DNA of 58,484 bases from positions 1 to 58,484 of the IMG/VR virus record IMGVR_UViG_3300020185_003230. One strand, 5' to 3'. The translations under genes and the position numbers were made by a program. Below the pieces are notes generated by a model, which saw only the letters and a program-made list of their open reading frames with translations, was not told the origin of the DNA and made no database searches. Positions 1-58,484 of this stretch are shown here, piece after piece. Position 1 is the first letter of the stretch; every line of letters starts with the position of its first letter. Origin of the DNA: a virus. Lineage: Duplodnaviria > Caudoviricetes.

Positions 1-262
1 TGTTCTTTAAGTTGCCATCGTGGTTGCCTAGAATAATGTAGGTCGGCGCAATCTCCGCTAAACTACGGAAGAAGTCTGAGCACATCTCAACAAACTCTGG
101 TGAGATTTGTGTCTTTGTGTGTGCGATGTCTCCGCAGTGGACAATGTAATCCACTTTTCGTTCTCGCAGGGTTTGGTATAATTGTTCGAATACAATCTTA
201 TACTCGTAATGATACTTTAAATTTTTGATGTGTGTGTCAGCCAGATGCGCGATAATAGCCAC
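1..262 (-). CDS. SbcD/Mre11-like metallophosphoesterase nuclease (T4 gp47-like), runs off the left window edge
   Basis: Not in the ORF track. Manual translation from GTG at 262 (GGAG SD upstream) gives MAIIAHLADTHIKN...YIVHCGDIAH...IILGNHDGN, containing the DxH, GD and GNHD calcineurin-like motifs. Confidence 0.9.
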   Translation of the reverse strand, partial: MAIIAHLADTHIKNLKYHYEYKIVFEQLYQTLRERKVDYIVHCGDIAHTKTQISPEFVEMCSDFFRSLAEIAPTYIILGNHDGNLKN

Positions 263-388
263 ATTTTCTCCAAGCTTTGTTGTTTGTTGTCTTGTTTGTT
301 GTTTTCAGAATCAGTTGAATACTTTCGCTAAGACTTCTTATTTACAAATTTCAAAATACCTCCATATAAGTACAGCCTCTATTATACA

Positions 389-417
389 AGTATACCTTGC
401 ATGATAGAGGCTGTCAA
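389..417 (-). promoter_or_regulatory. sigma70-type promoter for the sbcD-like gene
   Basis: TTGACA (417-412), 17 nt spacer, TATACT (394-389). It overlaps an 11-bp inverted repeat (372-382/404-414). Confidence 0.8.
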
Positions 418-430
418 GTGTTATTATAGG

Positions 431-1516
431 TTATGCGTTAAGGTATCTGTTTATCTCTTCCTTAATAATCTCTTCTATTTCCTGTGAACCGGACGAAGGA
501 TCGGGATTATAATTTTGCTCACCCGTTATTTTTTCAATCTCTTCAGCGCTGAGGTATGGACCGAACATAATACTATTATACGTGTCTTCCACTGACATTC
601 CGGACAAGGGAAGTTCTCCATTATAAACTTGCTCTAGTGCATCGAAGTCTGGCAGTATAGCTTGCGCTTGTTTCATCTGTTTACCCGATTTGTATATTTG
701 CCCACCTATAGCATATTTTCCTACTAGCTCTTCAGCTTGTAACTCATCATAGTACCCGATGTTATTGAAATCTTCCATAAATTCTTGCGCTTCGGCACCA
801 TCAGTGTTTATATTACTGTAGAAGTTATCGATATCAATCTCAAGATCCTTGATTTGCTCCATATCACTGGGCATCCCGTACCTCATGGTACCTGCTTTTT
901 TGTCTTTAAGGACTTGCAAAAATACACTGTATTCAGGGGGCATAACTGTAAATTTTCTTCCTGGTAGTTCCTCGAATTCCATCATTGGGTATAGTGAAGT
1001 GCTATTTTTGTTTCCGCTCCATACCCATGCGTTGAAGTTATTTATCTGCTTATACATCTCTTGCGTCTTAGTATCAAGGCTGCTTAAGTCTGCCGTTACT
1101 TTATCCATATGCGCGACGCGCCTGGATGCTTTGGCATCCGAGTCGGAGTCAACCGCTAAACCAAGAGCACCCACTGCCCCAATAGTTAGTCCTGCAACGA
1201 CTGTCGGAAACCAACTTCTGCCCTCTAGCATAATCTCATTAATCCCGTGCTCAGCAAAAGACTCAAGATAGAGGCTCGATAGATTGTCTTCTCGATTAAC
1301 CACCTCAACTTCTTCCAATATTATCTTTTGCAGCTGCTCTTTGGTAATGTTCATTTCTTTTTTTATTCCTTTTGCATGGCGGGCAGCCGATGACTTCTCG
1401 AAGGCTTGTTTATTTTTCCAGCATTTTCTTTCGCCGCCGCTCTTTTTGATCGTCACGAATGCCCCTGATTCTCCGGAAGCATTTTTGCATTTTTCATTTC
1501 GCTTAAAGTATGGCAT
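431..1516 (-). CDS. Hypothetical protein, possible capsid-internal/ejection protein with one hydrophobic segment
   Basis: 361-aa ORF with ITKEQLQKIILEE and EEIIKEEI motifs and a hydrophobic stretch WFPTVVAGLTIGAVGALGLAV. ACTATTTAT motif upstream at 1544-1552. Confidence 0.6.
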   Translation of the reverse strand: MPYFKRNEKCKNASGESGAFVTIKKSGGERKCWKNKQAFEKSSAARHAKGIKKEMNITKEQLQKIILEEVEVVNREDNLSSLYLESFAEHGINEIMLEGRSWFPTVVAGLTIGAVGALGLAVDSDSDAKASRRVAHMDKVTADLSSLDTKTQEMYKQINNFNAWVWSGNKNSTSLYPMMEFEELPGRKFTVMPPEYSVFLQVLKDKKAGTMRYGMPSDMEQIKDLEIDIDNFYSNINTDGAEAQEFMEDFNNIGYYDELQAEELVGKYAIGGQIYKSGKQMKQAQAILPDFDALEQVYNGELPLSGMSVEDTYNSIMFGPYLSAEEIEKITGEQNYNPDPSSGSQEIEEIIKEEINRYLNA

Positions 1517-1517
1517 C

Positions 1518-2480
1518 CTAAACCGCTGCTAATAAATCCCTCAATAAATAGTCGCCACCATCTATAAACACAGCACTCTTTTTTCTCTGCTCAAATACAT
1601 GCTTGGGCATAGACCCAACATCCTCATATCCGGAAACATCAATCTTATAAAGCTCAATGTCATATTTGAGCAATGTCTTGATAATCCTCCTCTCCTTGTG
1701 AGCAGCATCGGGATCAAGTGCAATGTAAACTGGTGTATCGTTTTTCACAATCTCACGCAGCAACTTTGAGTTCTTTCTTAAGGTAGATCCCAAAATAGGA
1801 ACAGCGTTGCCAGCAACTACTGCGTCAAAGACCCCCTCGACCATTACGAGATCACTGTTCCAGTTAATATAAAGCTCGTTAAAGGTTATATCTTTGCTAA
1901 CACGCGGGTTCTTGTATTTATAAGAGTCTCCGGAGTAAGATCTAGCGATGAAATAACTAATGTCCCCGTCCTGATCGAATGAGGGGATGATTATTCTATT
2001 TCTGTACTCTCCACCAAAACAATATCCAATCTTCCATCTCACGATGTCGTCGTATGTGACGCCTCTGTTTCTCAGATACTTTAGTGCGTATTTTCCTGTG
2101 GCTGGTATATTCTTGGCGCACAGGCTTATAAACTCTTCAGGTAGCTCTATCTTTTCTTGAACTTCGATAGGTTCTTCTGCAAAGAGATCCGAAAACTTTT
2201 CAAGATCCGTTCGGCTTGTAATTGAGTCCCAGGACTGTAGTTGTGTGAACGACCCAAATCGCCTGACAATACGACGGATATTACGACCGCGATAATCACA
2301 AACCCAACAATGATAAACGTTTTTATCTAAGTTAACAGCAAACTTAGGTTTGTGGTGGTTGCACTCAGGACACTTGTAGTAGTGCTCATCTTTTGAAGTT
2401 GGTCTATCTGGACCTAGAATTTGACGCAAGATCTTGAGAGCAGCACTCTTGTTTATCACAGTATTCTTTAAATCTCTCAT
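1518..2480 (-). CDS. DNA primase (Zn finger + TOPRIM)
   Basis: CPEC...HCWVC zinc finger, YLRNRG, RIIIP, KYKNP, TOPRIM VEGVFDA and LDPDA motifs. Confidence 0.92.
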   Translation of the reverse strand: MRDLKNTVINKSAALKILRQILGPDRPTSKDEHYYKCPECNHHKPKFAVNLDKNVYHCWVCDYRGRNIRRIVRRFGSFTQLQSWDSITSRTDLEKFSDLFAEEPIEVQEKIELPEEFISLCAKNIPATGKYALKYLRNRGVTYDDIVRWKIGYCFGGEYRNRIIIPSFDQDGDISYFIARSYSGDSYKYKNPRVSKDITFNELYINWNSDLVMVEGVFDAVVAGNAVPILGSTLRKNSKLLREIVKNDTPVYIALDPDAAHKERRIIKTLLKYDIELYKIDVSGYEDVGSMPKHVFEQRKKSAVFIDGGDYLLRDLLAAV

Positions 2481-2514
2481 ATTAGATCTCGCGTTATTCC
2501 AGTTTTGTTAATGC

Positions 2515-2556
2515 TAATAAACAAACAAGCCCCCCAGAATTCTGAGGGGCTTGTTT
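2515..2556 (-). terminator. Rho-independent terminator after the FKBP gene
   Basis: AAACAAGCCCC...GGGGCTTGTTT inverted repeat (2523-2533/2546-2556) followed by a T-rich tail on the minus strand. Confidence 0.8.
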
Positions 2557-2571
2557 ACTCTATCTAGTCAG

Positions 2572-3000
2572 TCACTCGCTCACAGACACGACTTCAACTT
2601 CAAAATTAAGTTCGTGACCCGCAAGAGGGTGATTCATATCAAGCACAATCTGGCTTTCCTGAACCTCTTGAATCTTAGCTAGAAACTGACCACTTGGACC
2701 ATTACCCTGAATAGTTCCTCCGATCTCGAATTCGAAATCTTGAGAAAAAGCAGAGCGAGGGACAGTCTGTAGGGCTGCCTCATTACGGGGACCATATCCC
2801 TGCTCTGGGGTAAGCCTAAAGGTCTTGGTCTCTCCGGCAGTCATACCCACAACTGCGTTGCTAAATCCAGGGATCATTTGCCCAGAACCCACCTTGAAAC
2901 TAACCGTTTCTCCTCGGGTGTGAGAGTTATCAAACTCGGTACCATCAGTAAAGGTGCCCACGTAATGAACACTGACATTGTGTCCGCTTGTTACTTTCAT
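2572..3000 (-). CDS. FKBP-type peptidyl-prolyl cis-trans isomerase (SlyD/SlpA-like, no His-rich tail)
   Basis: VSVHYVG...DGTEFDNS...GSGQMIPGF...DMNHPLAGHELNFEVEV. Start reassigned to ATG 3000 (AGGA SD, promoter just upstream). Confidence 0.93.
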   Translation of the reverse strand: MKVTSGHNVSVHYVGTFTDGTEFDNSHTRGETVSFKVGSGQMIPGFSNAVVGMTAGETKTFRLTPEQGYGPRNEAALQTVPRSAFSQDFEFEIGGTIQGNGPSGQFLAKIQEVQESQIVLDMNHPLAGHELNFEVEVVSVSE

Positions 3001-3036
3001 TTTATTTCCTATGTACGATGCTCTAGCATCATATGT

Positions 3037-3065
3037 ATAATAGCACAAGGAAACCTGACTGTCAA
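3037..3065 (-). promoter_or_regulatory. sigma70-type promoter for FKBP
   Basis: TTGACA (3065-3060), 17 nt spacer, TATTAT (3042-3037) with extended TGn. Confidence 0.75.
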
Positions 3066-3081
3066 CTAAAGTTTAATGAAC

Positions 3082-3522
3082 TCAAGAATCTTTTTCTAAA
3101 GTTCCTGTCAGGATGTCCATAAGTGGCAGCACCACGCCCCAGCTTTTATTCTGATTTTTCATGTGGTGATTCCAGTGCCAAGGGAAGTACTTCTTCGTGA
3201 ATTCAGGGTGACGGTGTTGGTAATTGTGTACAACGAAGAAAGTTATAGCATATGCCGCCATACCAAAATATATCGCCGGTGCCAGAAATAGTAACGGCAA
3301 GTGTAGTAGTAATAATATTGGACCCCCGATCAACTCAATCTTTGATAGTCGCTTGTCAACAAATTGGTTTGCCCTGCTAACCAAGTGGTGATCTCGAAGA
3401 TGAAAGGAGAAGATGCTCTTCTTCTTTTTACCCAAACCATGGAACAGGTACTTGTGAACTCCATATTCCAAGGCGTTTCCGAGCATAAGTCCAATCATAA
3501 ATAGAGCGATGTTGTGTATCAT
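3082..3522 (-). CDS. Small fatty acid hydroxylase/sterol desaturase-family membrane protein
   Basis: His boxes EYGVHKYLFH, HLRDHH, HNYQH and WHWNHH, hydrophobic segments, C-terminal WGVVLPLMDILTGT. Confidence 0.8.
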   Translation of the reverse strand: MIHNIALFMIGLMLGNALEYGVHKYLFHGLGKKKKSIFSFHLRDHHLVSRANQFVDKRLSKIELIGGPILLLLHLPLLFLAPAIYFGMAAYAITFFVVHNYQHRHPEFTKKYFPWHWNHHMKNQNKSWGVVLPLMDILTGTLEKDS

Positions 3523-3578
3523 GATGGCTCCCTATATTATGATAGTATCACCAATAACTACTCGCTGTCTATTCTTTT

Positions 3579-4109
3579 TTATATATTTTCTACTTGCCAG
3601 CCAGCTTTTGCTATAACAATCGCATCTGCCTGATCGTATGATTCGGGTTTAGGGTTTCCAAATCTGGTGTATTCTATTTTAAAACTACTCTCATTCTCTA
3701 GAAGATGGACCAGTACTACTTGCTTAGCTTTCTTTCCTCTCGGGACTTTTATGCCGGCGTGCTTACGAGCTGATGTTGATCCAATAAACTTCGGCTTAAT
3801 CTCAAACAGTTCATAGATAAGCCAAGAAACTATACCATTGAATCGAGTAAGCGTTGAGAGTGTTTTAGCTGATGACTTTCCTCCCATAAACATATGCAGA
3901 GATTGTTCTACGTAGATATGCTCAACTGTCTTATCTTTTTCAAGTTGACATTTTTCGAGCAAATCAAGCAAGTACTGCTTCATTACGACTGTCTTCTCGA
4001 AAACATCCTTGTATTTTCGTAAATCAACCGAGTCGTAGTGAATAAGTTTCCCCTCGGATACAATCGCCACGCCAGTTATGCTTGTGCTTATGTCAAAGCC
4101 GATAATCAT
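3579..4109 (-). CDS. RuvC-like Holliday junction resolvase
   Basis: IIGFDISTSITG, YVEQ and DQADAIVIA catalytic motifs of the RNase H/RuvC fold. Confidence 0.85.
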   Translation of the reverse strand: MIIGFDISTSITGVAIVSEGKLIHYDSVDLRKYKDVFEKTVVMKQYLLDLLEKCQLEKDKTVEHIYVEQSLHMFMGGKSSAKTLSTLTRFNGIVSWLIYELFEIKPKFIGSTSARKHAGIKVPRGKKAKQVVLVHLLENESSFKIEYTRFGNPKPESYDQADAIVIAKAGWQVENI

Positions 4110-4121
4110 ATTTATATTATA

Positions 4122-5429
4122 CTATATGTCTATCTTAAGTTTAAATGAAAGATTATCACTTTCTTTCTTTAATATTGGATTTGACAATGTAGCAACGCCG
4201 ATGAGGTTCTTGTATTTGTCATAAACTGCGACTCTTGAAATATACACCTGCCTCTCGAATGATGCGGAATAATCTGAGTGACTGGAACTGACTGTATTCT
4301 TTATTTTTCGATCTGACGTTTCTTCATAAATATGTGAAGAGGTATATTCCATTTGAGTTTGTCCCTTTTCAATGAAAGTAGGATTGTTGGAATAATTAAC
4401 CTCTCCGACTTCTGCGTGAGCAAACATAGTCGCAACCTGGGTCTCAGTGTGTCCCTTGAAGTCGAGAGAAAAGGAAGCGGTTACAAAGGTAGCTCCGCCG
4501 ACTGTTGTTTGATTTACATCATCGTTCGAGCCAGCGCCGTAAAATAACCAAGAAGGATTGGAAAGAGTCCCGCCAGAACCAGAGGTCATTGCAATCTGGG
4601 TTGTAGACAAGTTCCAAGATCCGGTGAGAAGCAAAAACCCTTCTTCGTACAAAGCAACTCCGGCAACAGAACCAGAGCCAGTGCTGCCAGGAGGTCCTAC
4701 TTGAATCAATTCCCCATTCTGTCTTTGATCTTGCAACTCTCCGATCAGGGATCCTGAGAAATACCACTTAAGAGAAATAGAACCAGGATTTATCTTGGTG
4801 CCATAGAAGATCGATGGTATAGAGATTAAGTTTAGTGTTTGCGTGTCTTTGTTCCAAAGTGGAGACGAGTTGCTTACCTTATAGTGTCTACTCCTAACCG
4901 CATAGAAATTTAGTTTATTCCTCAGCGCCACATAATGAGAATTGTATGATGATGTCGACGCATATGGCGTAGTTATGTACTCTCTAGTGATCGAAGAAGA
5001 TAACGGATAAGATGCTGTCAGAATTGAGCCATACTGAAACTCATTGTAATCGGAATTGGCTCCGACGGTCTTGAAACTTGACCGTGCGCTATCTTTACTA
5101 ATGTAAGGGTAAATCCTCGCGTTATCCAGTAAGAAATCTACTGCCGAGCCGGAGGCTGTATAGTCAATAACCTTAGCGTCATAACTTACCGTTGGTCCCT
5201 CTCCAACGATCCTGTCAGTATCAACAAGAGGGCGGTCGATATTGTATTCATACAGACTTAGAAAACCATTGCTGGTATTTCTTACTTGTCCAGTGCTATT
5301 ACGAGTTCCTGTCTGCTTCGGTATGTTATTATAGTATACCTGTCCATCATAAACAAAGAAGCTACTTTTTGGAGTAGCCTCCATTGTATTTAATAAGATA
5401 TCGCTTTTTTTAAATTTCTTATAGGACAT
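4122..5429 (-). CDS. Putative tail/baseplate structural protein, paralog of 5449-6492
   Basis: Ser/Thr/Gly-rich. Shares NYSxNPT and C-terminal YIxxVxxYxxxxxLxxxAxLSxPxxK with its neighbour. Confidence 0.65.
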   Translation of the reverse strand: MSYKKFKKSDILLNTMEATPKSSFFVYDGQVYYNNIPKQTGTRNSTGQVRNTSNGFLSLYEYNIDRPLVDTDRIVGEGPTVSYDAKVIDYTASGSAVDFLLDNARIYPYISKDSARSSFKTVGANSDYNEFQYGSILTASYPLSSSITREYITTPYASTSSYNSHYVALRNKLNFYAVRSRHYKVSNSSPLWNKDTQTLNLISIPSIFYGTKINPGSISLKWYFSGSLIGELQDQRQNGELIQVGPPGSTGSGSVAGVALYEEGFLLLTGSWNLSTTQIAMTSGSGGTLSNPSWLFYGAGSNDDVNQTTVGGATFVTASFSLDFKGHTETQVATMFAHAEVGEVNYSNNPTFIEKGQTQMEYTSSHIYEETSDRKIKNTVSSSHSDYSASFERQVYISRVAVYDKYKNLIGVATLSNPILKKESDNLSFKLKIDI

Positions 5430-5448
5430 GCGCGGACTCCAAAGTGCT

Positions 5449-6492
5449 CTAGTAGTCCAATCGCACCCTTAGAATTAACTCGTTCGAAGGATCCTTGCGA
5501 AGCGGCTCAGATAGTTTTGCTGTTGCCATTAGCTCATTAGCCGAGTTGTATAGACCGACGGTCGTGATATAAGCCACTGGAGAATCTGTCGCAACCTCCT
5601 TGACTCTAATCTTACTACCAGATACATATGTCGGGTTAGAGCTATAGTTGAACTTGTTGTGTGGAACGCGACAGAAATAAATCTTGGAGTTAATCTCAGT
5701 AGTGTTGTTGTACGACAAGTTCTGTACGCGGCGGCGAAGAACATCGCAAGCTCCACTGATCGAAGATGTCTGCAGTGTCTGTGCGACTGTTTGATATCCT
5801 GCAGAAGCTGAGTTGAACTGTGTTACTCCACCAAAGATTGAAGAGCTGATTACAGCAATTCCAGCTTGATAGAACAAAACACCGTGTGCCACTGAGGATC
5901 CTGACTGAAATAGGACTCCGTAGTCTCCTCCAAACGTGTTAGTGGTCTCACCTGTGTTTGATGCGCTCACATCATAGAGAGTCTTTGTGCCCGCAAATGG
6001 TGATGCCCAAGACCCAGTGCCGAGTGTGAGGCTGAATGTTCCTTTCTTTACTTGATCTTTCGTCAAGAGACGTGCAAAACTAACAATGAAAATATCCTTC
6101 ATTGTTCCTGTACCATCAAGAGTCAGATCACTTTCAAACTTTCTAACTCCGTCTGTTGTAGAGCCGGTGTAACCAAGAAGAACCTGAGAGAACTGATTGT
6201 ATAAGTTGATCTTCTTGCTGTTCTGTGTCGCAGCAGAAGATGATAGAGGGCTAGACTCATCAAACCCAACTGTTAGATCGAAGATGTGGTTAGCAGAAGA
6301 GCTTAGGTACGGGTAATCGTACACAGACTGAAACATGCCGTGGGAATAGTTTTTGATATTAGTATCATCTGGCCAGGTTCCATAAGCGCCACTTAAAATA
6401 GTGCCAGTTACAGGAATCACTTCGTGTAGCAACGTTCTAGTAGTTGTTACATCTGAGTTGATATCTATATTTTCATAATTTTGGACTGCCAT
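5449..6492 (-). CDS. Putative tail/baseplate structural protein
   Basis: C-terminal YITTVGLYNSANELMATAKLSEPLRK resembles the second half of the P2 gpH/DUF3751 collar domain. Confidence 0.65.
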   Translation of the reverse strand: MAVQNYENIDINSDVTTTRTLLHEVIPVTGTILSGAYGTWPDDTNIKNYSHGMFQSVYDYPYLSSSANHIFDLTVGFDESSPLSSSAATQNSKKINLYNQFSQVLLGYTGSTTDGVRKFESDLTLDGTGTMKDIFIVSFARLLTKDQVKKGTFSLTLGTGSWASPFAGTKTLYDVSASNTGETTNTFGGDYGVLFQSGSSVAHGVLFYQAGIAVISSSIFGGVTQFNSASAGYQTVAQTLQTSSISGACDVLRRRVQNLSYNNTTEINSKIYFCRVPHNKFNYSSNPTYVSGSKIRVKEVATDSPVAYITTVGLYNSANELMATAKLSEPLRKDPSNELILRVRLDY

Positions 6493-6509
6493 TTGTATCT
6501 CCGTTTATA

Positions 6510-7514
6510 CTATGCTGGTGTATTGAGTCTAATAAGTCTGACAGGTATTTGGGCTGCGGCTGTGGACCTGACACCTGTTATGTATACCGTTGTATCGATA
6601 TAATCAAACGTGTCGCCTGAAGCAAACAAGTTTTGAGCCGTCTTCCCGTACTGAGTAAATACTGACGGAGTTGCTGTTCCGGAACCACCGGTATACGTTG
6701 TGCTGAAGTTAACAGCGGCGGCAGATCCTCTGGGTCCAGCTAATACTGACTTCTCAGAACGACCACTAGTTGTAGGAGTATAGAGCAAGTTAGCAACTCC
6801 TCTGGCTGAGTAGTTTGAGTAACTTGCCAAGTTTGTAGCTGAAGTTGAAGAACCTGCACTCTCCAAGCTATCTGGGACAGTTATTGTTGTAGAGGAGGCG
6901 GGAGCCGAGAAAGTACTAGCACCGTTAAGCTGCCAAACACCACTGAACAATCGATTATCGACCTGTACCGTGAAAGAGCTGTCCATCATATCGTTAGAGA
7001 CAATGTAGTTTGCGCGGTTTGTGGAGTCAGCTGTTAGGGTGGAGTCATCGATTCCAGACTCTACATATAATAGCTGTGTGTCTGTTGCGCTATTTGCTAA
7101 CATTACTTTTTTGCTATCGATACCTAGTAGCGAAGCTGTTCTCAACTTCTCTCTTGTCTCAGAGTTTGTTGCAACATAAAAGATTGTACCAGAAATCTGA
7201 AGCGCCTTATCGAAGTTCTGATTAACTTTGATTGATGGCATATACAACAGATTAGTGTTCGTCATAGAAAGCAATCCGTAGTTTATAGCAGAGTTCTGTG
7301 CTGTGACTGCCTCTAGGACAGGAGTCTGCAGGATCTCCAAGTCGTAATATGCCGACCCGGACGGATGAGATCGATTGTATTGACTGTAGTTGACCTCATC
7401 GTCACCCAGAGCAAACTTAGTAATTGAAAAATTACCATCTGCCATTCTGCGTCTTCCGACCTCTGTCAATACGGCATCCATGATGATGTCGTTTGAGTTA
7501 TCTAAAATTGCCAT
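6510..7514 (-). CDS. Putative tail-collar/baseplate protein, paralog of 7579-8571
   Basis: N-terminal DAVLTEVGRRRMA...ITKFALGDDEVNY resembles the first half of the P2 gpH/DUF3751 domain. Confidence 0.65.
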   Translation of the reverse strand: MAILDNSNDIIMDAVLTEVGRRRMADGNFSITKFALGDDEVNYSQYNRSHPSGSAYYDLEILQTPVLEAVTAQNSAINYGLLSMTNTNLLYMPSIKVNQNFDKALQISGTIFYVATNSETREKLRTASLLGIDSKKVMLANSATDTQLLYVESGIDDSTLTADSTNRANYIVSNDMMDSSFTVQVDNRLFSGVWQLNGASTFSAPASSTTITVPDSLESAGSSTSATNLASYSNYSARGVANLLYTPTTSGRSEKSVLAGPRGSAAAVNFSTTYTGGSGTATPSVFTQYGKTAQNLFASGDTFDYIDTTVYITGVRSTAAAQIPVRLIRLNTPA

Positions 7515-7532
7515 TTATTTTCCTCTTCTTTC

Positions 7533-7541
7533 ATAAATAGT
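7533..7541 (-). promoter_or_regulatory. Putative phage late-promoter motif ACTATTTAT
   Basis: Intergenic, about 20 nt upstream of the ATG. The same motif recurs upstream of several other genes. Confidence 0.55.
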
Positions 7542-7578
7542 TGCTTTTTTGTTTGTTTGACGATAAGAATCTTTTTTA

Positions 7579-8571
7579 TTAGACTGATCCGGAGTATCGT
7601 ACAATCCGAATTGGGACATTTAATGTCGAGTTTGTAGATAATCCCTGTATGTATATAGATGATTCAATGAAATCGTATCTTTCAGAAGAACCAAATAAGT
7701 TATAGCTAGTCTCTCCGAATTTTGAATATCTAAAGTTAGTTGGAGAACTAGAGTCTGCGGAGATATCATTAATGGTCTTTAGGTTCAGTGCAAAAATCGT
7801 GGATCTCGGTCCCCCAAACATCGAGTGTGTCTCTCCGGATCCAGCAGCTACCTCAACCACGCCATTGTCTGACGCCTGTACTCGATAGCAATCGTAGTTG
7901 TCAATGATTCCAGGTAGGGAGACTTTAGTACCAGTCTTTAAAGGACCCAGGTTCATATAAAGCACATCATTCTCGTCATTCTCGAATTGAGAGTCAGATG
8001 GAGAGAATAACACGTTTTCGATAAACCTTGTATCAACATAAGTAAGATAATACTTGTCATACAAATCTAGATTGTAAATGTATGACTCTTTATTTTGATG
8101 TGTGGGGTCAATGTCTAGTACTGTGTCTGGGATGATTCCAGATTCGATAACCAACTTTGCCTGATCGTGACGATCATTTTCTATGATGAAAGAAGAGCCT
8201 ATGCTTGGTTCAAGGCGACGACGAGTCTCTTTGTTGACTGCAAGGTAGTAAAAACCATCAGTATGCGCGCTTGTCGAGGAGCTAACTAAGTTATTGACCA
8301 TAACTTGTGGAATATACATAACATCCACTCTTGCAAAATTCATCAGTGAATTATTTAGAGTGCCTACTTCTGTCGCGAATGATTCTAGAATCGGTGGGAA
8401 TGAGTCAAGAGAGAAGTTGCCAGTGTCTCGATTTCCCAGAGTGTAGTCTACCTCGTCGTCACCCAAAGCGAACTTAGATACTCGAAAGTTGCCCTGAGCT
8501 AACTTTCTTCTACCAAGGTCTGTCAGCACAGCGTCTAAGACTATTCCGCCTGCATTATCCTGAAAAGCCAT
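7579..8571 (-). CDS. Putative tail-collar/baseplate protein
   Basis: DAVLTDLGRRKLA...FALGDDEVDY. Full-length similarity to 6510-7514 (ESGI, GPR, FSxYG-like, IPVR/VPIR ends). Confidence 0.65.
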   Translation of the reverse strand: MAFQDNAGGIVLDAVLTDLGRRKLAQGNFRVSKFALGDDEVDYTLGNRDTGNFSLDSFPPILESFATEVGTLNNSLMNFARVDVMYIPQVMVNNLVSSSTSAHTDGFYYLAVNKETRRRLEPSIGSSFIIENDRHDQAKLVIESGIIPDTVLDIDPTHQNKESYIYNLDLYDKYYLTYVDTRFIENVLFSPSDSQFENDENDVLYMNLGPLKTGTKVSLPGIIDNYDCYRVQASDNGVVEVAAGSGETHSMFGGPRSTIFALNLKTINDISADSSSPTNFRYSKFGETSYNLFGSSERYDFIESSIYIQGLSTNSTLNVPIRIVRYSGSV

Positions 8572-11500
8572 TATGAGTCCTTCAACTTATACGTAATGTT
8601 TAGATCTATTTTCTTGCCTGTTTTTTTGGAGGTTAGCCTAAATTTAAAGCTCTTATCCCAGATTAAGTCTTCCGCTGCTCCGACAGTCAAGTTACCAACT
8701 TGCGATGCAGCAGTCTCCTCATAATCGACATCGGAATCATCGTATATCAAGTGATTTATTGACGGCTTGATGTCTAAGATCTTCTTAAACGCTATACTGA
8801 TATCTCTGGGAGCCTCTTGTTCAAACTCTGATTCGTAGATCACATCAAATTCGGTATACTTGTATCCGCCATCATCTTTTAGCTCTACAACTTGCACAGG
8901 GGGCAAATGACCTGTTATTCCATTCGCATTAACAAATCTAAATAAGTAATAGAATTTCTTATTTGTTTGAACCTTCTCTTCGTAAAAGCAATTTGAGTAA
9001 TAGTTCTGACCAGTTGAGTTGTTGATCAAATCCTTTGTGTATACCAGATTTCCATCAAAATTAGATATTGAGGTCGGTTCTTTGTCGATCCTGTACACTT
9101 GCAAAGATACTATCGGGGACACCGAGTCTTTAGAGAGAATACTGCTGTCTAGTAAATTGTTATAAGACAAATAGTTAGCTCTAGCCTCTGCGTCTGCGAC
9201 ACTAATAGGAGTCGGATATTGACCTGTCTTTATTTTGGTTTCGTTCTCTATTTCAGTCTTTGGAGTTACTCTGAACGCCTCTTTGTTGATGTAGAATCCA
9301 ATAATCTGTGAGTTGTCCATTCTTTGATATGGAGTTATATCTGGTGCCACAGGTGGGTGATCTAGTGTCGCAACAACTTTGGTTGCAATCAGTTGCCGGA
9401 CTATCTTATAAGTCGGACGATAATCCATATAAAAGTCAGCCATATATTTATACGGTGAAGAGATCTGCGCGTTTGTAGCATAGGTGTTTGGGGCTATTGT
9501 GACCAGCGATATTTCTGTTCCAGTGTCTACTGTACTGCCTTCATAAGTTAACCCTGTGTTACTTTGGATTATATACTGAACCGATTGTTCTGCCCAAGAG
9601 GCATAGAATTCATCTATTGCTGCGTGGGGGTTTGTACTTAAACCCAAAGCTATTTTCTCTTCCAACATTGTCTTAAGATCTTCGTCGCTCTGGAGTGCAT
9701 CGATAAACGCGATAATTGGAAGTGTAATCTCTACACCGCTGTCCTGATAGTCTATACCTAAGTATACGTGCCGCTCTATTGCTTCTGCCTGCGGAGTACT
9801 TAGGTGTGTTACTGTGACGTTGTTTGAGTTTAGGTTCGTCTGCAGATTTAATAACTGTTCAGTTGTGGCTCCTGTCGATGCGTCGAAAAACTCTATGCAA
9901 TTATCATCGGCTTCTATGGTTGATATTCCCGATCCCAGCGTTGTCTCTCCGATACCTATTGCTTCTCGAATCTTGTCGCCTGACGTTACTGTCCCTATGT
10001 TTCTAGAAGCTCTGAGGTTGCTGTATCTGTAACTTGACCCTGGAATTGCAATATATGCATAAACAAAATATGTATACTGCTTTCCGTATTGAACTTGTGT
10101 ATCATAATATTTTAAGTTCAGTCCGTCGTGCGAAGTAAGAGAGCCGTTGTTTAGGAAAAACATCTGCTGGATCGTTCTAAAATCCTGACCGGTAGTTACT
10201 GGGGTGCCTTGTACTTTCTCGATGCTGTATGCTACTGTCTCTGTTTCTGATAACGGCGTGATTAGATCAAGAGACTCCATAAGTCCTTGCATACTTTCTG
10301 GTTCGTCTAAACCGATCTCTGTTGCTCTTTTTTCTAAAGTCTCCACAACTTCAGTCAATGCTTGTGTCGCAGCTATAGATTTTCCGTATCGATAAGCAGC
10401 ACCTGTGTTCTTGGCAATTGCTGTTTGCAGTTTTTTTCTATCAACAATCATCGAGTCGCCTGATATCTGCGCAGTATTCTGGCTAGCTATTCTCAAAAAC
10501 ATTGCTGGAATATCAATGGATTGGTGTGCTGCGCTTTCTGATTCTGTTATCTCTAATAAACCAGTGTCATCACTTGAAGGACCCAACCTAGTTGTTTCTC
10601 TTACATAATCTATTCTACTAAGAGCCCCTCCGATGCTTGAGGCGTTAGCGTAGCTGCTGGCTAAATAAGCCAACACCTCTTCTTCTAATTCATTATTTTT
10701 GATTATTTCCAGCAGGGTTCCTGAGCCCTCGGAGTGCTCCACGGGAATAGACACTTCTATATTTAGAGGATATCTTTCTATCGGGCTGCCAGCCACTTCA
10801 CGATCGATCAGTTTAAAAATATTTTCATCTGTCTCGTGCGTAGGTATATAAAATAGATTACTGGTCATCGCTTCAATCTGACTAGTTGTGGAACTAGAGA
10901 GATTATTTTGTACAAACGCTCCCGTCAAAAAACTTCTCAGGTTTAGTTTATAATCGTAGTACTCGCCACTTGTCGGAGACACATCTGTTAGCTTGGCAGG
11001 GAAAGGAGGCGGTGCGTTTACTACCTGCTTCTCTTTCGGCAGATGTATCTTCTCTAAATCGCGAGTCCCTTCGTGCGATACAAAATTTACAAGAGCCGAT
11101 TCATATGTTGATTTGTCGCTCTCTGTGTATCCTTCAAATAAAGAATCTAAATATACATTTGGTAGCGTCTTTTCGGGGAGGTTTGCCATCTTCCTTTGTG
11201 CGCGGTCATAATAGTCTTCGTATGTGTATCCTATATCGTAATGACGATAATCAGGAGACATATTCCCAGAAGCATCAAGGGTTCTCGCTGCTATCGCAGA
11301 ATAAGGTATTTCGTACTCAAAAGAATTTGCATTGAATGCCCCTTCGGTCACAAGGCGCGAATACGAAGATGTTCCATAAGAACCTCCCTGTAATATTGCG
11401 ACCCACTCAGCGTCTGTCTTAATCTTAGATTCGTCTGCTATGATTCTGACAGGAATCCTAAAGTTAGGAACAATGAGTTCAGAAGAAGCCGTCGTAATCA

Positions 11501-11732
11501 AAGCTGAGTTGATCTGAACATAGTTAAGGATACTGTCAGTAGTGATTTCTGATGCTTGGACTTCCGAAATATCTGTATACTCTGCTATAGCTGCGGAGTT
11601 TAGAGCGATCCTACTCCCTTCATCGGAGGAGGATACATAATAATACGATCCCAGCGCGGTTCTTAAAGTGTTGTTGGACCCAGAAAATAGATCCGAATCA
11701 ATGTTCTTTAAATTTATAGCAATCCCACTCAT
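8571..11732 (-). CDS. Large putative virion protein with FN3-like segments
   Basis: 1053 aa within the structural operon. YYDTQVQYGKQYTYFVYAY and YEEKVQTNKKFYYLFRFVN are FN3-like signatures. Confidence 0.55.
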   Translation of the reverse strand: MSGIAINLKNIDSDLFSGSNNTLRTALGSYYYVSSSDEGSRIALNSAAIAEYTDISEVQASEITTDSILNYVQINSALITTASSELIVPNFRIPVRIIADESKIKTDAEWVAILQGGSYGTSSYSRLVTEGAFNANSFEYEIPYSAIAARTLDASGNMSPDYRHYDIGYTYEDYYDRAQRKMANLPEKTLPNVYLDSLFEGYTESDKSTYESALVNFVSHEGTRDLEKIHLPKEKQVVNAPPPFPAKLTDVSPTSGEYYDYKLNLRSFLTGAFVQNNLSSSTTSQIEAMTSNLFYIPTHETDENIFKLIDREVAGSPIERYPLNIEVSIPVEHSEGSGTLLEIIKNNELEEEVLAYLASSYANASSIGGALSRIDYVRETTRLGPSSDDTGLLEITESESAAHQSIDIPAMFLRIASQNTAQISGDSMIVDRKKLQTAIAKNTGAAYRYGKSIAATQALTEVVETLEKRATEIGLDEPESMQGLMESLDLITPLSETETVAYSIEKVQGTPVTTGQDFRTIQQMFFLNNGSLTSHDGLNLKYYDTQVQYGKQYTYFVYAYIAIPGSSYRYSNLRASRNIGTVTSGDKIREAIGIGETTLGSGISTIEADDNCIEFFDASTGATTEQLLNLQTNLNSNNVTVTHLSTPQAEAIERHVYLGIDYQDSGVEITLPIIAFIDALQSDEDLKTMLEEKIALGLSTNPHAAIDEFYASWAEQSVQYIIQSNTGLTYEGSTVDTGTEISLVTIAPNTYATNAQISSPYKYMADFYMDYRPTYKIVRQLIATKVVATLDHPPVAPDITPYQRMDNSQIIGFYINKEAFRVTPKTEIENETKIKTGQYPTPISVADAEARANYLSYNNLLDSSILSKDSVSPIVSLQVYRIDKEPTSISNFDGNLVYTKDLINNSTGQNYYSNCFYEEKVQTNKKFYYLFRFVNANGITGHLPPVQVVELKDDGGYKYTEFDVIYESEFEQEAPRDISIAFKKILDIKPSINHLIYDDSDVDYEETAASQVGNLTVGAAEDLIWDKSFKFRLTSKKTGKKIDLNITYKLKDS

Positions 11733-12532
11733 AGTGTATACGATGCCTCTGTGGTGGATGTTGTTGATATAGAGATTTGTGTTGAAATTTCTTGTCCGGA
11801 GTCTTCTATATTTTTTATTGTCAATCTTTGTGGTCTGATTGTTTTCGCTGTATAAACACGAGACACTAACGTTTGGTATGCATCTGCTGCAGCGGACTCG
11901 AAGGCGGCTGATACTTGAGACTCAACCGACTCTCCGTTGGCAGGAGCGCCAAACTTATCGTTTATTGCCTGCTCTTCAAGGTTGTAATACTGCGGCAATA
12001 GGACAATTTCAAACGTTGCGAGTGGGTTGGCTAAATCTTCAGGGACCGCCTCCGCAACTTCAATTGTTCGAGTGATGGTGGTAGAGGCACCAAACAAAGT
12101 CCCAGTCGTTGTTGTATTAAGAACAGAAGAGGCTGATCCGGTAGGCGATGAAACACTGAATAGGGGATAGCTTACGTCAAACCCCTGGAGTGGTCTGTAC
12201 ATTCGAATGAGCGGGACATATGACGGCTCCCAATCTTGTGGTGGGTATATTGTCTCAACGATAGACATATTTCCCTCTCCGATTAAATCAGAATCATCGC
12301 TGGTTATCTGCTCGTCATAACTAAAAGACAGAGTAAATTCAGGGTCTATTAACCCGATAGAGTCAACTTTCGTTATGGAACTCGCGATATAAGTTAGAGG
12401 ATCATCTCCAGAAACAAGAAAACTAGCTGCGTCTTCAAATTTAGCCGACCCTGACGACGCAACTTGTGTTGGGTCTTTTATTTTATCAGGGTTATCAGCT
12501 AATCGTGCAGATGTCGATCTATATGTTGTCAT
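11729..12532 (-). CDS. Hypothetical protein (structural operon)
   Basis: 267-aa ORF with 4-nt overlaps to both neighbours. Confidence 0.55.
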   Translation of the reverse strand: MTTYRSTSARLADNPDKIKDPTQVASSGSAKFEDAASFLVSGDDPLTYIASSITKVDSIGLIDPEFTLSFSYDEQITSDDSDLIGEGNMSIVETIYPPQDWEPSYVPLIRMYRPLQGFDVSYPLFSVSSPTGSASSVLNTTTTGTLFGASTTITRTIEVAEAVPEDLANPLATFEIVLLPQYYNLEEQAINDKFGAPANGESVESQVSAAFESAAADAYQTLVSRVYTAKTIRPQRLTIKNIEDSGQEISTQISISTTSTTEASYTL

Positions 12533-13122
12533 TTTTGTTTCTTCATTTTTAATCCGCGCAAGGTCGGAGAAATGCCGTTACGGTTGCCGTAGTTAATGTC
12601 TATCATTCTCGAAGCTACGTTTATCAGGCTTGGTTCAGTCTTCTTCTTAGATCTATCTTTTTCATTTTTGTAGTTGTCAGAAATATCTTCATCCAGATAA
12701 TAAATAGCATCATTATCAGATTTAAGGATCCCCTCCAGTGAGACATTTACTTTTCTGATTTCTTTAAAGTTCTCTGAGTCGAGTTTATTCGGGTTGTCAA
12801 CTACCTCTTTGTCTGTTTTTACGCTAAGAAGTGAAAAGTCTGCTTTATTGATCGACTCTTCAGTTATTGATGTGCATCCGAGAGTTGCCAAGAGATCTTC
12901 TGATATCTGTGACGTTGTGGCAGAATCTCTCTGTGGTGGTGTTAGTCCGTTTGATACAAGCTCCTGGTTCACTTGCCTGACTTTAATCGTACTATTGCTC
13001 TTTCCCTTAGTTGTTCTTACTACTTTGTTACCGACTATTTGCTCTTCTAAAGACGTGTTCGCCATTTGCGATACTTTTGACGAGTCCTTGATGGTCGATA
13101 TTGTAATAGTTAATTTTGGCAT
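12529..13122 (-). CDS. Hypothetical protein
   Basis: 197-aa ORF co-oriented in the operon. Confidence 0.5.
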   Translation of the reverse strand: MPKLTITISTIKDSSKVSQMANTSLEEQIVGNKVVRTTKGKSNSTIKVRQVNQELVSNGLTPPQRDSATTSQISEDLLATLGCTSITEESINKADFSLLSVKTDKEVVDNPNKLDSENFKEIRKVNVSLEGILKSDNDAIYYLDEDISDNYKNEKDRSKKKTEPSLINVASRMIDINYGNRNGISPTLRGLKMKKQK

Positions 13123-13145
13123 TTGTGTTTATTTTCGCTTGTCTA

Positions 13146-15944
13146 TTAAAGTGTTTCGCTAGAGGTAGATTCTTCTAAATCTTCAAATATATCGTCGTTC
13201 TGCCCCGGAGCGCCAGGATTTGGATCAAAAGGAAATCCAGCTTCTCCGCCTATATCTGGCGAGAGACCACCACCGCTACCACCACCGCTACCACCGCCGC
13301 TACCACCGCCACCTGGACCGCCTCCTGGCGGTCCACTCCCATCCGTCTTGGTCGGCATAGATAGATTAATTGTCTCTGGTAACGGCTGGAATATTGATTC
13401 GAAACCGGTGACTGATGAGGAGTCTCCAAATATTATTGAACGTTCCGCCTCTAACCCAGCAGCTACGCCGGCTGGAGTATTATTAGACGGAAGATCTGTG
13501 CTTTCATAATAGGATGTATATAGTGAGCTTATCTTATCTCTGAATGATTCAATCGCACCTATTGTGCCTGTATCTGGGGCAATCGCTTCTGTATCTGCCA
13601 TAGCTGCAGCATACAGCGCAGTCATATCTCCGTTAAACTCATTAAATACTAGCTCTCGATGCATGTAATATACAATCGGCATCAGATACCATGGAGCCAT
13701 ATGTGGAGAGTCAGAATAAGATTCTGTTGCGCCAGTGATGAAAAAGTCATTGAAAAAACCATCTGTATTATTGTAACTGCATTGCTCTGTGGCTGTTTGA
13801 TAATAATCTTCGAATTCTCCATCGATTAGTTTTTTATAGTTGTTTACTATTGATTCATAGATCGACAGAGTATTATCTACTATTGAGACTTTATACCTAA
13901 GAAAACTAGTAGACCAAATATCTTCTCTTCCCGCTGATTCATAGATCGAGAAAGGACCAGCACATTCTTGGTGTTCAAAGCACATCAGGCGATATCCGTT
14001 CAATCCTCCGGATTCTATGGATCCTGTATTAGTGGTATTGAAGCTTCGAAGTATACAATACGTAAACTCTTCACTGTCTGTATCAGTTAAATCAACGCCA
14101 GAAATGCCCAAAACACGAACACTAGAAATGCCCAGATCCTCTAGACCACTACTAATGAATTCGGTTCCCAACTCTGCTGCCGCTTGCGAGGATGCTGGTG
14201 CGCGTCCTTGCACGGCGCGTGCTGGCGAATCTGGATCGTTATCAGATCCGAAAGTAGGAGGTGCTTCTACATAAACATCACGCGCTAGTGGGTATTGTCC
14301 TTCACTATTATCATAAGAGTAATTTGTTGTAATCTCGCCGCAAGAATTATAGTCATCTATCGAGGGGGAGACTTTATTTTGCCTGCCTCGATATGAATCT
14401 TTTTCACGAGCCTTCTCTGTCCAGGCACCTCTCATAATGTTTGTGTTATCTAATCTAAAGGCACTATTCAGCACCTTGTCGCTTATGCTGAGCAGTTGCT
14501 GCATTCGTTTAATATCAAATATTTTAGAGATATTTGAAGTACTAATGAGTGCCTTCTCATAATCAAATAGCCAGAATCCGTAAAGATATTCATTAATTGC
14601 ATGTATGAGATCCATCGGGGAACCTGGATCGGTGTAGACACCGATCTGGTCAACATAGGTTATATACTTTGCTTGATCTACATAAATGAAGTTTGAAGTT
14701 AAACTGGGATCATAGCTCTCGTCCCAAGAAGGGGCATTGTATTCAATTGAAGTTAATGGTCTCAAATCTATCAAAACCGGGCTGACATTTAGTTGCTTCC
14801 TTAACTGTGTTCCGCGAACGACCGCATTGTTTGTATTAAAAAGGGTTCGCTCGAATACTTCATAAAATCTACCGACAGGCGTGACTGTACTGGTCTCAGT
14901 AAAAGACTTGCGCATCTGGTTCATTTCTTGAAGCAGTTTATTGTCTGCGCCGTATACCTCTAGAATATAGTTTAGTTGATCAAACATATTCTGCAAATCT
15001 TCATCACTCGTAGTTCCGATTAATTGCTTAAAGGTGCTAACTATCGATTGCTTTGCTGTTGTTGATCTGTGATAGTTTCCATCAATTGCCTGAATGATGA
15101 AGTTCGGGTCTGATGCGATGGTCCCACTAGCATCGACGAAAACAAAGTATTCTCCATTCTTTATCTTTCCGTCTTTAGCTATCTGCTCATATGAGATATC
15201 AGAAACCTTAGTCTCCAGCATTTTGGTTGCTGGGTGCTTTGTTTTTATCGCGCTAACGATATCGTTATTCAAGTTCAAATTAACAAGGTTAATCTCTTCA
15301 GTTGTCATATTGGTTGAGAAGCAAGCCAAGTTGGCTTCTTGTATTATATTAGATTCTGCGAGGCTTAAGTAATCTGCATAATATTCTGGGTATGCTTCAA
15401 TTTGGTTGCCTATCTCCATTTCCATAACATATCGGTAGTACGGCACGCCGGATGAATCATACAGAAGTTCACGAGTGCCAGTATCCATCAACTCTGAAAA
15501 AGATTTCTGATGAAACGTTTGATTGTCTGGATAAAATATAGCGTATGCGTCGGATGTCTGTGAATCTTTCATGCTGACGAACGTTTGCTCCGAAGAGAAG
15601 CCGCTGTACAGTAGCTCAAAAATTGACTTGACTCCGCTCTCCAGACTCTCAAAACGGCGAGTACCCAACTCACCTCTTTCGTCCTCCAGTACCCGTGTTT
15701 GTGCGTCAGAGACGGTCGAAGCAACAAAATCTGCTATATTGACAACGTATATCGACAAGCTATTATACAAATAGGACTCGTATTCTTTGAAGATGTCTGT
15801 TTCTTCTTCTCCGATATTCACATTTACATAGACAGATATTTGCACAGACATACGGTTCTCGTATATCTTAATCTTCTCCATATAGGGAGTTGGTAAGTTC
15901 CTGCCGAACTTTTGTATTTTTTCACCTTCTACGTTTAGAGGCAT
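13146..15944 (-). CDS. Large putative virion protein with Gly-rich C-terminus
   Basis: 932-aa acidic ORF in the structural operon with a C-terminal GGGS repeat. Confidence 0.55.
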   Translation of the reverse strand: MPLNVEGEKIQKFGRNLPTPYMEKIKIYENRMSVQISVYVNVNIGEEETDIFKEYESYLYNSLSIYVVNIADFVASTVSDAQTRVLEDERGELGTRRFESLESGVKSIFELLYSGFSSEQTFVSMKDSQTSDAYAIFYPDNQTFHQKSFSELMDTGTRELLYDSSGVPYYRYVMEMEIGNQIEAYPEYYADYLSLAESNIIQEANLACFSTNMTTEEINLVNLNLNNDIVSAIKTKHPATKMLETKVSDISYEQIAKDGKIKNGEYFVFVDASGTIASDPNFIIQAIDGNYHRSTTAKQSIVSTFKQLIGTTSDEDLQNMFDQLNYILEVYGADNKLLQEMNQMRKSFTETSTVTPVGRFYEVFERTLFNTNNAVVRGTQLRKQLNVSPVLIDLRPLTSIEYNAPSWDESYDPSLTSNFIYVDQAKYITYVDQIGVYTDPGSPMDLIHAINEYLYGFWLFDYEKALISTSNISKIFDIKRMQQLLSISDKVLNSAFRLDNTNIMRGAWTEKAREKDSYRGRQNKVSPSIDDYNSCGEITTNYSYDNSEGQYPLARDVYVEAPPTFGSDNDPDSPARAVQGRAPASSQAAAELGTEFISSGLEDLGISSVRVLGISGVDLTDTDSEEFTYCILRSFNTTNTGSIESGGLNGYRLMCFEHQECAGPFSIYESAGREDIWSTSFLRYKVSIVDNTLSIYESIVNNYKKLIDGEFEDYYQTATEQCSYNNTDGFFNDFFITGATESYSDSPHMAPWYLMPIVYYMHRELVFNEFNGDMTALYAAAMADTEAIAPDTGTIGAIESFRDKISSLYTSYYESTDLPSNNTPAGVAAGLEAERSIIFGDSSSVTGFESIFQPLPETINLSMPTKTDGSGPPGGGPGGGGSGGGSGGGSGGGLSPDIGGEAGFPFDPNPGAPGQNDDIFEDLEESTSSETL
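13264..13335 (-). repeat. Coding tandem repeat (12-nt unit, about 3 copies) encoding a GGGS linker
   Basis: accaccgctacc-type units on the plus strand, translating as GPPGGGPGGGGSGGGSGGGSGGG. Confidence 0.8.
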
Positions 15945-16909
15945 ATCTCTGGCTCCGTAACTGGTCCGTAAATATCAAAGTAATAGTTTTCCGGAGTCTG
16001 TTCGTTATAGCAATCAAAATCTAAGTCGATATAATATGATTGTTTGTTGAATATCTCTGCACCTTTGCATGCAACTTTGTGATCTGCAGATTGATCTTTT
16101 CGTATCTCAAAGTAGTATTCTACATCATCTGTTGTAAAATCTGTATCTAAATTATTGTAATTGTCCAGATACTCTTGTGTGATGAAGCCGCCGTCGATTC
16201 TTTTATTATTTTTAGCAAACCTTTTTCTCTCTAGCTTTTGTTTGCCAGAACTGTTATCAATCTCAAAGACTTCGATATCAAAATTCTCATTCAGTAAGAT
16301 TGTGTTTAACTCTTCTGCGTAAATCATTAGATCGTCCGGTTCTATCTTTATATATTTATCATCTATAAAAATATTACCTTCGCTCTGGTCTGAGGATAAC
16401 TGCGAACTGTTCTTTATCTTCTTTCTGTACGTCATCGTCATATTGACTTGCGGGACCATTATATCGTTTGTTGTGTCTTTCTGTTGAGAAGAGGATATCT
16501 CTCCGTCTAATGTTACTATTTTCCAAGCTGGGGCAGACTGGGTGTCAGCCTCAAGTCTAGCATCGCCAATCATCGAATCGTATCTGAAGGTGTCTTTTCT
16601 CGGGTTGACTGCTGTTGCATCCATATCTACAGCGAAAGCTTCTCCGGTTGTCGAGGTATATGGAATGTTTTGGTCTTCCACGTCTTCAAACAAAACTAGA
16701 CTCTCAATATAAGACGTATTGCTCTTTATTCTCTCGTGAATCTCGTTCTGTTTCTCTGTCAATCCGACGTAACTTGCATCGTAAATTACATTATCGTCGT
16801 AAAATGCATACATTTCCGGCTTGAATCTACCTTGAGACAGCAAATAATTTCCATAAGAAGTAAGTTTAAAATCAATAACTTGTTCTTTTTTATTTAGAAA
16901 TTTAGCCAT
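15935..16909 (-). CDS. Putative baseplate/collar protein, divergent third paralog of the LTxxG...DD family
   Basis: N-terminal DFKLTSYGNYLLSQGRFKPEMYAFYDDNVIY aligns by eye with the N-termini of 6510-7514 and 7579-8571. Confidence 0.55.
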   Translation of the reverse strand: MAKFLNKKEQVIDFKLTSYGNYLLSQGRFKPEMYAFYDDNVIYDASYVGLTEKQNEIHERIKSNTSYIESLVLFEDVEDQNIPYTSTTGEAFAVDMDATAVNPRKDTFRYDSMIGDARLEADTQSAPAWKIVTLDGEISSSQQKDTTNDIMVPQVNMTMTYRKKIKNSSQLSSDQSEGNIFIDDKYIKIEPDDLMIYAEELNTILLNENFDIEVFEIDNSSGKQKLERKRFAKNNKRIDGGFITQEYLDNYNNLDTDFTTDDVEYYFEIRKDQSADHKVACKGAEIFNKQSYYIDLDFDCYNEQTPENYYFDIYGPVTEPEICL

Positions 16910-19900
16910 CAGTTATTCTCTCCAGAGGGTAGCAGTGTTCTACTGACAGTACTTGGGATATTATTTTGGGAGGGCTGAGCTTTGATCTTGGGTGTGCCCC
17001 TGGCTGTTGAATACATATTTGTTTCGTTCCCGTCATCTATTTTGGCATTTTTCTTCTTCATTTTTCTATTGCCTATCTCTTCTTTTGGTTGAGAATACTT
17101 GATGTCAACGTTGATTTTTGCCATTTCAACAAAAGAAACATAATCATATGGCCAGTTGTACTTCATTTGGTATTGTGGTGCTTCTTCTAATCCAATTTTT
17201 GTATTTGGGCGAAGGTTTTCTTGAGCCTGCGTATCAACATAGTCCCAATAGTCATCTTGCCCCTTCTGCTTAACCTTAAATATCATCCATCTCAAGTTTT
17301 GGTTTTCTTCCAGCACTGTTTCATTCAATAGTTCCGCATCCATGAGTTCGTGAGCAATTGACTGATTTTCGATCTTCATCTTCTTATAGTCTCTCGGTGC
17401 TATGTTTTGCCAGATGTAGGATAGATCCGACTTATCCAGATCGTACTCAAACTCGAATATATACATTACAAACGGATCGACTGCGTTTTCAGGATTATTT
17501 ATAAAGTCAAGTTGTGGGGGGAATACATATCTATCCATTTTTTGCAATTGCTTGCTTAAGCTGGATCCTGCTGTTTCAAAACTGTCTCCGGTGGCAGTCC
17601 CGTAAGATTGTTTTTGAGCAGCCTTGTAGCGTTCCTGGGGGATAGAGATAAAGAATTTACTAGTTTGACCCAGCTCTTTCTGTGGTTCACTCTCATTATC
17701 TGGCTGCGATCTCTGTGTGATGTATGGGATAGCTACGACCGCTTCTCTAAGCTTGGCATTCTCCTTAAGTTCACCTAGGCGCTTCTTATTTTCTGTATTG
17801 AATCCAACGAGATCTGCCAAGGACTTGACGTTCCTGTATAATGTTGAATCAGCAGTACCATTGTTGTAGGAGCTTGCGTTCTCGATCACATCATAATGGT
17901 TTTGCAGCCAGTTCTTTGGTACGTCTTCGATACTAATAAAGATTCCCTTCGATGCATCCTCCGGCGGAATTCCATACTGATGCCACATACCGTGAGGTAC
18001 TGATTCTCCACCAAAGTTTGCGGGAAGCGATAAATTGATGCCGGGAGCGGAAGGAATCGTACTTCCACTAATGGGGTTCAACCCTGAATCAGAAAAGTTC
18101 ATCATCGGAGTCTCAAACTTAGGGCGGATAACCCATCGTTTGCCGACAGTTGTACCAGGGCGACTTTCTTGGACAAGTCCTTGCCTATCCTTCACTGTGA
18201 ATTCTGTTGTCTCTATTCCGAATAAGTTTAGACTGGCGTCTATTTGCATCGAACTTGAGTTAATCAGTTTTCCATCGTATGGGGCAGTCGGAAGACCTCC
18301 GGTAAGTGCATTATTCGAGTAAATTAAACTACGGTAACCGAAGCCGGTTCCTGCAGTGGATCCTGTCATACTGCCAGTAATGGGTCGACCTGCATCGAAT
18401 CTCCAAAGAACTTTTTTACACTCAGCCATTATTTTTTCTAAGTTATAATCTACTGAAGAAGTCGGTCGGAACACTAAGTCACACCATGCCTCGCCATTTG
18501 TGTAAGCCGGTGTATATGCTGGGTTAAATCCACTAATACTGTCAAAAGTGCCGGCAAAATGATATGGCTGCGGGAAACTTCCGACTGTCAGTACTGGGCT
18601 TGGTCGACCTGCGAGATCTGGACCGAACGCGCTTGGTCTACTAAACATCGTAAACGTCTCTTTAAAGCTAACAGAGCTACCAGAACCTATCGAGTATCTT
18701 GGATCCTGTGGGACTGGGAAGTATCTCGTGCTACTGTAATCTGAGCCAATGTAAGCTTTTGCTCCAAACTTAGTAAACACATTCTCTTCTGAGGAGCTGG
18801 CTATACTTGCAACATTGTTCAGAAGACCATCCACTTCATTTGTGTAGACTCTCGGACCAGTCGTCGAGCGCTCCATCTTAACTCGCATCATATAGACTTC
18901 GTTTTCTCCAAACCTAAACGTTTCAGAAATGGGCTCGGACTTAATGCTAGCAAACTCCTGATCCTTGAGGAAGAAAGAGGGGACAGCGCCGAAGAAGTTT
19001 CTTGATATACTATTGTACGATTCGTCTGATTCTCCCGGCACCCACGAACAAGTTACATACGGCATAGATGCCGATGGATGCGCTTCCATATCGTAAAAGC
19101 TCAAGCCTTGCAGATGTTTTTTTGGCTCGATTAGCGTCTCAAATGGTAACCTCTTATCAAAAAAACTAGTTGACTCCGTGCTCGTGTCTGTCAGCATAGA
19201 TACTGAATATAACTCTTCGTATAGATCAGGTCCAGACTTTGAAACCTTAAACTGTGTGCGACTAATCTTGGAAGGCTTCATTACAATCGGATAATCAACT
19301 GCCATTCCTGATTTGATCGTATTGAACATCAGTCCTGGCGAGAACATCTTTGTCATAAATGGTCTTGCTAGTCCGGAAGCTCCAGACATGTTGGGATGCA
19401 ACAATGTCCCGCTAATCACGCCAGGGGGCATCTCAGTTATTCCAGACCCAGATGGTCCACCGCCAATAACCAAAGAGGAAGTAGCCGCGCAAAGGCTGGA
19501 TATTACGTTATTATAGTGAGAATCTTTAAACTGACTAACAAGATCTAGTGTACGCTGTGCTGGATAAAACCCCTTGTATGGATTAAAGCGAATAGCTCCA
19601 GTACAAGAGACCATTATCTCTGTTGCATTTAAGAGAGATTCGTTCTTAATTTTCAAAAAGTCTTGCAAGAATTCTGAGTTAGAATACGTTATATAGAATT
19701 TGTCATTTACCCTAGAGTTTTCAGAGGTGTGTGGCAGTTCTAATCCAAGATCTTGATAAGGGTTATATCCACCATCAGAGTTTTCATATTCTGTTAGGTT
19801 TTCGCTGATTCTGTATTCTGGTATTACTGCGAATCCTTTTGCAGCTAGCTTGAGTTCGTACTTAAAATCGTCGTAATCATTAAACCAGGGCTCTGATGGA

Positions 19901-22900
19901 GCTAAGATGAATAGTTGCGTCTTATTTGTTTGATCGTAGCCAACATAACCAGCTTTGGTCGGAGCATCCCAGTAAGCCTCGCCGCCTCCGATGTCAATGC
20001 TATAATTAGCATTGCCGGATATTGCTCTTTCTACATCCTGCACCGTCATCGATGAACTTTGGAAAGCGTAGGGTAGTGATGGTCCATATGGGGCGCGGGT
20101 GGATATCGGAGTAGGTATAATGTGTTTTCTGGCGTAAAGAGCACCTGCTGCCGCCTGTCGACCGATCAATAGCGAGTCCAAACAGTCATCAACTTCGTCA
20201 GTTCCAACAGAGGAGGATGCGTACAGGTCTGCAAAATATGCGCCGGTCAAGAATCCTAGGTATGGGTTCTGTAGTTCTCCAGCGTATTGCGAGTTGAATC
20301 TTAGTGTATCCCCAAATGTGCTAGCTGTGACTGTTCCATTTGTGAGAATAGGCTCTGTACGGCTTAGGAAGTTATTTGGAGCGTCTAGCGGCCAAGAACT
20401 CTGTGCTACGTAGATGCCTGCACTGTTTACTGCAGTTACAGAGCCGGCGGGGGTTCCAAATCTAGAGGTCTCAGTATCAGTCGTATTTCTATCAGTTCTG
20501 CTATCTCTCCAGTACAGGTTATCGTATCCAGTCTTGTTTGTGGATGAGGATAAGAATTCGTTCCTAATCGAGGGGAAAAGCTGCTGAGAATATATAACCC
20601 AGTTAAGCAAGTAGCCCGTTGATCTTCCTAAGTGCATTAACTGGATATCTGGAGTAGAGAAGGAACTGAAAGACGGAGCTAATCGATTATTCATGTCGAC
20701 TGAGTTATAATATATTTTCTCGTTCTCTGCAGTTGATCTTATCGTGTATATCGCACTTGCCCCAGACACTTGAAAGTTAATCGTGTTAGGTCGCCCACGG
20801 TTGGATATAGGGGGTAAGTCATAGATGGTTATGTTACTGTTTGAGCCACTCAAGCCAGCAATTGAAATTTTATTATTTATTCTCTCATCTCTAACGATCG
20901 GGTGACTGTCTTGTCGCAACTGTTTCCAAGACGGGAAACCATACTGGTTACCTCTTTTAAACATCAGTGCGTTGAAAGCAGGAACTGCTGCAAGCTTTGA
21001 ATGTCTCTCGTCAATGATTCCTTGGGTGTTTAGGTATTGAGTCTGACTGGCTGCGCTCGGAGGGTCCGCTACGACCGGAACTGTACTTGGGTACCCTAAG
21101 ACATTAGTGCTAGATGTTATTGGCTCGTGAACGTTCAAGTTTAAGTGAGTAACAGATGGGATCAAGCCAGTCCACGGTCCAACAGCTGAGACTTGACTTG
21201 GTGTTTGACCAAACTTTCTTTCATTAGAAATAGAAGTGTGGTAGCTGCCGTACTCACTTGAACTAAGGAAACTGTAAGGTGACGTATAATAATTCGTTAG
21301 TAGTCCAATCTCTGTGCCCTTGACCAAATAATTCTCTGGAGTAAATCCTAACCAGCCATTATCTGAAACCAAAGACTGAGTAATCCAAGCATACTGCTTA
21401 GAGGATCTAGGGATCTGATGTTGTACGCTAAAGTTATCATTTGAGGATCTTGTCGCATATGTCGGAACATTGCCGACATATCCAGATATTCTTACAAGAT
21501 CTAAGTTGTTTCTGTGGACTTTATGGAAACCAGGGAGTTCATTATATGATGCGCCGGGAGAATCGACAAAGAGAGAATCGCGACCAAACCTTGCAGTGTG
21601 GCGCGCAAGATGAGAATATAATCCGTAATCTTTTCCGTGAATGTCATAAACTTGAATATTTGTTGTATCGCCGGACGTTGCAGGGGTTGAGATTGTACCA
21701 GATGGTCCCTGTGATGGCTTAAGAACTGAAAGGTTCCTGTATGCTAACCCACCGTATACTGAAAACTCTGATGCCCTGATATCTTGATATCCGCGAGTTT
21801 GTACTTCTATTCCGCCTGGAGCACTAAATCTAGATATGATTACAGACTTATTTGCGGCACCAGTTAGATAACTTGTCGAATACTCCTCAGATAGAGGGAT
21901 GTGTCCGTTTGTTGTTCTGTGAACATCTAAGATTGTGCGTACAGATGTTGAACTTGTAGCTAAACCTTGGTTTGCTGTAGGAGGTAACACCGGTTGATTA
22001 TTGACAAAGTGTCTCGGGTTAGAGTATGCGCCTACTGTTTGGACATATTCGTATGTTTCTCTATAGTTACCTAATATCGTGGAGCCGGTTGTTAACCTTA
22101 TGTTCTTAAAGTTGACCGGGCGCTTTGCAACGTGATCACGATAGTATATGGCTTTCTGTGGGCGAGTGTCTGGGTATGGTCTTGCTGCTATGTAATCATC
22201 GTTATTGGGATAATCCGGACCAACCATTCCGATAGCTCCAGATGCGATGTCAGTACAGGTACCAAGCATAATTCGCCAAGCTTCTGGTCTGGTGAACCAA
22301 GTTTCTGTACCATCTGACAATCTAATGTGTCGAGATTGGTGACCACCAACTGCGTAATCGGTGAAAGGTCCCTGCATCGGAACCTCCATATCTGGTCCAT
22401 ATACATCATTGTGCAAGTTGACAATCTGTATCTGGGCTCCTGTTAGTCTCTCGTATACTTCTTTTTGATATCCGGTATTGACTAGGTTTGAGGAACTAAT
22501 GATATTGAAAGGGAAAGCCATGGAGGACTTGAGGTTAGAATACCCCAAACCTTCTTCATATTCTTTGCCGCTCAGAACCTTAAGGTATCTCTTATCAACA
22601 ATGTTTTCTGGTCTTGGATCGTTCGACTTAAAATCCTGAACCAAATCAGACATAAAGGAGAGCAAAACATTTTGTGGGACAATCTTGCCGCTTTCTGTAT
22701 TTATCTTTCCTGCGGGATGCAGAGAGTTCAAAGTAAAGTGGATATTTTTCTTATCTGTAAAGTTTATACCACCCTTGATAATCTTAGTTTGCTTAGTATC
22801 GTAGATGTAGCTCCGAACAAGACGGCGGCGCTTGTAGGAGTTTGGATCAGCATAGGGTGTTCCAGCATCAGATAGCTGCTCAATAGTACTGCTTAAGAAT

Positions 22901-25900
22901 GGTACTGTGTTAATAACTTTTCTGAATGTTTCACGTTGTGCATCGATGATTGCGTCACCGGAACTGATTTCGGCTGCGGATCTCTCTGCGCGGTTCTTCC
23001 AATACACCTCGTTAACGTTTGTATCTCTTGGAGACTGCGGAGGGGGTGAGAAGCCTACTGCGTATGGGTAACTTGCCTCTGAGCGTCCGTATACAGCGCC
23101 GGCAGGCTCTGGTGTTCTTGATTCTAGCGTCGGGAACTTGGTTTGATATTTGTTTCTCTCCAATACGTGACTTTCAATAACATTGTTCACATCTTCGATG
23201 CCATCGATGGATGCCGGCATCAGCTGCTTAATGATTGTACTTAGAGCATCGTCAAACCATTTGTAGTATCCAATAAACTTCTCAACGTCTGTAACAGTTG
23301 TTACTCTTTTGAAGAATGCTTCTCGTAGCTTTTCGATCTCTTTATATCTGTCTCGATAGCGGTTGACCGGCGCTCCCACCAACTGGTTGAAGTCAATAGC
23401 GCCGGCAAAGAAGTTGATCATCTCAGAAGAGATCGCATCATACATATTCTTTTCTATAGAGTATGTGTAACTTGGCAAGATCTTTTCTACTCCGAATACC
23501 TCATCATCCTCGGTTAAGATACTAATCATATCAGAGGCGACAGATTGCTCTGGATCTATAAACCTAAAAGAGTTAATACGACGCTGTTCGACCACCGAAG
23601 TCGATGATGTGGCAAACGAGTATCCATACCCAGAATGTTGGAATCCAGCAATTGTGCCTAGCCAACCATAGTTGCTTCTCATTTCCGAAGAACCAGAGCT
23701 ATAATCTTGAACAGTAAATGTGCCGGCGTTAGTCGACGAGGTTACATTGTTGAATGTCCAGTTAAGGGCTAAAGTCTGCTTGTTTGTTAGGTCTCCAGTA
23801 GCACCAACAACATCAATTGGGGAAATATTCATATAGGAATCTTGAATTCCAGAGTTTTCTTTCCCGAAAGAGTGTAAATCGAGCGAAGCGGTATTGATGA
23901 ATCTCGTCCAATATCGAGCGTTCAATACTTCGATATCGGTCTTGTGGATGACTGCACCTGTTAAGTTGGTGCGAGAAGCACCAACATATAGCCTCTTTGG
24001 CGCTCTAAGTAGCCCAGAACCCGATGCATTTACGATTGTGCTAGATAGTTCGAATGTATTTTTTACAACGCCCAGTTCAGTGTTTACGCCTCTGAATATA
24101 ACATCATAAGTATTTGATAATGAACTTGATACCATTCCAGCAATCGGAAAGTCTTTTGGTTTAATTCTGACTGATAGGTTCCACCTAGAATCGTCATATA
24201 CATTAAAGAATGTACTACTGGTAAGCTCAGGTAATGGATACGGAGAATACGAAGACGTTAATTTGAAATATACATTCTTGGATCCCAGCTTGTCCCTCAA
24301 AGCTAACACTTGGAAGTTAGCGAGATCGGAAGCAAGGAAAGTGGTATCTGTACCATCTTTTGTTGCTGTTGAACCTGTATCGACTGTGTGTATTCCGAAT
24401 ATAGAACTTGTTATAAAGTCTCTATCGAATGTCGTTTTGTTCTTAAGATACTTTGGAAAGATAATGTCGACTTCCGCAGTTGCTCCGTTGTGCTCCTCCG
24501 GACCATATGCACCATCTCCCTGCGATCCAGAAATAAATCCAGAAGAGTCTGAGTTTAAAGTGTTCTTTCTCTGGTATACGATGGCACTGTTGTTATCCGC
24601 AGTGTCAAAGTTAATAGCAGTTTTCTCTACAACAGTTTGCTTAAGATTATCTTTGATTGTGTATCGTGAGTTGTTGTTATATACCTTTATGCTTATCAAC
24701 TCGTCGTCTAAGTTAAAGCACCTCATCACATTTCTAATGGCTTTCTCGGTGCCTTTCGATTTGTAAATGTTTGTTAGGTTATTATAAAGATTGAGGTATA
24801 TTAAGTTCTTTGTATCATTTAGCTTTGATTCAAAATGTTCTGTCTTTGTTCTGTCGGATAGGTTCTCTAGTATTGTTGCGTCAACAAATAAGTCTGGTAC
24901 ATATAATCCTAGTGACGTTGGCAAGTGTGATGCAAATGGAATAGGAGCATGAGAAGCAGTCGTGTAGTTTACTTGCTTAAATGTCGGAATCTGTGCCGCA
25001 AGCAAGTACATTTTATCCATGTACGCTCCGACCATGTGAGAGATAATTTTTAAGTTTTTATTCTCGGTCTCATCGTGTAAATCTAACACCCAAGATGGAG
25101 CATAGTTGAGGAATGATGAGTTATTATTAACGTCGTGATTTGAACCAGAGGTTATTAGATTAGAGTTTAATGTAATGTAATCCGGGTGTGCGGCTCGCAC
25201 CACTGGCTCTTTATATTCTTTTGTAGCAGCGCCGGCAAGGACTATAGCGGATCCTGTATTTCTTGAGGATTCTCCATACCCAACCCAAACACCATTGGAT
25301 ATTCTGCCAGAGTAATCTAGCACCGTGCTATCAATTGTGCTGTCTGTAGTTATACCTTCATTGAATTTGTAATAAACCCCCAAAGTCGTATTTGAGATAT
25401 CAGTGTTCGAACCTCCGCCAACATTATCAAAGTAATTTACTGATATCTGTTCTGAGTTGCGGCTGGCTTTCCAAAATCTAAAATCATCAATAGAGCCAGA
25501 TAGTTTTCCGTCTCCTCTGATCGCAGTACTGCCAGAAGGGGGTCCAACAAGCGCGCCAATTGTTGCTAGCATACTACCGGATGTAATGTCTCCGAGTGTG
25601 TTGGAAGCATATGTGTTTGTGTCGTTTAGATTTCCATCTACATATAACTTTGCAACAAGATTGCTTCCTGTATTGTAAAATCTAAATGCATAGTGATGCC
25701 AAGCGGACAAGGATCCTGTTGTTAGTGAATCTCCGATGCTGCTGTTAGAAACAGAAGCAGAGACTGTTCCAGATTGCGCTGTGATTATAAATGGACTGCC
25801 GGAAGCCGCCCCTGTTAGTGCGAGAGTTAGCCTACCGTATCCAGCAGAACCAGAAGATCCGCTGTTCCATAGGTCAAAGACTACTTCTTTCTCGCTTAGC

Positions 25901-26547
25901 GAATTATTGAACGCATCTTTTTTAAGCCAAAACTCAACTGTGACTCCGGTGTCAAAATTGGTTCTCAGGTTTGATTCTCTGGTACCTTGTCCGTAATCTG
26001 AAGGAAGACCCGCAGTTGTGTATAACGAGGTATCGTATATGTTGGCGTTTTGGTACTTGTTGTTATATGGATTGTTGACTATTGAAGATAGAGATCCAGA
26101 CGTTCCGTGAGGTCCACCTTTGAATATGATATACTCTTTCGTGTTAGGTTGACCATAACCATCTGCAGTTACTGTGCCGGTTCCCCAGCCAGTAGCGCTT
26201 AAGATACCATAGCCGTTAAATCGAGGATATTTCTTATCAAAGATATATCTCTCAACTGGCATCAAGCCATTATAGAATTTATTCTTTTCTGCATCAGACC
26301 CGTCATATGGGTAGTAATCGATGATATGCGTCATCGCACCGCTGTAGTAAAGTTCTGCTGATCCAAATTTGGCAAACTTGTGCGGTTGAGAATAATCTAC
26401 TTGTGGGACAAAGGTATTCTTCTCTATGGAGATTTCACTTGCATTTCTGGATGACTCAACTGAATCGAAAGTCGTCTTATCATCAGCGTAATCAGAATAG
26501 TCGCGAGAGTCTGTTCGGTGTTGTGAAAATAGTTTTTTAATGCTCAT
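16909..26547 (-). CDS. Giant baseplate/tail protein with LamG (ConA-like) domains
   Basis: 3212 aa. LamG signature TVEFWLK...WHHYAF...LYVDG...SGSIDDFRFW...YYKFNEG plus a second degenerate copy. IYKSKGTEKAIR resembles the baseplate wedge gp7/P2 gpI motif. Confidence 0.75.
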   Translation of the reverse strand: MSIKKLFSQHRTDSRDYSDYADDKTTFDSVESSRNASEISIEKNTFVPQVDYSQPHKFAKFGSAELYYSGAMTHIIDYYPYDGSDAEKNKFYNGLMPVERYIFDKKYPRFNGYGILSATGWGTGTVTADGYGQPNTKEYIIFKGGPHGTSGSLSSIVNNPYNNKYQNANIYDTSLYTTAGLPSDYGQGTRESNLRTNFDTGVTVEFWLKKDAFNNSLSEKEVVFDLWNSGSSGSAGYGRLTLALTGAASGSPFIITAQSGTVSASVSNSSIGDSLTTGSLSAWHHYAFRFYNTGSNLVAKLYVDGNLNDTNTYASNTLGDITSGSMLATIGALVGPPSGSTAIRGDGKLSGSIDDFRFWKASRNSEQISVNYFDNVGGGSNTDISNTTLGVYYKFNEGITTDSTIDSTVLDYSGRISNGVWVGYGESSRNTGSAIVLAGAATKEYKEPVVRAAHPDYITLNSNLITSGSNHDVNNNSSFLNYAPSWVLDLHDETENKNLKIISHMVGAYMDKMYLLAAQIPTFKQVNYTTASHAPIPFASHLPTSLGLYVPDLFVDATILENLSDRTKTEHFESKLNDTKNLIYLNLYNNLTNIYKSKGTEKAIRNVMRCFNLDDELISIKVYNNNSRYTIKDNLKQTVVEKTAINFDTADNNSAIVYQRKNTLNSDSSGFISGSQGDGAYGPEEHNGATAEVDIIFPKYLKNKTTFDRDFITSSIFGIHTVDTGSTATKDGTDTTFLASDLANFQVLALRDKLGSKNVYFKLTSSYSPYPLPELTSSTFFNVYDDSRWNLSVRIKPKDFPIAGMVSSSLSNTYDVIFRGVNTELGVVKNTFELSSTIVNASGSGLLRAPKRLYVGASRTNLTGAVIHKTDIEVLNARYWTRFINTASLDLHSFGKENSGIQDSYMNISPIDVVGATGDLTNKQTLALNWTFNNVTSSTNAGTFTVQDYSSGSSEMRSNYGWLGTIAGFQHSGYGYSFATSSTSVVEQRRINSFRFIDPEQSVASDMISILTEDDEVFGVEKILPSYTYSIEKNMYDAISSEMINFFAGAIDFNQLVGAPVNRYRDRYKEIEKLREAFFKRVTTVTDVEKFIGYYKWFDDALSTIIKQLMPASIDGIEDVNNVIESHVLERNKYQTKFPTLESRTPEPAGAVYGRSEASYPYAVGFSPPPQSPRDTNVNEVYWKNRAERSAAEISSGDAIIDAQRETFRKVINTVPFLSSTIEQLSDAGTPYADPNSYKRRRLVRSYIYDTKQTKIIKGGINFTDKKNIHFTLNSLHPAGKINTESGKIVPQNVLLSFMSDLVQDFKSNDPRPENIVDKRYLKVLSGKEYEEGLGYSNLKSSMAFPFNIISSSNLVNTGYQKEVYERLTGAQIQIVNLHNDVYGPDMEVPMQGPFTDYAVGGHQSRHIRLSDGTETWFTRPEAWRIMLGTCTDIASGAIGMVGPDYPNNDDYIAARPYPDTRPQKAIYYRDHVAKRPVNFKNIRLTTGSTILGNYRETYEYVQTVGAYSNPRHFVNNQPVLPPTANQGLATSSTSVRTILDVHRTTNGHIPLSEEYSTSYLTGAANKSVIISRFSAPGGIEVQTRGYQDIRASEFSVYGGLAYRNLSVLKPSQGPSGTISTPATSGDTTNIQVYDIHGKDYGLYSHLARHTARFGRDSLFVDSPGASYNELPGFHKVHRNNLDLVRISGYVGNVPTYATRSSNDNFSVQHQIPRSSKQYAWITQSLVSDNGWLGFTPENYLVKGTEIGLLTNYYTSPYSFLSSSEYGSYHTSISNERKFGQTPSQVSAVGPWTGLIPSVTHLNLNVHEPITSSTNVLGYPSTVPVVADPPSAASQTQYLNTQGIIDERHSKLAAVPAFNALMFKRGNQYGFPSWKQLRQDSHPIVRDERINNKISIAGLSGSNSNITIYDLPPISNRGRPNTINFQVSGASAIYTIRSTAENEKIYYNSVDMNNRLAPSFSSFSTPDIQLMHLGRSTGYLLNWVIYSQQLFPSIRNEFLSSSTNKTGYDNLYWRDSRTDRNTTDTETSRFGTPAGSVTAVNSAGIYVAQSSWPLDAPNNFLSRTEPILTNGTVTASTFGDTLRFNSQYAGELQNPYLGFLTGAYFADLYASSSVGTDEVDDCLDSLLIGRQAAAGALYARKHIIPTPISTRAPYGPSLPYAFQSSSMTVQDVERAISGNANYSIDIGGGEAYWDAPTKAGYVGYDQTNKTQLFILAPSEPWFNDYDDFKYELKLAAKGFAVIPEYRISENLTEYENSDGGYNPYQDLGLELPHTSENSRVNDKFYITYSNSEFLQDFLKIKNESLLNATEIMVSCTGAIRFNPYKGFYPAQRTLDLVSQFKDSHYNNVISSLCAATSSLVIGGGPSGSGITEMPPGVISGTLLHPNMSGASGLARPFMTKMFSPGLMFNTIKSGMAVDYPIVMKPSKISRTQFKVSKSGPDLYEELYSVSMLTDTSTESTSFFDKRLPFETLIEPKKHLQGLSFYDMEAHPSASMPYVTCSWVPGESDESYNSISRNFFGAVPSFFLKDQEFASIKSEPISETFRFGENEVYMMRVKMERSTTGPRVYTNEVDGLLNNVASIASSSEENVFTKFGAKAYIGSDYSSTRYFPVPQDPRYSIGSGSSVSFKETFTMFSRPSAFGPDLAGRPSPVLTVGSFPQPYHFAGTFDSISGFNPAYTPAYTNGEAWCDLVFRPTSSVDYNLEKIMAECKKVLWRFDAGRPITGSMTGSTAGTGFGYRSLIYSNNALTGGLPTAPYDGKLINSSSMQIDASLNLFGIETTEFTVKDRQGLVQESRPGTTVGKRWVIRPKFETPMMNFSDSGLNPISGSTIPSAPGINLSLPANFGGESVPHGMWHQYGIPPEDASKGIFISIEDVPKNWLQNHYDVIENASSYNNGTADSTLYRNVKSLADLVGFNTENKKRLGELKENAKLREAVVAIPYITQRSQPDNESEPQKELGQTSKFFISIPQERYKAAQKQSYGTATGDSFETAGSSLSKQLQKMDRYVFPPQLDFINNPENAVDPFVMYIFEFEYDLDKSDLSYIWQNIAPRDYKKMKIENQSIAHELMDAELLNETVLEENQNLRWMIFKVKQKGQDDYWDYVDTQAQENLRPNTKIGLEEAPQYQMKYNWPYDYVSFVEMAKINVDIKYSQPKEEIGNRKMKKKNAKIDDGNETNMYSTARGTPKIKAQPSQNNIPSTVSRTLLPSGENN

Positions 26548-26558
26548 ATTTATTTATC

Positions 26559-28082
26559 TCAACTCTCTACTCTAAATTTGAAATCTTCGTTTTGCTCTTT
26601 CCATGAGTTGGTTATCGGATCATAGAAAGCAAATTTGAATTTATATTCATATCCAGATTCTAACAAGTTCATATCGAAATCAAAATAATTCCCTTTAGAA
26701 TCGTATGAAAGTAAAGTGTGCAAATCAGAACCAGTACCATACGGTATTACTTCCAGATTATCCAGAGACCGGATAACTCGGTAAGAAGCACTGTGAATCG
26801 TTGTTGTTTCAACGGTATTGTTTGCGACTGTATAGATCGTTGGTTGCCAGAACTTATTTCGAACGAACAGATTAACTCTCGTTAGTTGGTCATTTCTGTA
26901 TGCATTCTGTAAGTTTGTTATATTCAAATAATATGTCTTCTCAGATGTAGAGAAGTTTGCCGAACGTACTTCTGGCACGATTGTCCCTGTATGGAATTCT
27001 GTGGCTCCGGAGTGCCATACATCGTAGAGTGTAGTGGTCGATGAGGAATTGATGCCCACAGAGCAAGAGTATAAACCGGTAGATACCCAGCCTCCTGTTA
27101 TATTTGTATTTCCATCGTATAACGTTAATTTAGAACCAGATGGAGCAGAGTTGTCTGCGGATCCAGAATACAGGCTAACTAAAATCTCCCCTGTTCCGAT
27201 ACTTGGAATGTTCGTCAGGGCTCCGTTAATGATATTGTACAGATATATTGTATTTAAGTTATCTGCTGCTGGTGCAAGGGAGCTACTGTAATAGAAATCT
27301 CCTCTATCATCTTGCGTGGTTGAATCCCACCTTGCTTCGATAACCGGCTTTTTAAAGTAATATTGCGTTCCACGTGCGAAAAAACGCTTTGTATAATATG
27401 ATTTTGTGGCACCATCAAGATTATTTAATATGCTACCATCATCAGTACCACCAGATCCAGAATAGTAAGCTTCATAACTAGAGGAGAGGTATATACCGAC
27501 ACCGTAGTTATCAACCGTACTAGCCAGCCACCTCTCGACCAATTCTGATATATCAACTTCTAAGTCCTCCAGTCCTGTCTCGAACGTTTGTATTTGATTT
27601 ATCGATGCTGTGTTTGTTATATAATCCCCTCCAACTTTTGTCCAAGCAGAAGAGTTGGATGCAGACATCCAATTCGCCCCTGGATTCCCTTTTGTTAGAT
27701 CTGCGTAGCCCTCAAGATCAAGACCTACTCCCTCTTGCCAAGAACGAGAGACAGGATGAACTACAAGCTTAAAATCACGTGGGACAGTCTTGCTCTGTTC
27801 TGCATTGTGTAATTTCAGATAAAACTTCACACTCCCGCTAGCAGGGACAGTGCCGGCGAGACGATCTGCAGAGATCCCCTCAGTGGGGAATTTAATCAAG
27901 ATTCTAGATAACTCTTGAGATCCTTGGTAAGTTGAGCTGCTAGCCTGTTGGCGTCCGTATATAGAGAATGTCTCTAAAACGTCAGCTAAGCCAGCATTTG
28001 AGCCAGTTCCACGTGTAGTCAAGTTTGGCTGATAGGCATTGACTATTGTAGTATCAGCGGAAGCAGTATATCTCTTAAGCAT
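26559..28082 (-). CDS. Putative baseplate-associated structural protein (DNRLRE-like beta-sandwich)
   Basis: ADTTI...SRILIKF...HPVSRSWQEG...W...GGDY...VDISELVERW...NYG pattern; located directly after the gp6-like gene. Confidence 0.6.
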   Translation of the reverse strand: MLKRYTASADTTIVNAYQPNLTTRGTGSNAGLADVLETFSIYGRQQASSSTYQGSQELSRILIKFPTEGISADRLAGTVPASGSVKFYLKLHNAEQSKTVPRDFKLVVHPVSRSWQEGVGLDLEGYADLTKGNPGANWMSASNSSAWTKVGGDYITNTASINQIQTFETGLEDLEVDISELVERWLASTVDNYGVGIYLSSSYEAYYSGSGGTDDGSILNNLDGATKSYYTKRFFARGTQYYFKKPVIEARWDSTTQDDRGDFYYSSSLAPAADNLNTIYLYNIINGALTNIPSIGTGEILVSLYSGSADNSAPSGSKLTLYDGNTNITGGWVSTGLYSCSVGINSSSTTTLYDVWHSGATEFHTGTIVPEVRSANFSTSEKTYYLNITNLQNAYRNDQLTRVNLFVRNKFWQPTIYTVANNTVETTTIHSASYRVIRSLDNLEVIPYGTGSDLHTLLSYDSKGNYFDFDMNLLESGYEYKFKFAFYDPITNSWKEQNEDFKFRVES

Positions 28083-29878
28083 TATCTAACCTTTCCTCGT
28101 ACATCTACATCTGGGTATTTAATTTCGAATATTGCATTCTTTGGGCAAATCAGGTAAGTGCCATCGGGAGATGTATTCGAGTTGATATCAAACTTGATAT
28201 TCGAATATTCTCCGCCTGTTTTTGAGTTTATCTTCACTGTGATCACATCTAAGATCGATTGAGACTCTTTAAGTTTTGAGTAAATGTCACTTATGTACAT
28301 GTGCTCTCCGATGAAAAACCCTTCCTCAAACATACTTTTGATAATTCTAAGAGAATCATCAAGAGCATCTGCTCTCGATACACCAGAAACTGGCTTAACC
28401 ATCACATCAATACCAATGTTTATCACATGAGCATCTAAGATATCGATCGTATCGTTAATCATTCTATAATCATTTAACCAAGTTTTTAAATTATTTTTGA
28501 TTGTATTGTTCGATTTGGTTAGTTTCTTAAAAGAATCTTCAGAAATAACGTACATGTTTAGGTTTCTTTTTAGGGAGTCTGGGTCCTTCTGTACGCTGAC
28601 TCTTTTTACTGATCCATACTTAGGAGACATGCGGTAGGCAATGCTTTCATAGTCCGACTGAGTTACAGCCCTGTTCTGTGTTGGGAATGTATCATAGATC
28701 CTTCTCTTGACTTCCGTTGTCGATGGGTTTGATACATCTCCCACAATCGGGGTTTCGTTAGAAACTTCAAAAGAATTAATAATCTGTGTCACTGAAGTGG
28801 GGCTTAGAGTGCTTTCATCGTTGAACCTTAGTCTTGCATTGGTGACTTTATTTAAATTCCCAACTGCGACGTTGGAGTTACTCGGGTTTGTTGAGCGATA
28901 TAATACAGTCAGTGTTGTATTGACTGGCACGATACCAAAATTATTGTTTTTGCTTAACCTTGTTGGATCGAATGAAGTATCGCTAGTATAGCTTTTACCA
29001 AATGCGTTCATTGCTACTGATTGTGGTTGCGCCACTACATTAGACTCAGCGGGGTCTCCGCTGCCAAACTGAAGCATAACACCGTTGCGAGTTCTCTCAA
29101 CAACAAACTTTCTAGAAACCAAAAGAGGCTTTATAATAGAGGGCACATTATCGTTTTTGAAGTTTACGTTTGGTATTTCTTTGAATACCATATCTTGTGA
29201 CAAGTATTCGACTTCAAAATATTCGTTGCCCTCCTGATCAAACACAGAGATTATTTCGGATAAGTTGGCGGCACTCAGTGAGACTTTTTTAAACCTCTCG
29301 TATGCACCAATAGTAATCTCTTTCTGCCCAAAGCGACCAGATATAACATTCCCATTTGCTTTGATTGCATAGTGGGTTGGCGCGCCAGTAGTGTTGTCTA
29401 CTCTAGCGACCACCACCTCGTTGGACGGATCATTGAAATCGATATTATCAGTTAAGATAAACGCCAGCCCAGTATTGGTAGTGAAAGAGGTTCCCCTTGA
29501 TGCTATCGGGATGTACTTAGAATCCGGACCCATACCCGTTGAAGATGCCGGCACCAACACAAACATCGAAGCTATGCCTGTAGTCGATGGTCTACCTGGA
29601 TCTTTATATCCTAGCACTCGACCGTGCCTGAGCACATTTTCTAGTTGAAAGGATGTATCAAGAAAGGACTCGTTAACATTGAAGTCAATATATAAAGCCA
29701 TCTGATCTGCGACATAAGCAGTTGCATCCAACATCATAGCTCCGAACGAGGCTTCACTAAAGTCTTGAAAGTTTTCTGGATAGAAGCGTTCAACTAGTTC
29801 AAGCAGATCTTCTCTGATTGAGGAGAACTCTCGACTTGTGTATTTTATCGGTAAGTTATTTTTTTGGTCGTCTGACAT
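28082..29878 (-). CDS. Baseplate wedge protein (T4 gp6/baseplate J-like)
   Basis: YTSREFSSIREDL...DFSEASFG...AYVADQMALYID...NESFLDT and QNRAVTQSDY motifs. Confidence 0.9.
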   Translation of the reverse strand: MSDDQKNNLPIKYTSREFSSIREDLLELVERFYPENFQDFSEASFGAMMLDATAYVADQMALYIDFNVNESFLDTSFQLENVLRHGRVLGYKDPGRPSTTGIASMFVLVPASSTGMGPDSKYIPIASRGTSFTTNTGLAFILTDNIDFNDPSNEVVVARVDNTTGAPTHYAIKANGNVISGRFGQKEITIGAYERFKKVSLSAANLSEIISVFDQEGNEYFEVEYLSQDMVFKEIPNVNFKNDNVPSIIKPLLVSRKFVVERTRNGVMLQFGSGDPAESNVVAQPQSVAMNAFGKSYTSDTSFDPTRLSKNNNFGIVPVNTTLTVLYRSTNPSNSNVAVGNLNKVTNARLRFNDESTLSPTSVTQIINSFEVSNETPIVGDVSNPSTTEVKRRIYDTFPTQNRAVTQSDYESIAYRMSPKYGSVKRVSVQKDPDSLKRNLNMYVISEDSFKKLTKSNNTIKNNLKTWLNDYRMINDTIDILDAHVINIGIDVMVKPVSGVSRADALDDSLRIIKSMFEEGFFIGEHMYISDIYSKLKESQSILDVITVKINSKTGGEYSNIKFDINSNTSPDGTYLICPKNAIFEIKYPDVDVRGKVR

Positions 29879-29894
29879 GTATATGCCTCAAAAG

Positions 29895-30263
29895 CTAAAT
29901 AGTAAATTCTAACAAATCTTTTACCCCAATATCTGGTATAGAGTATATTATCGACATTGATAGTGAGTTGGTGTCCGGGTTGCTTCCAAGAAAGTTTACT
30001 GAATCTATTCGAACAGCCGGCATATATATCGCCACTTGTCTGGTTACTCTTTGCTTTATGTCTGACTGGATATTTTCTGAGAAGTTTTGGAATAAATAAC
30101 GTTTTATACCAACTCCAAACTCGGGTTCCATAACTCTCTCGCCGGGATTTGTTAAAACCAGCATCTTTAAATTCTGCTTCACGGTGTCGCGAATACCCTT
30201 AAGCATTGCGAACCCGTCGACACTATCCTTCTCTATTGGTAACGCTACTCCGATTGATGACAC
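29895..30263 (-). CDS. Baseplate protein gp25/GPW family
   Basis: VKQNLKMLVLTNPGERVMEPEFGVGI motif. GTG start with AGGAGG SD. Confidence 0.9.
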   Translation of the reverse strand: MSSIGVALPIEKDSVDGFAMLKGIRDTVKQNLKMLVLTNPGERVMEPEFGVGIKRYLFQNFSENIQSDIKQRVTRQVAIYMPAVRIDSVNFLGSNPDTNSLSMSIIYSIPDIGVKDLLEFTI

Positions 30264-30293
30264 AGCAAATTCCTCCTAGTAAATATCACTTGG

Positions 30294-33200
30294 TTACTTT
30301 TTTTCACATAATTTACCCTTAGAGTCAAACGGGTTGCTTCTAAGCTTCGATCGTTTCCACCATGGCAGCAGTCCGACAGCTGGACGTTCTTTCATTGCTG
30401 ACTTGAGATTGTTTACCACAGTCCTTGCTGCTCCGGTCGCACTATCATCGTTTCCTGGCTTAAAGTCTCTCAAGTTGTACAGTGTTTTAAAGCTCTTCTT
30501 TATTCTACTCTTTGAATTTCTTAACAAGACTTGATCCCACTCATCCCACATTCTTGTAAATGGTGTAAATCTTGGACGATCATCAATATGCTGCCAGCCA
30601 GGGGTTGCCTCATACGAGACAACTTCGCCGGTGTCATCGTCTATAATGACCCTAGCTCCTGGTTTGTCAGATATATCATCGACACCAGATTGATTGGCTC
30701 CCTCGTCAGTGGTAAGTTGTCCAATCGATGGCAAAAATCCCATATCATTATATATTGCGACAGTGGCTGTTACCTTTGGTAGTGGGAAAATATATCTTGC
30801 GATTAACCCAAATTTCTCATCATCTTTTAGGTTCTTAAGTAGGCAGTAGAGAAGTTTTGTGTTTCCTTCTAGAGATGGCATTTGTGAAGTCTTAAGATCT
30901 AATGCATCGACTTCTGCAGATGTTACCTCTCTAGGTATTCCGTCAACAATAACCGAGAACTTAAGACCATATCTCACTCCCAAGTTTCCCTTTATTCCAA
31001 CCACTCTTGTATCTGAAGAGCCTTCCGGATATCCGCTTCCAATAACTGGCGCTGAGTCTGGATCTGTATATTCGTACCTGTTGATTGTTTTGATCGGTGC
31101 TGCTTCTCCATACAAGTTCTTTTTTACCTCATCAGCATAAACCAACTCGATGTCTCCAGGGTACACATCAGATATGTTAAGATCGGGATCGTTCGCTTTT
31201 ATAATTTCAACAGCTTCGTCGGGAGCATAACGAACTCCGTTAACACTAATATACTTCTCTATCATAAATGGCTTAGTTGATGTACTAACTGAGCCCAAGG
31301 CTGCCACATCTCCTATCGGTACTGTTATCTTGTCTGCGTATACGTTTAATTCATTATGCAATGTGTCTGAATGGTACTCTCCTTCCATATAAATGACATT
31401 ACCGTCTTGGTCAGTATGCACGTGATAATACCCGATGTAAGGTATGCCGTCACTTGTGCTAAGTTCTGCTCCGTTGGTGTATAATTCCTCTCCAGAATCA
31501 GGCAAAGAAGTCGCTGTTTCAACTATTTCTTTGTCCAAGTCAAGGCTTCCTCCACCGGTTGACAGTTCGCTCATAAGGTAATAATCCATATCTGTAAACT
31601 TTGGAGCCATACCGACCTCGCCTAGATTTTCTACAAAGCGTTCTCCCATATAGTTTAATTCTGTGATTACCATCTCTTTCAAAACAAGCTTTGCGTCTTC
31701 CTCTGTTGCCCTAACTGCGTCTAGGTTCTTTTCGTATCTCCAGCTTTTCAGTGTTCGAAATGTTCCGGCTGCTCCTGTCTCTTTAGCTGCTTTTAAGTTT
31801 TCTCTATATGGAAATCTATATTCGTCTTGAGCATCATTCAATCTAAATAGTGCTTGTAATACAGAATCTGGCGGGTCGATGATTGTTCCATCGTCCACAA
31901 GCCTAGCATATGTTTGGACAGACTGCTCTAGGAAAGCATACCAGAACTCTTCGTCCTTAAATGTGCTTATCTCCCATGCAGCTCCTTGAGAGTCCTTCAT
32001 AGATGCTTCCATATTTTCAACCACGTATGCTGCATATATAGAACTATATGTTTCTGTGAACTTTGGTGCAAAAGTAGTGAATGTCGCCAGCGACTTGACA
32101 AAGTGTGTGCTAGAATAAACTCGACAAGCTGCTTTTATTAATCCCTGGATTCCTGCTTTTGAATATCTTTCTAATACTCTATTGTACGGCTTCTCAACTA
32201 TACAGTCTGGATCTGATTTAAGTCTCTGGTCTTCTGGCATACTTTCATATGATTTTGAGACCTCCTCGCTAAGGTCTTCGAAATCTACGATGTCAGTCCG
32301 AGAAGGCTTGCACGGGCTGATTTCTGGGAACATAACATCTACGAAACCTAGCCAAGCTTTGTTTTCAAGAGGTTTAATATATATTGGAGGATTTATATAG
32401 TTTCCACCATATGTCATCGGATCAAGATAGAAAACTCTATTTTTTCTTCCACTGCCCTGAGTCTCTTCGTATTGCATTCTGCTTATTCCCATAAGCATAT
32501 CGTCATTCTCAATATCTCGGGTGCCGTCAGGATTTCCATCGGAATCATAATCAGTTACTTCGGCTTCGCCGTATTCAGTGCCTGCTGGTGATAAGGTATC
32601 TCCAGACCTTACAACATAATCCAAGTCATCAGAGTTCAAATCATCAAGTTGAGCCCCGAACTGCCATGCTGCTTTCGCAGGTCCACCAAAATCATCAGTA
32701 GTTCCAGCAACTTCTTCTATTAAGGAGGAGAAAATATTACTCATAATAGAGTCATATGATGGTTTTATTTCCGCCGGCGATAGTGATATCATCTCAGATA
32801 ACATAATGATCTGAGGTAGGTATTCTTGTGCAGCTTTCTGTGTTTGAAAGAACTCTGGATAGTTTTCAATTTGGATATCTGATAGAGTGTCGTCAACAGA
32901 TGAAAATTCAAACCTTCGATCCTTGACTAGCGATACCCCTTCTTTTAGTCTTTTCTTGAATTCTTCTTTAGCTTTAGCTCTCTGGTCCTTACTCATCCCT
33001 TTATAATTTTGGTCTAACAATGGAGCAAACCTGTAATAGTCTACAATCGAAATTCTAACATTGTCTGTTGGTTGGTTAACAACAACGCTGTTATCTGAAC
33101 TGTCCTTTCTTGTCTCAAGATCTGATAGGAAAAAGTTTACTTTAAATCCGTATTCATATTCTTCCGTCTCTCCTAGTGACTTTCTACCTTGACTGTTATC

Positions 33201-36200
33201 TTCAAAGAATAGAGATATATCTGCTTTCTTTTTGCGACCCTTCCTTATGATCCTTACCTCTTGCTCTTCCATATTTGGTAGAACTTTTACATTGTAACCA
33301 AAATCAGGTAGGGAGAGGAGATTTAACCCTCCCCAGTATGGATCAACACCAAGCTCTCTGAAACTCTTCTTATATATCTTCTTTGGGCTCCATTCGTTGT
33401 TGGACGAAAATTCCGGGGCTAGATCTGACATTTGAGATTGGAGCCATTCCGCAACATAACCTGGAAACTGACCTTTCTGGGCTTCAGTTGGTCTTGGGTT
33501 CATAAAGATGGCTTCAATCAAATTGTCGGGGGCATCCACATTTGAGACCAAATCAACATAATCTGGTCGAAGGAACTCATTCCTCATATGTGCAGTCAGG
33601 GGTGCTCCGCTTGTATCAGATAAAATCAGATTCATTAAGCCCCAATTGGATTTACCGGGTCCATTACCAATCATATCTGTGGAGAAATCTATCTTTAACT
33701 GTTCCATACTCTGAGCTAATGTCTGAGATGCTGTGCTAACTGAATCCTCCGATTCAAATGGTATTAACCCATCATCACAGCCGGGGGTCGAGACTAGTGG
33801 AGGGAGGGCATCCTCCAGCATTGCTGGTATGCCACCTTGCAGGACGTTGTTTAATTGATCCAAATCTTCGATCATCTCATCTTGCATTTCTTTAAACATT
33901 TGATCGCACTGCTCGGGAGTGGCTCGACCAGACAGTAGGGTACATCTTCTATCTTTAAAGTTATCAAGGTCTTCTGGGTTTGCACATAAAGATGGATTTG
34001 CCGGCATATCATCAACTGCGGGAAGGGCATTAAGCAAATCACGAATAGCGCCTCGGACTGAAACAGGAAATAAGTTTCCGCAGTTTTCAAAGAAATCTGA
34101 TAGGGATTGCTTTGAACCGAGACCTTCAGCAAATTGAGGATATTGATTAACTAATATTGTGTGAGTAACATCAAGAAAGTCGTTGCTAGCAGTTCCGCTG
34201 AACGCTTCTAGCATTTCTCTTCTGGTAACTGCATTTGATATATCATTTGTAAAACTCTTCACAGATTCCGAATCAGATAATGCAGCCCCTCCAACACCAA
34301 GCTTTTCAAACATTTCTGCTATTGTTGCATCGACTTGTGCTTCATTCGCATCTGGTCCACAAATAGACTCTCTTATCACATCTGAAAATGTTGACCTCCC
34401 TGTTACTATAGCTGGAAGTGATGATGCCATATCACCTCTTGATTCAATCGCTTTGCAGATAGCATCCCCAATGACTTCGCATACTTTTGTTAAAAGTGCT
34501 TTGATCACTTGTATGAGCGCTGCATAGATTGCTGCTACTAGCGCAGCAAACAACTGTCTTGGCCAATCTGTTACTTCTGGCTTCCATGCAAATGGGTTTT
34601 CCATTCTTGGTAATGTTATCTCATTAATGTTTCGACAAAAAGGCATCTCAATGCTCTTAATAAAATCCACAACGCTTGGATCAAAGAGTGGCGCACTCGG
34701 ACAATCTACAATAGCAATGATGTTGGCTATGATTTCTGCGCCTGGGAATTTGTTCATCAAATCGACAAGCTGTAGAGGGTCGTCCGCATATACCTCAATC
34801 ATTGCTAAGGTGTATGCTTCCATTATTTTATCTGGATTCAATCGATTGCCAGAGTTTATTCCAACATCATACTGTTGAGCCAGGGTCCTATTGTTTCTGT
34901 CGAATGAATCGTCGGATTCAAGTACCTCTCTATCCTCCCACGGATATACAATTACAACTTCTCCGATCAATGGGATGTCGTCGTTATCATATGATTCTGA
35001 CCCAGAGGATACAGCATCAGAAAGTTTCTGTGCTCCGGTGCCACTCACAATCAAATCGTTGTTCTCTAGTTTTCTCTTAACAAGGGCGTCTAATTCTGAT
35101 TGTTTTCTTGGCGGCAGTCCAACAAACAATTTTCCAAAGTTTTCAATTGACATGGCGCGCAGGGCAGCTCGAAGAGAGCTTGAGAGAGCGTCCTCTAAAG
35201 ACATACCCTTGAATAAGCACTGGATCGAATCAAGCATCATATCGAGAAGACCACAGACTTTTATCTTCTGGAGTCCAAATTTGTAAAAGTCTCTGAAGAA
35301 CTCATCCGAAGATGTAACTGGCACTGCTCCTTGTAGCATGCTGGCACACATTTGGACGAATATTTGATCAGTATCTTCCATCTCCCTAAACGCTTGATCA
35401 GCAGCTAGAGCCCCAATAGTGGTTGTTTTTTTGTTGTCTCTCGGGTCTATTATCTTTCCAAAATCCAGGGACTGTCTATCTGGATTTCTTCCGGTTGGGT
35501 TGTTCTTATAGATTAGCCCTAGATTTGTTTTATCGTCTATAAGCTGCTCTCTATCTTTATAGCAGATATTCCTATGAAACTGGTAGGCGACTGCATCTCC
35601 AACGCTGAAGATACTATCTACCACATCTTGACCGAGTTGCTTTCCTTCTTCTGCTAGTGCGTCAGCTACGCAGCTTATTGCGGAGGCAGTTGCGCCAGGA
35701 ATATTAGAAGGCTCCTCGTCCATTGGGTAATCAAAAACGGCTGTAACTTGGGGGTATGTGTACTCCTCTATAAACTCGGTCCAGGGTCTTTCCACTCTGG
35801 CTGATAGGAAATTGACGATATCGTCTAATCTCATAAAATAAGCGACAGCGGTTGAATCTTTCCACGATTCCTTAGACTTAAGAGAATTTAATCTCCTCTC
35901 GCCGAACACTCTCGGCTTATCACCGCAACCAACTGTCCACACTTTTATCTTTTTAAGCTTAAACTCGGAACTAACCGTGAACTCTATTCTTTTGGCTCGA
36001 TCTCTAGAAAAACTGGGTGAACCAGTTCCAAAGATATTCATCCCCCGATCATTCATCCAACTGTCCAAATCGGATAATATATCTTTCATTCTTGAATTGC
36101 CGACAAAAAATCCGGGGTCTCCATACCTATCAAACTGATTTTTAGTGAAAACCTTTCCGGAGTCTACAAACTTAAATACCCCGTTTTCAATCGCATTATA

Positions 36201-36800
36201 AACCCTGTAGTAACGAGAAAACATATGCATTGCTTTTCTCATTGTCAGTAGTTTATCGTTTATTTGCTCGGCTTGGTATTCAACAACCACATCACCAGTG
36301 TCAGTTGCTTCTTCCTCTTCATCGGTGCCAGGACGCTCTTCGATTGGAGCAAATAAGTCATATGGGATTGTATATAAAAGTTTGACAGTAGAAAACGGTC
36401 GAGCGCTGAGATCGTATTTTGTATAATCGATCGATTCAGTGAGCTTCTGTATAACTTCAGCGGTCTCTATCTTATTAAATTTGTCGAGCAGTGACTCGAC
36501 AGCTGCCGGGGCATTGTCTGCAAATAAGCTATTTAGGAACTCTTTCGACTCTTCTTCTGTTGCACCCTCTGTAGGAATTAAGGACTGCTCTGACGTTACT
36601 ACGGTACACTGGAATGAACAGTATTTTTCATTAAACCACGGATCTTCAACTGTCTTTGTTTTCCACTTTGGAGTAATTGCATTTGGGTTACGCTTACAGG
36701 ATGGACAGTTTTTTGTCGGAATAGTCTCGACATCATCACAAACGTCTATTAATCCGTCTTGATTTTTATCTTGATATTTTAAATATTTAGAATCTGCCAT
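30294..36800 (-). CDS. Very large hypothetical virion protein (baseplate/hub region)
   Basis: 2168-aa acidic, Cys-containing ORF between the gp25 and gp5-like genes. Confidence 0.55.
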   Translation of the reverse strand: MADSKYLKYQDKNQDGLIDVCDDVETIPTKNCPSCKRNPNAITPKWKTKTVEDPWFNEKYCSFQCTVVTSEQSLIPTEGATEEESKEFLNSLFADNAPAAVESLLDKFNKIETAEVIQKLTESIDYTKYDLSARPFSTVKLLYTIPYDLFAPIEERPGTDEEEEATDTGDVVVEYQAEQINDKLLTMRKAMHMFSRYYRVYNAIENGVFKFVDSGKVFTKNQFDRYGDPGFFVGNSRMKDILSDLDSWMNDRGMNIFGTGSPSFSRDRAKRIEFTVSSEFKLKKIKVWTVGCGDKPRVFGERRLNSLKSKESWKDSTAVAYFMRLDDIVNFLSARVERPWTEFIEEYTYPQVTAVFDYPMDEEPSNIPGATASAISCVADALAEEGKQLGQDVVDSIFSVGDAVAYQFHRNICYKDREQLIDDKTNLGLIYKNNPTGRNPDRQSLDFGKIIDPRDNKKTTTIGALAADQAFREMEDTDQIFVQMCASMLQGAVPVTSSDEFFRDFYKFGLQKIKVCGLLDMMLDSIQCLFKGMSLEDALSSSLRAALRAMSIENFGKLFVGLPPRKQSELDALVKRKLENNDLIVSGTGAQKLSDAVSSGSESYDNDDIPLIGEVVIVYPWEDREVLESDDSFDRNNRTLAQQYDVGINSGNRLNPDKIMEAYTLAMIEVYADDPLQLVDLMNKFPGAEIIANIIAIVDCPSAPLFDPSVVDFIKSIEMPFCRNINEITLPRMENPFAWKPEVTDWPRQLFAALVAAIYAALIQVIKALLTKVCEVIGDAICKAIESRGDMASSLPAIVTGRSTFSDVIRESICGPDANEAQVDATIAEMFEKLGVGGAALSDSESVKSFTNDISNAVTRREMLEAFSGTASNDFLDVTHTILVNQYPQFAEGLGSKQSLSDFFENCGNLFPVSVRGAIRDLLNALPAVDDMPANPSLCANPEDLDNFKDRRCTLLSGRATPEQCDQMFKEMQDEMIEDLDQLNNVLQGGIPAMLEDALPPLVSTPGCDDGLIPFESEDSVSTASQTLAQSMEQLKIDFSTDMIGNGPGKSNWGLMNLILSDTSGAPLTAHMRNEFLRPDYVDLVSNVDAPDNLIEAIFMNPRPTEAQKGQFPGYVAEWLQSQMSDLAPEFSSNNEWSPKKIYKKSFRELGVDPYWGGLNLLSLPDFGYNVKVLPNMEEQEVRIIRKGRKKKADISLFFEDNSQGRKSLGETEEYEYGFKVNFFLSDLETRKDSSDNSVVVNQPTDNVRISIVDYYRFAPLLDQNYKGMSKDQRAKAKEEFKKRLKEGVSLVKDRRFEFSSVDDTLSDIQIENYPEFFQTQKAAQEYLPQIIMLSEMISLSPAEIKPSYDSIMSNIFSSLIEEVAGTTDDFGGPAKAAWQFGAQLDDLNSDDLDYVVRSGDTLSPAGTEYGEAEVTDYDSDGNPDGTRDIENDDMLMGISRMQYEETQGSGRKNRVFYLDPMTYGGNYINPPIYIKPLENKAWLGFVDVMFPEISPCKPSRTDIVDFEDLSEEVSKSYESMPEDQRLKSDPDCIVEKPYNRVLERYSKAGIQGLIKAACRVYSSTHFVKSLATFTTFAPKFTETYSSIYAAYVVENMEASMKDSQGAAWEISTFKDEEFWYAFLEQSVQTYARLVDDGTIIDPPDSVLQALFRLNDAQDEYRFPYRENLKAAKETGAAGTFRTLKSWRYEKNLDAVRATEEDAKLVLKEMVITELNYMGERFVENLGEVGMAPKFTDMDYYLMSELSTGGGSLDLDKEIVETATSLPDSGEELYTNGAELSTSDGIPYIGYYHVHTDQDGNVIYMEGEYHSDTLHNELNVYADKITVPIGDVAALGSVSTSTKPFMIEKYISVNGVRYAPDEAVEIIKANDPDLNISDVYPGDIELVYADEVKKNLYGEAAPIKTINRYEYTDPDSAPVIGSGYPEGSSDTRVVGIKGNLGVRYGLKFSVIVDGIPREVTSAEVDALDLKTSQMPSLEGNTKLLYCLLKNLKDDEKFGLIARYIFPLPKVTATVAIYNDMGFLPSIGQLTTDEGANQSGVDDISDKPGARVIIDDDTGEVVSYEATPGWQHIDDRPRFTPFTRMWDEWDQVLLRNSKSRIKKSFKTLYNLRDFKPGNDDSATGAARTVVNNLKSAMKERPAVGLLPWWKRSKLRSNPFDSKGKLCEKK

Positions 36801-36815
36801 TAGGTCATCTCCCCG

Positions 36816-37880
36816 CTAGGTTGAGTAAACATTTCTGCTCGCCACATATTTGTATCCAACTGGTGAAGTATAGTTGATATTGTATAGATTGTTTTGGATC
36901 CTCAACTGCCATAAAGCACTCTCGATCCAAGCCATTGTCGAGGCGACTGTCGTGCCGGCTGCCCCTGCTCGCCACGGCTCAAGACCTGTCACTCCAACTA
37001 CTGAGTTCATTGCAGTCTGAATCAATGCCAGTCGATCGACTGCGCCGGTGAGTAAATCAAGGAGTTTGGCTACTTCTCTAAGAGCGTCGGCAGTGAATTC
37101 ACCTCTTGCAACTCCTTGAAGATTATTAACTTTTTCTTTCGGATTATACAATCCTCCGAAAACATATCTGTCATCAGTATTGTTTCCTGCGATAAGTTCA
37201 ATAGGAGGAGCAGGTTGTGTAATGGGTGTTCCTCTGGACGTAACGTCCCCCTTGACTCCAGTATTTTTAAATGCATATGTGCGACCGGTTACGATTTTTA
37301 CTCCCTCTCTGCCTATGATTCTGACACCATCAGCTTTAAGTCCGATGGCGGATCCTGGCTTAAGTTTTTGACCATCTCCAGCGGCAGAACCCAATATACC
37401 CGGAGATAGACCGAAGTTTAAATCGATTTCAGTTAACTGACTCACATATATTCTAGCTGCGTCACAAACAAAAGACGGATTAACTGCCTTCAATAGTCCT
37501 TTCGATAGAGAGTCTTTCTTACAAGACATTCGCCCGACTACAATATCAATAGTGTTTGATCCTGCTACCCCTTTGCCACCCATGCCTGATGCAAGGGTTC
37601 CTGGTCTATCATATCCCAATACTATTGCGGCATTACCATCATTCGAAGATATACTTTTCTCAGCCGGACCAGCAACAAAGTTGATCCTTGGCTGCATTGG
37701 TTCAGTTTGAGCTAGACCACTATTTGGCGGCAGAGTTCCCATAGCACTGCGAAGCTTTCTCTTAAGCCCTTCTGAATCTCTCGCATCGATGTCTGCTTGG
37801 AGGCTCTGGTTGTTTTGACCGCTGGGGCTCTTTTTTAGGTTCTTTAGGAACTCTTTATCTAAGCCGGTATATTTCGCCAT
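36816..37880 (-). CDS. Putative baseplate spike protein (gp5 C-terminal-like)
   Basis: Beta-strand repeats (AIVLGYDR, IDIVVGR, ARIYVSQ, AIGLKADGVRIIGREGVKIVTG) and position upstream of gp25. Confidence 0.5.
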   Translation of the reverse strand: MAKYTGLDKEFLKNLKKSPSGQNNQSLQADIDARDSEGLKRKLRSAMGTLPPNSGLAQTEPMQPRINFVAGPAEKSISSNDGNAAIVLGYDRPGTLASGMGGKGVAGSNTIDIVVGRMSCKKDSLSKGLLKAVNPSFVCDAARIYVSQLTEIDLNFGLSPGILGSAAGDGQKLKPGSAIGLKADGVRIIGREGVKIVTGRTYAFKNTGVKGDVTSRGTPITQPAPPIELIAGNNTDDRYVFGGLYNPKEKVNNLQGVARGEFTADALREVAKLLDLLTGAVDRLALIQTAMNSVVGVTGLEPWRAGAAGTTVASTMAWIESALWQLRIQNNLYNINYTSPVGYKYVASRNVYST

Positions 37881-37901
37881 TATGTTTTCCTATTCTAAAT
37901 G

Positions 37902-37910
37902 ATAAATAGT
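37902..37910 (-). promoter_or_regulatory. Putative phage late-promoter motif ACTATTTAT
   Basis: Intergenic, 22-30 nt upstream of ATG 37880. Confidence 0.55.
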
Positions 37911-37912
37911 TC

Positions 37913-39130
37913 TCAAATAGATTCTGGATACTCTTCTATTGGCTCGCTACTTTGCTCACTGGTCGACAGTGATGGGAATAGATCTGACTGCGCGAATCTT
38001 TCGCCGAAATCACCAGGATCCACATTTTTTAAATCATATTGAACATGTACTGCATTATTATTTCTTTCTATAATTGAGCCTCCTTTATTCAGTCCCTGAA
38101 ATATTACATATGGTTCACCGCGACTCTTATGTATTTCCGACTGAGCATTTGCATCTTCAACAGCAGCCCAAATATTATTTAGGTCCGCACCGGATATATC
38201 GAAGGCATTGATTCCCTCTTTTGCGCCGTGACCCTTGCCAACATTGCGTCCTACAATGAGCCCTGGTCCATCTGGTTTTTTTGTTTTGATAAATTTATGC
38301 AGTTTGTCATAATCAGATTCGGTTTGTGGATTCAGTGGTCCCTCATAATTGTATTGCTTTGCGTAATCATTTGCAAAATTCTTAATTATTCTGTTTTGAT
38401 CCTTTTGGGTTCTTACTGCACTTGTTAAAACGGCTCCATTTGGCAAAAACTGTTTTAAATAATTCCAAGCAAACTCTCTTTTTCTGGCTTCTTCGGCGGA
38501 GTCCATGTCATTATCTGATGGACCGAATCTTACCCTGCTGGACACCCTGGTATCTCCAACCTCGAACTCTCCCAGTGTTCCAGAAAAATCCCCAAATAAG
38601 CTAGCTAATGTGCTACATTCATTTTTGCTAGCTTCGCTTTGAACAGTCAAATAAGAGCTTTGCAAAGAATCTACAGTAGCGTATTGTAGATCCATCTTGA
38701 AGTCACCCTTTCTCATCGTGACTCTGCACCTGTCTCCAACCTTTAAATGCCCATCGCTCCATCCAAGTGGAGTAAAGCAGGTAGTGTGCAGCGCTGCGTA
38801 GGCAAATGCAAGTTGAGCATTATTAGAATCTGCATACGACAAGTTACATGGATCCGGTATTGGCAGATGCGGACTCATAAAAAATTCTGATTCGATTCGT
38901 CCTTGAAACTGCTGTATTTTTTCAGGCTCCACCTCAGTAGCAACCTCTTGACCGGCTGTGGTCGTGGGCACACCTGTTATTTCAGCGACTTCAGCGGCTG
39001 AGCGAAAGATTGGTGGAGAAATAACTTTAACTGTGAAAGTTACTAAGTCCCCTATAGTGTCAACAGTATGGGCATCTCTAATCGCCTTCGCTAATAGTTG
39101 TGGTCCCTCTGTTGGGTTTGATATACTCAT
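37913..39130 (-). CDS. Putative baseplate hub protein with C-terminal peptidase M15-like peptidoglycan hydrolase
   Basis: LTSAVRTQKDQ, GH...AFDISG and AVHVQY resemble LAS/M15 Zn-peptidase motifs. N-terminus OB-like (LKVGDRCRV). Confidence 0.55.
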   Translation of the reverse strand: MSISNPTEGPQLLAKAIRDAHTVDTIGDLVTFTVKVISPPIFRSAAEVAEITGVPTTTAGQEVATEVEPEKIQQFQGRIESEFFMSPHLPIPDPCNLSYADSNNAQLAFAYAALHTTCFTPLGWSDGHLKVGDRCRVTMRKGDFKMDLQYATVDSLQSSYLTVQSEASKNECSTLASLFGDFSGTLGEFEVGDTRVSSRVRFGPSDNDMDSAEEARKREFAWNYLKQFLPNGAVLTSAVRTQKDQNRIIKNFANDYAKQYNYEGPLNPQTESDYDKLHKFIKTKKPDGPGLIVGRNVGKGHGAKEGINAFDISGADLNNIWAAVEDANAQSEIHKSRGEPYVIFQGLNKGGSIIERNNNAVHVQYDLKNVDPGDFGERFAQSDLFPSLSTSEQSSEPIEEYPESI

Positions 39131-39185
39131 AATTTGGTGGATTCCTTATATCACTATATATCTCGACCAAAAGTTTATGTTGCTG

Positions 39186-39485
39186 TTAAGATGAATCCTG
39201 TTCTTGTAGCATATCAAACAATTCATCTTTCTCGTCATCCGATAAAGAAGCATTCTTAGGTTGATTTTTTTGTGTAATCGCTATAATCTTCACTAGTTGC
39301 TCATTTGAGCGCTGAAGAGTTTCTATGTGTTTCGCTGCGACTGGGCTTAAGTACTTATTGTGATCTGGATCTTTAGCTATTTGATTGGCGACTTCGTTGA
39401 GAAACTCTCTAGATATCTTTCGGTCGTCACGTATATTTTCGAGCGCTTCTTCAAGCAGACTGTCTAGATCTTTTTTCTTGCTCAT
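39186..39485 (-). CDS. Hypothetical helical protein
   Basis: Start reassigned to the ATG overlapping the sigma-factor stop (ATGA). Confidence 0.6.
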   Translation of the reverse strand: MSKKKDLDSLLEEALENIRDDRKISREFLNEVANQIAKDPDHNKYLSPVAAKHIETLQRSNEQLVKIIAITQKNQPKNASLSDDEKDELFDMLQEQDSS

Positions 39486-40216
39486 ATCTTTCCTGCTTCC
39501 CATTCGTCTCTAAAGCTAGAATACTTTTTTCTAAACTTCTTTAGTGAATTTACTATCTGCTTTGTGTTTAGGTTTGTTATCTCTCTCAGATAAAGATATA
39601 TCGCCTTCTTATTGAAGATCTCTATATCGTCCTGTGATTCAAATAAGATTAAGACCGCCTTGTATACCCTTAGATCATTGTCCTTCATCTGACTCGAATC
39701 CCAAGACTTCATTTCATCATAAAAGCATTTCCAAAACTCATTCTCCTCTCTATCCGACTCATATGATTCTGTTGTCGACAGATACTCTTCTTCATAAGTT
39801 TTTGATACATTGTCAAAGTCAACTTCTCTCTTGTTTCTTTTCTGTTGTCTTTTGACCTTATGGATAAACCAGTTCTTAGTTATTACCGAGAAGTATGAGA
39901 ATGCTTTGTGCCCCTTGCTAGGATCATATTTGTCAAGTATCGTCATCAACCAAACTTTGCACTCATCTCTAAGATAATCAATGTTTGGTAAGTTTGTGAA
40001 CTTATATGTAAATACTATCTTGTCGACCATCTCGTTAAATGCTGGACCAATCCAATTTACATATAATTTTGTTCTTTGTCGGTTACAAGTTGTCTTAGTA
40101 TATGCAACTATTGCGTCTTCGTGATCTTGCGTGAAGTAGTGATTCTTCTTGCTAGCAGTTCTACGTCTTCTTTTCTTTGTTGTTGTTTTTGGATCACTTA
40201 CTGTGGTGGTAGACAT
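39482..40216 (-). CDS. Phage RNA polymerase sigma factor (gp55-like late sigma)
   Basis: Sigma region-2-like LDKYDPSKGHKAFSYFSVITKNWFI, N-terminal KNHYF, C-terminal HTH-like segment. Confidence 0.75.
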   Translation of the reverse strand: MSTTTVSDPKTTTKKRRRRTASKKNHYFTQDHEDAIVAYTKTTCNRQRTKLYVNWIGPAFNEMVDKIVFTYKFTNLPNIDYLRDECKVWLMTILDKYDPSKGHKAFSYFSVITKNWFIHKVKRQQKRNKREVDFDNVSKTYEEEYLSTTESYESDREENEFWKCFYDEMKSWDSSQMKDNDLRVYKAVLILFESQDDIEIFNKKAIYLYLREITNLNTKQIVNSLKKFRKKYSSFRDEWEAGKI

Positions 40217-40564
40217 TTATGCTTGCTCCTCTATCTCAGTTTCTTCTTCTACTTCTAGATCCGCTGCTGGGGCTTCTTCACTAAGCTGGTAAACATAGTT
40301 AAATGTTTCCATCTGATCAACAAAGGAGTTGGCATGCTCCATAAGTCCACGCAAAGTCTCATCCCCATAAAACATATCCATTTCGTATATGCTGGTGAGA
40401 TGGGATGAGAACGTGTTAATCATCTGTTGCAGATCTCCAAGTTCTTCGGATGCCGTCATAAGAACACTAATCGCCCTTCTAGCGTAGACGAACACAATGA
40501 TGTTAAACGCCGATGATAGAATCAGTAAGGCTATTAGTATTATTTCAAGACGGCTCATATTCAT
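40217..40564 (-). CDS. Hypothetical membrane-anchored protein
   Basis: N-terminal transmembrane helix (IILIALLILSSAFNIIVFVY) followed by a coiled-coil and acidic tail. Confidence 0.65.
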   Translation of the reverse strand: MNMSRLEIILIALLILSSAFNIIVFVYARRAISVLMTASEELGDLQQMINTFSSHLTSIYEMDMFYGDETLRGLMEHANSFVDQMETFNYVYQLSEEAPAADLEVEEETEIEEQA

Positions 40565-40817
40565 CCTTTGCAGCTATTTGTTTCTCTTGTTCTAAGATCT
40601 TACGGTTCTCTTCAATATATTCCTTAGTCAAAGATCCTACTGGTTCGTTATTCCCGCCAGTTGATCCTTTATTTGAAATGTTAAAAAGGGATGAAAAATC
40701 TCTCCGTAGCGTGCTTTGTTCTCCACAGTTTGGGCAGGTATCGGGCTCTTGCCCTATTAAAAGGCGAAAGGTACTTATCTCTTGACAATCTAAGCATTTA
40801 AATCGATACCTTGGCAT
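40545..40817 (-). CDS. FmdB-family zinc-ribbon protein
   Basis: MPRYRFKCLDC...CPNCG signature. Confidence 0.8.
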   Translation of the reverse strand: MPRYRFKCLDCQEISTFRLLIGQEPDTCPNCGEQSTLRRDFSSLFNISNKGSTGGNNEPVGSLTKEYIEENRKILEQEKQIAAKDEYEPS

Positions 40818-41035
40818 TATTCTACCATGTTTTTTAAATCATCTGTAGAGATTTGTGAATCCTCTCCGTACCTTACAGTTGGTGGATTAGTTACGACTAG
40901 TCCCTCTTTTGAGTTCGCTAGTTCAAACCCCTTTAGGATTGGAACGATATCTAACTGATTCAGAAGAGACTCCTGTAGTGCCATCATAATAGCCCCTAGG
41001 GCTTGATTGGATAGTTTTTGTGTGTTCGTGCTCAT
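40817..41035 (-). CDS. Hypothetical protein (true start MSTNTQK)
   Basis: ATG at 41035 has a GAGG SD. The upstream in-frame extension looks like a remnant of another gene. Confidence 0.6.
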   Translation of the reverse strand: MSTNTQKLSNQALGAIMMALQESLLNQLDIVPILKGFELANSKEGLVVTNPPTVRYGEDSQISTDDLKNMVE

Positions 41036-41069
41036 CTTATGTCCTCTATTGTTTGTTGTGTTTCTGTCT

Positions 41070-41185
41070 TTTTGGTTGATTCTTAATATTATTTCATCAT
41101 AAAAGTTCCAAGCTAGAACCGCTACTTCATAATCGCCGCTAGTCGGCAGACTTTCTAGTGATTTAATTGGTATATTTAACTTTGG
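41070..41185 (-). pseudogene. Remnant C-terminus of an NDP-sugar C-methyltransferase
   Basis: PKLNIPIKSLE...VAVLAWNFYDEII matches the IPI...LAWNF.xEI end of C-methyltransferases; the N-terminal part is absent. Confidence 0.55.
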
Positions 41186-41591
41186 TATTATTTTCTCCTT
41201 TTTTAAAAAATTCCTCATTTAAGAAACATATTGTGGAATTCCAGTTTTCAAAACGATATCCCTTATCATCAATATAGATAAGGGCATGAGGCTTTCCCCA
41301 TACCACATCCTTAACGAACTTCTTAACTCCTCTTTCTTCGAGCCATTGATATATCAATTGAATACCTGTCTTAGAGTCCACCAGTGGGCGCTCAGGGTGG
41401 CATTTGCAACTATACAGTACTATGTCATACCCTTTGTGGAAAAGCGCTTCAATAGATTCTAGAGAGCCTTCAATCGGATCTCCATAAATAGTTCCGTCAT
41501 GATACCCCAAGTGATGGTTATGAATCACTCCGTCAAAATCTATTGCTATGACGTTAGCCTCATCAGATGTAAATTTGTTTTGATAACTCAA
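41163..41591 (-). CDS. Minimal HAD-superfamily phosphatase (capsule-biosynthesis type)
   Basis: IAIDFDGVI motif I, GKP and YIDDKG motifs III/IV. Confidence 0.8.
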   Translation of the reverse strand: MSYQNKFTSDEANVIAIDFDGVIHNHHLGYHDGTIYGDPIEGSLESIEALFHKGYDIVLYSCKCHPERPLVDSKTGIQLIYQWLEERGVKKFVKDVVWGKPHALIYIDDKGYRFENWNSTICFLNEEFFKKGENNTKVKYTN

Positions 41592-42304
41592 GGCGTGCCT
41601 CTCTCTTTGATCGCTCTTGTTCTATCTGACACTGCTTTGCTGGCGAAATTATAGTTAACTAAAGTTCTATCCAAAAAAGTTGTCTCAATTTTAAAGGCTT
41701 CTTCAAGTACTGATGGCATCTTTTTCTCATCCGAACACGCCTCCATTATAACCTTTCTTGTTTCAAACCTATCCAACAATCCTTTTTGGTGCATCTTAGA
41801 TACCCATGCAACACTATTGGTATTAACAGATCCGCCCATAGTAGTGATAAGATTGTATTTCTTAGCCACAGTAAGTGCCTTCTCTACTTGTTCCATTACA
41901 ATTTCTGAATCTACCACAGATTTCGACAGACCCATTGAAAGAGCCAAGTCTGTCCTACCTACAACAATACCATTGATTTTTTCATGGTTGTCACGCAGAA
42001 TTTCTTCTAAATTTTTGACTGCTGTTATTGTTTCGATATTTATATTTCTTTCATCATAATAGTTGCTCCAAGTATTAGTGGCATGGATAAACTTTTTAGC
42101 AGCAAAGTTACTTTCGATCATTGGAGCAACTATACACTTTGCTCCATAATTGATTGACTTCTCAATATCTGATTTTGCTTCACATCCTCCAATCTTAAAG
42201 GCTAGAGGAATGTTTCTTTCTTTTGAAATAGAGGATAAAATTTGCACTTCAAAATCTCTTAGCCCTTCGTCTTCAAAAGATCCTTTTAAAAATATAATAT
42301 TCAT
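41588..42304 (-). CDS. HpcH/HpaI aldolase/citrate lyase family protein
   Basis: KIGGCEA, IVAPMIES, INIETITA and GIVVGRTDL motifs. Confidence 0.8.
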   Translation of the reverse strand: MNIIFLKGSFEDEGLRDFEVQILSSISKERNIPLAFKIGGCEAKSDIEKSINYGAKCIVAPMIESNFAAKKFIHATNTWSNYYDERNINIETITAVKNLEEILRDNHEKINGIVVGRTDLALSMGLSKSVVDSEIVMEQVEKALTVAKKYNLITTMGGSVNTNSVAWVSKMHQKGLLDRFETRKVIMEACSDEKKMPSVLEEAFKIETTFLDRTLVNYNFASKAVSDRTRAIKERGTP

Positions 42305-42307
42305 TTT

Positions 42308-43039
42308 TTACTCCTTATTGGCAAATTTGCTTTTTAAAAATTCTAGCTGCCATGTGTCATCAATTTCCATACACGTTTCCTGAATATATGGATAAACGTT
42401 TTCTCCTAGCCACTGATATGGGAGTTTACCTGTTTTTGAGAATATATTTCTTCTTCTAGTTAACCAAAAAGATCCATTAAAAAAATATATATCACCGGCG
42501 CTTCCTTTGTCGTTTATTAGGTTACTTCTTTTATTTTCTAGAATTTCTTTTTCATCTAAAAAAGTTTCAACTTTGTTATCGATTATCTTCATTGCCCTAA
42601 ATGGGTTAAACATATTAAATTTAGAAACACTTTCTACGCTATCAATACTTGGGTTTTCTTTAATGATTTTGTATGCATTAGATATATCTTCTGATTTCAT
42701 TCCACAAGAATTTCCTAATAGTACCAAAATTAAGTCTACTTTATTTTTAGTTTGTTTTTCTATTTCTAAAATAGCGTGTTTCATGACTTCCTTATGGCTT
42801 GAATAATCAAGACATAAGTTTTTAGGTCGATCTATTATTTGAACCTTACTAGACATATTGTAGTTTTTAATATAATCACAATCTGTTGAAATAAAAATTT
42901 TCTTTATTAATTGATTTTTTTCACATTCTGAAACATTGTGATAAAAGAGTGGTTTTTTATCAATAATTTTAATATTCTTATTTGGAACTGACTTACTTCC
43001 GGCACGTGCAGTTTGCAGGGCAAATATTTTCACTCTCAC
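42308..43039 (-). CDS. CMP-nonulosonate/acylneuraminate cytidylyltransferase (NeuA-like)
   Basis: ARAGSKSVPNKN, ISTD, IDRP, NGS and EIDD motifs. Confidence 0.85.
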   Translation of the reverse strand: MRVKIFALQTARAGSKSVPNKNIKIIDKKPLFYHNVSECEKNQLIKKIFISTDCDYIKNYNMSSKVQIIDRPKNLCLDYSSHKEVMKHAILEIEKQTKNKVDLILVLLGNSCGMKSEDISNAYKIIKENPSIDSVESVSKFNMFNPFRAMKIIDNKVETFLDEKEILENKRSNLINDKGSAGDIYFFNGSFWLTRRRNIFSKTGKLPYQWLGENVYPYIQETCMEIDDTWQLEFLKSKFANKE

Positions 43040-43119
43040 TCCTTAAGGGATAGATCTCTTGCGAGATCAAAATTAATATTAAAATCACTAATGCTCATAG
43101 CAACTACATCTTGTTTCAT
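43036..43119 (-). CDS. 27-aa mini-ORF, possible deletion remnant
   Basis: MKQDVVAMSISDFNINFDLARDLSLKE*, with ATGA overlap upstream and GTGA overlap downstream. Confidence 0.35.
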   Translation of the reverse strand: MKQDVVAMSISDFNINFDLARDLSLKE

Positions 43120-43898
43120 AATCTAAACCTGTTAACGTTTTGATGAATATAACACTGCTCTGAGTCATAGCAACTTAAGTTTATTTCATTTTTTATGAAT
43201 AGATTATTAAAGTCATTTGATAGTATAATCGAATTTATTATCTCGTCAGAGTCTGGTTGTTCTGCGGGATTTTGAAAACTAAACCTATTACTCTCTGAGT
43301 AAAAGTGTTTAATGTAGGATCGATCATTCGGATCTTTATAATCCCATCCGATTGTTTTTATGTTTTTAAATCCCAAATGCAATAAAAAATAAAACACTGT
43401 TTCGTACATAATCCCAGGACCCCAGCATCTTGTTTGCCCAGTTTTATTAAAAGTCCAATCTTCTAAGTTTCTAGTCACAGTTAGTGGGAATCCATTATTT
43501 ACCCCCCTCACAACTTGAACATTGATGTCATAGTTGAGTCCTCTTACTGTACTATTCATTTGATTTTCGGTAAGGAAATCAGCTTGTGCAATATGTATGC
43601 AACCATTTGATTGTTTATAGGGCATTAAGTTATTGCTATTATATACTTGAAAGTTACTTAATTTTTCACATAGTTTATGCGCAGCCTTTATCGTCAAAAC
43701 ATAATTATTACCAAGCTCTTCTATCAATTTAACACGACCTTCTCCGGCTAATGCCTCCCCAATAGAAGGTCCGCAACCAAGAACATAACATGTTTCTCCT
43801 AAAAACTTGTTATGAAGAAATTGAATAGCCTCTTTATGAGAAGATATTAACTTAGAAGTTTGAAATATCTCTACACCTTCTTTTGATAAATTAATCAT
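43116..43898 (-). CDS. Maf/DUF115-like (GT29/MptE-like fold) putative ulosonic-acid transferase
   Basis: CYVLGCGPS...LGFKNIKTIGWD...HFY motif set. Confidence 0.7.
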   Translation of the reverse strand: MINLSKEGVEIFQTSKLISSHKEAIQFLHNKFLGETCYVLGCGPSIGEALAGEGRVKLIEELGNNYVLTIKAAHKLCEKLSNFQVYNSNNLMPYKQSNGCIHIAQADFLTENQMNSTVRGLNYDINVQVVRGVNNGFPLTVTRNLEDWTFNKTGQTRCWGPGIMYETVFYFLLHLGFKNIKTIGWDYKDPNDRSYIKHFYSESNRFSFQNPAEQPDSDEIINSIILSNDFNNLFIKNEINLSCYDSEQCYIHQNVNRFRL

Positions 43899-43907
43899 AT
43901 TAAATAT

Positions 43908-44891
43908 CTATTCCCTTTTTACGCCTCTCAGATCCTCTTCGAACATCATAGCGGCTAATTCTTTAAATGAAACTTTTGGCTGCCAGTTGAGAATTCTTTT
44001 TGCTTTCGATGGGTCTCCCCAGAGCTTAGGAACTTCGCATGGTCGATAAAACTTTGAATCTATTATAACATGGTCTTCTACATTAAGTTCAGCATAATCG
44101 AACACATAATTTAAAAAATCTTGTACTGAGTTAGTTTCGCCTGTCGCCACAACATAATCATCAGGCTCTGAATGGTGTAGCATCTTGTGCATCACCTCAA
44201 CATAGTCTCCAGCAAAGCCCCAGTCTCTCTGGGCTTCGAGATTTCCAAGCCTGAGTTCGTCTTGAAGACCCATTTTTATTCTTGCTGCAGCCTTTGTAAT
44301 CTTCCTCGTAACAAAGTTTTCCCCACGTCGTGGCGACTCGTGGTTAAACAGGATCCCAGAGCATGCAAAAATGTTATATGACTTTCGATATGTCCCCACC
44401 ATATGGTGTGCTGCAAGTTTGGCGCAAGCATAAGGAGATACCGGAGAAAAGTGAGTATTTTCGTTTTGTGGGCACTTGACATTATCTCCAAACATCTCAC
44501 TAGTTGAAGCTTGGTAGAATTTAATCTTTGGATCAAGCAAGCGTATTGTCTCTAGAAGATTTAAACAACCATTTAGATTAATCTCTGATGTCGACACTGG
44601 AGATTTAAAAGAAGTGCCCACGTGGGATTGTGCAGCGAGGTTGTATATTTCTTGTGGTCGATATTCGTCGACGATACGCTGCAATGACGGAAGATCTGTG
44701 ACATCTCCTTGTTCGATTATTAGCCTTTCATTATTTAAGAGATGACCGATGTTTTTCATTTTATGTTTTGAGTCGCATACAGTTCTGCGCTCAAGTCCGA
44801 TGACGGTATAATCACGGTCTAGTAGCAACTCTGCTAAATAGGAACCATCTTGTCCAGAGATACCAGTCACAAATGCTTTCTTTTCCATCAT
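43908..44891 (-). CDS. gmd: GDP-mannose 4,6-dehydratase
   Basis: TGISGQDGSYLAE, YNLAAQSHV, YQASTSEMFG, SPYACAK, GILFNHESPRRG and RDWG. Start reassigned to the ATG overlapping the upstream stop. Confidence 0.95.
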   Translation of the reverse strand: MMEKKAFVTGISGQDGSYLAELLLDRDYTVIGLERRTVCDSKHKMKNIGHLLNNERLIIEQGDVTDLPSLQRIVDEYRPQEIYNLAAQSHVGTSFKSPVSTSEINLNGCLNLLETIRLLDPKIKFYQASTSEMFGDNVKCPQNENTHFSPVSPYACAKLAAHHMVGTYRKSYNIFACSGILFNHESPRRGENFVTRKITKAAARIKMGLQDELRLGNLEAQRDWGFAGDYVEVMHKMLHHSEPDDYVVATGETNSVQDFLNYVFDYAELNVEDHVIIDSKFYRPCEVPKLWGDPSKAKRILNWQPKVSFKELAAMMFEEDLRGVKRE

Positions 44892-46294
44892 GATATTCCT
44901 ATAGCTTCTTTCATTATGTTTGTTGTATTTTCGATCGAAAGATAGCTGCTGCAATATTCGTAGCTTTCCTTACCGAGTTTCGAAAAGTTATCTGGAGAGT
45001 CTTTATATAAGTTATAGCAGCTTCTCATTTGTTCTCTAGTTGATCTAATGCTGCATTCAACATAATTTTGTTCAAATGAATATAACCCAGGAGAGTTTGG
45101 CATCCCAAAGCAGGGTTCATATGAACTTTCAATATAAAATGAATTAGGGTGACAAAAGTCTAAATGTCCGCCTTTGTCTGGAACTATTACTGGCTTTTCG
45201 AAGTGTAGAAATTCAGCAATCGGCAATCCAAACCCCTCTCCGCGTGTAGTAGTAACATATGCATCAGAGTTTTGATAAATCGAGTTAATCTGCTCTTTGC
45301 TCATTATACTAGAAAGTATAACTATTTTACACCTATAGTTAGGAATGACTTTACCATTATGTTGTATTGTCGACTTAATACCGTCAATTATCTGTGCGAA
45401 ATACTTATTCTGCGCTTCAGTCGTTTCTTCTATTGAGGCATAAGTTTTTAGAAATAAAGTAACGTCTTCTTTATAAAACTCCATCAAATATGATTTGATA
45501 AGTATGTCAAACCCTTTACGATGACTCCATTGTGCAACTGAGCACATAGCAAAATTTTCTTTTTTGATCTCTCTAAGTTTTTGCCCTAACTCTACATTGT
45601 AATCTGTTTTTGGAGATATGGTGTACGGTACAGTTACCCCTGAGACCTCGATACTTGAGTCATCTAAAGTATTCTTGTTCCATTCACAGGCGCACAAAAC
45701 ATTTTCTATGTTTGGTGTATGTTTATATCCCTTGATGCATAGATCTGGTACCTTATCTGTTTCCCATACAAAGCAAGGATATACCCTAGATGCCTGGAGG
45801 GTTATCCCGTATATATTAATCAATAGGCGATCGCCTAACTTAAAAAGTACTTTATTTTCTCTATTCTGTCGATCACTTATAGGCAGTAAATCCTCTACAG
45901 GGAAAGAACCATCTTCTGAATCCCACGGTGAGGCTAGCCAAGCGTTTATGAGAAAATAAACTAACTCATACCCCTCTTCAATAAATTTAAGACTGTCTTC
46001 GCTAAGCTCGACATTGTTGGAAGCTATGGACTCATCAATATCCATATTAGTAATATAGAGCCTACTCAATAGATTCTTAGCGGATAACTTTTGAAATATT
46101 TCTGGATCTATATCTGTTCCAATTTGATTCCCATCTACATCTTCCCTTGTGACTGATTCACATGAAAAATTAACAATCTTTAGATTTATTAATCCCTGTT
46201 CCTCAAGCTTCAGAAGAGATTTAAAATAAGAGCGGGCGGCAGATCCATATCCAGAAATATCAGTCAACTGTCCGATTAGTAGGACGTTTTTCAT
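44888..46294 (-). CDS. Glycosyltransferase, GT4/GT-B family
   Basis: SGYG N-terminus, WET, RKG and GEGFGLPIAE (Ex7E) motifs. Confidence 0.9.
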   Translation of the reverse strand: MKNVLLIGQLTDISGYGSAARSYFKSLLKLEEQGLINLKIVNFSCESVTREDVDGNQIGTDIDPEIFQKLSAKNLLSRLYITNMDIDESIASNNVELSEDSLKFIEEGYELVYFLINAWLASPWDSEDGSFPVEDLLPISDRQNRENKVLFKLGDRLLINIYGITLQASRVYPCFVWETDKVPDLCIKGYKHTPNIENVLCACEWNKNTLDDSSIEVSGVTVPYTISPKTDYNVELGQKLREIKKENFAMCSVAQWSHRKGFDILIKSYLMEFYKEDVTLFLKTYASIEETTEAQNKYFAQIIDGIKSTIQHNGKVIPNYRCKIVILSSIMSKEQINSIYQNSDAYVTTTRGEGFGLPIAEFLHFEKPVIVPDKGGHLDFCHPNSFYIESSYEPCFGMPNSPGLYSFEQNYVECSIRSTREQMRSCYNLYKDSPDNFSKLGKESYEYCSSYLSIENTTNIMKEAIGIS

Positions 46295-47520
46295 AGTATA
46301 GCTAATCCATCGCTAATGTCTTGTTGCATGGGGTTGCAAGCTTCTTCTACTTGACGCACAAAATTTGCATACATCTTTTCTTCACTGAATCGTTCTTTTA
46401 ACTCTTCTTTGTATACAAGGGCATCATCGCTTGTCTCTCTTTGATCATAACATAATCTCATCTTCTCTTTTGCAGAAGACTCTCTCGGGTATGCCCACAT
46501 AGACTGTTCTACAAGAACACCGGACCATACAACCTCTTTCTGCACGTGTTGTAGGTCGTAGGAGACATTATAAAACCGATCCTTGCCACTCTCATCAACC
46601 AAAAAATCTAACTGCCCTGACCACCCTGTAGCCACGACTGGAAGACCGCTGTATGCAGCTTCAAACATTGGAAGACCGAAGCCCTCACCGTGGGCTAGGT
46701 TGATAAGACCAAAGATTTGCGGGTGACTGTAGAGTGCATGCACTTCTTCATCTGACATGTCGCCGTGAATCAAGTGAATCTTACACTTCTTTTCTCCAAG
46801 CTTCCCTACGAACTCTGCAAGTTGTGACGCAAGATTCTGCCTATCTATCAAACAGTTCTTTGCAATGTTTCCCTTAATCACCAATCCAACTTCTTCGTTT
46901 CTGAACTCTTCAATAAACCATTTAATTGTGTTCATTAGATTCTTTCTTGGGGAAAACTGAGCTACACACAAGAAGTTATTATCATAAGGCAGCTTAATAC
47001 CCAGGTCAGGCAAATCATCGCCATAATCTTTAACTGGATAGTTTGCGTGTTCTACCGGAATAGTTAAAGTAAGTTTTACCGGCGTTCCGGCAGGATCAGT
47101 TGCTTCCCAAGAAGTATCCTTAAATACATTTGCTGAGTGACTGGATACGACAATCAGAGAATTAATCTGGTTGCTGATCTGCAACCACTCGTGGGCAACC
47201 TTTGTAGTCTCTATACCGGCTGTATATCCGATATTGACTGCTGCTAGATTTTGAAACTCGTTTGGTATAGTAGATTGTACGGAAACGTCAAAGCGACCTT
47301 TAGATTGAATATAAGCAATCGTCTCTTCAATTTTCTTATCCATCCAGGCGCGTTCTTCATCGTTCTCAATCATCCATCCATTTTGTCCCCAAGTAGTGGG
47401 TTGGATATAGATGTCATATAAGTCCTCGCGACTTCGCAAGGACCTCAAGGCAAACCTAGTCTGCTCTCCATAGCCGGAACGTGTAAGGACTGGTCCTTTT
47501 AATAATACTGACTTCTTCAT
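46291..47520 (-). CDS. Glycosyltransferase, GT4/GT-B family
   Basis: RSGYG, RKN and GEGFGLPMFEAA motifs. Start reassigned to ATG 47520 (GGAGG SD). Confidence 0.9.
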   Translation of the reverse strand: MKKSVLLKGPVLTRSGYGEQTRFALRSLRSREDLYDIYIQPTTWGQNGWMIENDEERAWMDKKIEETIAYIQSKGRFDVSVQSTIPNEFQNLAAVNIGYTAGIETTKVAHEWLQISNQINSLIVVSSHSANVFKDTSWEATDPAGTPVKLTLTIPVEHANYPVKDYGDDLPDLGIKLPYDNNFLCVAQFSPRKNLMNTIKWFIEEFRNEEVGLVIKGNIAKNCLIDRQNLASQLAEFVGKLGEKKCKIHLIHGDMSDEEVHALYSHPQIFGLINLAHGEGFGLPMFEAAYSGLPVVATGWSGQLDFLVDESGKDRFYNVSYDLQHVQKEVVWSGVLVEQSMWAYPRESSAKEKMRLCYDQRETSDDALVYKEELKERFSEEKMYANFVRQVEEACNPMQQDISDGLAIL

Positions 47521-47521
47521 T

Positions 47522-48805
47522 TTATGCCACCTCCAGCAAATGCCATCGTTTATAACCGACCCTAGTCTCCCAAGAGCCATGCTTTTCAATAACCTCATCC
47601 ATTGTCTCTACCCATCGACTCTCATACTCTTCAAAATTATAGTTGTCTTTAACGTGCTGCATACCTGCTTTCGACATTGTATTATACTTTGCCTTGGGTA
47701 GCTTGATTGCTTTTTCTAGAGTTTTCGTAAAATCAGCTTGATTAATTCTGTCTTCATAAATATAAGGCACCTGAAGCGAACCAATAACTGACTTCGAAGA
47801 TGGTTGAATTCCCCACCCAAACCAGTTCTTTCCATCAGTTACTTGCTCTTGGAGTCCACCAGTCATATTAACAATGATTGGAGTACCGCATGATAGCGAC
47901 TCTAGTGTTCCTAGACCGAAACCTTCAGCATCAGAAATATTAATTGTAAAATCAGCTGCGTTATACATAAGAGCTAAGTCTTCCGCCGACACCTTCTCTG
48001 TTGATAGCAGAACCTGCCCATCATTTATACCTAAGTGCTTAATAATTGCCGGCAAATCTTGACCGTGTGGATCACGAGCATCAGTGTGCATCAATAGCGA
48101 TGCTTTGTCGTGACCAACTTTATCTAGAAACTCCTTGAACCACCAAATAAGTGTTCCAGATTGCTTACGTCGAGCGTTCCTGTTATTCCAAAAGAAGACT
48201 TTCTTTTTCGGGTTCTGGTACTTATCGCTTGATGAAGTAATCTTTGTTCTGAGTGCTTCAATCTTCTGCTTACTCTCAGCATCAGTATACTTCTTGAAGT
48301 GCTCTTGGTGTACTGCATGCGGCAAATATCGACTAGATGTCTCTGGTGCAACCTTCTTTAAAATTTCGTGCGTTACTTTGGAAATGCATACAACTTCGTC
48401 TGTTGAGTTATAGAACCTAGCATTGAACTCTGGGGCAGGGTAGTTGTCCCAAACATGATAGTATACCAGCGGTGCGTGCGGGCGAACTTCGTTTTCCATC
48501 TCCCAGAGCCACTCGTAAAAACGAGGGTCAGTCATAAACCACACTGCATCAGGTCGCTCTTTTTGCATGACTGAACGAATAAGCTCTGGCGTTCCATAAC
48601 CGTCAATAGGATATATGATCCAGTCAGTTCCATATGGATCAACCTTCACTGGGTTGTAAGCTTGGTGCTTGACTGCTCCACCCATGCAAATAAACTTATA
48701 GCGCCCTGTTTTAAGGAGCGCCTCAATCATATACTTTGTTTGAGTGCCAACACCAGATGGCGAAAGCGGGTGGTCAGACAGGACCAAAATCTTCTTTTTA
48801 CTCAT
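47522..48805 (-). CDS. Glycosyltransferase, GT4/GT-B family
   Basis: SDHPLSPSGVG, NRNARRK and AEGFGLGTLESLSCG motifs. Confidence 0.9.
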   Translation of the reverse strand: MSKKKILVLSDHPLSPSGVGTQTKYMIEALLKTGRYKFICMGGAVKHQAYNPVKVDPYGTDWIIYPIDGYGTPELIRSVMQKERPDAVWFMTDPRFYEWLWEMENEVRPHAPLVYYHVWDNYPAPEFNARFYNSTDEVVCISKVTHEILKKVAPETSSRYLPHAVHQEHFKKYTDAESKQKIEALRTKITSSSDKYQNPKKKVFFWNNRNARRKQSGTLIWWFKEFLDKVGHDKASLLMHTDARDPHGQDLPAIIKHLGINDGQVLLSTEKVSAEDLALMYNAADFTINISDAEGFGLGTLESLSCGTPIIVNMTGGLQEQVTDGKNWFGWGIQPSSKSVIGSLQVPYIYEDRINQADFTKTLEKAIKLPKAKYNTMSKAGMQHVKDNYNFEEYESRWVETMDEVIEKHGSWETRVGYKRWHLLEVA

Positions 48806-48812
48806 TTATTCC

Positions 48813-49583
48813 TCATGAACAGTGTTTTGTATTATAAAACTTGCATCCAAATCCGGAAGTACAAGATAAGCGATTCTTAATGTAGCGCTTGTTTTTTATA
48901 TTATACAGTGCAGTGTTCAAAGTTTTAAGCGCATTTTCAGTTTTTCTATTACCGCTTGTTACTCTAAAAAATTCAACACGATTTTTCTTAGCAGTGCGCT
49001 TGAGTAGTGCAAAGTGTGTTTCTACTTCTTTTGGATCGATGTTCAGCTTCTGACAGAAGAATTTCTTGTACAAAGTAAGTTGGTATGTTACCATCTTATC
49101 TGAACGCTTTCTAGAATCCCAACCCCAAGAACAAGTCTTCCAATCAAAAATATGCACTTTATTGTCGGGAGTCTTCACAATAGCGTCGATATATCCTTTG
49201 AACTTATACTCATCTTCTCCTTCGATTGGCTCCATCAATGGAAGCTCAACCGCAAGAACCTCATACTCTTCAAAATAATCATCAAGAGCATCTTGGATCT
49301 CAGGGATAATTTGATTTCCCTGTGTTTTCATATTTGAGATGAGCTTACTATCAACCTCTACGTCATCCGGCAGCTTGACAATATTCTTTTCGAACTCTTC
49401 GATAAAGAAATTCTCACTCATTTCTTCTTGCAGTAGTTTCTTCTCACACACAGAGTGAATTGCAGAACCAAACGCGGTATAGGCATTACCCTTGAAACCA
49501 TCGATGCCATCGACTCTCGTCAATTTGTGGTAGTGCGCGCAATGCACCCAATCTTTAAGTTCAGAATAAGAGATGTGTGGCAC
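48813..49583 (-). CDS. PD-(D/E)XK exonuclease (Cas4/RecB-like, likely Fe-S)
   Basis: ISYS...C...GSAIH...E...GYIDAI...DWKT...QL..Y plus three C-terminal Cys. Probable GTG start with GGAG SD. Confidence 0.85.
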   Translation of the reverse strand: MPHISYSELKDWVHCAHYHKLTRVDGIDGFKGNAYTAFGSAIHSVCEKKLLQEEMSENFFIEEFEKNIVKLPDDVEVDSKLISNMKTQGNQIIPEIQDALDDYFEEYEVLAVELPLMEPIEGEDEYKFKGYIDAIVKTPDNKVHIFDWKTCSWGWDSRKRSDKMVTYQLTLYKKFFCQKLNIDPKEVETHFALLKRTAKKNRVEFFRVTSGNRKTENALKTLNTALYNIKNKRYIKNRLSCTSGFGCKFYNTKHCS

Positions 49584-49614
49584 AAGAGGCTCCAACTATG
49601 AGTGTTTATATACT

Positions 49615-49643
49615 AATATAACACTTCCATACTCAGTTGTCAA
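49615..49643 (-). promoter_or_regulatory. sigma70-type promoter heading the nuclease-GT operon
   Basis: TTGACA (49643-49638), 17 nt spacer, TATATT (49620-49615) with extended TGn. Confidence 0.75.
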
Positions 49644-50329
49644 TCATTATCTGCGTGCAAGCTGTGTATTTTTTTATACAACTGGGGGCAGGTGCTTTTC
49701 ATATAGTTATGTGAGTCTGATCTTAATAGAAAATCAGTAAACCCAGTAGCAAAATATTCCCTTAAGGATGTTGGGGCATACGCACTAATAAATATCCCGT
49801 TACAATATTGAATAAGTTTGTCGTAACCTACTGTTTGCAACAGAAACATATCAAAATCTTGATCGTATTCCACTTCAGTGAACTTTTTCTTTGGTACCCG
49901 GTAGCCAGCTGACCATAGTATATCGTGAAGAATGAGTCTTTTGTCTAGGAACTCGTTTTTCACTTTATTGTCTCCGTATATGAAATATCCCTGAACCTCC
50001 TCAACCGAGTGAGCTACTTCATGTACGATGTCATCGACAATATCTAATTCATTATCTTGTTCGTTGGAAATGCAAACCATACCATCGGCATAGAAAGCAT
50101 TGATTCCTCTTTCATCAAATTCTTCGAAATGTCCAACCATGATCATTTCAATCTCAGACATCAGGTGTGAAGGGACCACACTCTCTACTTCTGCAATTGC
50201 TTTATCAAAATCAATATCTGGATTTTCTATCTTATCTTTAAAATATATGTGCAGTCCGCGAGTGGTATAAAAGTCACTCACCTTCTGTTGCTGTCTTTTC
50301 TGGATTTCTTGTAAATCCTTTATAAGCAT
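49640..50329 (-). CDS. Putative Zn metallopeptidase (HEXXH)
   Basis: INAFY...VHEVAH...Y...REYFA gluzincin-like motif set. Confidence 0.65.
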   Translation of the reverse strand: MLIKDLQEIQKRQQQKVSDFYTTRGLHIYFKDKIENPDIDFDKAIAEVESVVPSHLMSEIEMIMVGHFEEFDERGINAFYADGMVCISNEQDNELDIVDDIVHEVAHSVEEVQGYFIYGDNKVKNEFLDKRLILHDILWSAGYRVPKKKFTEVEYDQDFDMFLLQTVGYDKLIQYCNGIFISAYAPTSLREYFATGFTDFLLRSDSHNYMKSTCPQLYKKIHSLHADND

Positions 50330-50573
50330 CGTCTAATCCTAGTTCATAACCTCTGATGAAGTTCTCTTCAGCTAGCACAAATACTAATTCTGGGAATTCG
50401 TGAGCTAGTGTTTGGATGATCATTTCAACTGAGACGTTTTGTTGTTGCAACCTCTCTCCGGCATAATTTACCAAAAGAGTCTTTAACTCAGATTCTCCGG
50501 TCTCTGTTGGTAATGCCAAGAGAGGATTCATATGAGCTTCTTGCTCTGTAAGTGCTTTGATGTTGTCACTCAT
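50274..50573 (-). CDS. Hypothetical protein
   Basis: 99-aa ORF with AGGAG SD. Confidence 0.6.
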   Translation of the reverse strand: MSDNIKALTEQEAHMNPLLALPTETGESELKTLLVNYAGERLQQQNVSVEMIIQTLAHEFPELVFVLAEENFIRGYELGLDDAYKGFTRNPEKTATEGE

Positions 50574-50589
50574 AATAAGTTCTCCTTCT

Positions 50590-51921
50590 TTATAGTACTT
50601 TAGATGCGAGGGTAGCTAGTTCCGATCTCTCACCCTTCTTGAAGGTCATATGTCCGGAAATACGATATGACTTGAATTTCTCTACAGCATGAGCAAGACC
50701 ATTAGATGTCTCGTTCACATACATATTGTCGATTTGCTCAACATCTCCAGTTAAGATAATCTTCGTACCCTCACCAATGCGAGTAATAATTGTCTTAATT
50801 TCATGCTTTGTTAAGTTCTGAGCCTCGTCGATTACAATAAATGCGTTTGAGATAGAGCGTCCACGAATGTATGTGAGGGCTTCGATCTCAATCTTTCCCT
50901 TATCTATATACATCTCAAGCGAGGTACGGTCACCCATCAAGAACTTAAGGTTATCCTGAATTGGCATCAACCAAGGGAGCATTTTTTCTTCCATGGTTCC
51001 CGGCAGGAATCCGATGTCCTTTCCGAGTGGTTGAATCGGACGAGAAACTATCAAACGAGAATAATAATTGTTCTCAGAACGCAATCCGATCGTTTGCTGC
51101 AATCCAGCAGCAATTGCCAAAAGAGTCTTTCCCGATCCTGCTCTACCAACAAGCGAAACAATCTTAATATCAGGGTCCATTAGCATATCAATAGCAAATG
51201 CCTGTTCTTTGTTTCTGGCATCTATTTTCCAATCATGAAGCTTCTTATGAACCATAGGTCTCAAGGGCTCGTGATGATTTATAAAGCGAGCTAGTGCAGA
51301 TTTCTTTTCATTAGCATTCGAAACCATCATAACATATTGATTTGCGTGCATCTTTTCTACAGCTTCGTCCTCTCGAAGAAAGATCTCATCACCTGCATAA
51401 TACCGGTCTATCACCTCATCATCAAAAGGCTGTATCGAAAAACCAGCATATAATTCATCAGAAGAAATAACCGCCCGATCAGTCTTATAATCTTCTGCCG
51501 GCAGTCCAATTGAATCACAAATAACTCGCATGTTAATATCACGAGAAACCATAATTGTTCGACGAGTGCCGGATGCCTGAATTGACTTCGCGGTAGCTAT
51601 AATCGTATGATCTGGAATTTTAATATCTAGTTCTGCTGGAAATATACTCTCATCTATATGAGGGAGTGGAACTACTTTTATAATCCCCTTTCCTTTCTCA
51701 ATCCTTATTCCAGATTCTAAATTACCTTTTCCTCTGAATTCATCTAATGTACGAATAAATATTCTAGCGTTGGCTCCAACAGAATCTTGTCTCTTCTTAT
51801 GGTTGTCAACTTCTTCCAATACTTTAAGTGGTATGAAAATATCGTGATTATCAAATTTGAATATAGACAGAGCATCTGTCAGGAAGACACTGGTATCAAT
51901 AACGTAATTTTTCTTAGCCAT
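50590..51921 (-). CDS. phoH: PIN-domain PhoH-family ATPase (PhoH2/YlaK-like)
   Basis: YVIDTSV PIN motif, GRAGSGKT Walker A, IGFLPG, YIRGRS, DEAQN and GDVEQID. Start reassigned to MAKKNY. Confidence 0.93.
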   Translation of the reverse strand: MAKKNYVIDTSVFLTDALSIFKFDNHDIFIPLKVLEEVDNHKKRQDSVGANARIFIRTLDEFRGKGNLESGIRIEKGKGIIKVVPLPHIDESIFPAELDIKIPDHTIIATAKSIQASGTRRTIMVSRDINMRVICDSIGLPAEDYKTDRAVISSDELYAGFSIQPFDDEVIDRYYAGDEIFLREDEAVEKMHANQYVMMVSNANEKKSALARFINHHEPLRPMVHKKLHDWKIDARNKEQAFAIDMLMDPDIKIVSLVGRAGSGKTLLAIAAGLQQTIGLRSENNYYSRLIVSRPIQPLGKDIGFLPGTMEEKMLPWLMPIQDNLKFLMGDRTSLEMYIDKGKIEIEALTYIRGRSISNAFIVIDEAQNLTKHEIKTIITRIGEGTKIILTGDVEQIDNMYVNETSNGLAHAVEKFKSYRISGHMTFKKGERSELATLASKVL

Positions 51922-51985
51922 GTTTTGCTGCTCTCGGTGGGCACAGTAAATAGTGAAGTTTAGACATTTGATGTCTTCTGGTTTC

Positions 51986-52014
51986 ATTATAGATTTGTTT
52001 CTGCAATCTGTATA
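51986..52014 (-). promoter_or_regulatory. sigma70-like promoter, TATACA variant
   Basis: TATACA (52014-52009), 17 nt spacer, TATAAT (51991-51986). Confidence 0.5.
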
Positions 52015-52033
52015 TCTTATTTTTAATTAAAGG

Positions 52034-52118
52034 CGGAGAGAGAGGGATTCGAACCCTCGGTAGGTTGCCCCACACTCGCTTTCCAAGCGAGCACCTTCGT
52101 CCACTCGGTCATCTCTCC
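52034..52118 (-). tRNA. tRNA-Ser(GGA)
   Basis: GGAGAGA/TCTCTCC acceptor stem, CTCGC-TTGGAAA-GCGAG anticodon arm, long variable arm, GTTCGAATC T-loop. Ends G-CCT, so CCA is not fully encoded. Confidence 0.95.
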
Positions 52119-52129
52119 TTTTCTTTAAA

Positions 52130-52205
52130 TGGAGCCACTTAACAGATTCGAACTGTTGACCTACGGTTTACAAAACCGTTGCTCTACCAACTGAGCTAAA
52201 GTGGC
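52130..52205 (-). tRNA. tRNA-Thr(TGT)
   Basis: GCCACTT/AAGTGGC acceptor stem, ACGGT-TTTGTAA-ACCGT anticodon arm, GTTCGAATC T-loop, encoded CCA. Confidence 0.96.
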
Positions 52206-52217
52206 ATTAGTTTTTAA

Positions 52218-52246
52218 ATTATACTCCACATTCTTGTCAATGTATA
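52218..52246 (-). promoter_or_regulatory. Promoter for the tRNA pair, TATACA variant
   Basis: TATACA (52246-52241), 17 nt spacer, TATAAT (52223-52218), ending 12 nt before tRNA-Thr. Confidence 0.6.
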
Positions 52247-52251
52247 ATATA

Positions 52252-52863
52252 TTATTTAACGGGTGGTACTTTTCCAGATCTTAAAACAATTTCACATATG
52301 TGTTCTAGCCTCTCAATATGTTCAAAAGCATCCCACGGTGTTTTGCCAACTGCACATACTCCATGGTTTGCTTGACCAACAACTTCATATTCCAGGCTGC
52401 CGTCTCTTTTGAGACCAAACGCAATTGAGGTTTTGTCTGCTAGGGCTTGAGATATTGCCGGCAATTTTGGTACATTTGGACCAACACGAGTATATCGAAA
52501 CACTTCTGGGAAGTCTTCTGCTAATGCTTGTAAATCCCAGCCGGCATACATAGCTGCCACTATATTCGTCGAATGAACGTGTAAAACACATCTAGTTTTT
52601 TTTGTATTCTGCAAAAGCTGCCAATGCATCTCAAGCTCTCCAGAAGGTGAACTGTTTTTGTCCAATATCAGGCGGCTATTACTGCCAGGAGCAATCTTTA
52701 TTCTAAGAACGGACTCAGGGTGTATTATGTTTTTTCTAACAGCAGAAGGGGTTATAGCAATCTTTAATTCTCCCTTTCTTCGAACCGAGCAGTTTCCATC
52801 GCGGGTGGTTATCCATCCCCGCTTGTAACACTCTCTCATAACATCGCCAATTGCAGTAATCAT
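52252..52863 (-). CDS. Class II aldolase/adducin-family protein (FucA/MtnB-like)
   Basis: GNCSVR, ITPS, PSGELEMH, HVHS and NHGV metal-binding motifs. Confidence 0.88.
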   Translation of the reverse strand: MITAIGDVMRECYKRGWITTRDGNCSVRRKGELKIAITPSAVRKNIIHPESVLRIKIAPGSNSRLILDKNSSPSGELEMHWQLLQNTKKTRCVLHVHSTNIVAAMYAGWDLQALAEDFPEVFRYTRVGPNVPKLPAISQALADKTSIAFGLKRDGSLEYEVVGQANHGVCAVGKTPWDAFEHIERLEHICEIVLRSGKVPPVK

Positions 52864-52881
52864 AGACTTAAATAGACAAGA

Positions 52882-52965
52882 ATAAAAAGAAAAGCCGGTT
52901 TTTCATCTAGAAGCAGGAAAACCGGCAAACCTCTGCCTACGTGACGATCGGCAGCCACGTTTTGC
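52882..52965 (-). ncRNA. Candidate structured small RNA (tandem pseudoknots plus terminator-like end)
   Basis: Interleaved helices ACGTGG/TCACGT and CTGCC/GGCAG, then a GCCGGTTTT/AAAACCGGC stem followed by TTTTCTTTTT. GC-rich island in an AT-rich intergenic gap. Confidence 0.5.
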
Positions 52966-53005
52966 TTATATAGCGAGCAAAATAGCGCTTTGAATCAACA
53001 ATCCT

Positions 53006-53257
53006 TTACGGCTTATCAATCCAGATAATAACGTTGTCACTTCTGTAATTGTTTTTAATATAGCTAGCTGATGTTGTCAGTGGCAAGATATCATTTATAT
53101 TTATTATTGCAGATACTAGGTTATCCCCACCACCTACAAGAGCTGGGAAGTCAATAATTAAGCTTTTCAAAACTAAAGCCTTCTGTTCAGTTGGGTACCA
53201 AAAATTATTGTGACCTATTTCAGACAAATAACAAACGATATATTCCTCTGTTTTCAT
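53006..53257 (-). CDS. Hypothetical protein
   Basis: 83-aa ORF with ATGA overlap to the HNH stop. Confidence 0.55.
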   Translation of the reverse strand: MKTEEYIVCYLSEIGHNNFWYPTEQKALVLKSLIIDFPALVGGGDNLVSAIININDILPLTTSASYIKNNYRSDNVIIWIDKP

Positions 53258-53784
53258 ATTTTCTCATCCCACAAATAATTAATCCATATATCACTCATTT
53301 GTTCTTTGTTTATGTGCCTTAAAATACTTGGTTTTGGTTTAATCGGCTCTTTTAACGGATGCATACCTGACTCTTTCGTGGTTTTGCATCCCTTTTTTTG
53401 ATTACACTTTCGGCACGCCGCAACTAAGTTTTCCCATATATTTCTGCCTCCTCTACTTTTTGGTAAAATATGGTCCATAGTCAAATGTTCAGTAGCGAAT
53501 GTCTTTCCGCAATATTGGCAAACATTCTTGTCTCTCATCACTACATTTCTTCTATTGCAGGACACTATTGTAAACTTAAAGTTTACTATTGTGTTTAGAA
53601 CGATGACAGAAGGTAGGCTAAATGATCGAGTCGGGGAGTTGACTACAACCCCTTCATACGATTCTATTGTTTTAGCTTTTCCGACAAGACACATAACCAG
53701 AGCTTCTAGTGCATCAATGACTGCGATAGGTCGATAGGTGGAATCTAATTTTAATGCTTTCATTTGTTTTGGATCCACGACCAT
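53254..53784 (-). CDS. HNH endonuclease (McrA-like)
   Basis: RDKNVCQYCG...TMDHILPKSRGG...WENLVAACRKCNQKKG. Confidence 0.92.
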   Translation of the reverse strand: MVVDPKQMKALKLDSTYRPIAVIDALEALVMCLVGKAKTIESYEGVVVNSPTRSFSLPSVIVLNTIVNFKFTIVSCNRRNVVMRDKNVCQYCGKTFATEHLTMDHILPKSRGGRNIWENLVAACRKCNQKKGCKTTKESGMHPLKEPIKPKPSILRHINKEQMSDIWINYLWDEKI

Positions 53785-53815
53785 ACCATAACTATGCCAA
53801 TAAAGGTTTCAAAGT

Positions 53816-54310
53816 TTATCTATCTGATTCTGTAGAAGTCGTTCTATTTGGGGGTACTTGAAAATCTCTAACTTTTCTGGCTAAATCAGATGAGCTATCT
53901 AGCTTTTCTTCTCCACCAATAGCCCACAGTAATTCCACACCTATCTCTTCGCAAACAGACTGTTCTGGCGTATTTGCTTTTCCTCGATCTCCACCATTAG
54001 CAAAATAAGTTGGCTTTAATCTTCTAATCGCTTCGCATACAGTGTTATCACTGTCATCTACTGAGTCGACCAAAATAACTCCTTTGATTGCGTTAAGGAT
54101 TTCGATACGGCGCTCGAACTCCATAAATACAAAGCCCTTCTTTCTAAATAACCAATCATCGGAATTGGCTATTATAATCACGTTTCCGTATTCGGCTGCG
54201 TGCCTAATCATTCGAATATGTCCTGCGTGAACTGGATCAAACCCGCCAGAAACCATTATTGTTGGCTTTTCGTTCTCATTCTCATCAAACATATCACCGT
54301 GAACAGTCAT
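53816..54310 (-). CDS. Cytidylyltransferase-family protein (TagD/RfaE-like)
   Basis: SGGFDPVHAGH, NSDDWL..KKG, FANGGDR and SSS motifs. Confidence 0.88.
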   Translation of the reverse strand: MTVHGDMFDENENEKPTIMVSGGFDPVHAGHIRMIRHAAEYGNVIIIANSDDWLFRKKGFVFMEFERRIEILNAIKGVILVDSVDDSDNTVCEAIRRLKPTYFANGGDRGKANTPEQSVCEEIGVELLWAIGGEEKLDSSSDLARKVRDFQVPPNRTTSTESDR

Positions 54311-54336
54311 TTGCCTTCTCTTGTTTAGTTTTGCTT

Positions 54337-54364
54337 ATTATAGCATGCTAAAAATATTTGTATA
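54337..54364 (-). promoter_or_regulatory. sigma70-like promoter, extended -10 with TATACA -35
   Basis: TATACA (54364-54359), 16 nt spacer, TATAAT (54342-54337) preceded by TGC. Confidence 0.55.
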
Positions 54365-54369
54365 GAAGA

Positions 54370-55383
54370 TTATGGTCCAGTATCGCCGGTATCAGCTCCA
54401 TAAGGATTTTCTGGATCGTAGTGATATGCCACGTCTACACTATCATTTGATTCTGGTATGTTTGTGAAATATACCGTATTATTAGACCGGTCGTAATACC
54501 AGTCCCAGTTGGGTACACCATTAACGAACACCCTCATAGAGGATTCGTGAGATGGAAAATAGGTTAATTCAATGAACTCATATGGTTCAAGACGTGAAGA
54601 AGCATCTTTAACTCCAGATGCCCAATCTATATCACATATATCGACTATGACTCCTCCAAAAAAGTTAGTTACCTCCATATACCGATAGCCAATGTTAGAC
54701 GCAACAGGAGACGGTGTACACACTGAGTCAGCTTTATTTACATTAATTATGCTAGCAATATACCCAGAGCCACCACGCTGGTTTCCATACCAAGACTTAA
54801 AATCATCAACGTTATAAAAATTTGTATTACTCTGTTCTTCCTCATCGGAGACAAATACAACAAGCAGCGCTGCATCTTGTCTCATCCAAGTAGAGGCATA
54901 TGGATTATTAGTTATGTATTCATATACTGCATCGAAGCCTTTCTCTTGCGCACCAAACTTCATTATGCTAAACATATTTATAGCATCACCGATATCGTCT
55001 CCGGGTACTAAAGGAAACTGAGCTTCGAGAGCAGAAGCATATGGATCGCTGCTCATCATAGCTAAACGCCAGCCAGATTCTGGCAGAGCGTTCATCATAG
55101 CTTCAATTCCTGCTAATAATTCTGGATCATATTCATCCATTGAGCACGATCTATCGATAACCCACAATATATCAACACCATCAACACTTGACGGTTGAGT
55201 AAACGAGTCGACCCAGATCTCTCCATATTCGGTGCTCCTGGGTACATCTGTTAATATATAACCTGGAACTTCAAATCTATTATTTTCACGCTCACCGTGA
55301 ACAACATAGTCAATGCTGCTGCTGCAACCACCAAGCACTGTTATAAATAGCATTATAGCTAATTTTAATAAGTTATGTACCAT
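54370..55383 (-). CDS. vWA-domain lipoprotein
   Basis: Signal peptide with lipobox LGGC, MIDAS motif VDILWVIDRSCSM, WMRQDAALLVVFVSDEEE, C-terminal DTGDTG. Confidence 0.75.
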   Translation of the reverse strand: MVHNLLKLAIMLFITVLGGCSSSIDYVVHGERENNRFEVPGYILTDVPRSTEYGEIWVDSFTQPSSVDGVDILWVIDRSCSMDEYDPELLAGIEAMMNALPESGWRLAMMSSDPYASALEAQFPLVPGDDIGDAINMFSIMKFGAQEKGFDAVYEYITNNPYASTWMRQDAALLVVFVSDEEEQSNTNFYNVDDFKSWYGNQRGGSGYIASIINVNKADSVCTPSPVASNIGYRYMEVTNFFGGVIVDICDIDWASGVKDASSRLEPYEFIELTYFPSHESSMRVFVNGVPNWDWYYDRSNNTVYFTNIPESNDSVDVAYHYDPENPYGADTGDTGP

Positions 55384-55565
55384 CCCTATTAATACGTAGA
55401 GATGGGATTCGTAAAAAGTTGGTGTTCTTCTACATTTCTTTGATAGCTAGCATCATCTGTAGCCATCTGATAATCAGAACCCTAGACTTTTGGGCTCTTA
55501 AACAACATTAATGTCTTTTTTGAATCTTAGATAAAAATATTGTTTTAGTTGCTCTTCGAAGGATC

Positions 55566-55733
55566 TTATTTCTTTACATCAGAAAAATCGCTAATTTCTA
55601 CAAACAGTTTTTTTCTTTGTTTAAGCTTTTTTCTTTTTTCACTTAAGTGCCAAGAGTCTTCAATTTGACTATTGAACGTTTTGTTTAACAAGCTTTTTTT
55701 TTGTTTTCTGTTTGCGTTTATAACATTATTCAT
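55566..55733 (-). CDS. Small basic hypothetical protein
   Basis: GGAGG SD upstream of ATG 55733. Short and Lys-rich. Confidence 0.4.
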   Translation of the reverse strand: MNNVINANRKQKKSLLNKTFNSQIEDSWHLSEKRKKLKQRKKLFVEISDFSDVKK

Positions 55734-56004
55734 TTTTTCCTCCTTTATCACCTATACTGGATACAATCTCAATCATTGAAGCTGGTAATATTTCCAAACT
55801 TCCTCTTTTAAACCAGTACACGTGTATCCTGTCATCAGCATATGATAGCCACGCTAACCACTCTTCACCTGCGTATGCTAACCTGTCTATATAGATGATT
55901 ATCCCATAAAGTGTATGAGAATCTGCCATAAGCCACGGTCTTTCTTTAACTACATCCCCTATTTCGTATCTAATATAATGTGATTTCTCTGATTTATTGG
56001 ACAT
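55726..56004 (-). CDS. Small hypothetical protein (SH3/KOW-like beta-barrel)
   Basis: YEIGDVVK...YGIII...VYWF pattern. Confidence 0.55.
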   Translation of the reverse strand: MSNKSEKSHYIRYEIGDVVKERPWLMADSHTLYGIIIYIDRLAYAGEEWLAWLSYADDRIHVYWFKRGSLEILPASMIEIVSSIGDKGGKNE

Positions 56005-56149
56005 TCTTTGTAGATAATCGGGTGGATCTCTTGCTCACCACGTGCTATTCTATAGTTTATTTAGTACGAAGACCTTTGTGTCGGAGGCACATAATAGACA
56101 TGGTGCCTCTATGATTGATAATCCAGTTAACCGATCAGTTTTAAAGTAA

Positions 56150-56482
56150 TTAGATATTAATCTCATAAGAGGAACATTGTTTAATAAATTCTAAGTATGT
56201 TAGACCTAAGAACCTTGCTGCATCTTTTTTAGAGTTAGTTGCTGAGATAGCAAATATCAACACTGCCTCTTTCACTATTGGAGTCATTCTTCTCCATATA
56301 TCAAAACCATATAATCGGTTGTTTATATAGCTACAAGAAAGTTCTAATTTTACAGCTATCAGTTCTTCTAAACTTAGTGAACTAATACAGACTATATTAA
56401 TATCAGATAATAAACCTTGATCTTTTAGTTTATTAGTGATACTAGTATTGCTAGTAGTTGACCTACTATCTTTAACTTTCAT
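56150..56482 (-). CDS. Fis-like helix-turn-helix DNA-binding protein
   Basis: C-terminal AISATNSKKDAARFLGLT resembles the Fis/NtrC HTH. Confidence 0.6.
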   Translation of the reverse strand: MKVKDSRSTTSNTSITNKLKDQGLLSDINIVCISSLSLEELIAVKLELSCSYINNRLYGFDIWRRMTPIVKEAVLIFAISATNSKKDAARFLGLTYLEFIKQCSSYEINI

Positions 56483-56552
56483 TAACTTTCACTGTTAGTA
56501 TTTTATTTAGTAGATTTAACTTTCATTGTTAGTTATTGAATGATTTAACTTT
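56472..56552. repeat. AT-rich direct repeats TTAACTTT(CA), 4 copies
   Basis: Copies at 56472, 56482, 56516 and 56545. The 56482-56499 and 56516-56533 copies match at 17 of 18 nt. Confidence 0.75.
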
Positions 56553-56584
56553 AGTGGGTATCTTTACGGGAACAGGACAAGTTG

Positions 56585-56613
56585 ATTATAACGATGATTA
56601 ATAATCTTGTCAA
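56585..56613 (-). promoter_or_regulatory. Perfect consensus sigma70 promoter
   Basis: TTGACA (56613-56608), 17 nt spacer, TATAAT (56590-56585). Confidence 0.88.
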
Positions 56614-56626
56614 GCTTTATTTTTAA

Positions 56627-57427
56627 TTATATTTCCAAATCTATGTGAGCGCCTTCTGCTAGCGGATCTGTGGGTTCATCCATTTTCTGCTTTGCAGACT
56701 TGTATGCTTGATTGGTCGGCTCATCTACAGATCCATCCAACTCTTCTTCAAACTTATCAAAGTACAACTTCAGGTTTGCAATCAAATAATCATAGAACAT
56801 TTCTTGGTCGTCTGGATCAGACAACAGTTCATAGTGATCGATTATTTGACTCTCAACTTGCTTGAATGATTCGTAAGCAACATTACGACCGGTAAGATCA
56901 CCCTCTACCCCAGTACCGAAAGCATCTCTAGGATCATCATCCACCTCTTCTTCATCGGATGATTTTTCTGCATCGGTTCTAATATCGATAAACTTATCGT
57001 CTTTTGTTGGATCCACTTTACCGATATTTACATCCAGTTCCTCTCCCATATCTTGTTCATCTAAGCTAGCGCCTCCAGCAGCGTCAGTATTAATTTGAGC
57101 AGGTGTCAAGGTATTAATAACAGCATTGATTATGTGTGCTCTGTATGATTGCCTCTGCTCAGGATTACTAGTTAGACCCTTGTAATCAGTTTCGAAGTTT
57201 TTAATAATCTTCAATAGAAGCTGCTCTAGCACATTGATGCCAGTTGATTTATTAGGAGTGGGATCTACTCCCGCTACTGAAGATTCCGATAGCATTGATT
57301 TAATTTCAAGTTTGATTAATCGATTGATTAAAGCATTTGCAGATTTCTCTTCTTTGATATTTGTGCGCTTAACGTGCCTTATAAGGCGGCGCACATTCTC
57401 TCTTAGTAGTTTCTCTTCTTGATTCAT
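56627..57427 (-). CDS. Acidic hypothetical protein, possible head/scaffold-associated
   Basis: 266 aa with an amphipathic N-terminus (LLRENVRRLIR) and several [IL]xE sites. Confidence 0.6.
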   Translation of the reverse strand: MNQEEKLLRENVRRLIRHVKRTNIKEEKSANALINRLIKLEIKSMLSESSVAGVDPTPNKSTGINVLEQLLLKIIKNFETDYKGLTSNPEQRQSYRAHIINAVINTLTPAQINTDAAGGASLDEQDMGEELDVNIGKVDPTKDDKFIDIRTDAEKSSDEEEVDDDPRDAFGTGVEGDLTGRNVAYESFKQVESQIIDHYELLSDPDDQEMFYDYLIANLKLYFDKFEEELDGSVDEPTNQAYKSAKQKMDEPTDPLAEGAHIDLEI

Positions 57428-58484
57428 CTTAAAACACCTCTTTCTATAATTAGTCTCATAACCTCATTGGCAATGATTAAACTCTCATTATTAGTTTTTC
57501 TCTTGGGTCTATCGGACCCAGATCCCAAAGGGGTAGAACTTCCAGCTACTGCACCACCACCCATACTTGCCATCTCATCAATTTTGTCTATTCCAAGTAT
57601 ACTCAAAACCATATCGACATTCTCTTCTCCAATAAAATCAGATATTTCTTCACGATTCTCTGGGTTGATAAGTGCATTACGAAACTCAGTCGCGCTGTAT
57701 GGTTCACCGCTTGGTCGTAATGTTGGCTCTACGGCTGTTTCTTGTGGATCAATTAATTGCACTCCGTCTTTAATATACTTTGCTGCCCTCGCCCACCTTG
57801 CTACATCTCTTCCTTTTCTGCTAGCACCTAATATAACTTTAGTGCCAGGATCTAGGGGACCATCTGATCCGATATATTCGTATGCTGCTGTTATAGGAGA
57901 AGCATGGTCTGAGATGCCTACCTCTACATTCGGAATAGACTTGGTTAGCTCTTTCCAGATAGCAAAAGAATCTTCAGCGGTGATCTCTCTTCCGTTTGGA
58001 AGTGTGCGCCCGCTCTTTGTTGGTTTCGATATAATCACGATTACTTTATCAGCCATAGAAGCGTATGCCTCCACCATATCTAAATGTCCCTTGTGTGGTG
58101 GCTTGAATGCCCCAGGAACGATTGCAATTGTTTGCTCGACAGTTGGGTCGATATCAAAATATTCTTCCTCTTCTTCCTCTTCTTCGCTTATTTGACTTGG
58201 AAATTTAGCACCCTTGTCGACAGCAAAGTTTGCGCGGCTAAATTCCAAACGGTCTACGAACTTGATTCCATTACCTGCGTGATCGACTGCGACATATCCC
58301 TCTGGATTACTAACTACTAAATCACCGCTACCATCATCGATAAAATGCTTTGTATTATATACAGCATTATTATATTTATTAATAAAGATGTTCTTGGCTT
58401 TATACAACAGTCGACTTATTTTGAATATATTAAGTATGTCTTCTTTCTTGTTGTTGAAAGATTGCATTGTTTGCTGAGTGTTGT
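57424..58484 (-). CDS. Fusion of a DUF6267-like (ligase-like) domain and an HxGH nucleotidyltransferase; 5' end beyond the window
   Basis: PEGYVAVD...IKFVDRLEFSRANF, then an acidic linker, then PGAFKPPHKGH...SATEFR. The frame stays open to the window edge. Confidence 0.75.
   Translation of the reverse strand, partial: NTQQTMQSFNNKKEDILNIFKISRLLYKAKNIFINKYNNAVYNTKHFIDDGSGDLVVSNPEGYVAVDHAGNGIKFVDRLEFSRANFAVDKGAKFPSQISEEEEEEEEYFDIDPTVEQTIAIVPGAFKPPHKGHLDMVEAYASMADKVIVIISKPTKSGRTLPNGREITAEDSFAIWKELTKSIPNVEVGISDHASPITAAYEYIGSDGPLDPGTKVILGASRKGRDVARWARAAKYIKDGVQLIDPQETAVEPTLRPSGEPYSATEFRNALINPENREEISDFIGEENVDMVLSILGIDKIDEMASMGGGAVAGSSTPLGSGSDRPKRKTNNESLIIANEVMRLIIERGVLR

Follow-up and report, generated by a model that had tools for sequence, protein, structure and literature searches.

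Introduction

GtfA/GtfB (serine-rich repeats) and SdgA/SdgB (Ser-Asp repeats) are GT4 Ser-O-glycosyltransferases that act on Gram-positive adhesins; these enzymes are cytoplasmic, often paired, and glycosylate Ser in S-x-S-type contexts. Bacterial autotransporter heptosyltransferases (BAHTs; Aah/AIDA-I and TibC/TibA) act in the cytoplasm on beta-rich surface proteins, where they O-glycosylate Ser/Thr in the short turns that link beta-strands. Virion glycosylation of mycobacteriophages was reportedly described by Freeman et al. in 2023. In one published account, phage-encoded glycosyltransferases glycosylate mycobacteriophage virions, and the glycans are carried by the C-terminal ends of siphovirus capsid and tail-tube subunits (PMC12619734).

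We analyzed a window of 58,484 nucleotides (the whole stretch of DNA presented above), in which a first-pass annotation had proposed that the tripeptide [ST][GAS]S in tail proteins is a sequon for phage-encoded glycosylation. Judged from sequence, the source DNA is about a third (approximately 32%) of the genome of a marine myovirus that has not been cultured; the phage belongs to the lineage of RM378, immuto, and Mel-JY01 and is probably a member of the 'Far-T4' group. Homologues of the glycosyltransferase GT1 and of the C-terminal fibre domain occur in RM378, and the window encodes gp25 and gp6. The complete relative G003 was used for whole-genome comparison.

The locus resembles the adhesin systems in that Gtf1 4pqg and SdgA/SdgB were among the weak matches of GT1, at the level of generic GT4 similarity. 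The adhesin acceptors are long, tandem, low-complexity repeats, whereas here single tripeptides with hydrophobic flanks lie in folded proteins. BAHTs belong to a different enzyme family from the phage GT4 pair. As in mycobacteriophages, glycosyltransferases are phage-encoded, here putatively for the phage's own structural proteins, and lie near the structural genes (approximately 8 kb). The mycobacteriophage account places the sites at capsid/tail-tube C-termini and describes the capsid as glycosylated (PMC12619734), whereas the candidate tripeptides are dispersed in myovirus outer baseplate/fibre proteins, the G003 capsid protein is not enriched, and the system is a putative one.

The motif in the tail module

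Four proteins carry the motif in excess, and the following features of the tail module are used below.

4122..5429, minus strand: 435-aa fibre-like protein with 14 sites; its C-terminal ~100 aa are common to several fibre paralogues
5449..6492, minus strand: 347-aa fibre-like protein with 10 sites, C-terminal paralogue of the 435-aa protein
16909..26547, minus strand: 3212-aa giant baseplate/fibre protein with 44 sites and a Laminin_G_3 domain (PF13385, E 2e-10)
26559..28082, minus strand: 507-aa protein with 14 sites, directly after the gp6-like gene
28082..29878, minus strand: gp6-like baseplate wedge protein of the inner baseplate (phrog_219/phrog_6)
29895..30263, minus strand: gp25-like baseplate wedge protein without the motif (PF04965, E 4e-14)

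Homologues of the 347-aa protein were found only in Mel-JY01, immuto, RM378, and LR756508. In T4-like cyanophages a giant gene follows gp6, and the 3212-aa gene occupies that slot. An FKBP isomerase gene is also present in the window, adjoining the tail module.

The earlier hand counts (14, 10, and 14 sites in the 435-, 347-, and 507-aa proteins, 24 in the first 1000 aa of the 3212-aa protein, 6 in the first 1000 aa of a 2168-aa protein, and none in primase and PhoH) were reproduced exactly. On 2000 composition-preserving shuffles, the expected numbers were 3.47 for the 435-aa protein (z 5.9), close to the rough estimate of about 3 made beforehand, 2.57 for the 347-aa protein (z 4.8), 3.12 for the 507-aa protein (z 6.4), and 15.68 for the 3212-aa protein (z 7.0), where the excess was present across all 400-aa bins. 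The four outer tail proteins have three to five times the composition expectation. When residues were shuffled inside 10-, 20-, or 40-aa windows, the pooled count of 82 compared with 27-30 expected and was reached in none of 1000 shuffles; the enrichment thus outlived both global and local shuffling. The only nominally high value among the other 39 ORFs was that of GT1 (3 vs 0.59 expected, p 0.023), and the shuffles revealed no excess in the gp6-like protein (0 sites vs 2.15 expected), gp25, the 2168-aa protein, and seven other tail-module proteins.

An unbiased scan of all tripeptides ranked SGS first (25 vs 4.3), and among tripeptides with at least eight occurrences the top five, SGS, TGS, SSS, TSS, and TAS, were all members of the motif. 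The reversed order SGT occurred 3 times vs 3.25 expected, so the motif is directional; our recount in the 435-aa protein agreed with the directionality claimed for it (seven T[GAS]S, no S[GAS]T). Thirty different 9-mers with mixed codons encode the 38 [ST]GS sites, which places the signal at the protein level. The motif was refined to hydrophobic-[S/T]-[G/A/S]-S-hydrophobic, in which the last Ser is almost never Thr and position -1 is hydrophobic in 52-66% of sites vs 34% in the background. The excess is not one of Gly turns in general: NG and GN stood at 0.52x and 0.44x, and [ST]GS at 5.2x; all three were near 1 in T4 and S-RIM44. The Bacteroidota O-glycosylation sequon D-(S/T)-(A/I/L/V/M/T) was not enriched in the four proteins (15 vs 16.6-16.7 expected).

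Conservation, turnover, and structural setting

Motif density was kept over 200 homologues and 80 distant orthologues, and site positions turned over. Homologues of the 435-aa protein (n = 120) had a mean of 10.35 sites vs 2.30 expected, each with at least 5, and those of the 507-aa protein (n = 120) a mean of 15.24 vs 3.45, each with at least 11. Of the distant IMG/VR orthologues of the 507-aa protein, 79 of 80 had at least twice the expected number. The same four orthologues were enriched in G003, where the 3968-aa orthologue of the 3212-aa protein had 51 sites vs 16 expected. The G003 major capsid protein was not enriched (2 vs 2.2), the 126 non-structural G003 proteins stood at expectation with no avoidance of the motif (19 vs 17.4), and a 416-aa fibre homologue in RM378 was not enriched (1 vs 1.2). 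For the 507-aa protein, 11 of 14 sites are common to the window and G003; marine phages have 0-1 sites in common with Mel-JY01 or immuto (~25% identity), yet each is enriched.

In orthologous columns of the 435- and 507-aa families, S and T interchange at position 1, and G, A, and S at position 2. Position 3 was Ser in 296 and 517 cells and Thr in 13 and 11, with Ala replacing Ser about as often as Thr does. The degenerate residue classes of the motif act as one unit. In the 435-aa family, conservation in at least 50% of 39 sequences was reached by nine motif columns, which account for the greater part of its excess, the variable regions having 3.92 sites vs 2.50 expected; the 507-aa family has 15 conserved motif columns.

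The main rival explanation, which we consider unlikely though by no means negligible, is that the motif is structural or physicochemical, serving strand ends, hairpin turns, and fibre-shaft repeats, and is unlinked to the glycosyltransferase locus. It would consist of small residues between hydrophobic ones, which possibly replace deamidation-prone Asn-Gly turns in long-lived particles. The depletion of NG and GN is consistent with it, as are the hydrophobic flanks, the 9 and 15 conserved columns, the tolerance of Ala at position 3, and the lack of motif avoidance in other proteins. An AF2 model (weak, pLDDT 59.6, and read at the level of secondary structure) places sites at strand ends and tight hairpins, with SGS225 located in a hairpin of two residues that joins strands 219-224 and 227-233. 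The 1053-aa fibre of immuto has the motif at intervals of ~7 residues, together with an aromatic residue, resembling a folded shaft repeat, and one site in the window overlaps the Gly that is conserved in the C-terminal motif of Laminin_G_3.

However, four families share the motif without detectable mutual homology, apart from the weakly related 435/347 pair, and it is missing from seven nearby tail proteins whose Ser/Thr content is similar. Distant orthologues keep its density but not its positions, and the LR756508 orthologue of the 507-aa protein aligns end to end with a single site, so that the fold can do without the motif. The interchange of G, A, and S at the centre speaks against a Gly-dependent turn. 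A structural role leaves the directionality and the preference for Ser over Thr at position 3 unexplained, and baseplate/fibre proteins of T4 and S-RIM44 make no use of the motif.

The glycosyltransferase locus

The glycosyltransferase genes and the sugar genes next to them are listed below with the features that flank them.

49615..49643, minus strand: sigma-70-like promoter match (TTGACA-17-TATATT, TG) ahead of the nuclease-glycosyltransferase gene string
48813..49595, minus strand: PD-(D/E)XK nuclease (PF12705), synteny anchor just upstream of GT1
47522..48805, minus strand: GT1, conserved GT4 glycosyltransferase (PF00534 46.0 bits, PF20706 31.2 bits, both over cut-off)
46291..47598, minus strand: GT2, second conserved GT4 (PF00534 39.7 bits)
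44888..46294, minus strand: GT3, third GT4, in the variable island (PF00534 35.6 bits)
43908..44954, minus strand: GDP-mannose 4,6-dehydratase, Gmd (PF16363, E 1.5e-121; TIGR01472 411 bits vs cut-off 415)
43116..43898, minus strand: 260-aa DUF115/Maf-like transferase of sialyltransferase fold
42308..43039, minus strand: PseF-like CMP-ulosonic/nonulosonic acid cytidylyltransferase (PF02348, E 2.3e-11; TIGR03584 PseF, E 5e-24, below cut-off)
41588..42304, minus strand: HpcH/HpaI-type aldolase (PF03328, E 6.9e-10), candidate keto-deoxy-sugar-acid condensing enzyme
41163..41591, minus strand: HAD-type sugar phosphatase, GmhB/KdsC-like (phrog_1238; weak NF006506 match)
39482..40216, minus strand: late sigma factor, gp55-like (phrog_234, E 6.8e-5; 80% identical in G003)

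The first-pass annotation had placed three GT4 transferases, Gmd, and a CMP-sugar cassette directly upstream of the structural block. These genes are present, the three GT4 genes being on the same strand as that block, but "directly" does not hold: they lie approximately 8 kb away, with the late sigma factor and small ORFs between. The order nuclease-GT1 is the same in G003, Mel-JY01, immuto, and LR756508; the order nuclease-GT1-GT2-variable island is conserved, and the GT pair adjoins a hypervariable island of soluble sugar enzymes. Given the promoter string common with the nuclease, the GT genes may be early genes; the promoter match is a single 11-of-12, and the promoter scan overall was not above chance.

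The PF00534 cut-off is a gathering score of 26.4 bits. An E-x7-E motif is the C-terminal-domain hallmark of retaining GT-B GT4 enzymes, and EGFGLxxxE is located at residues 294, 305, and 353 of GT1, GT2, and GT3, respectively. Among 50,697 phage records, GT1 orthologues occurred only in Mel-JY01, immuto, LR756508, and RM378, in addition to two weak partial matches, and GT1 was 60-73% identical in four of five large IMG/VR relatives. It is a clade-specific core gene, present in phages of Cyanobacteria, Flavobacterium, and Rhodothermus, hosts of different phyla. GT2 has orthologues in G003 (53%), immuto (E 7e-45), and Mel-JY01 (E 5e-40) and none in LR756508; no close orthologue of GT3 was found in G003. 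GT1 falls below the NCBIfam cut-off of 800 for SdgA (21.9 bits) and SdgB (14.7 bits).

The 260-aa protein is a probable CMP-ulosonate transferase. It scored 18.3 bits for PF01973, below the cut-off of 34.6; 39 of 44 aligned family members match that model at E <= 0.01 (best 1.6e-10), and the protein has a sialyltransferase-like catalytic fold. The closest fold is that of Maf, a protein O-glycosyltransferase (PDB 5mu5, Magnetospirillum), to which it aligns at residues 258-506 only, the N- and C-terminal flanking domains being absent. Full Maf has 632 aa, whereas the phage protein corresponds to the catalytic domain alone and may do no more than cap a glycan in the manner of a sialyltransferase. 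As in islands for Maf-dependent O-glycosylation of flagellin, a CMP-nonulosonate/ulosonate synthetase gene, here the cytidylyltransferase gene, adjoins it. The 260-aa transferase was found in the island of the window and in neither G003 nor RM378. The aldolase, we infer, acts in the ulosonic-acid pathway.

The GT pair and island might serve to make or modify other targets, such as host envelope glycans (LPS, capsule, or S-layer) during infection, a soluble glycoside, or the DNA of the phage; the motif would then be unrelated. The most similar PDB GT4 enzymes, BshA, TreT, MshA, and GlgA, use small molecules or polymers, GT1 passes the Pfam 'GT4-conflict' model, and a nuclease gene stands in the same string as the GT genes, behind the same sigma-70-like promoter, all of which would suit such a role. 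We nevertheless consider it improbable: GT1 is kept at the level of structural genes across phages of Cyanobacteria, Flavobacterium, and Rhodothermus, whose envelopes differ. Flippase, polymerase, ligase, and priming transferase are absent, and the island proteins of the window and G003 are without hydrophobic segments, indicating that the phage encodes no export machinery. As for DNA, a target that would have overturned the first-pass proposal, no route to a glycosylatable base was found: none of the five complete relatives has a thymidylate-synthase-family hydroxymethylase over cut-off, or Tet/JBP in a search run without a positive control.

Co-inheritance of the motif and the glycosyltransferases

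No motif excess was found in T4 (22 proteins) or cyanophage S-RIM44 (9 proteins), both of which lack a GT4 gene; the expectation that phages without the transferases would lack the motif thus held for both GT4-less T4-type phages examined. The genome of LR756508 has GT1, lacks GT2, and is motif-poor. The motif is co-inherited with the conserved GT1/GT2 pair. Since the GT-bearing phages all belong to one clade, this association counts as one or two contrasts in evolution and is not phylogenetically independent.

Discussion

The motif excess and its co-inheritance with the GT pair suggest that the motif may mark sites of tail self-glycosylation. We tentatively read it, at slightly less than even chances, as a sequon for phage-encoded glycosylation of the outer tail, with glycan, residue, and enzyme inferred. 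Motif statistics, conservation, and GT co-inheritance favour the sequon proposed in the first-pass annotation; sugar attachment itself belongs to the conjectural part, and a structural element fits the flanks, hairpins, and immuto repeat. The motif would be a selected tag whose position is free to shift. The invariant last Ser would most likely be O-glycosylated in the cytoplasm by soluble GT1 and GT2, and enzymes of the strain-variable island would lengthen or cap the sugar. Here that island contains GT3, a 6-deoxyhexose route that starts from Gmd, and a CMP-ulosonic-acid cassette that includes the Maf/sialyltransferase-like transferase. The glycans on a given tail protein would thus differ between sibling phages.

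Several observations count against the sequon reading. LR756508 keeps GT1 yet is motif-poor, the 416-aa RM378 fibre homologue is not enriched, non-structural proteins do not avoid the motif, and the GT genes, behind a promoter match together with a nuclease, may be early genes. Hydrophobic flanks and sites at hairpins and strand ends are equally compatible with a structural element and with a tag; in the 435-aa family the excess comes mainly from nine conserved columns, and Ala at position 3 is about as frequent as Thr, as a steric constraint predicts.

A tag for another process, whether a different Ser modification (such as phosphorylation through a kinase-like protein of the phage) or a mark for phage-encoded helpers of folding and assembly (FKBP isomerase, GroEL, or Hsp20), is very improbable: the FKBP isomerase lies beside the tail module, G003 has GroEL, Hsp20, FKBP, and a weak kinase-like ORF (PF00069, 28.9 bits), and a Ser-specific position 3 suits any Ser-directed enzyme, but co-variation with the motif was shown for no such enzyme, the kinase match is below the Pfam cut-off, and the chaperones are not linked to any tripeptide.

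Extended to the group, the sequon reading becomes slightly more speculative. One of the ocean's most abundant myovirus groups and its freshwater and thermophilic kin might use a Ser-specific sequon, hydrophobic-[S/T]-[G/A/S]-S, read by a cytoplasmic two-enzyme GT4 system; the glycans would coat the outer baseplate and fibres and would be swapped through the island, here including a sialic-acid-like sugar. If true, this would mean a phage 'serotype' layered on the host-recognition apparatus.

Enrichment of the [ST][GAS]S tripeptide in four proteins

We counted the tripeptide [ST][GAS]S, whose residues are numbered 1 to 3 below, in the 43 ORFs of at least 100 aa that were accepted as genes, all of which lie on the minus strand, and compared the counts with those of 2000 composition-preserving shuffles per protein. 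Four proteins showed an excess.

4122..5429, minus strand, 435-aa protein: 14 observed, 3.47 expected
5449..6492, minus strand, 347-aa protein: 10 observed, 2.57 expected
16909..26547, minus strand, 3212-aa protein: 44 observed, 15.68 expected
26559..28082, minus strand, 507-aa protein: 14 observed, 3.12 expected

The hand counts of the first-pass annotation were all reproduced, and the enrichment that it had proposed persisted in all four proteins under composition-preserving shuffling. Among the remaining 39 ORFs, only the glycosyltransferase GT1 was nominally high (3 vs. 0.59), and each 400-aa bin of the 3212-aa protein was at or above expectation. When residues were shuffled inside 10-, 20-, and 40-residue windows, both the pooled motif (82 vs. 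27–30) and [ST]GS (38 vs. ~9) remained in excess; the excess therefore reflects residue order, and local Ser-rich patches were ruled out as its cause. An unbiased scan of all tripeptides ranked SGS first (25 vs. 4.3), and the top five frequent tripeptides were all members of the motif. The reverse orientation was not enriched (SGT, 3 vs. 3.25). A DNA-level repeat or nucleotide motif was rejected because the 38 [ST]GS sites are encoded by 30 different 9-mers. A shared hidden repeat domain was also rejected: BLAST revealed only weak similarity between the C-termini of the 435-aa and 347-aa proteins, and internal repeats were not found. Neither the Bacteroidota sequon nor DS[AD], a motif reported in another clade, was enriched here.

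Flanking residues were analyzed in 128 [ST]GS and 94 [ST][AS]S sites pooled from the window and from Microcystis phage Mel-JY01, Flavobacterium phage immuto, and Rhodothermus phage RM378. Position -1 was hydrophobic in 52% of [ST]GS and 66% of [ST][AS]S sites, compared to a background of 34%, position +1 was hydrophobic in 45% and 59%, respectively, and charged residues were depleted at both. In the conserved motif columns (9 in the 435-aa family and 15 in the 507-aa family), S and T were exchanged at position 1 and G, A, and S at position 2. Position 3 was occupied by Ser in 296, Thr in 13, and Ala in 14 cells of the 435-aa family columns, and by Ser in 517, Thr in 11, and Ala in 24 cells of the 507-aa family columns. 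Generic Gly-turn propensity was rejected as the cause because none of the Gly-turn dipeptides was in excess in the four proteins (NG 0.52x, GN 0.44x, DG 0.98x, GD 0.65x), with [ST]GS at 5.2x. As a separate observation, Asn-Gly (12 vs. 23.1) and Gly-Asn (10 vs. 22.9) occurred in these proteins at about half the expected number, a deficit not seen in tail proteins of T4 and cyanophage S-RIM44; turns prone to deamidation may be avoided.

Genes of the window and its relatives

The window, which is the entire IMG/VR contig of 58,484 bp, represents an estimated ~32% of the genome; complete relatives span 194–205 kb, and terminal repeats are present in two of these. It encodes gp25-like and gp6-like baseplate wedge proteins, a gp55-like late sigma factor, DnaG primase, a RuvC-like resolvase, PhoH, and a PD-(D/E)XK nuclease. 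Full-length relatives of the gp6-like protein (27–30% identity) were found only in Mel-JY01, four immuto records, and LR756508, an uncultured 484-kb phage. RM378 shares GT1 and a fibre C-terminal domain with the window. The Far-T4 group has RM378 as its cultured reference (PMC4360716), so the window is probably a member of that group, a placement made through this link. Marine metagenomes contain relatives in great abundance: 541 IMG/VR contigs were related to the window, and two of the motif-bearing proteins had more than 2,472 and more than 3,751 homologues. Further features of the window were as follows.

2572-3522, minus strand: FKBP-type prolyl isomerase and fatty-acid-hydroxylase-family protein, between primase and resolvase, adjoining the tail module
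30294-36800, minus strand: 2168-aa protein upstream of gp25, without Pfam or PHROG match
52252-52863: class II aldolase, outside the main sugar island
53816-54310: second cytidylyltransferase-like gene, outside the main sugar island
57424-58467, minus strand: DUF6267 C-terminal fragment fused to a cytidylyltransferase-like domain, at the window end

FKBP is likewise encoded by the complete marine relative G003, along with Hsp20, GroEL, and a weak protein-kinase-like ORF, and the DUF6267-bearing counterpart in G003 is 743 aa long. The 2168-aa protein, 44% identical to its G003 counterpart (2147 aa), may act as a tape measure or lie inside the particle.

Distribution and turnover of the motif

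The G003 orthologues of the four proteins were also enriched (11 vs. 1.9, 11 vs. 2.5, 51 vs. 16.0, and 15 vs. 4.7), as were tail-module proteins of Mel-JY01, immuto, and RM378. No enrichment was detected in gp6, gp25, the 2168-aa protein, or seven further module proteins, some of which have similar Ser/Thr content. The G003 sheath was mildly enriched and its major capsid protein was not (2 vs. 2.2).

A C-terminal domain of ~100 aa (consensus FNYSNNPTY ... YITTVGLYD ... KLDY) is common to the 435-aa protein, the 347-aa protein, and several fibre-like proteins from Mel-JY01, immuto, RM378, and LR756508. The domain belongs to no Pfam or PHROG family and forms the C-terminus of at least 14 fibre-like proteins from five phages, and NPTY is followed by [ST]GS in 8 of the 14.

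4122-6492, minus strand: the two window proteins with the ~100-aa C-terminal domain, found also at loci L094, L095 (immuto), and L098 and at RM378 loci

The 507-aa protein follows gp6 in gene order. The 3212-aa protein carries a Laminin_G_3 domain and occupies the slot of the giant structural gene after gp6 in S-RIM44. The 3212-aa protein and alignment A1, used as queries in PDB sequence and profile searches, returned nothing meaningful, and ESM Atlas matches were unnamed viral clusters only. The AF2 model of the 435-aa protein was weak (pLDDT 59.6), and its Foldseek search against PDB gave no hit at E<=0.001. In immuto, a 1053-aa protein annotated as tail spike (L095:35287-38448) carries in its N-terminal half an [ST][AG]S-aromatic repeat every ~7 residues (60 motif hits against 20 expected) and in its C-terminal part repeated YSHAEG units.

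Among the best 120 homologues of each, those of the 435-aa protein averaged 10.35 sites (2.30 expected, range 5–15) and those of the 507-aa protein 15.24 (3.45 expected, range 11–19). Variable regions of the 435-aa family showed a modest excess (3.92 vs. 2.50). Site positions were largely conserved within the marine group, 11 of 14 in the 507-aa protein being common to the window and G003. Between marine phages and Mel-JY01 or immuto (~25% identity), 0–1 sites coincided, and the Mel-JY01 and immuto orthologues had 2 in common. The four orthologues of the window, G003, Mel-JY01, and immuto were each enriched (14, 15, 6, and 7 sites), and 79 of 80 distant IMG/VR orthologues had at least twice the expected number (mean 8.94 vs. 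2.3, minimum 4). The LR756508 orthologue aligned over its whole length and had 1 site, and three close relatives of it had 3 sites; a search for LR756508 relatives on long contigs yielded only 3 short contigs. This turnover of sites under steady enrichment, together with the one-site orthologue, means that motif density, not position, is the maintained feature and that the fold can be kept with hardly any motif sites.

Glycosyltransferases and the sugar cassette

47522..48805, minus strand: GT1, core pair
46291..47598, minus strand: GT2, core pair
44888..46294, minus strand: GT3, variable sugar island
41163-43898, minus strand: compact cassette of HAD phosphatase, HpcH-type aldolase, PseF-like cytidylyltransferase, and 260-aa Maf/sialyltransferase-fold protein
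49615-49643, minus strand: near-consensus sigma-70-type promoter (TTGACA, 17 nt, TATATT, with TG), within the 45 nt that separate the nuclease-GT string from the preceding gene

GT1, GT2, and GT3 all scored above the cut-off of the Pfam GT4 model, and EGFGLxxxE is present in each. Among 50,697 phage records, GT1 orthologues were found only in Mel-JY01, immuto, LR756508, and RM378, besides two weak partial matches. The Mel-JY01 orthologue (L103:9001-10492) is annotated as two adjacent CDS (190 and 302 aa) and may be split or mis-called. All five complete IMG/VR relatives had 2–4 GT4 genes, and GT1 was 60–73% identical in four of five further large contigs, the fifth ending, by reading of coordinates, before the gene's expected position. 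The order nuclease-GT1-GT2-variable genes recurred in G003, Mel-JY01, and immuto.

Neither T4 nor S-RIM44 has a PF00534 gene, and [ST]GS was not enriched in 22 structural proteins of T4 (8 vs. 12.7) or in 9 proteins of S-RIM44 including the 3328-aa and 2757-aa giants (20 vs. 16). LR756508, the motif-poor lineage, retains GT1 with its catalytic motif, and no GT2 orthologue was found in its 484 kb. The proposed co-variation of motif and glycosyltransferase content was thus borne out in part, by the GT4-less, unenriched T4 and S-RIM44 and by the GT2-less, motif-poor LR756508, but it derives from a single clade with one within-clade contrast.

The cassette, where GC falls to 30.8%, suggests that a keto-deoxy (sialic-acid-like) sugar is made, CMP-activated, and transferred; its aldolase is not NeuB or KdsA. 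The predicted promoter hints that the GT genes may be read early in infection by the host polymerase, in a promoter/terminator scan that as a whole was not above chance. The T4-type late promoter TATAAATA was uninformative (7 matches vs. 4.4 expected).

Discussion

We tentatively interpret the motif as an O-glycosylation site, at a probability somewhat short of even. A tag read by an enzyme is favoured because the motif spans non-homologous proteins, keeps its density without positional conservation, and has one nearly motif-free orthologue; because position 3 is Ser-specific, the centre accepts any small residue, and Gly turns are unenriched; and because the motif is co-inherited with the core GT pair, whose neighbours vary in the manner of a serotype locus and among which export genes were not found. 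That the motif is purely structural is rather unlikely, and several observations speak for it nonetheless: the hydrophobic flanks, the weak AF2 model that places sites at hairpins or at the ends of strands, the ~7-residue period of the immuto fibre, the dominance of conserved columns within families, and the tolerance of Ala at position 3. Other proteins do not avoid the motif either ([ST]GS 19 vs. 17.4 across 126 G003 non-structural proteins). Other acceptors or other tags take up the remaining probability. Glycosylation of DNA is unlikely, since neither a hydroxymethylase nor, in a search that had no positive control, Tet/JBP was found in any of the five complete relatives.

To our knowledge, glycosylation of virions by phage-encoded enzymes has apparently been reported only for mycobacteriophages, and without a sequon. 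A full-text literature search found no tail-protein sequon described for phages. Virion glycosylation of mycobacteriophages is known (PMC12619734), and the available portion of the Far-T4 paper (PMC4360716) does not mention glycosylation. Three cultured relatives, immuto, Mel-JY01, and RM378, carry the GT pair and the motif, and the idea is therefore directly testable. If it is true, a defined acceptor motif would make sites predictable from the sequences of thousands of uncultured phages, and a purpose would emerge for the hypervariable sugar islands that are so puzzling in marine phages. Strain-specific glycans would then mask or tune the machinery with which an abundant group of phages binds its receptors, which would bear on host range as well as on how stable the particles are and how they decay in the sea.
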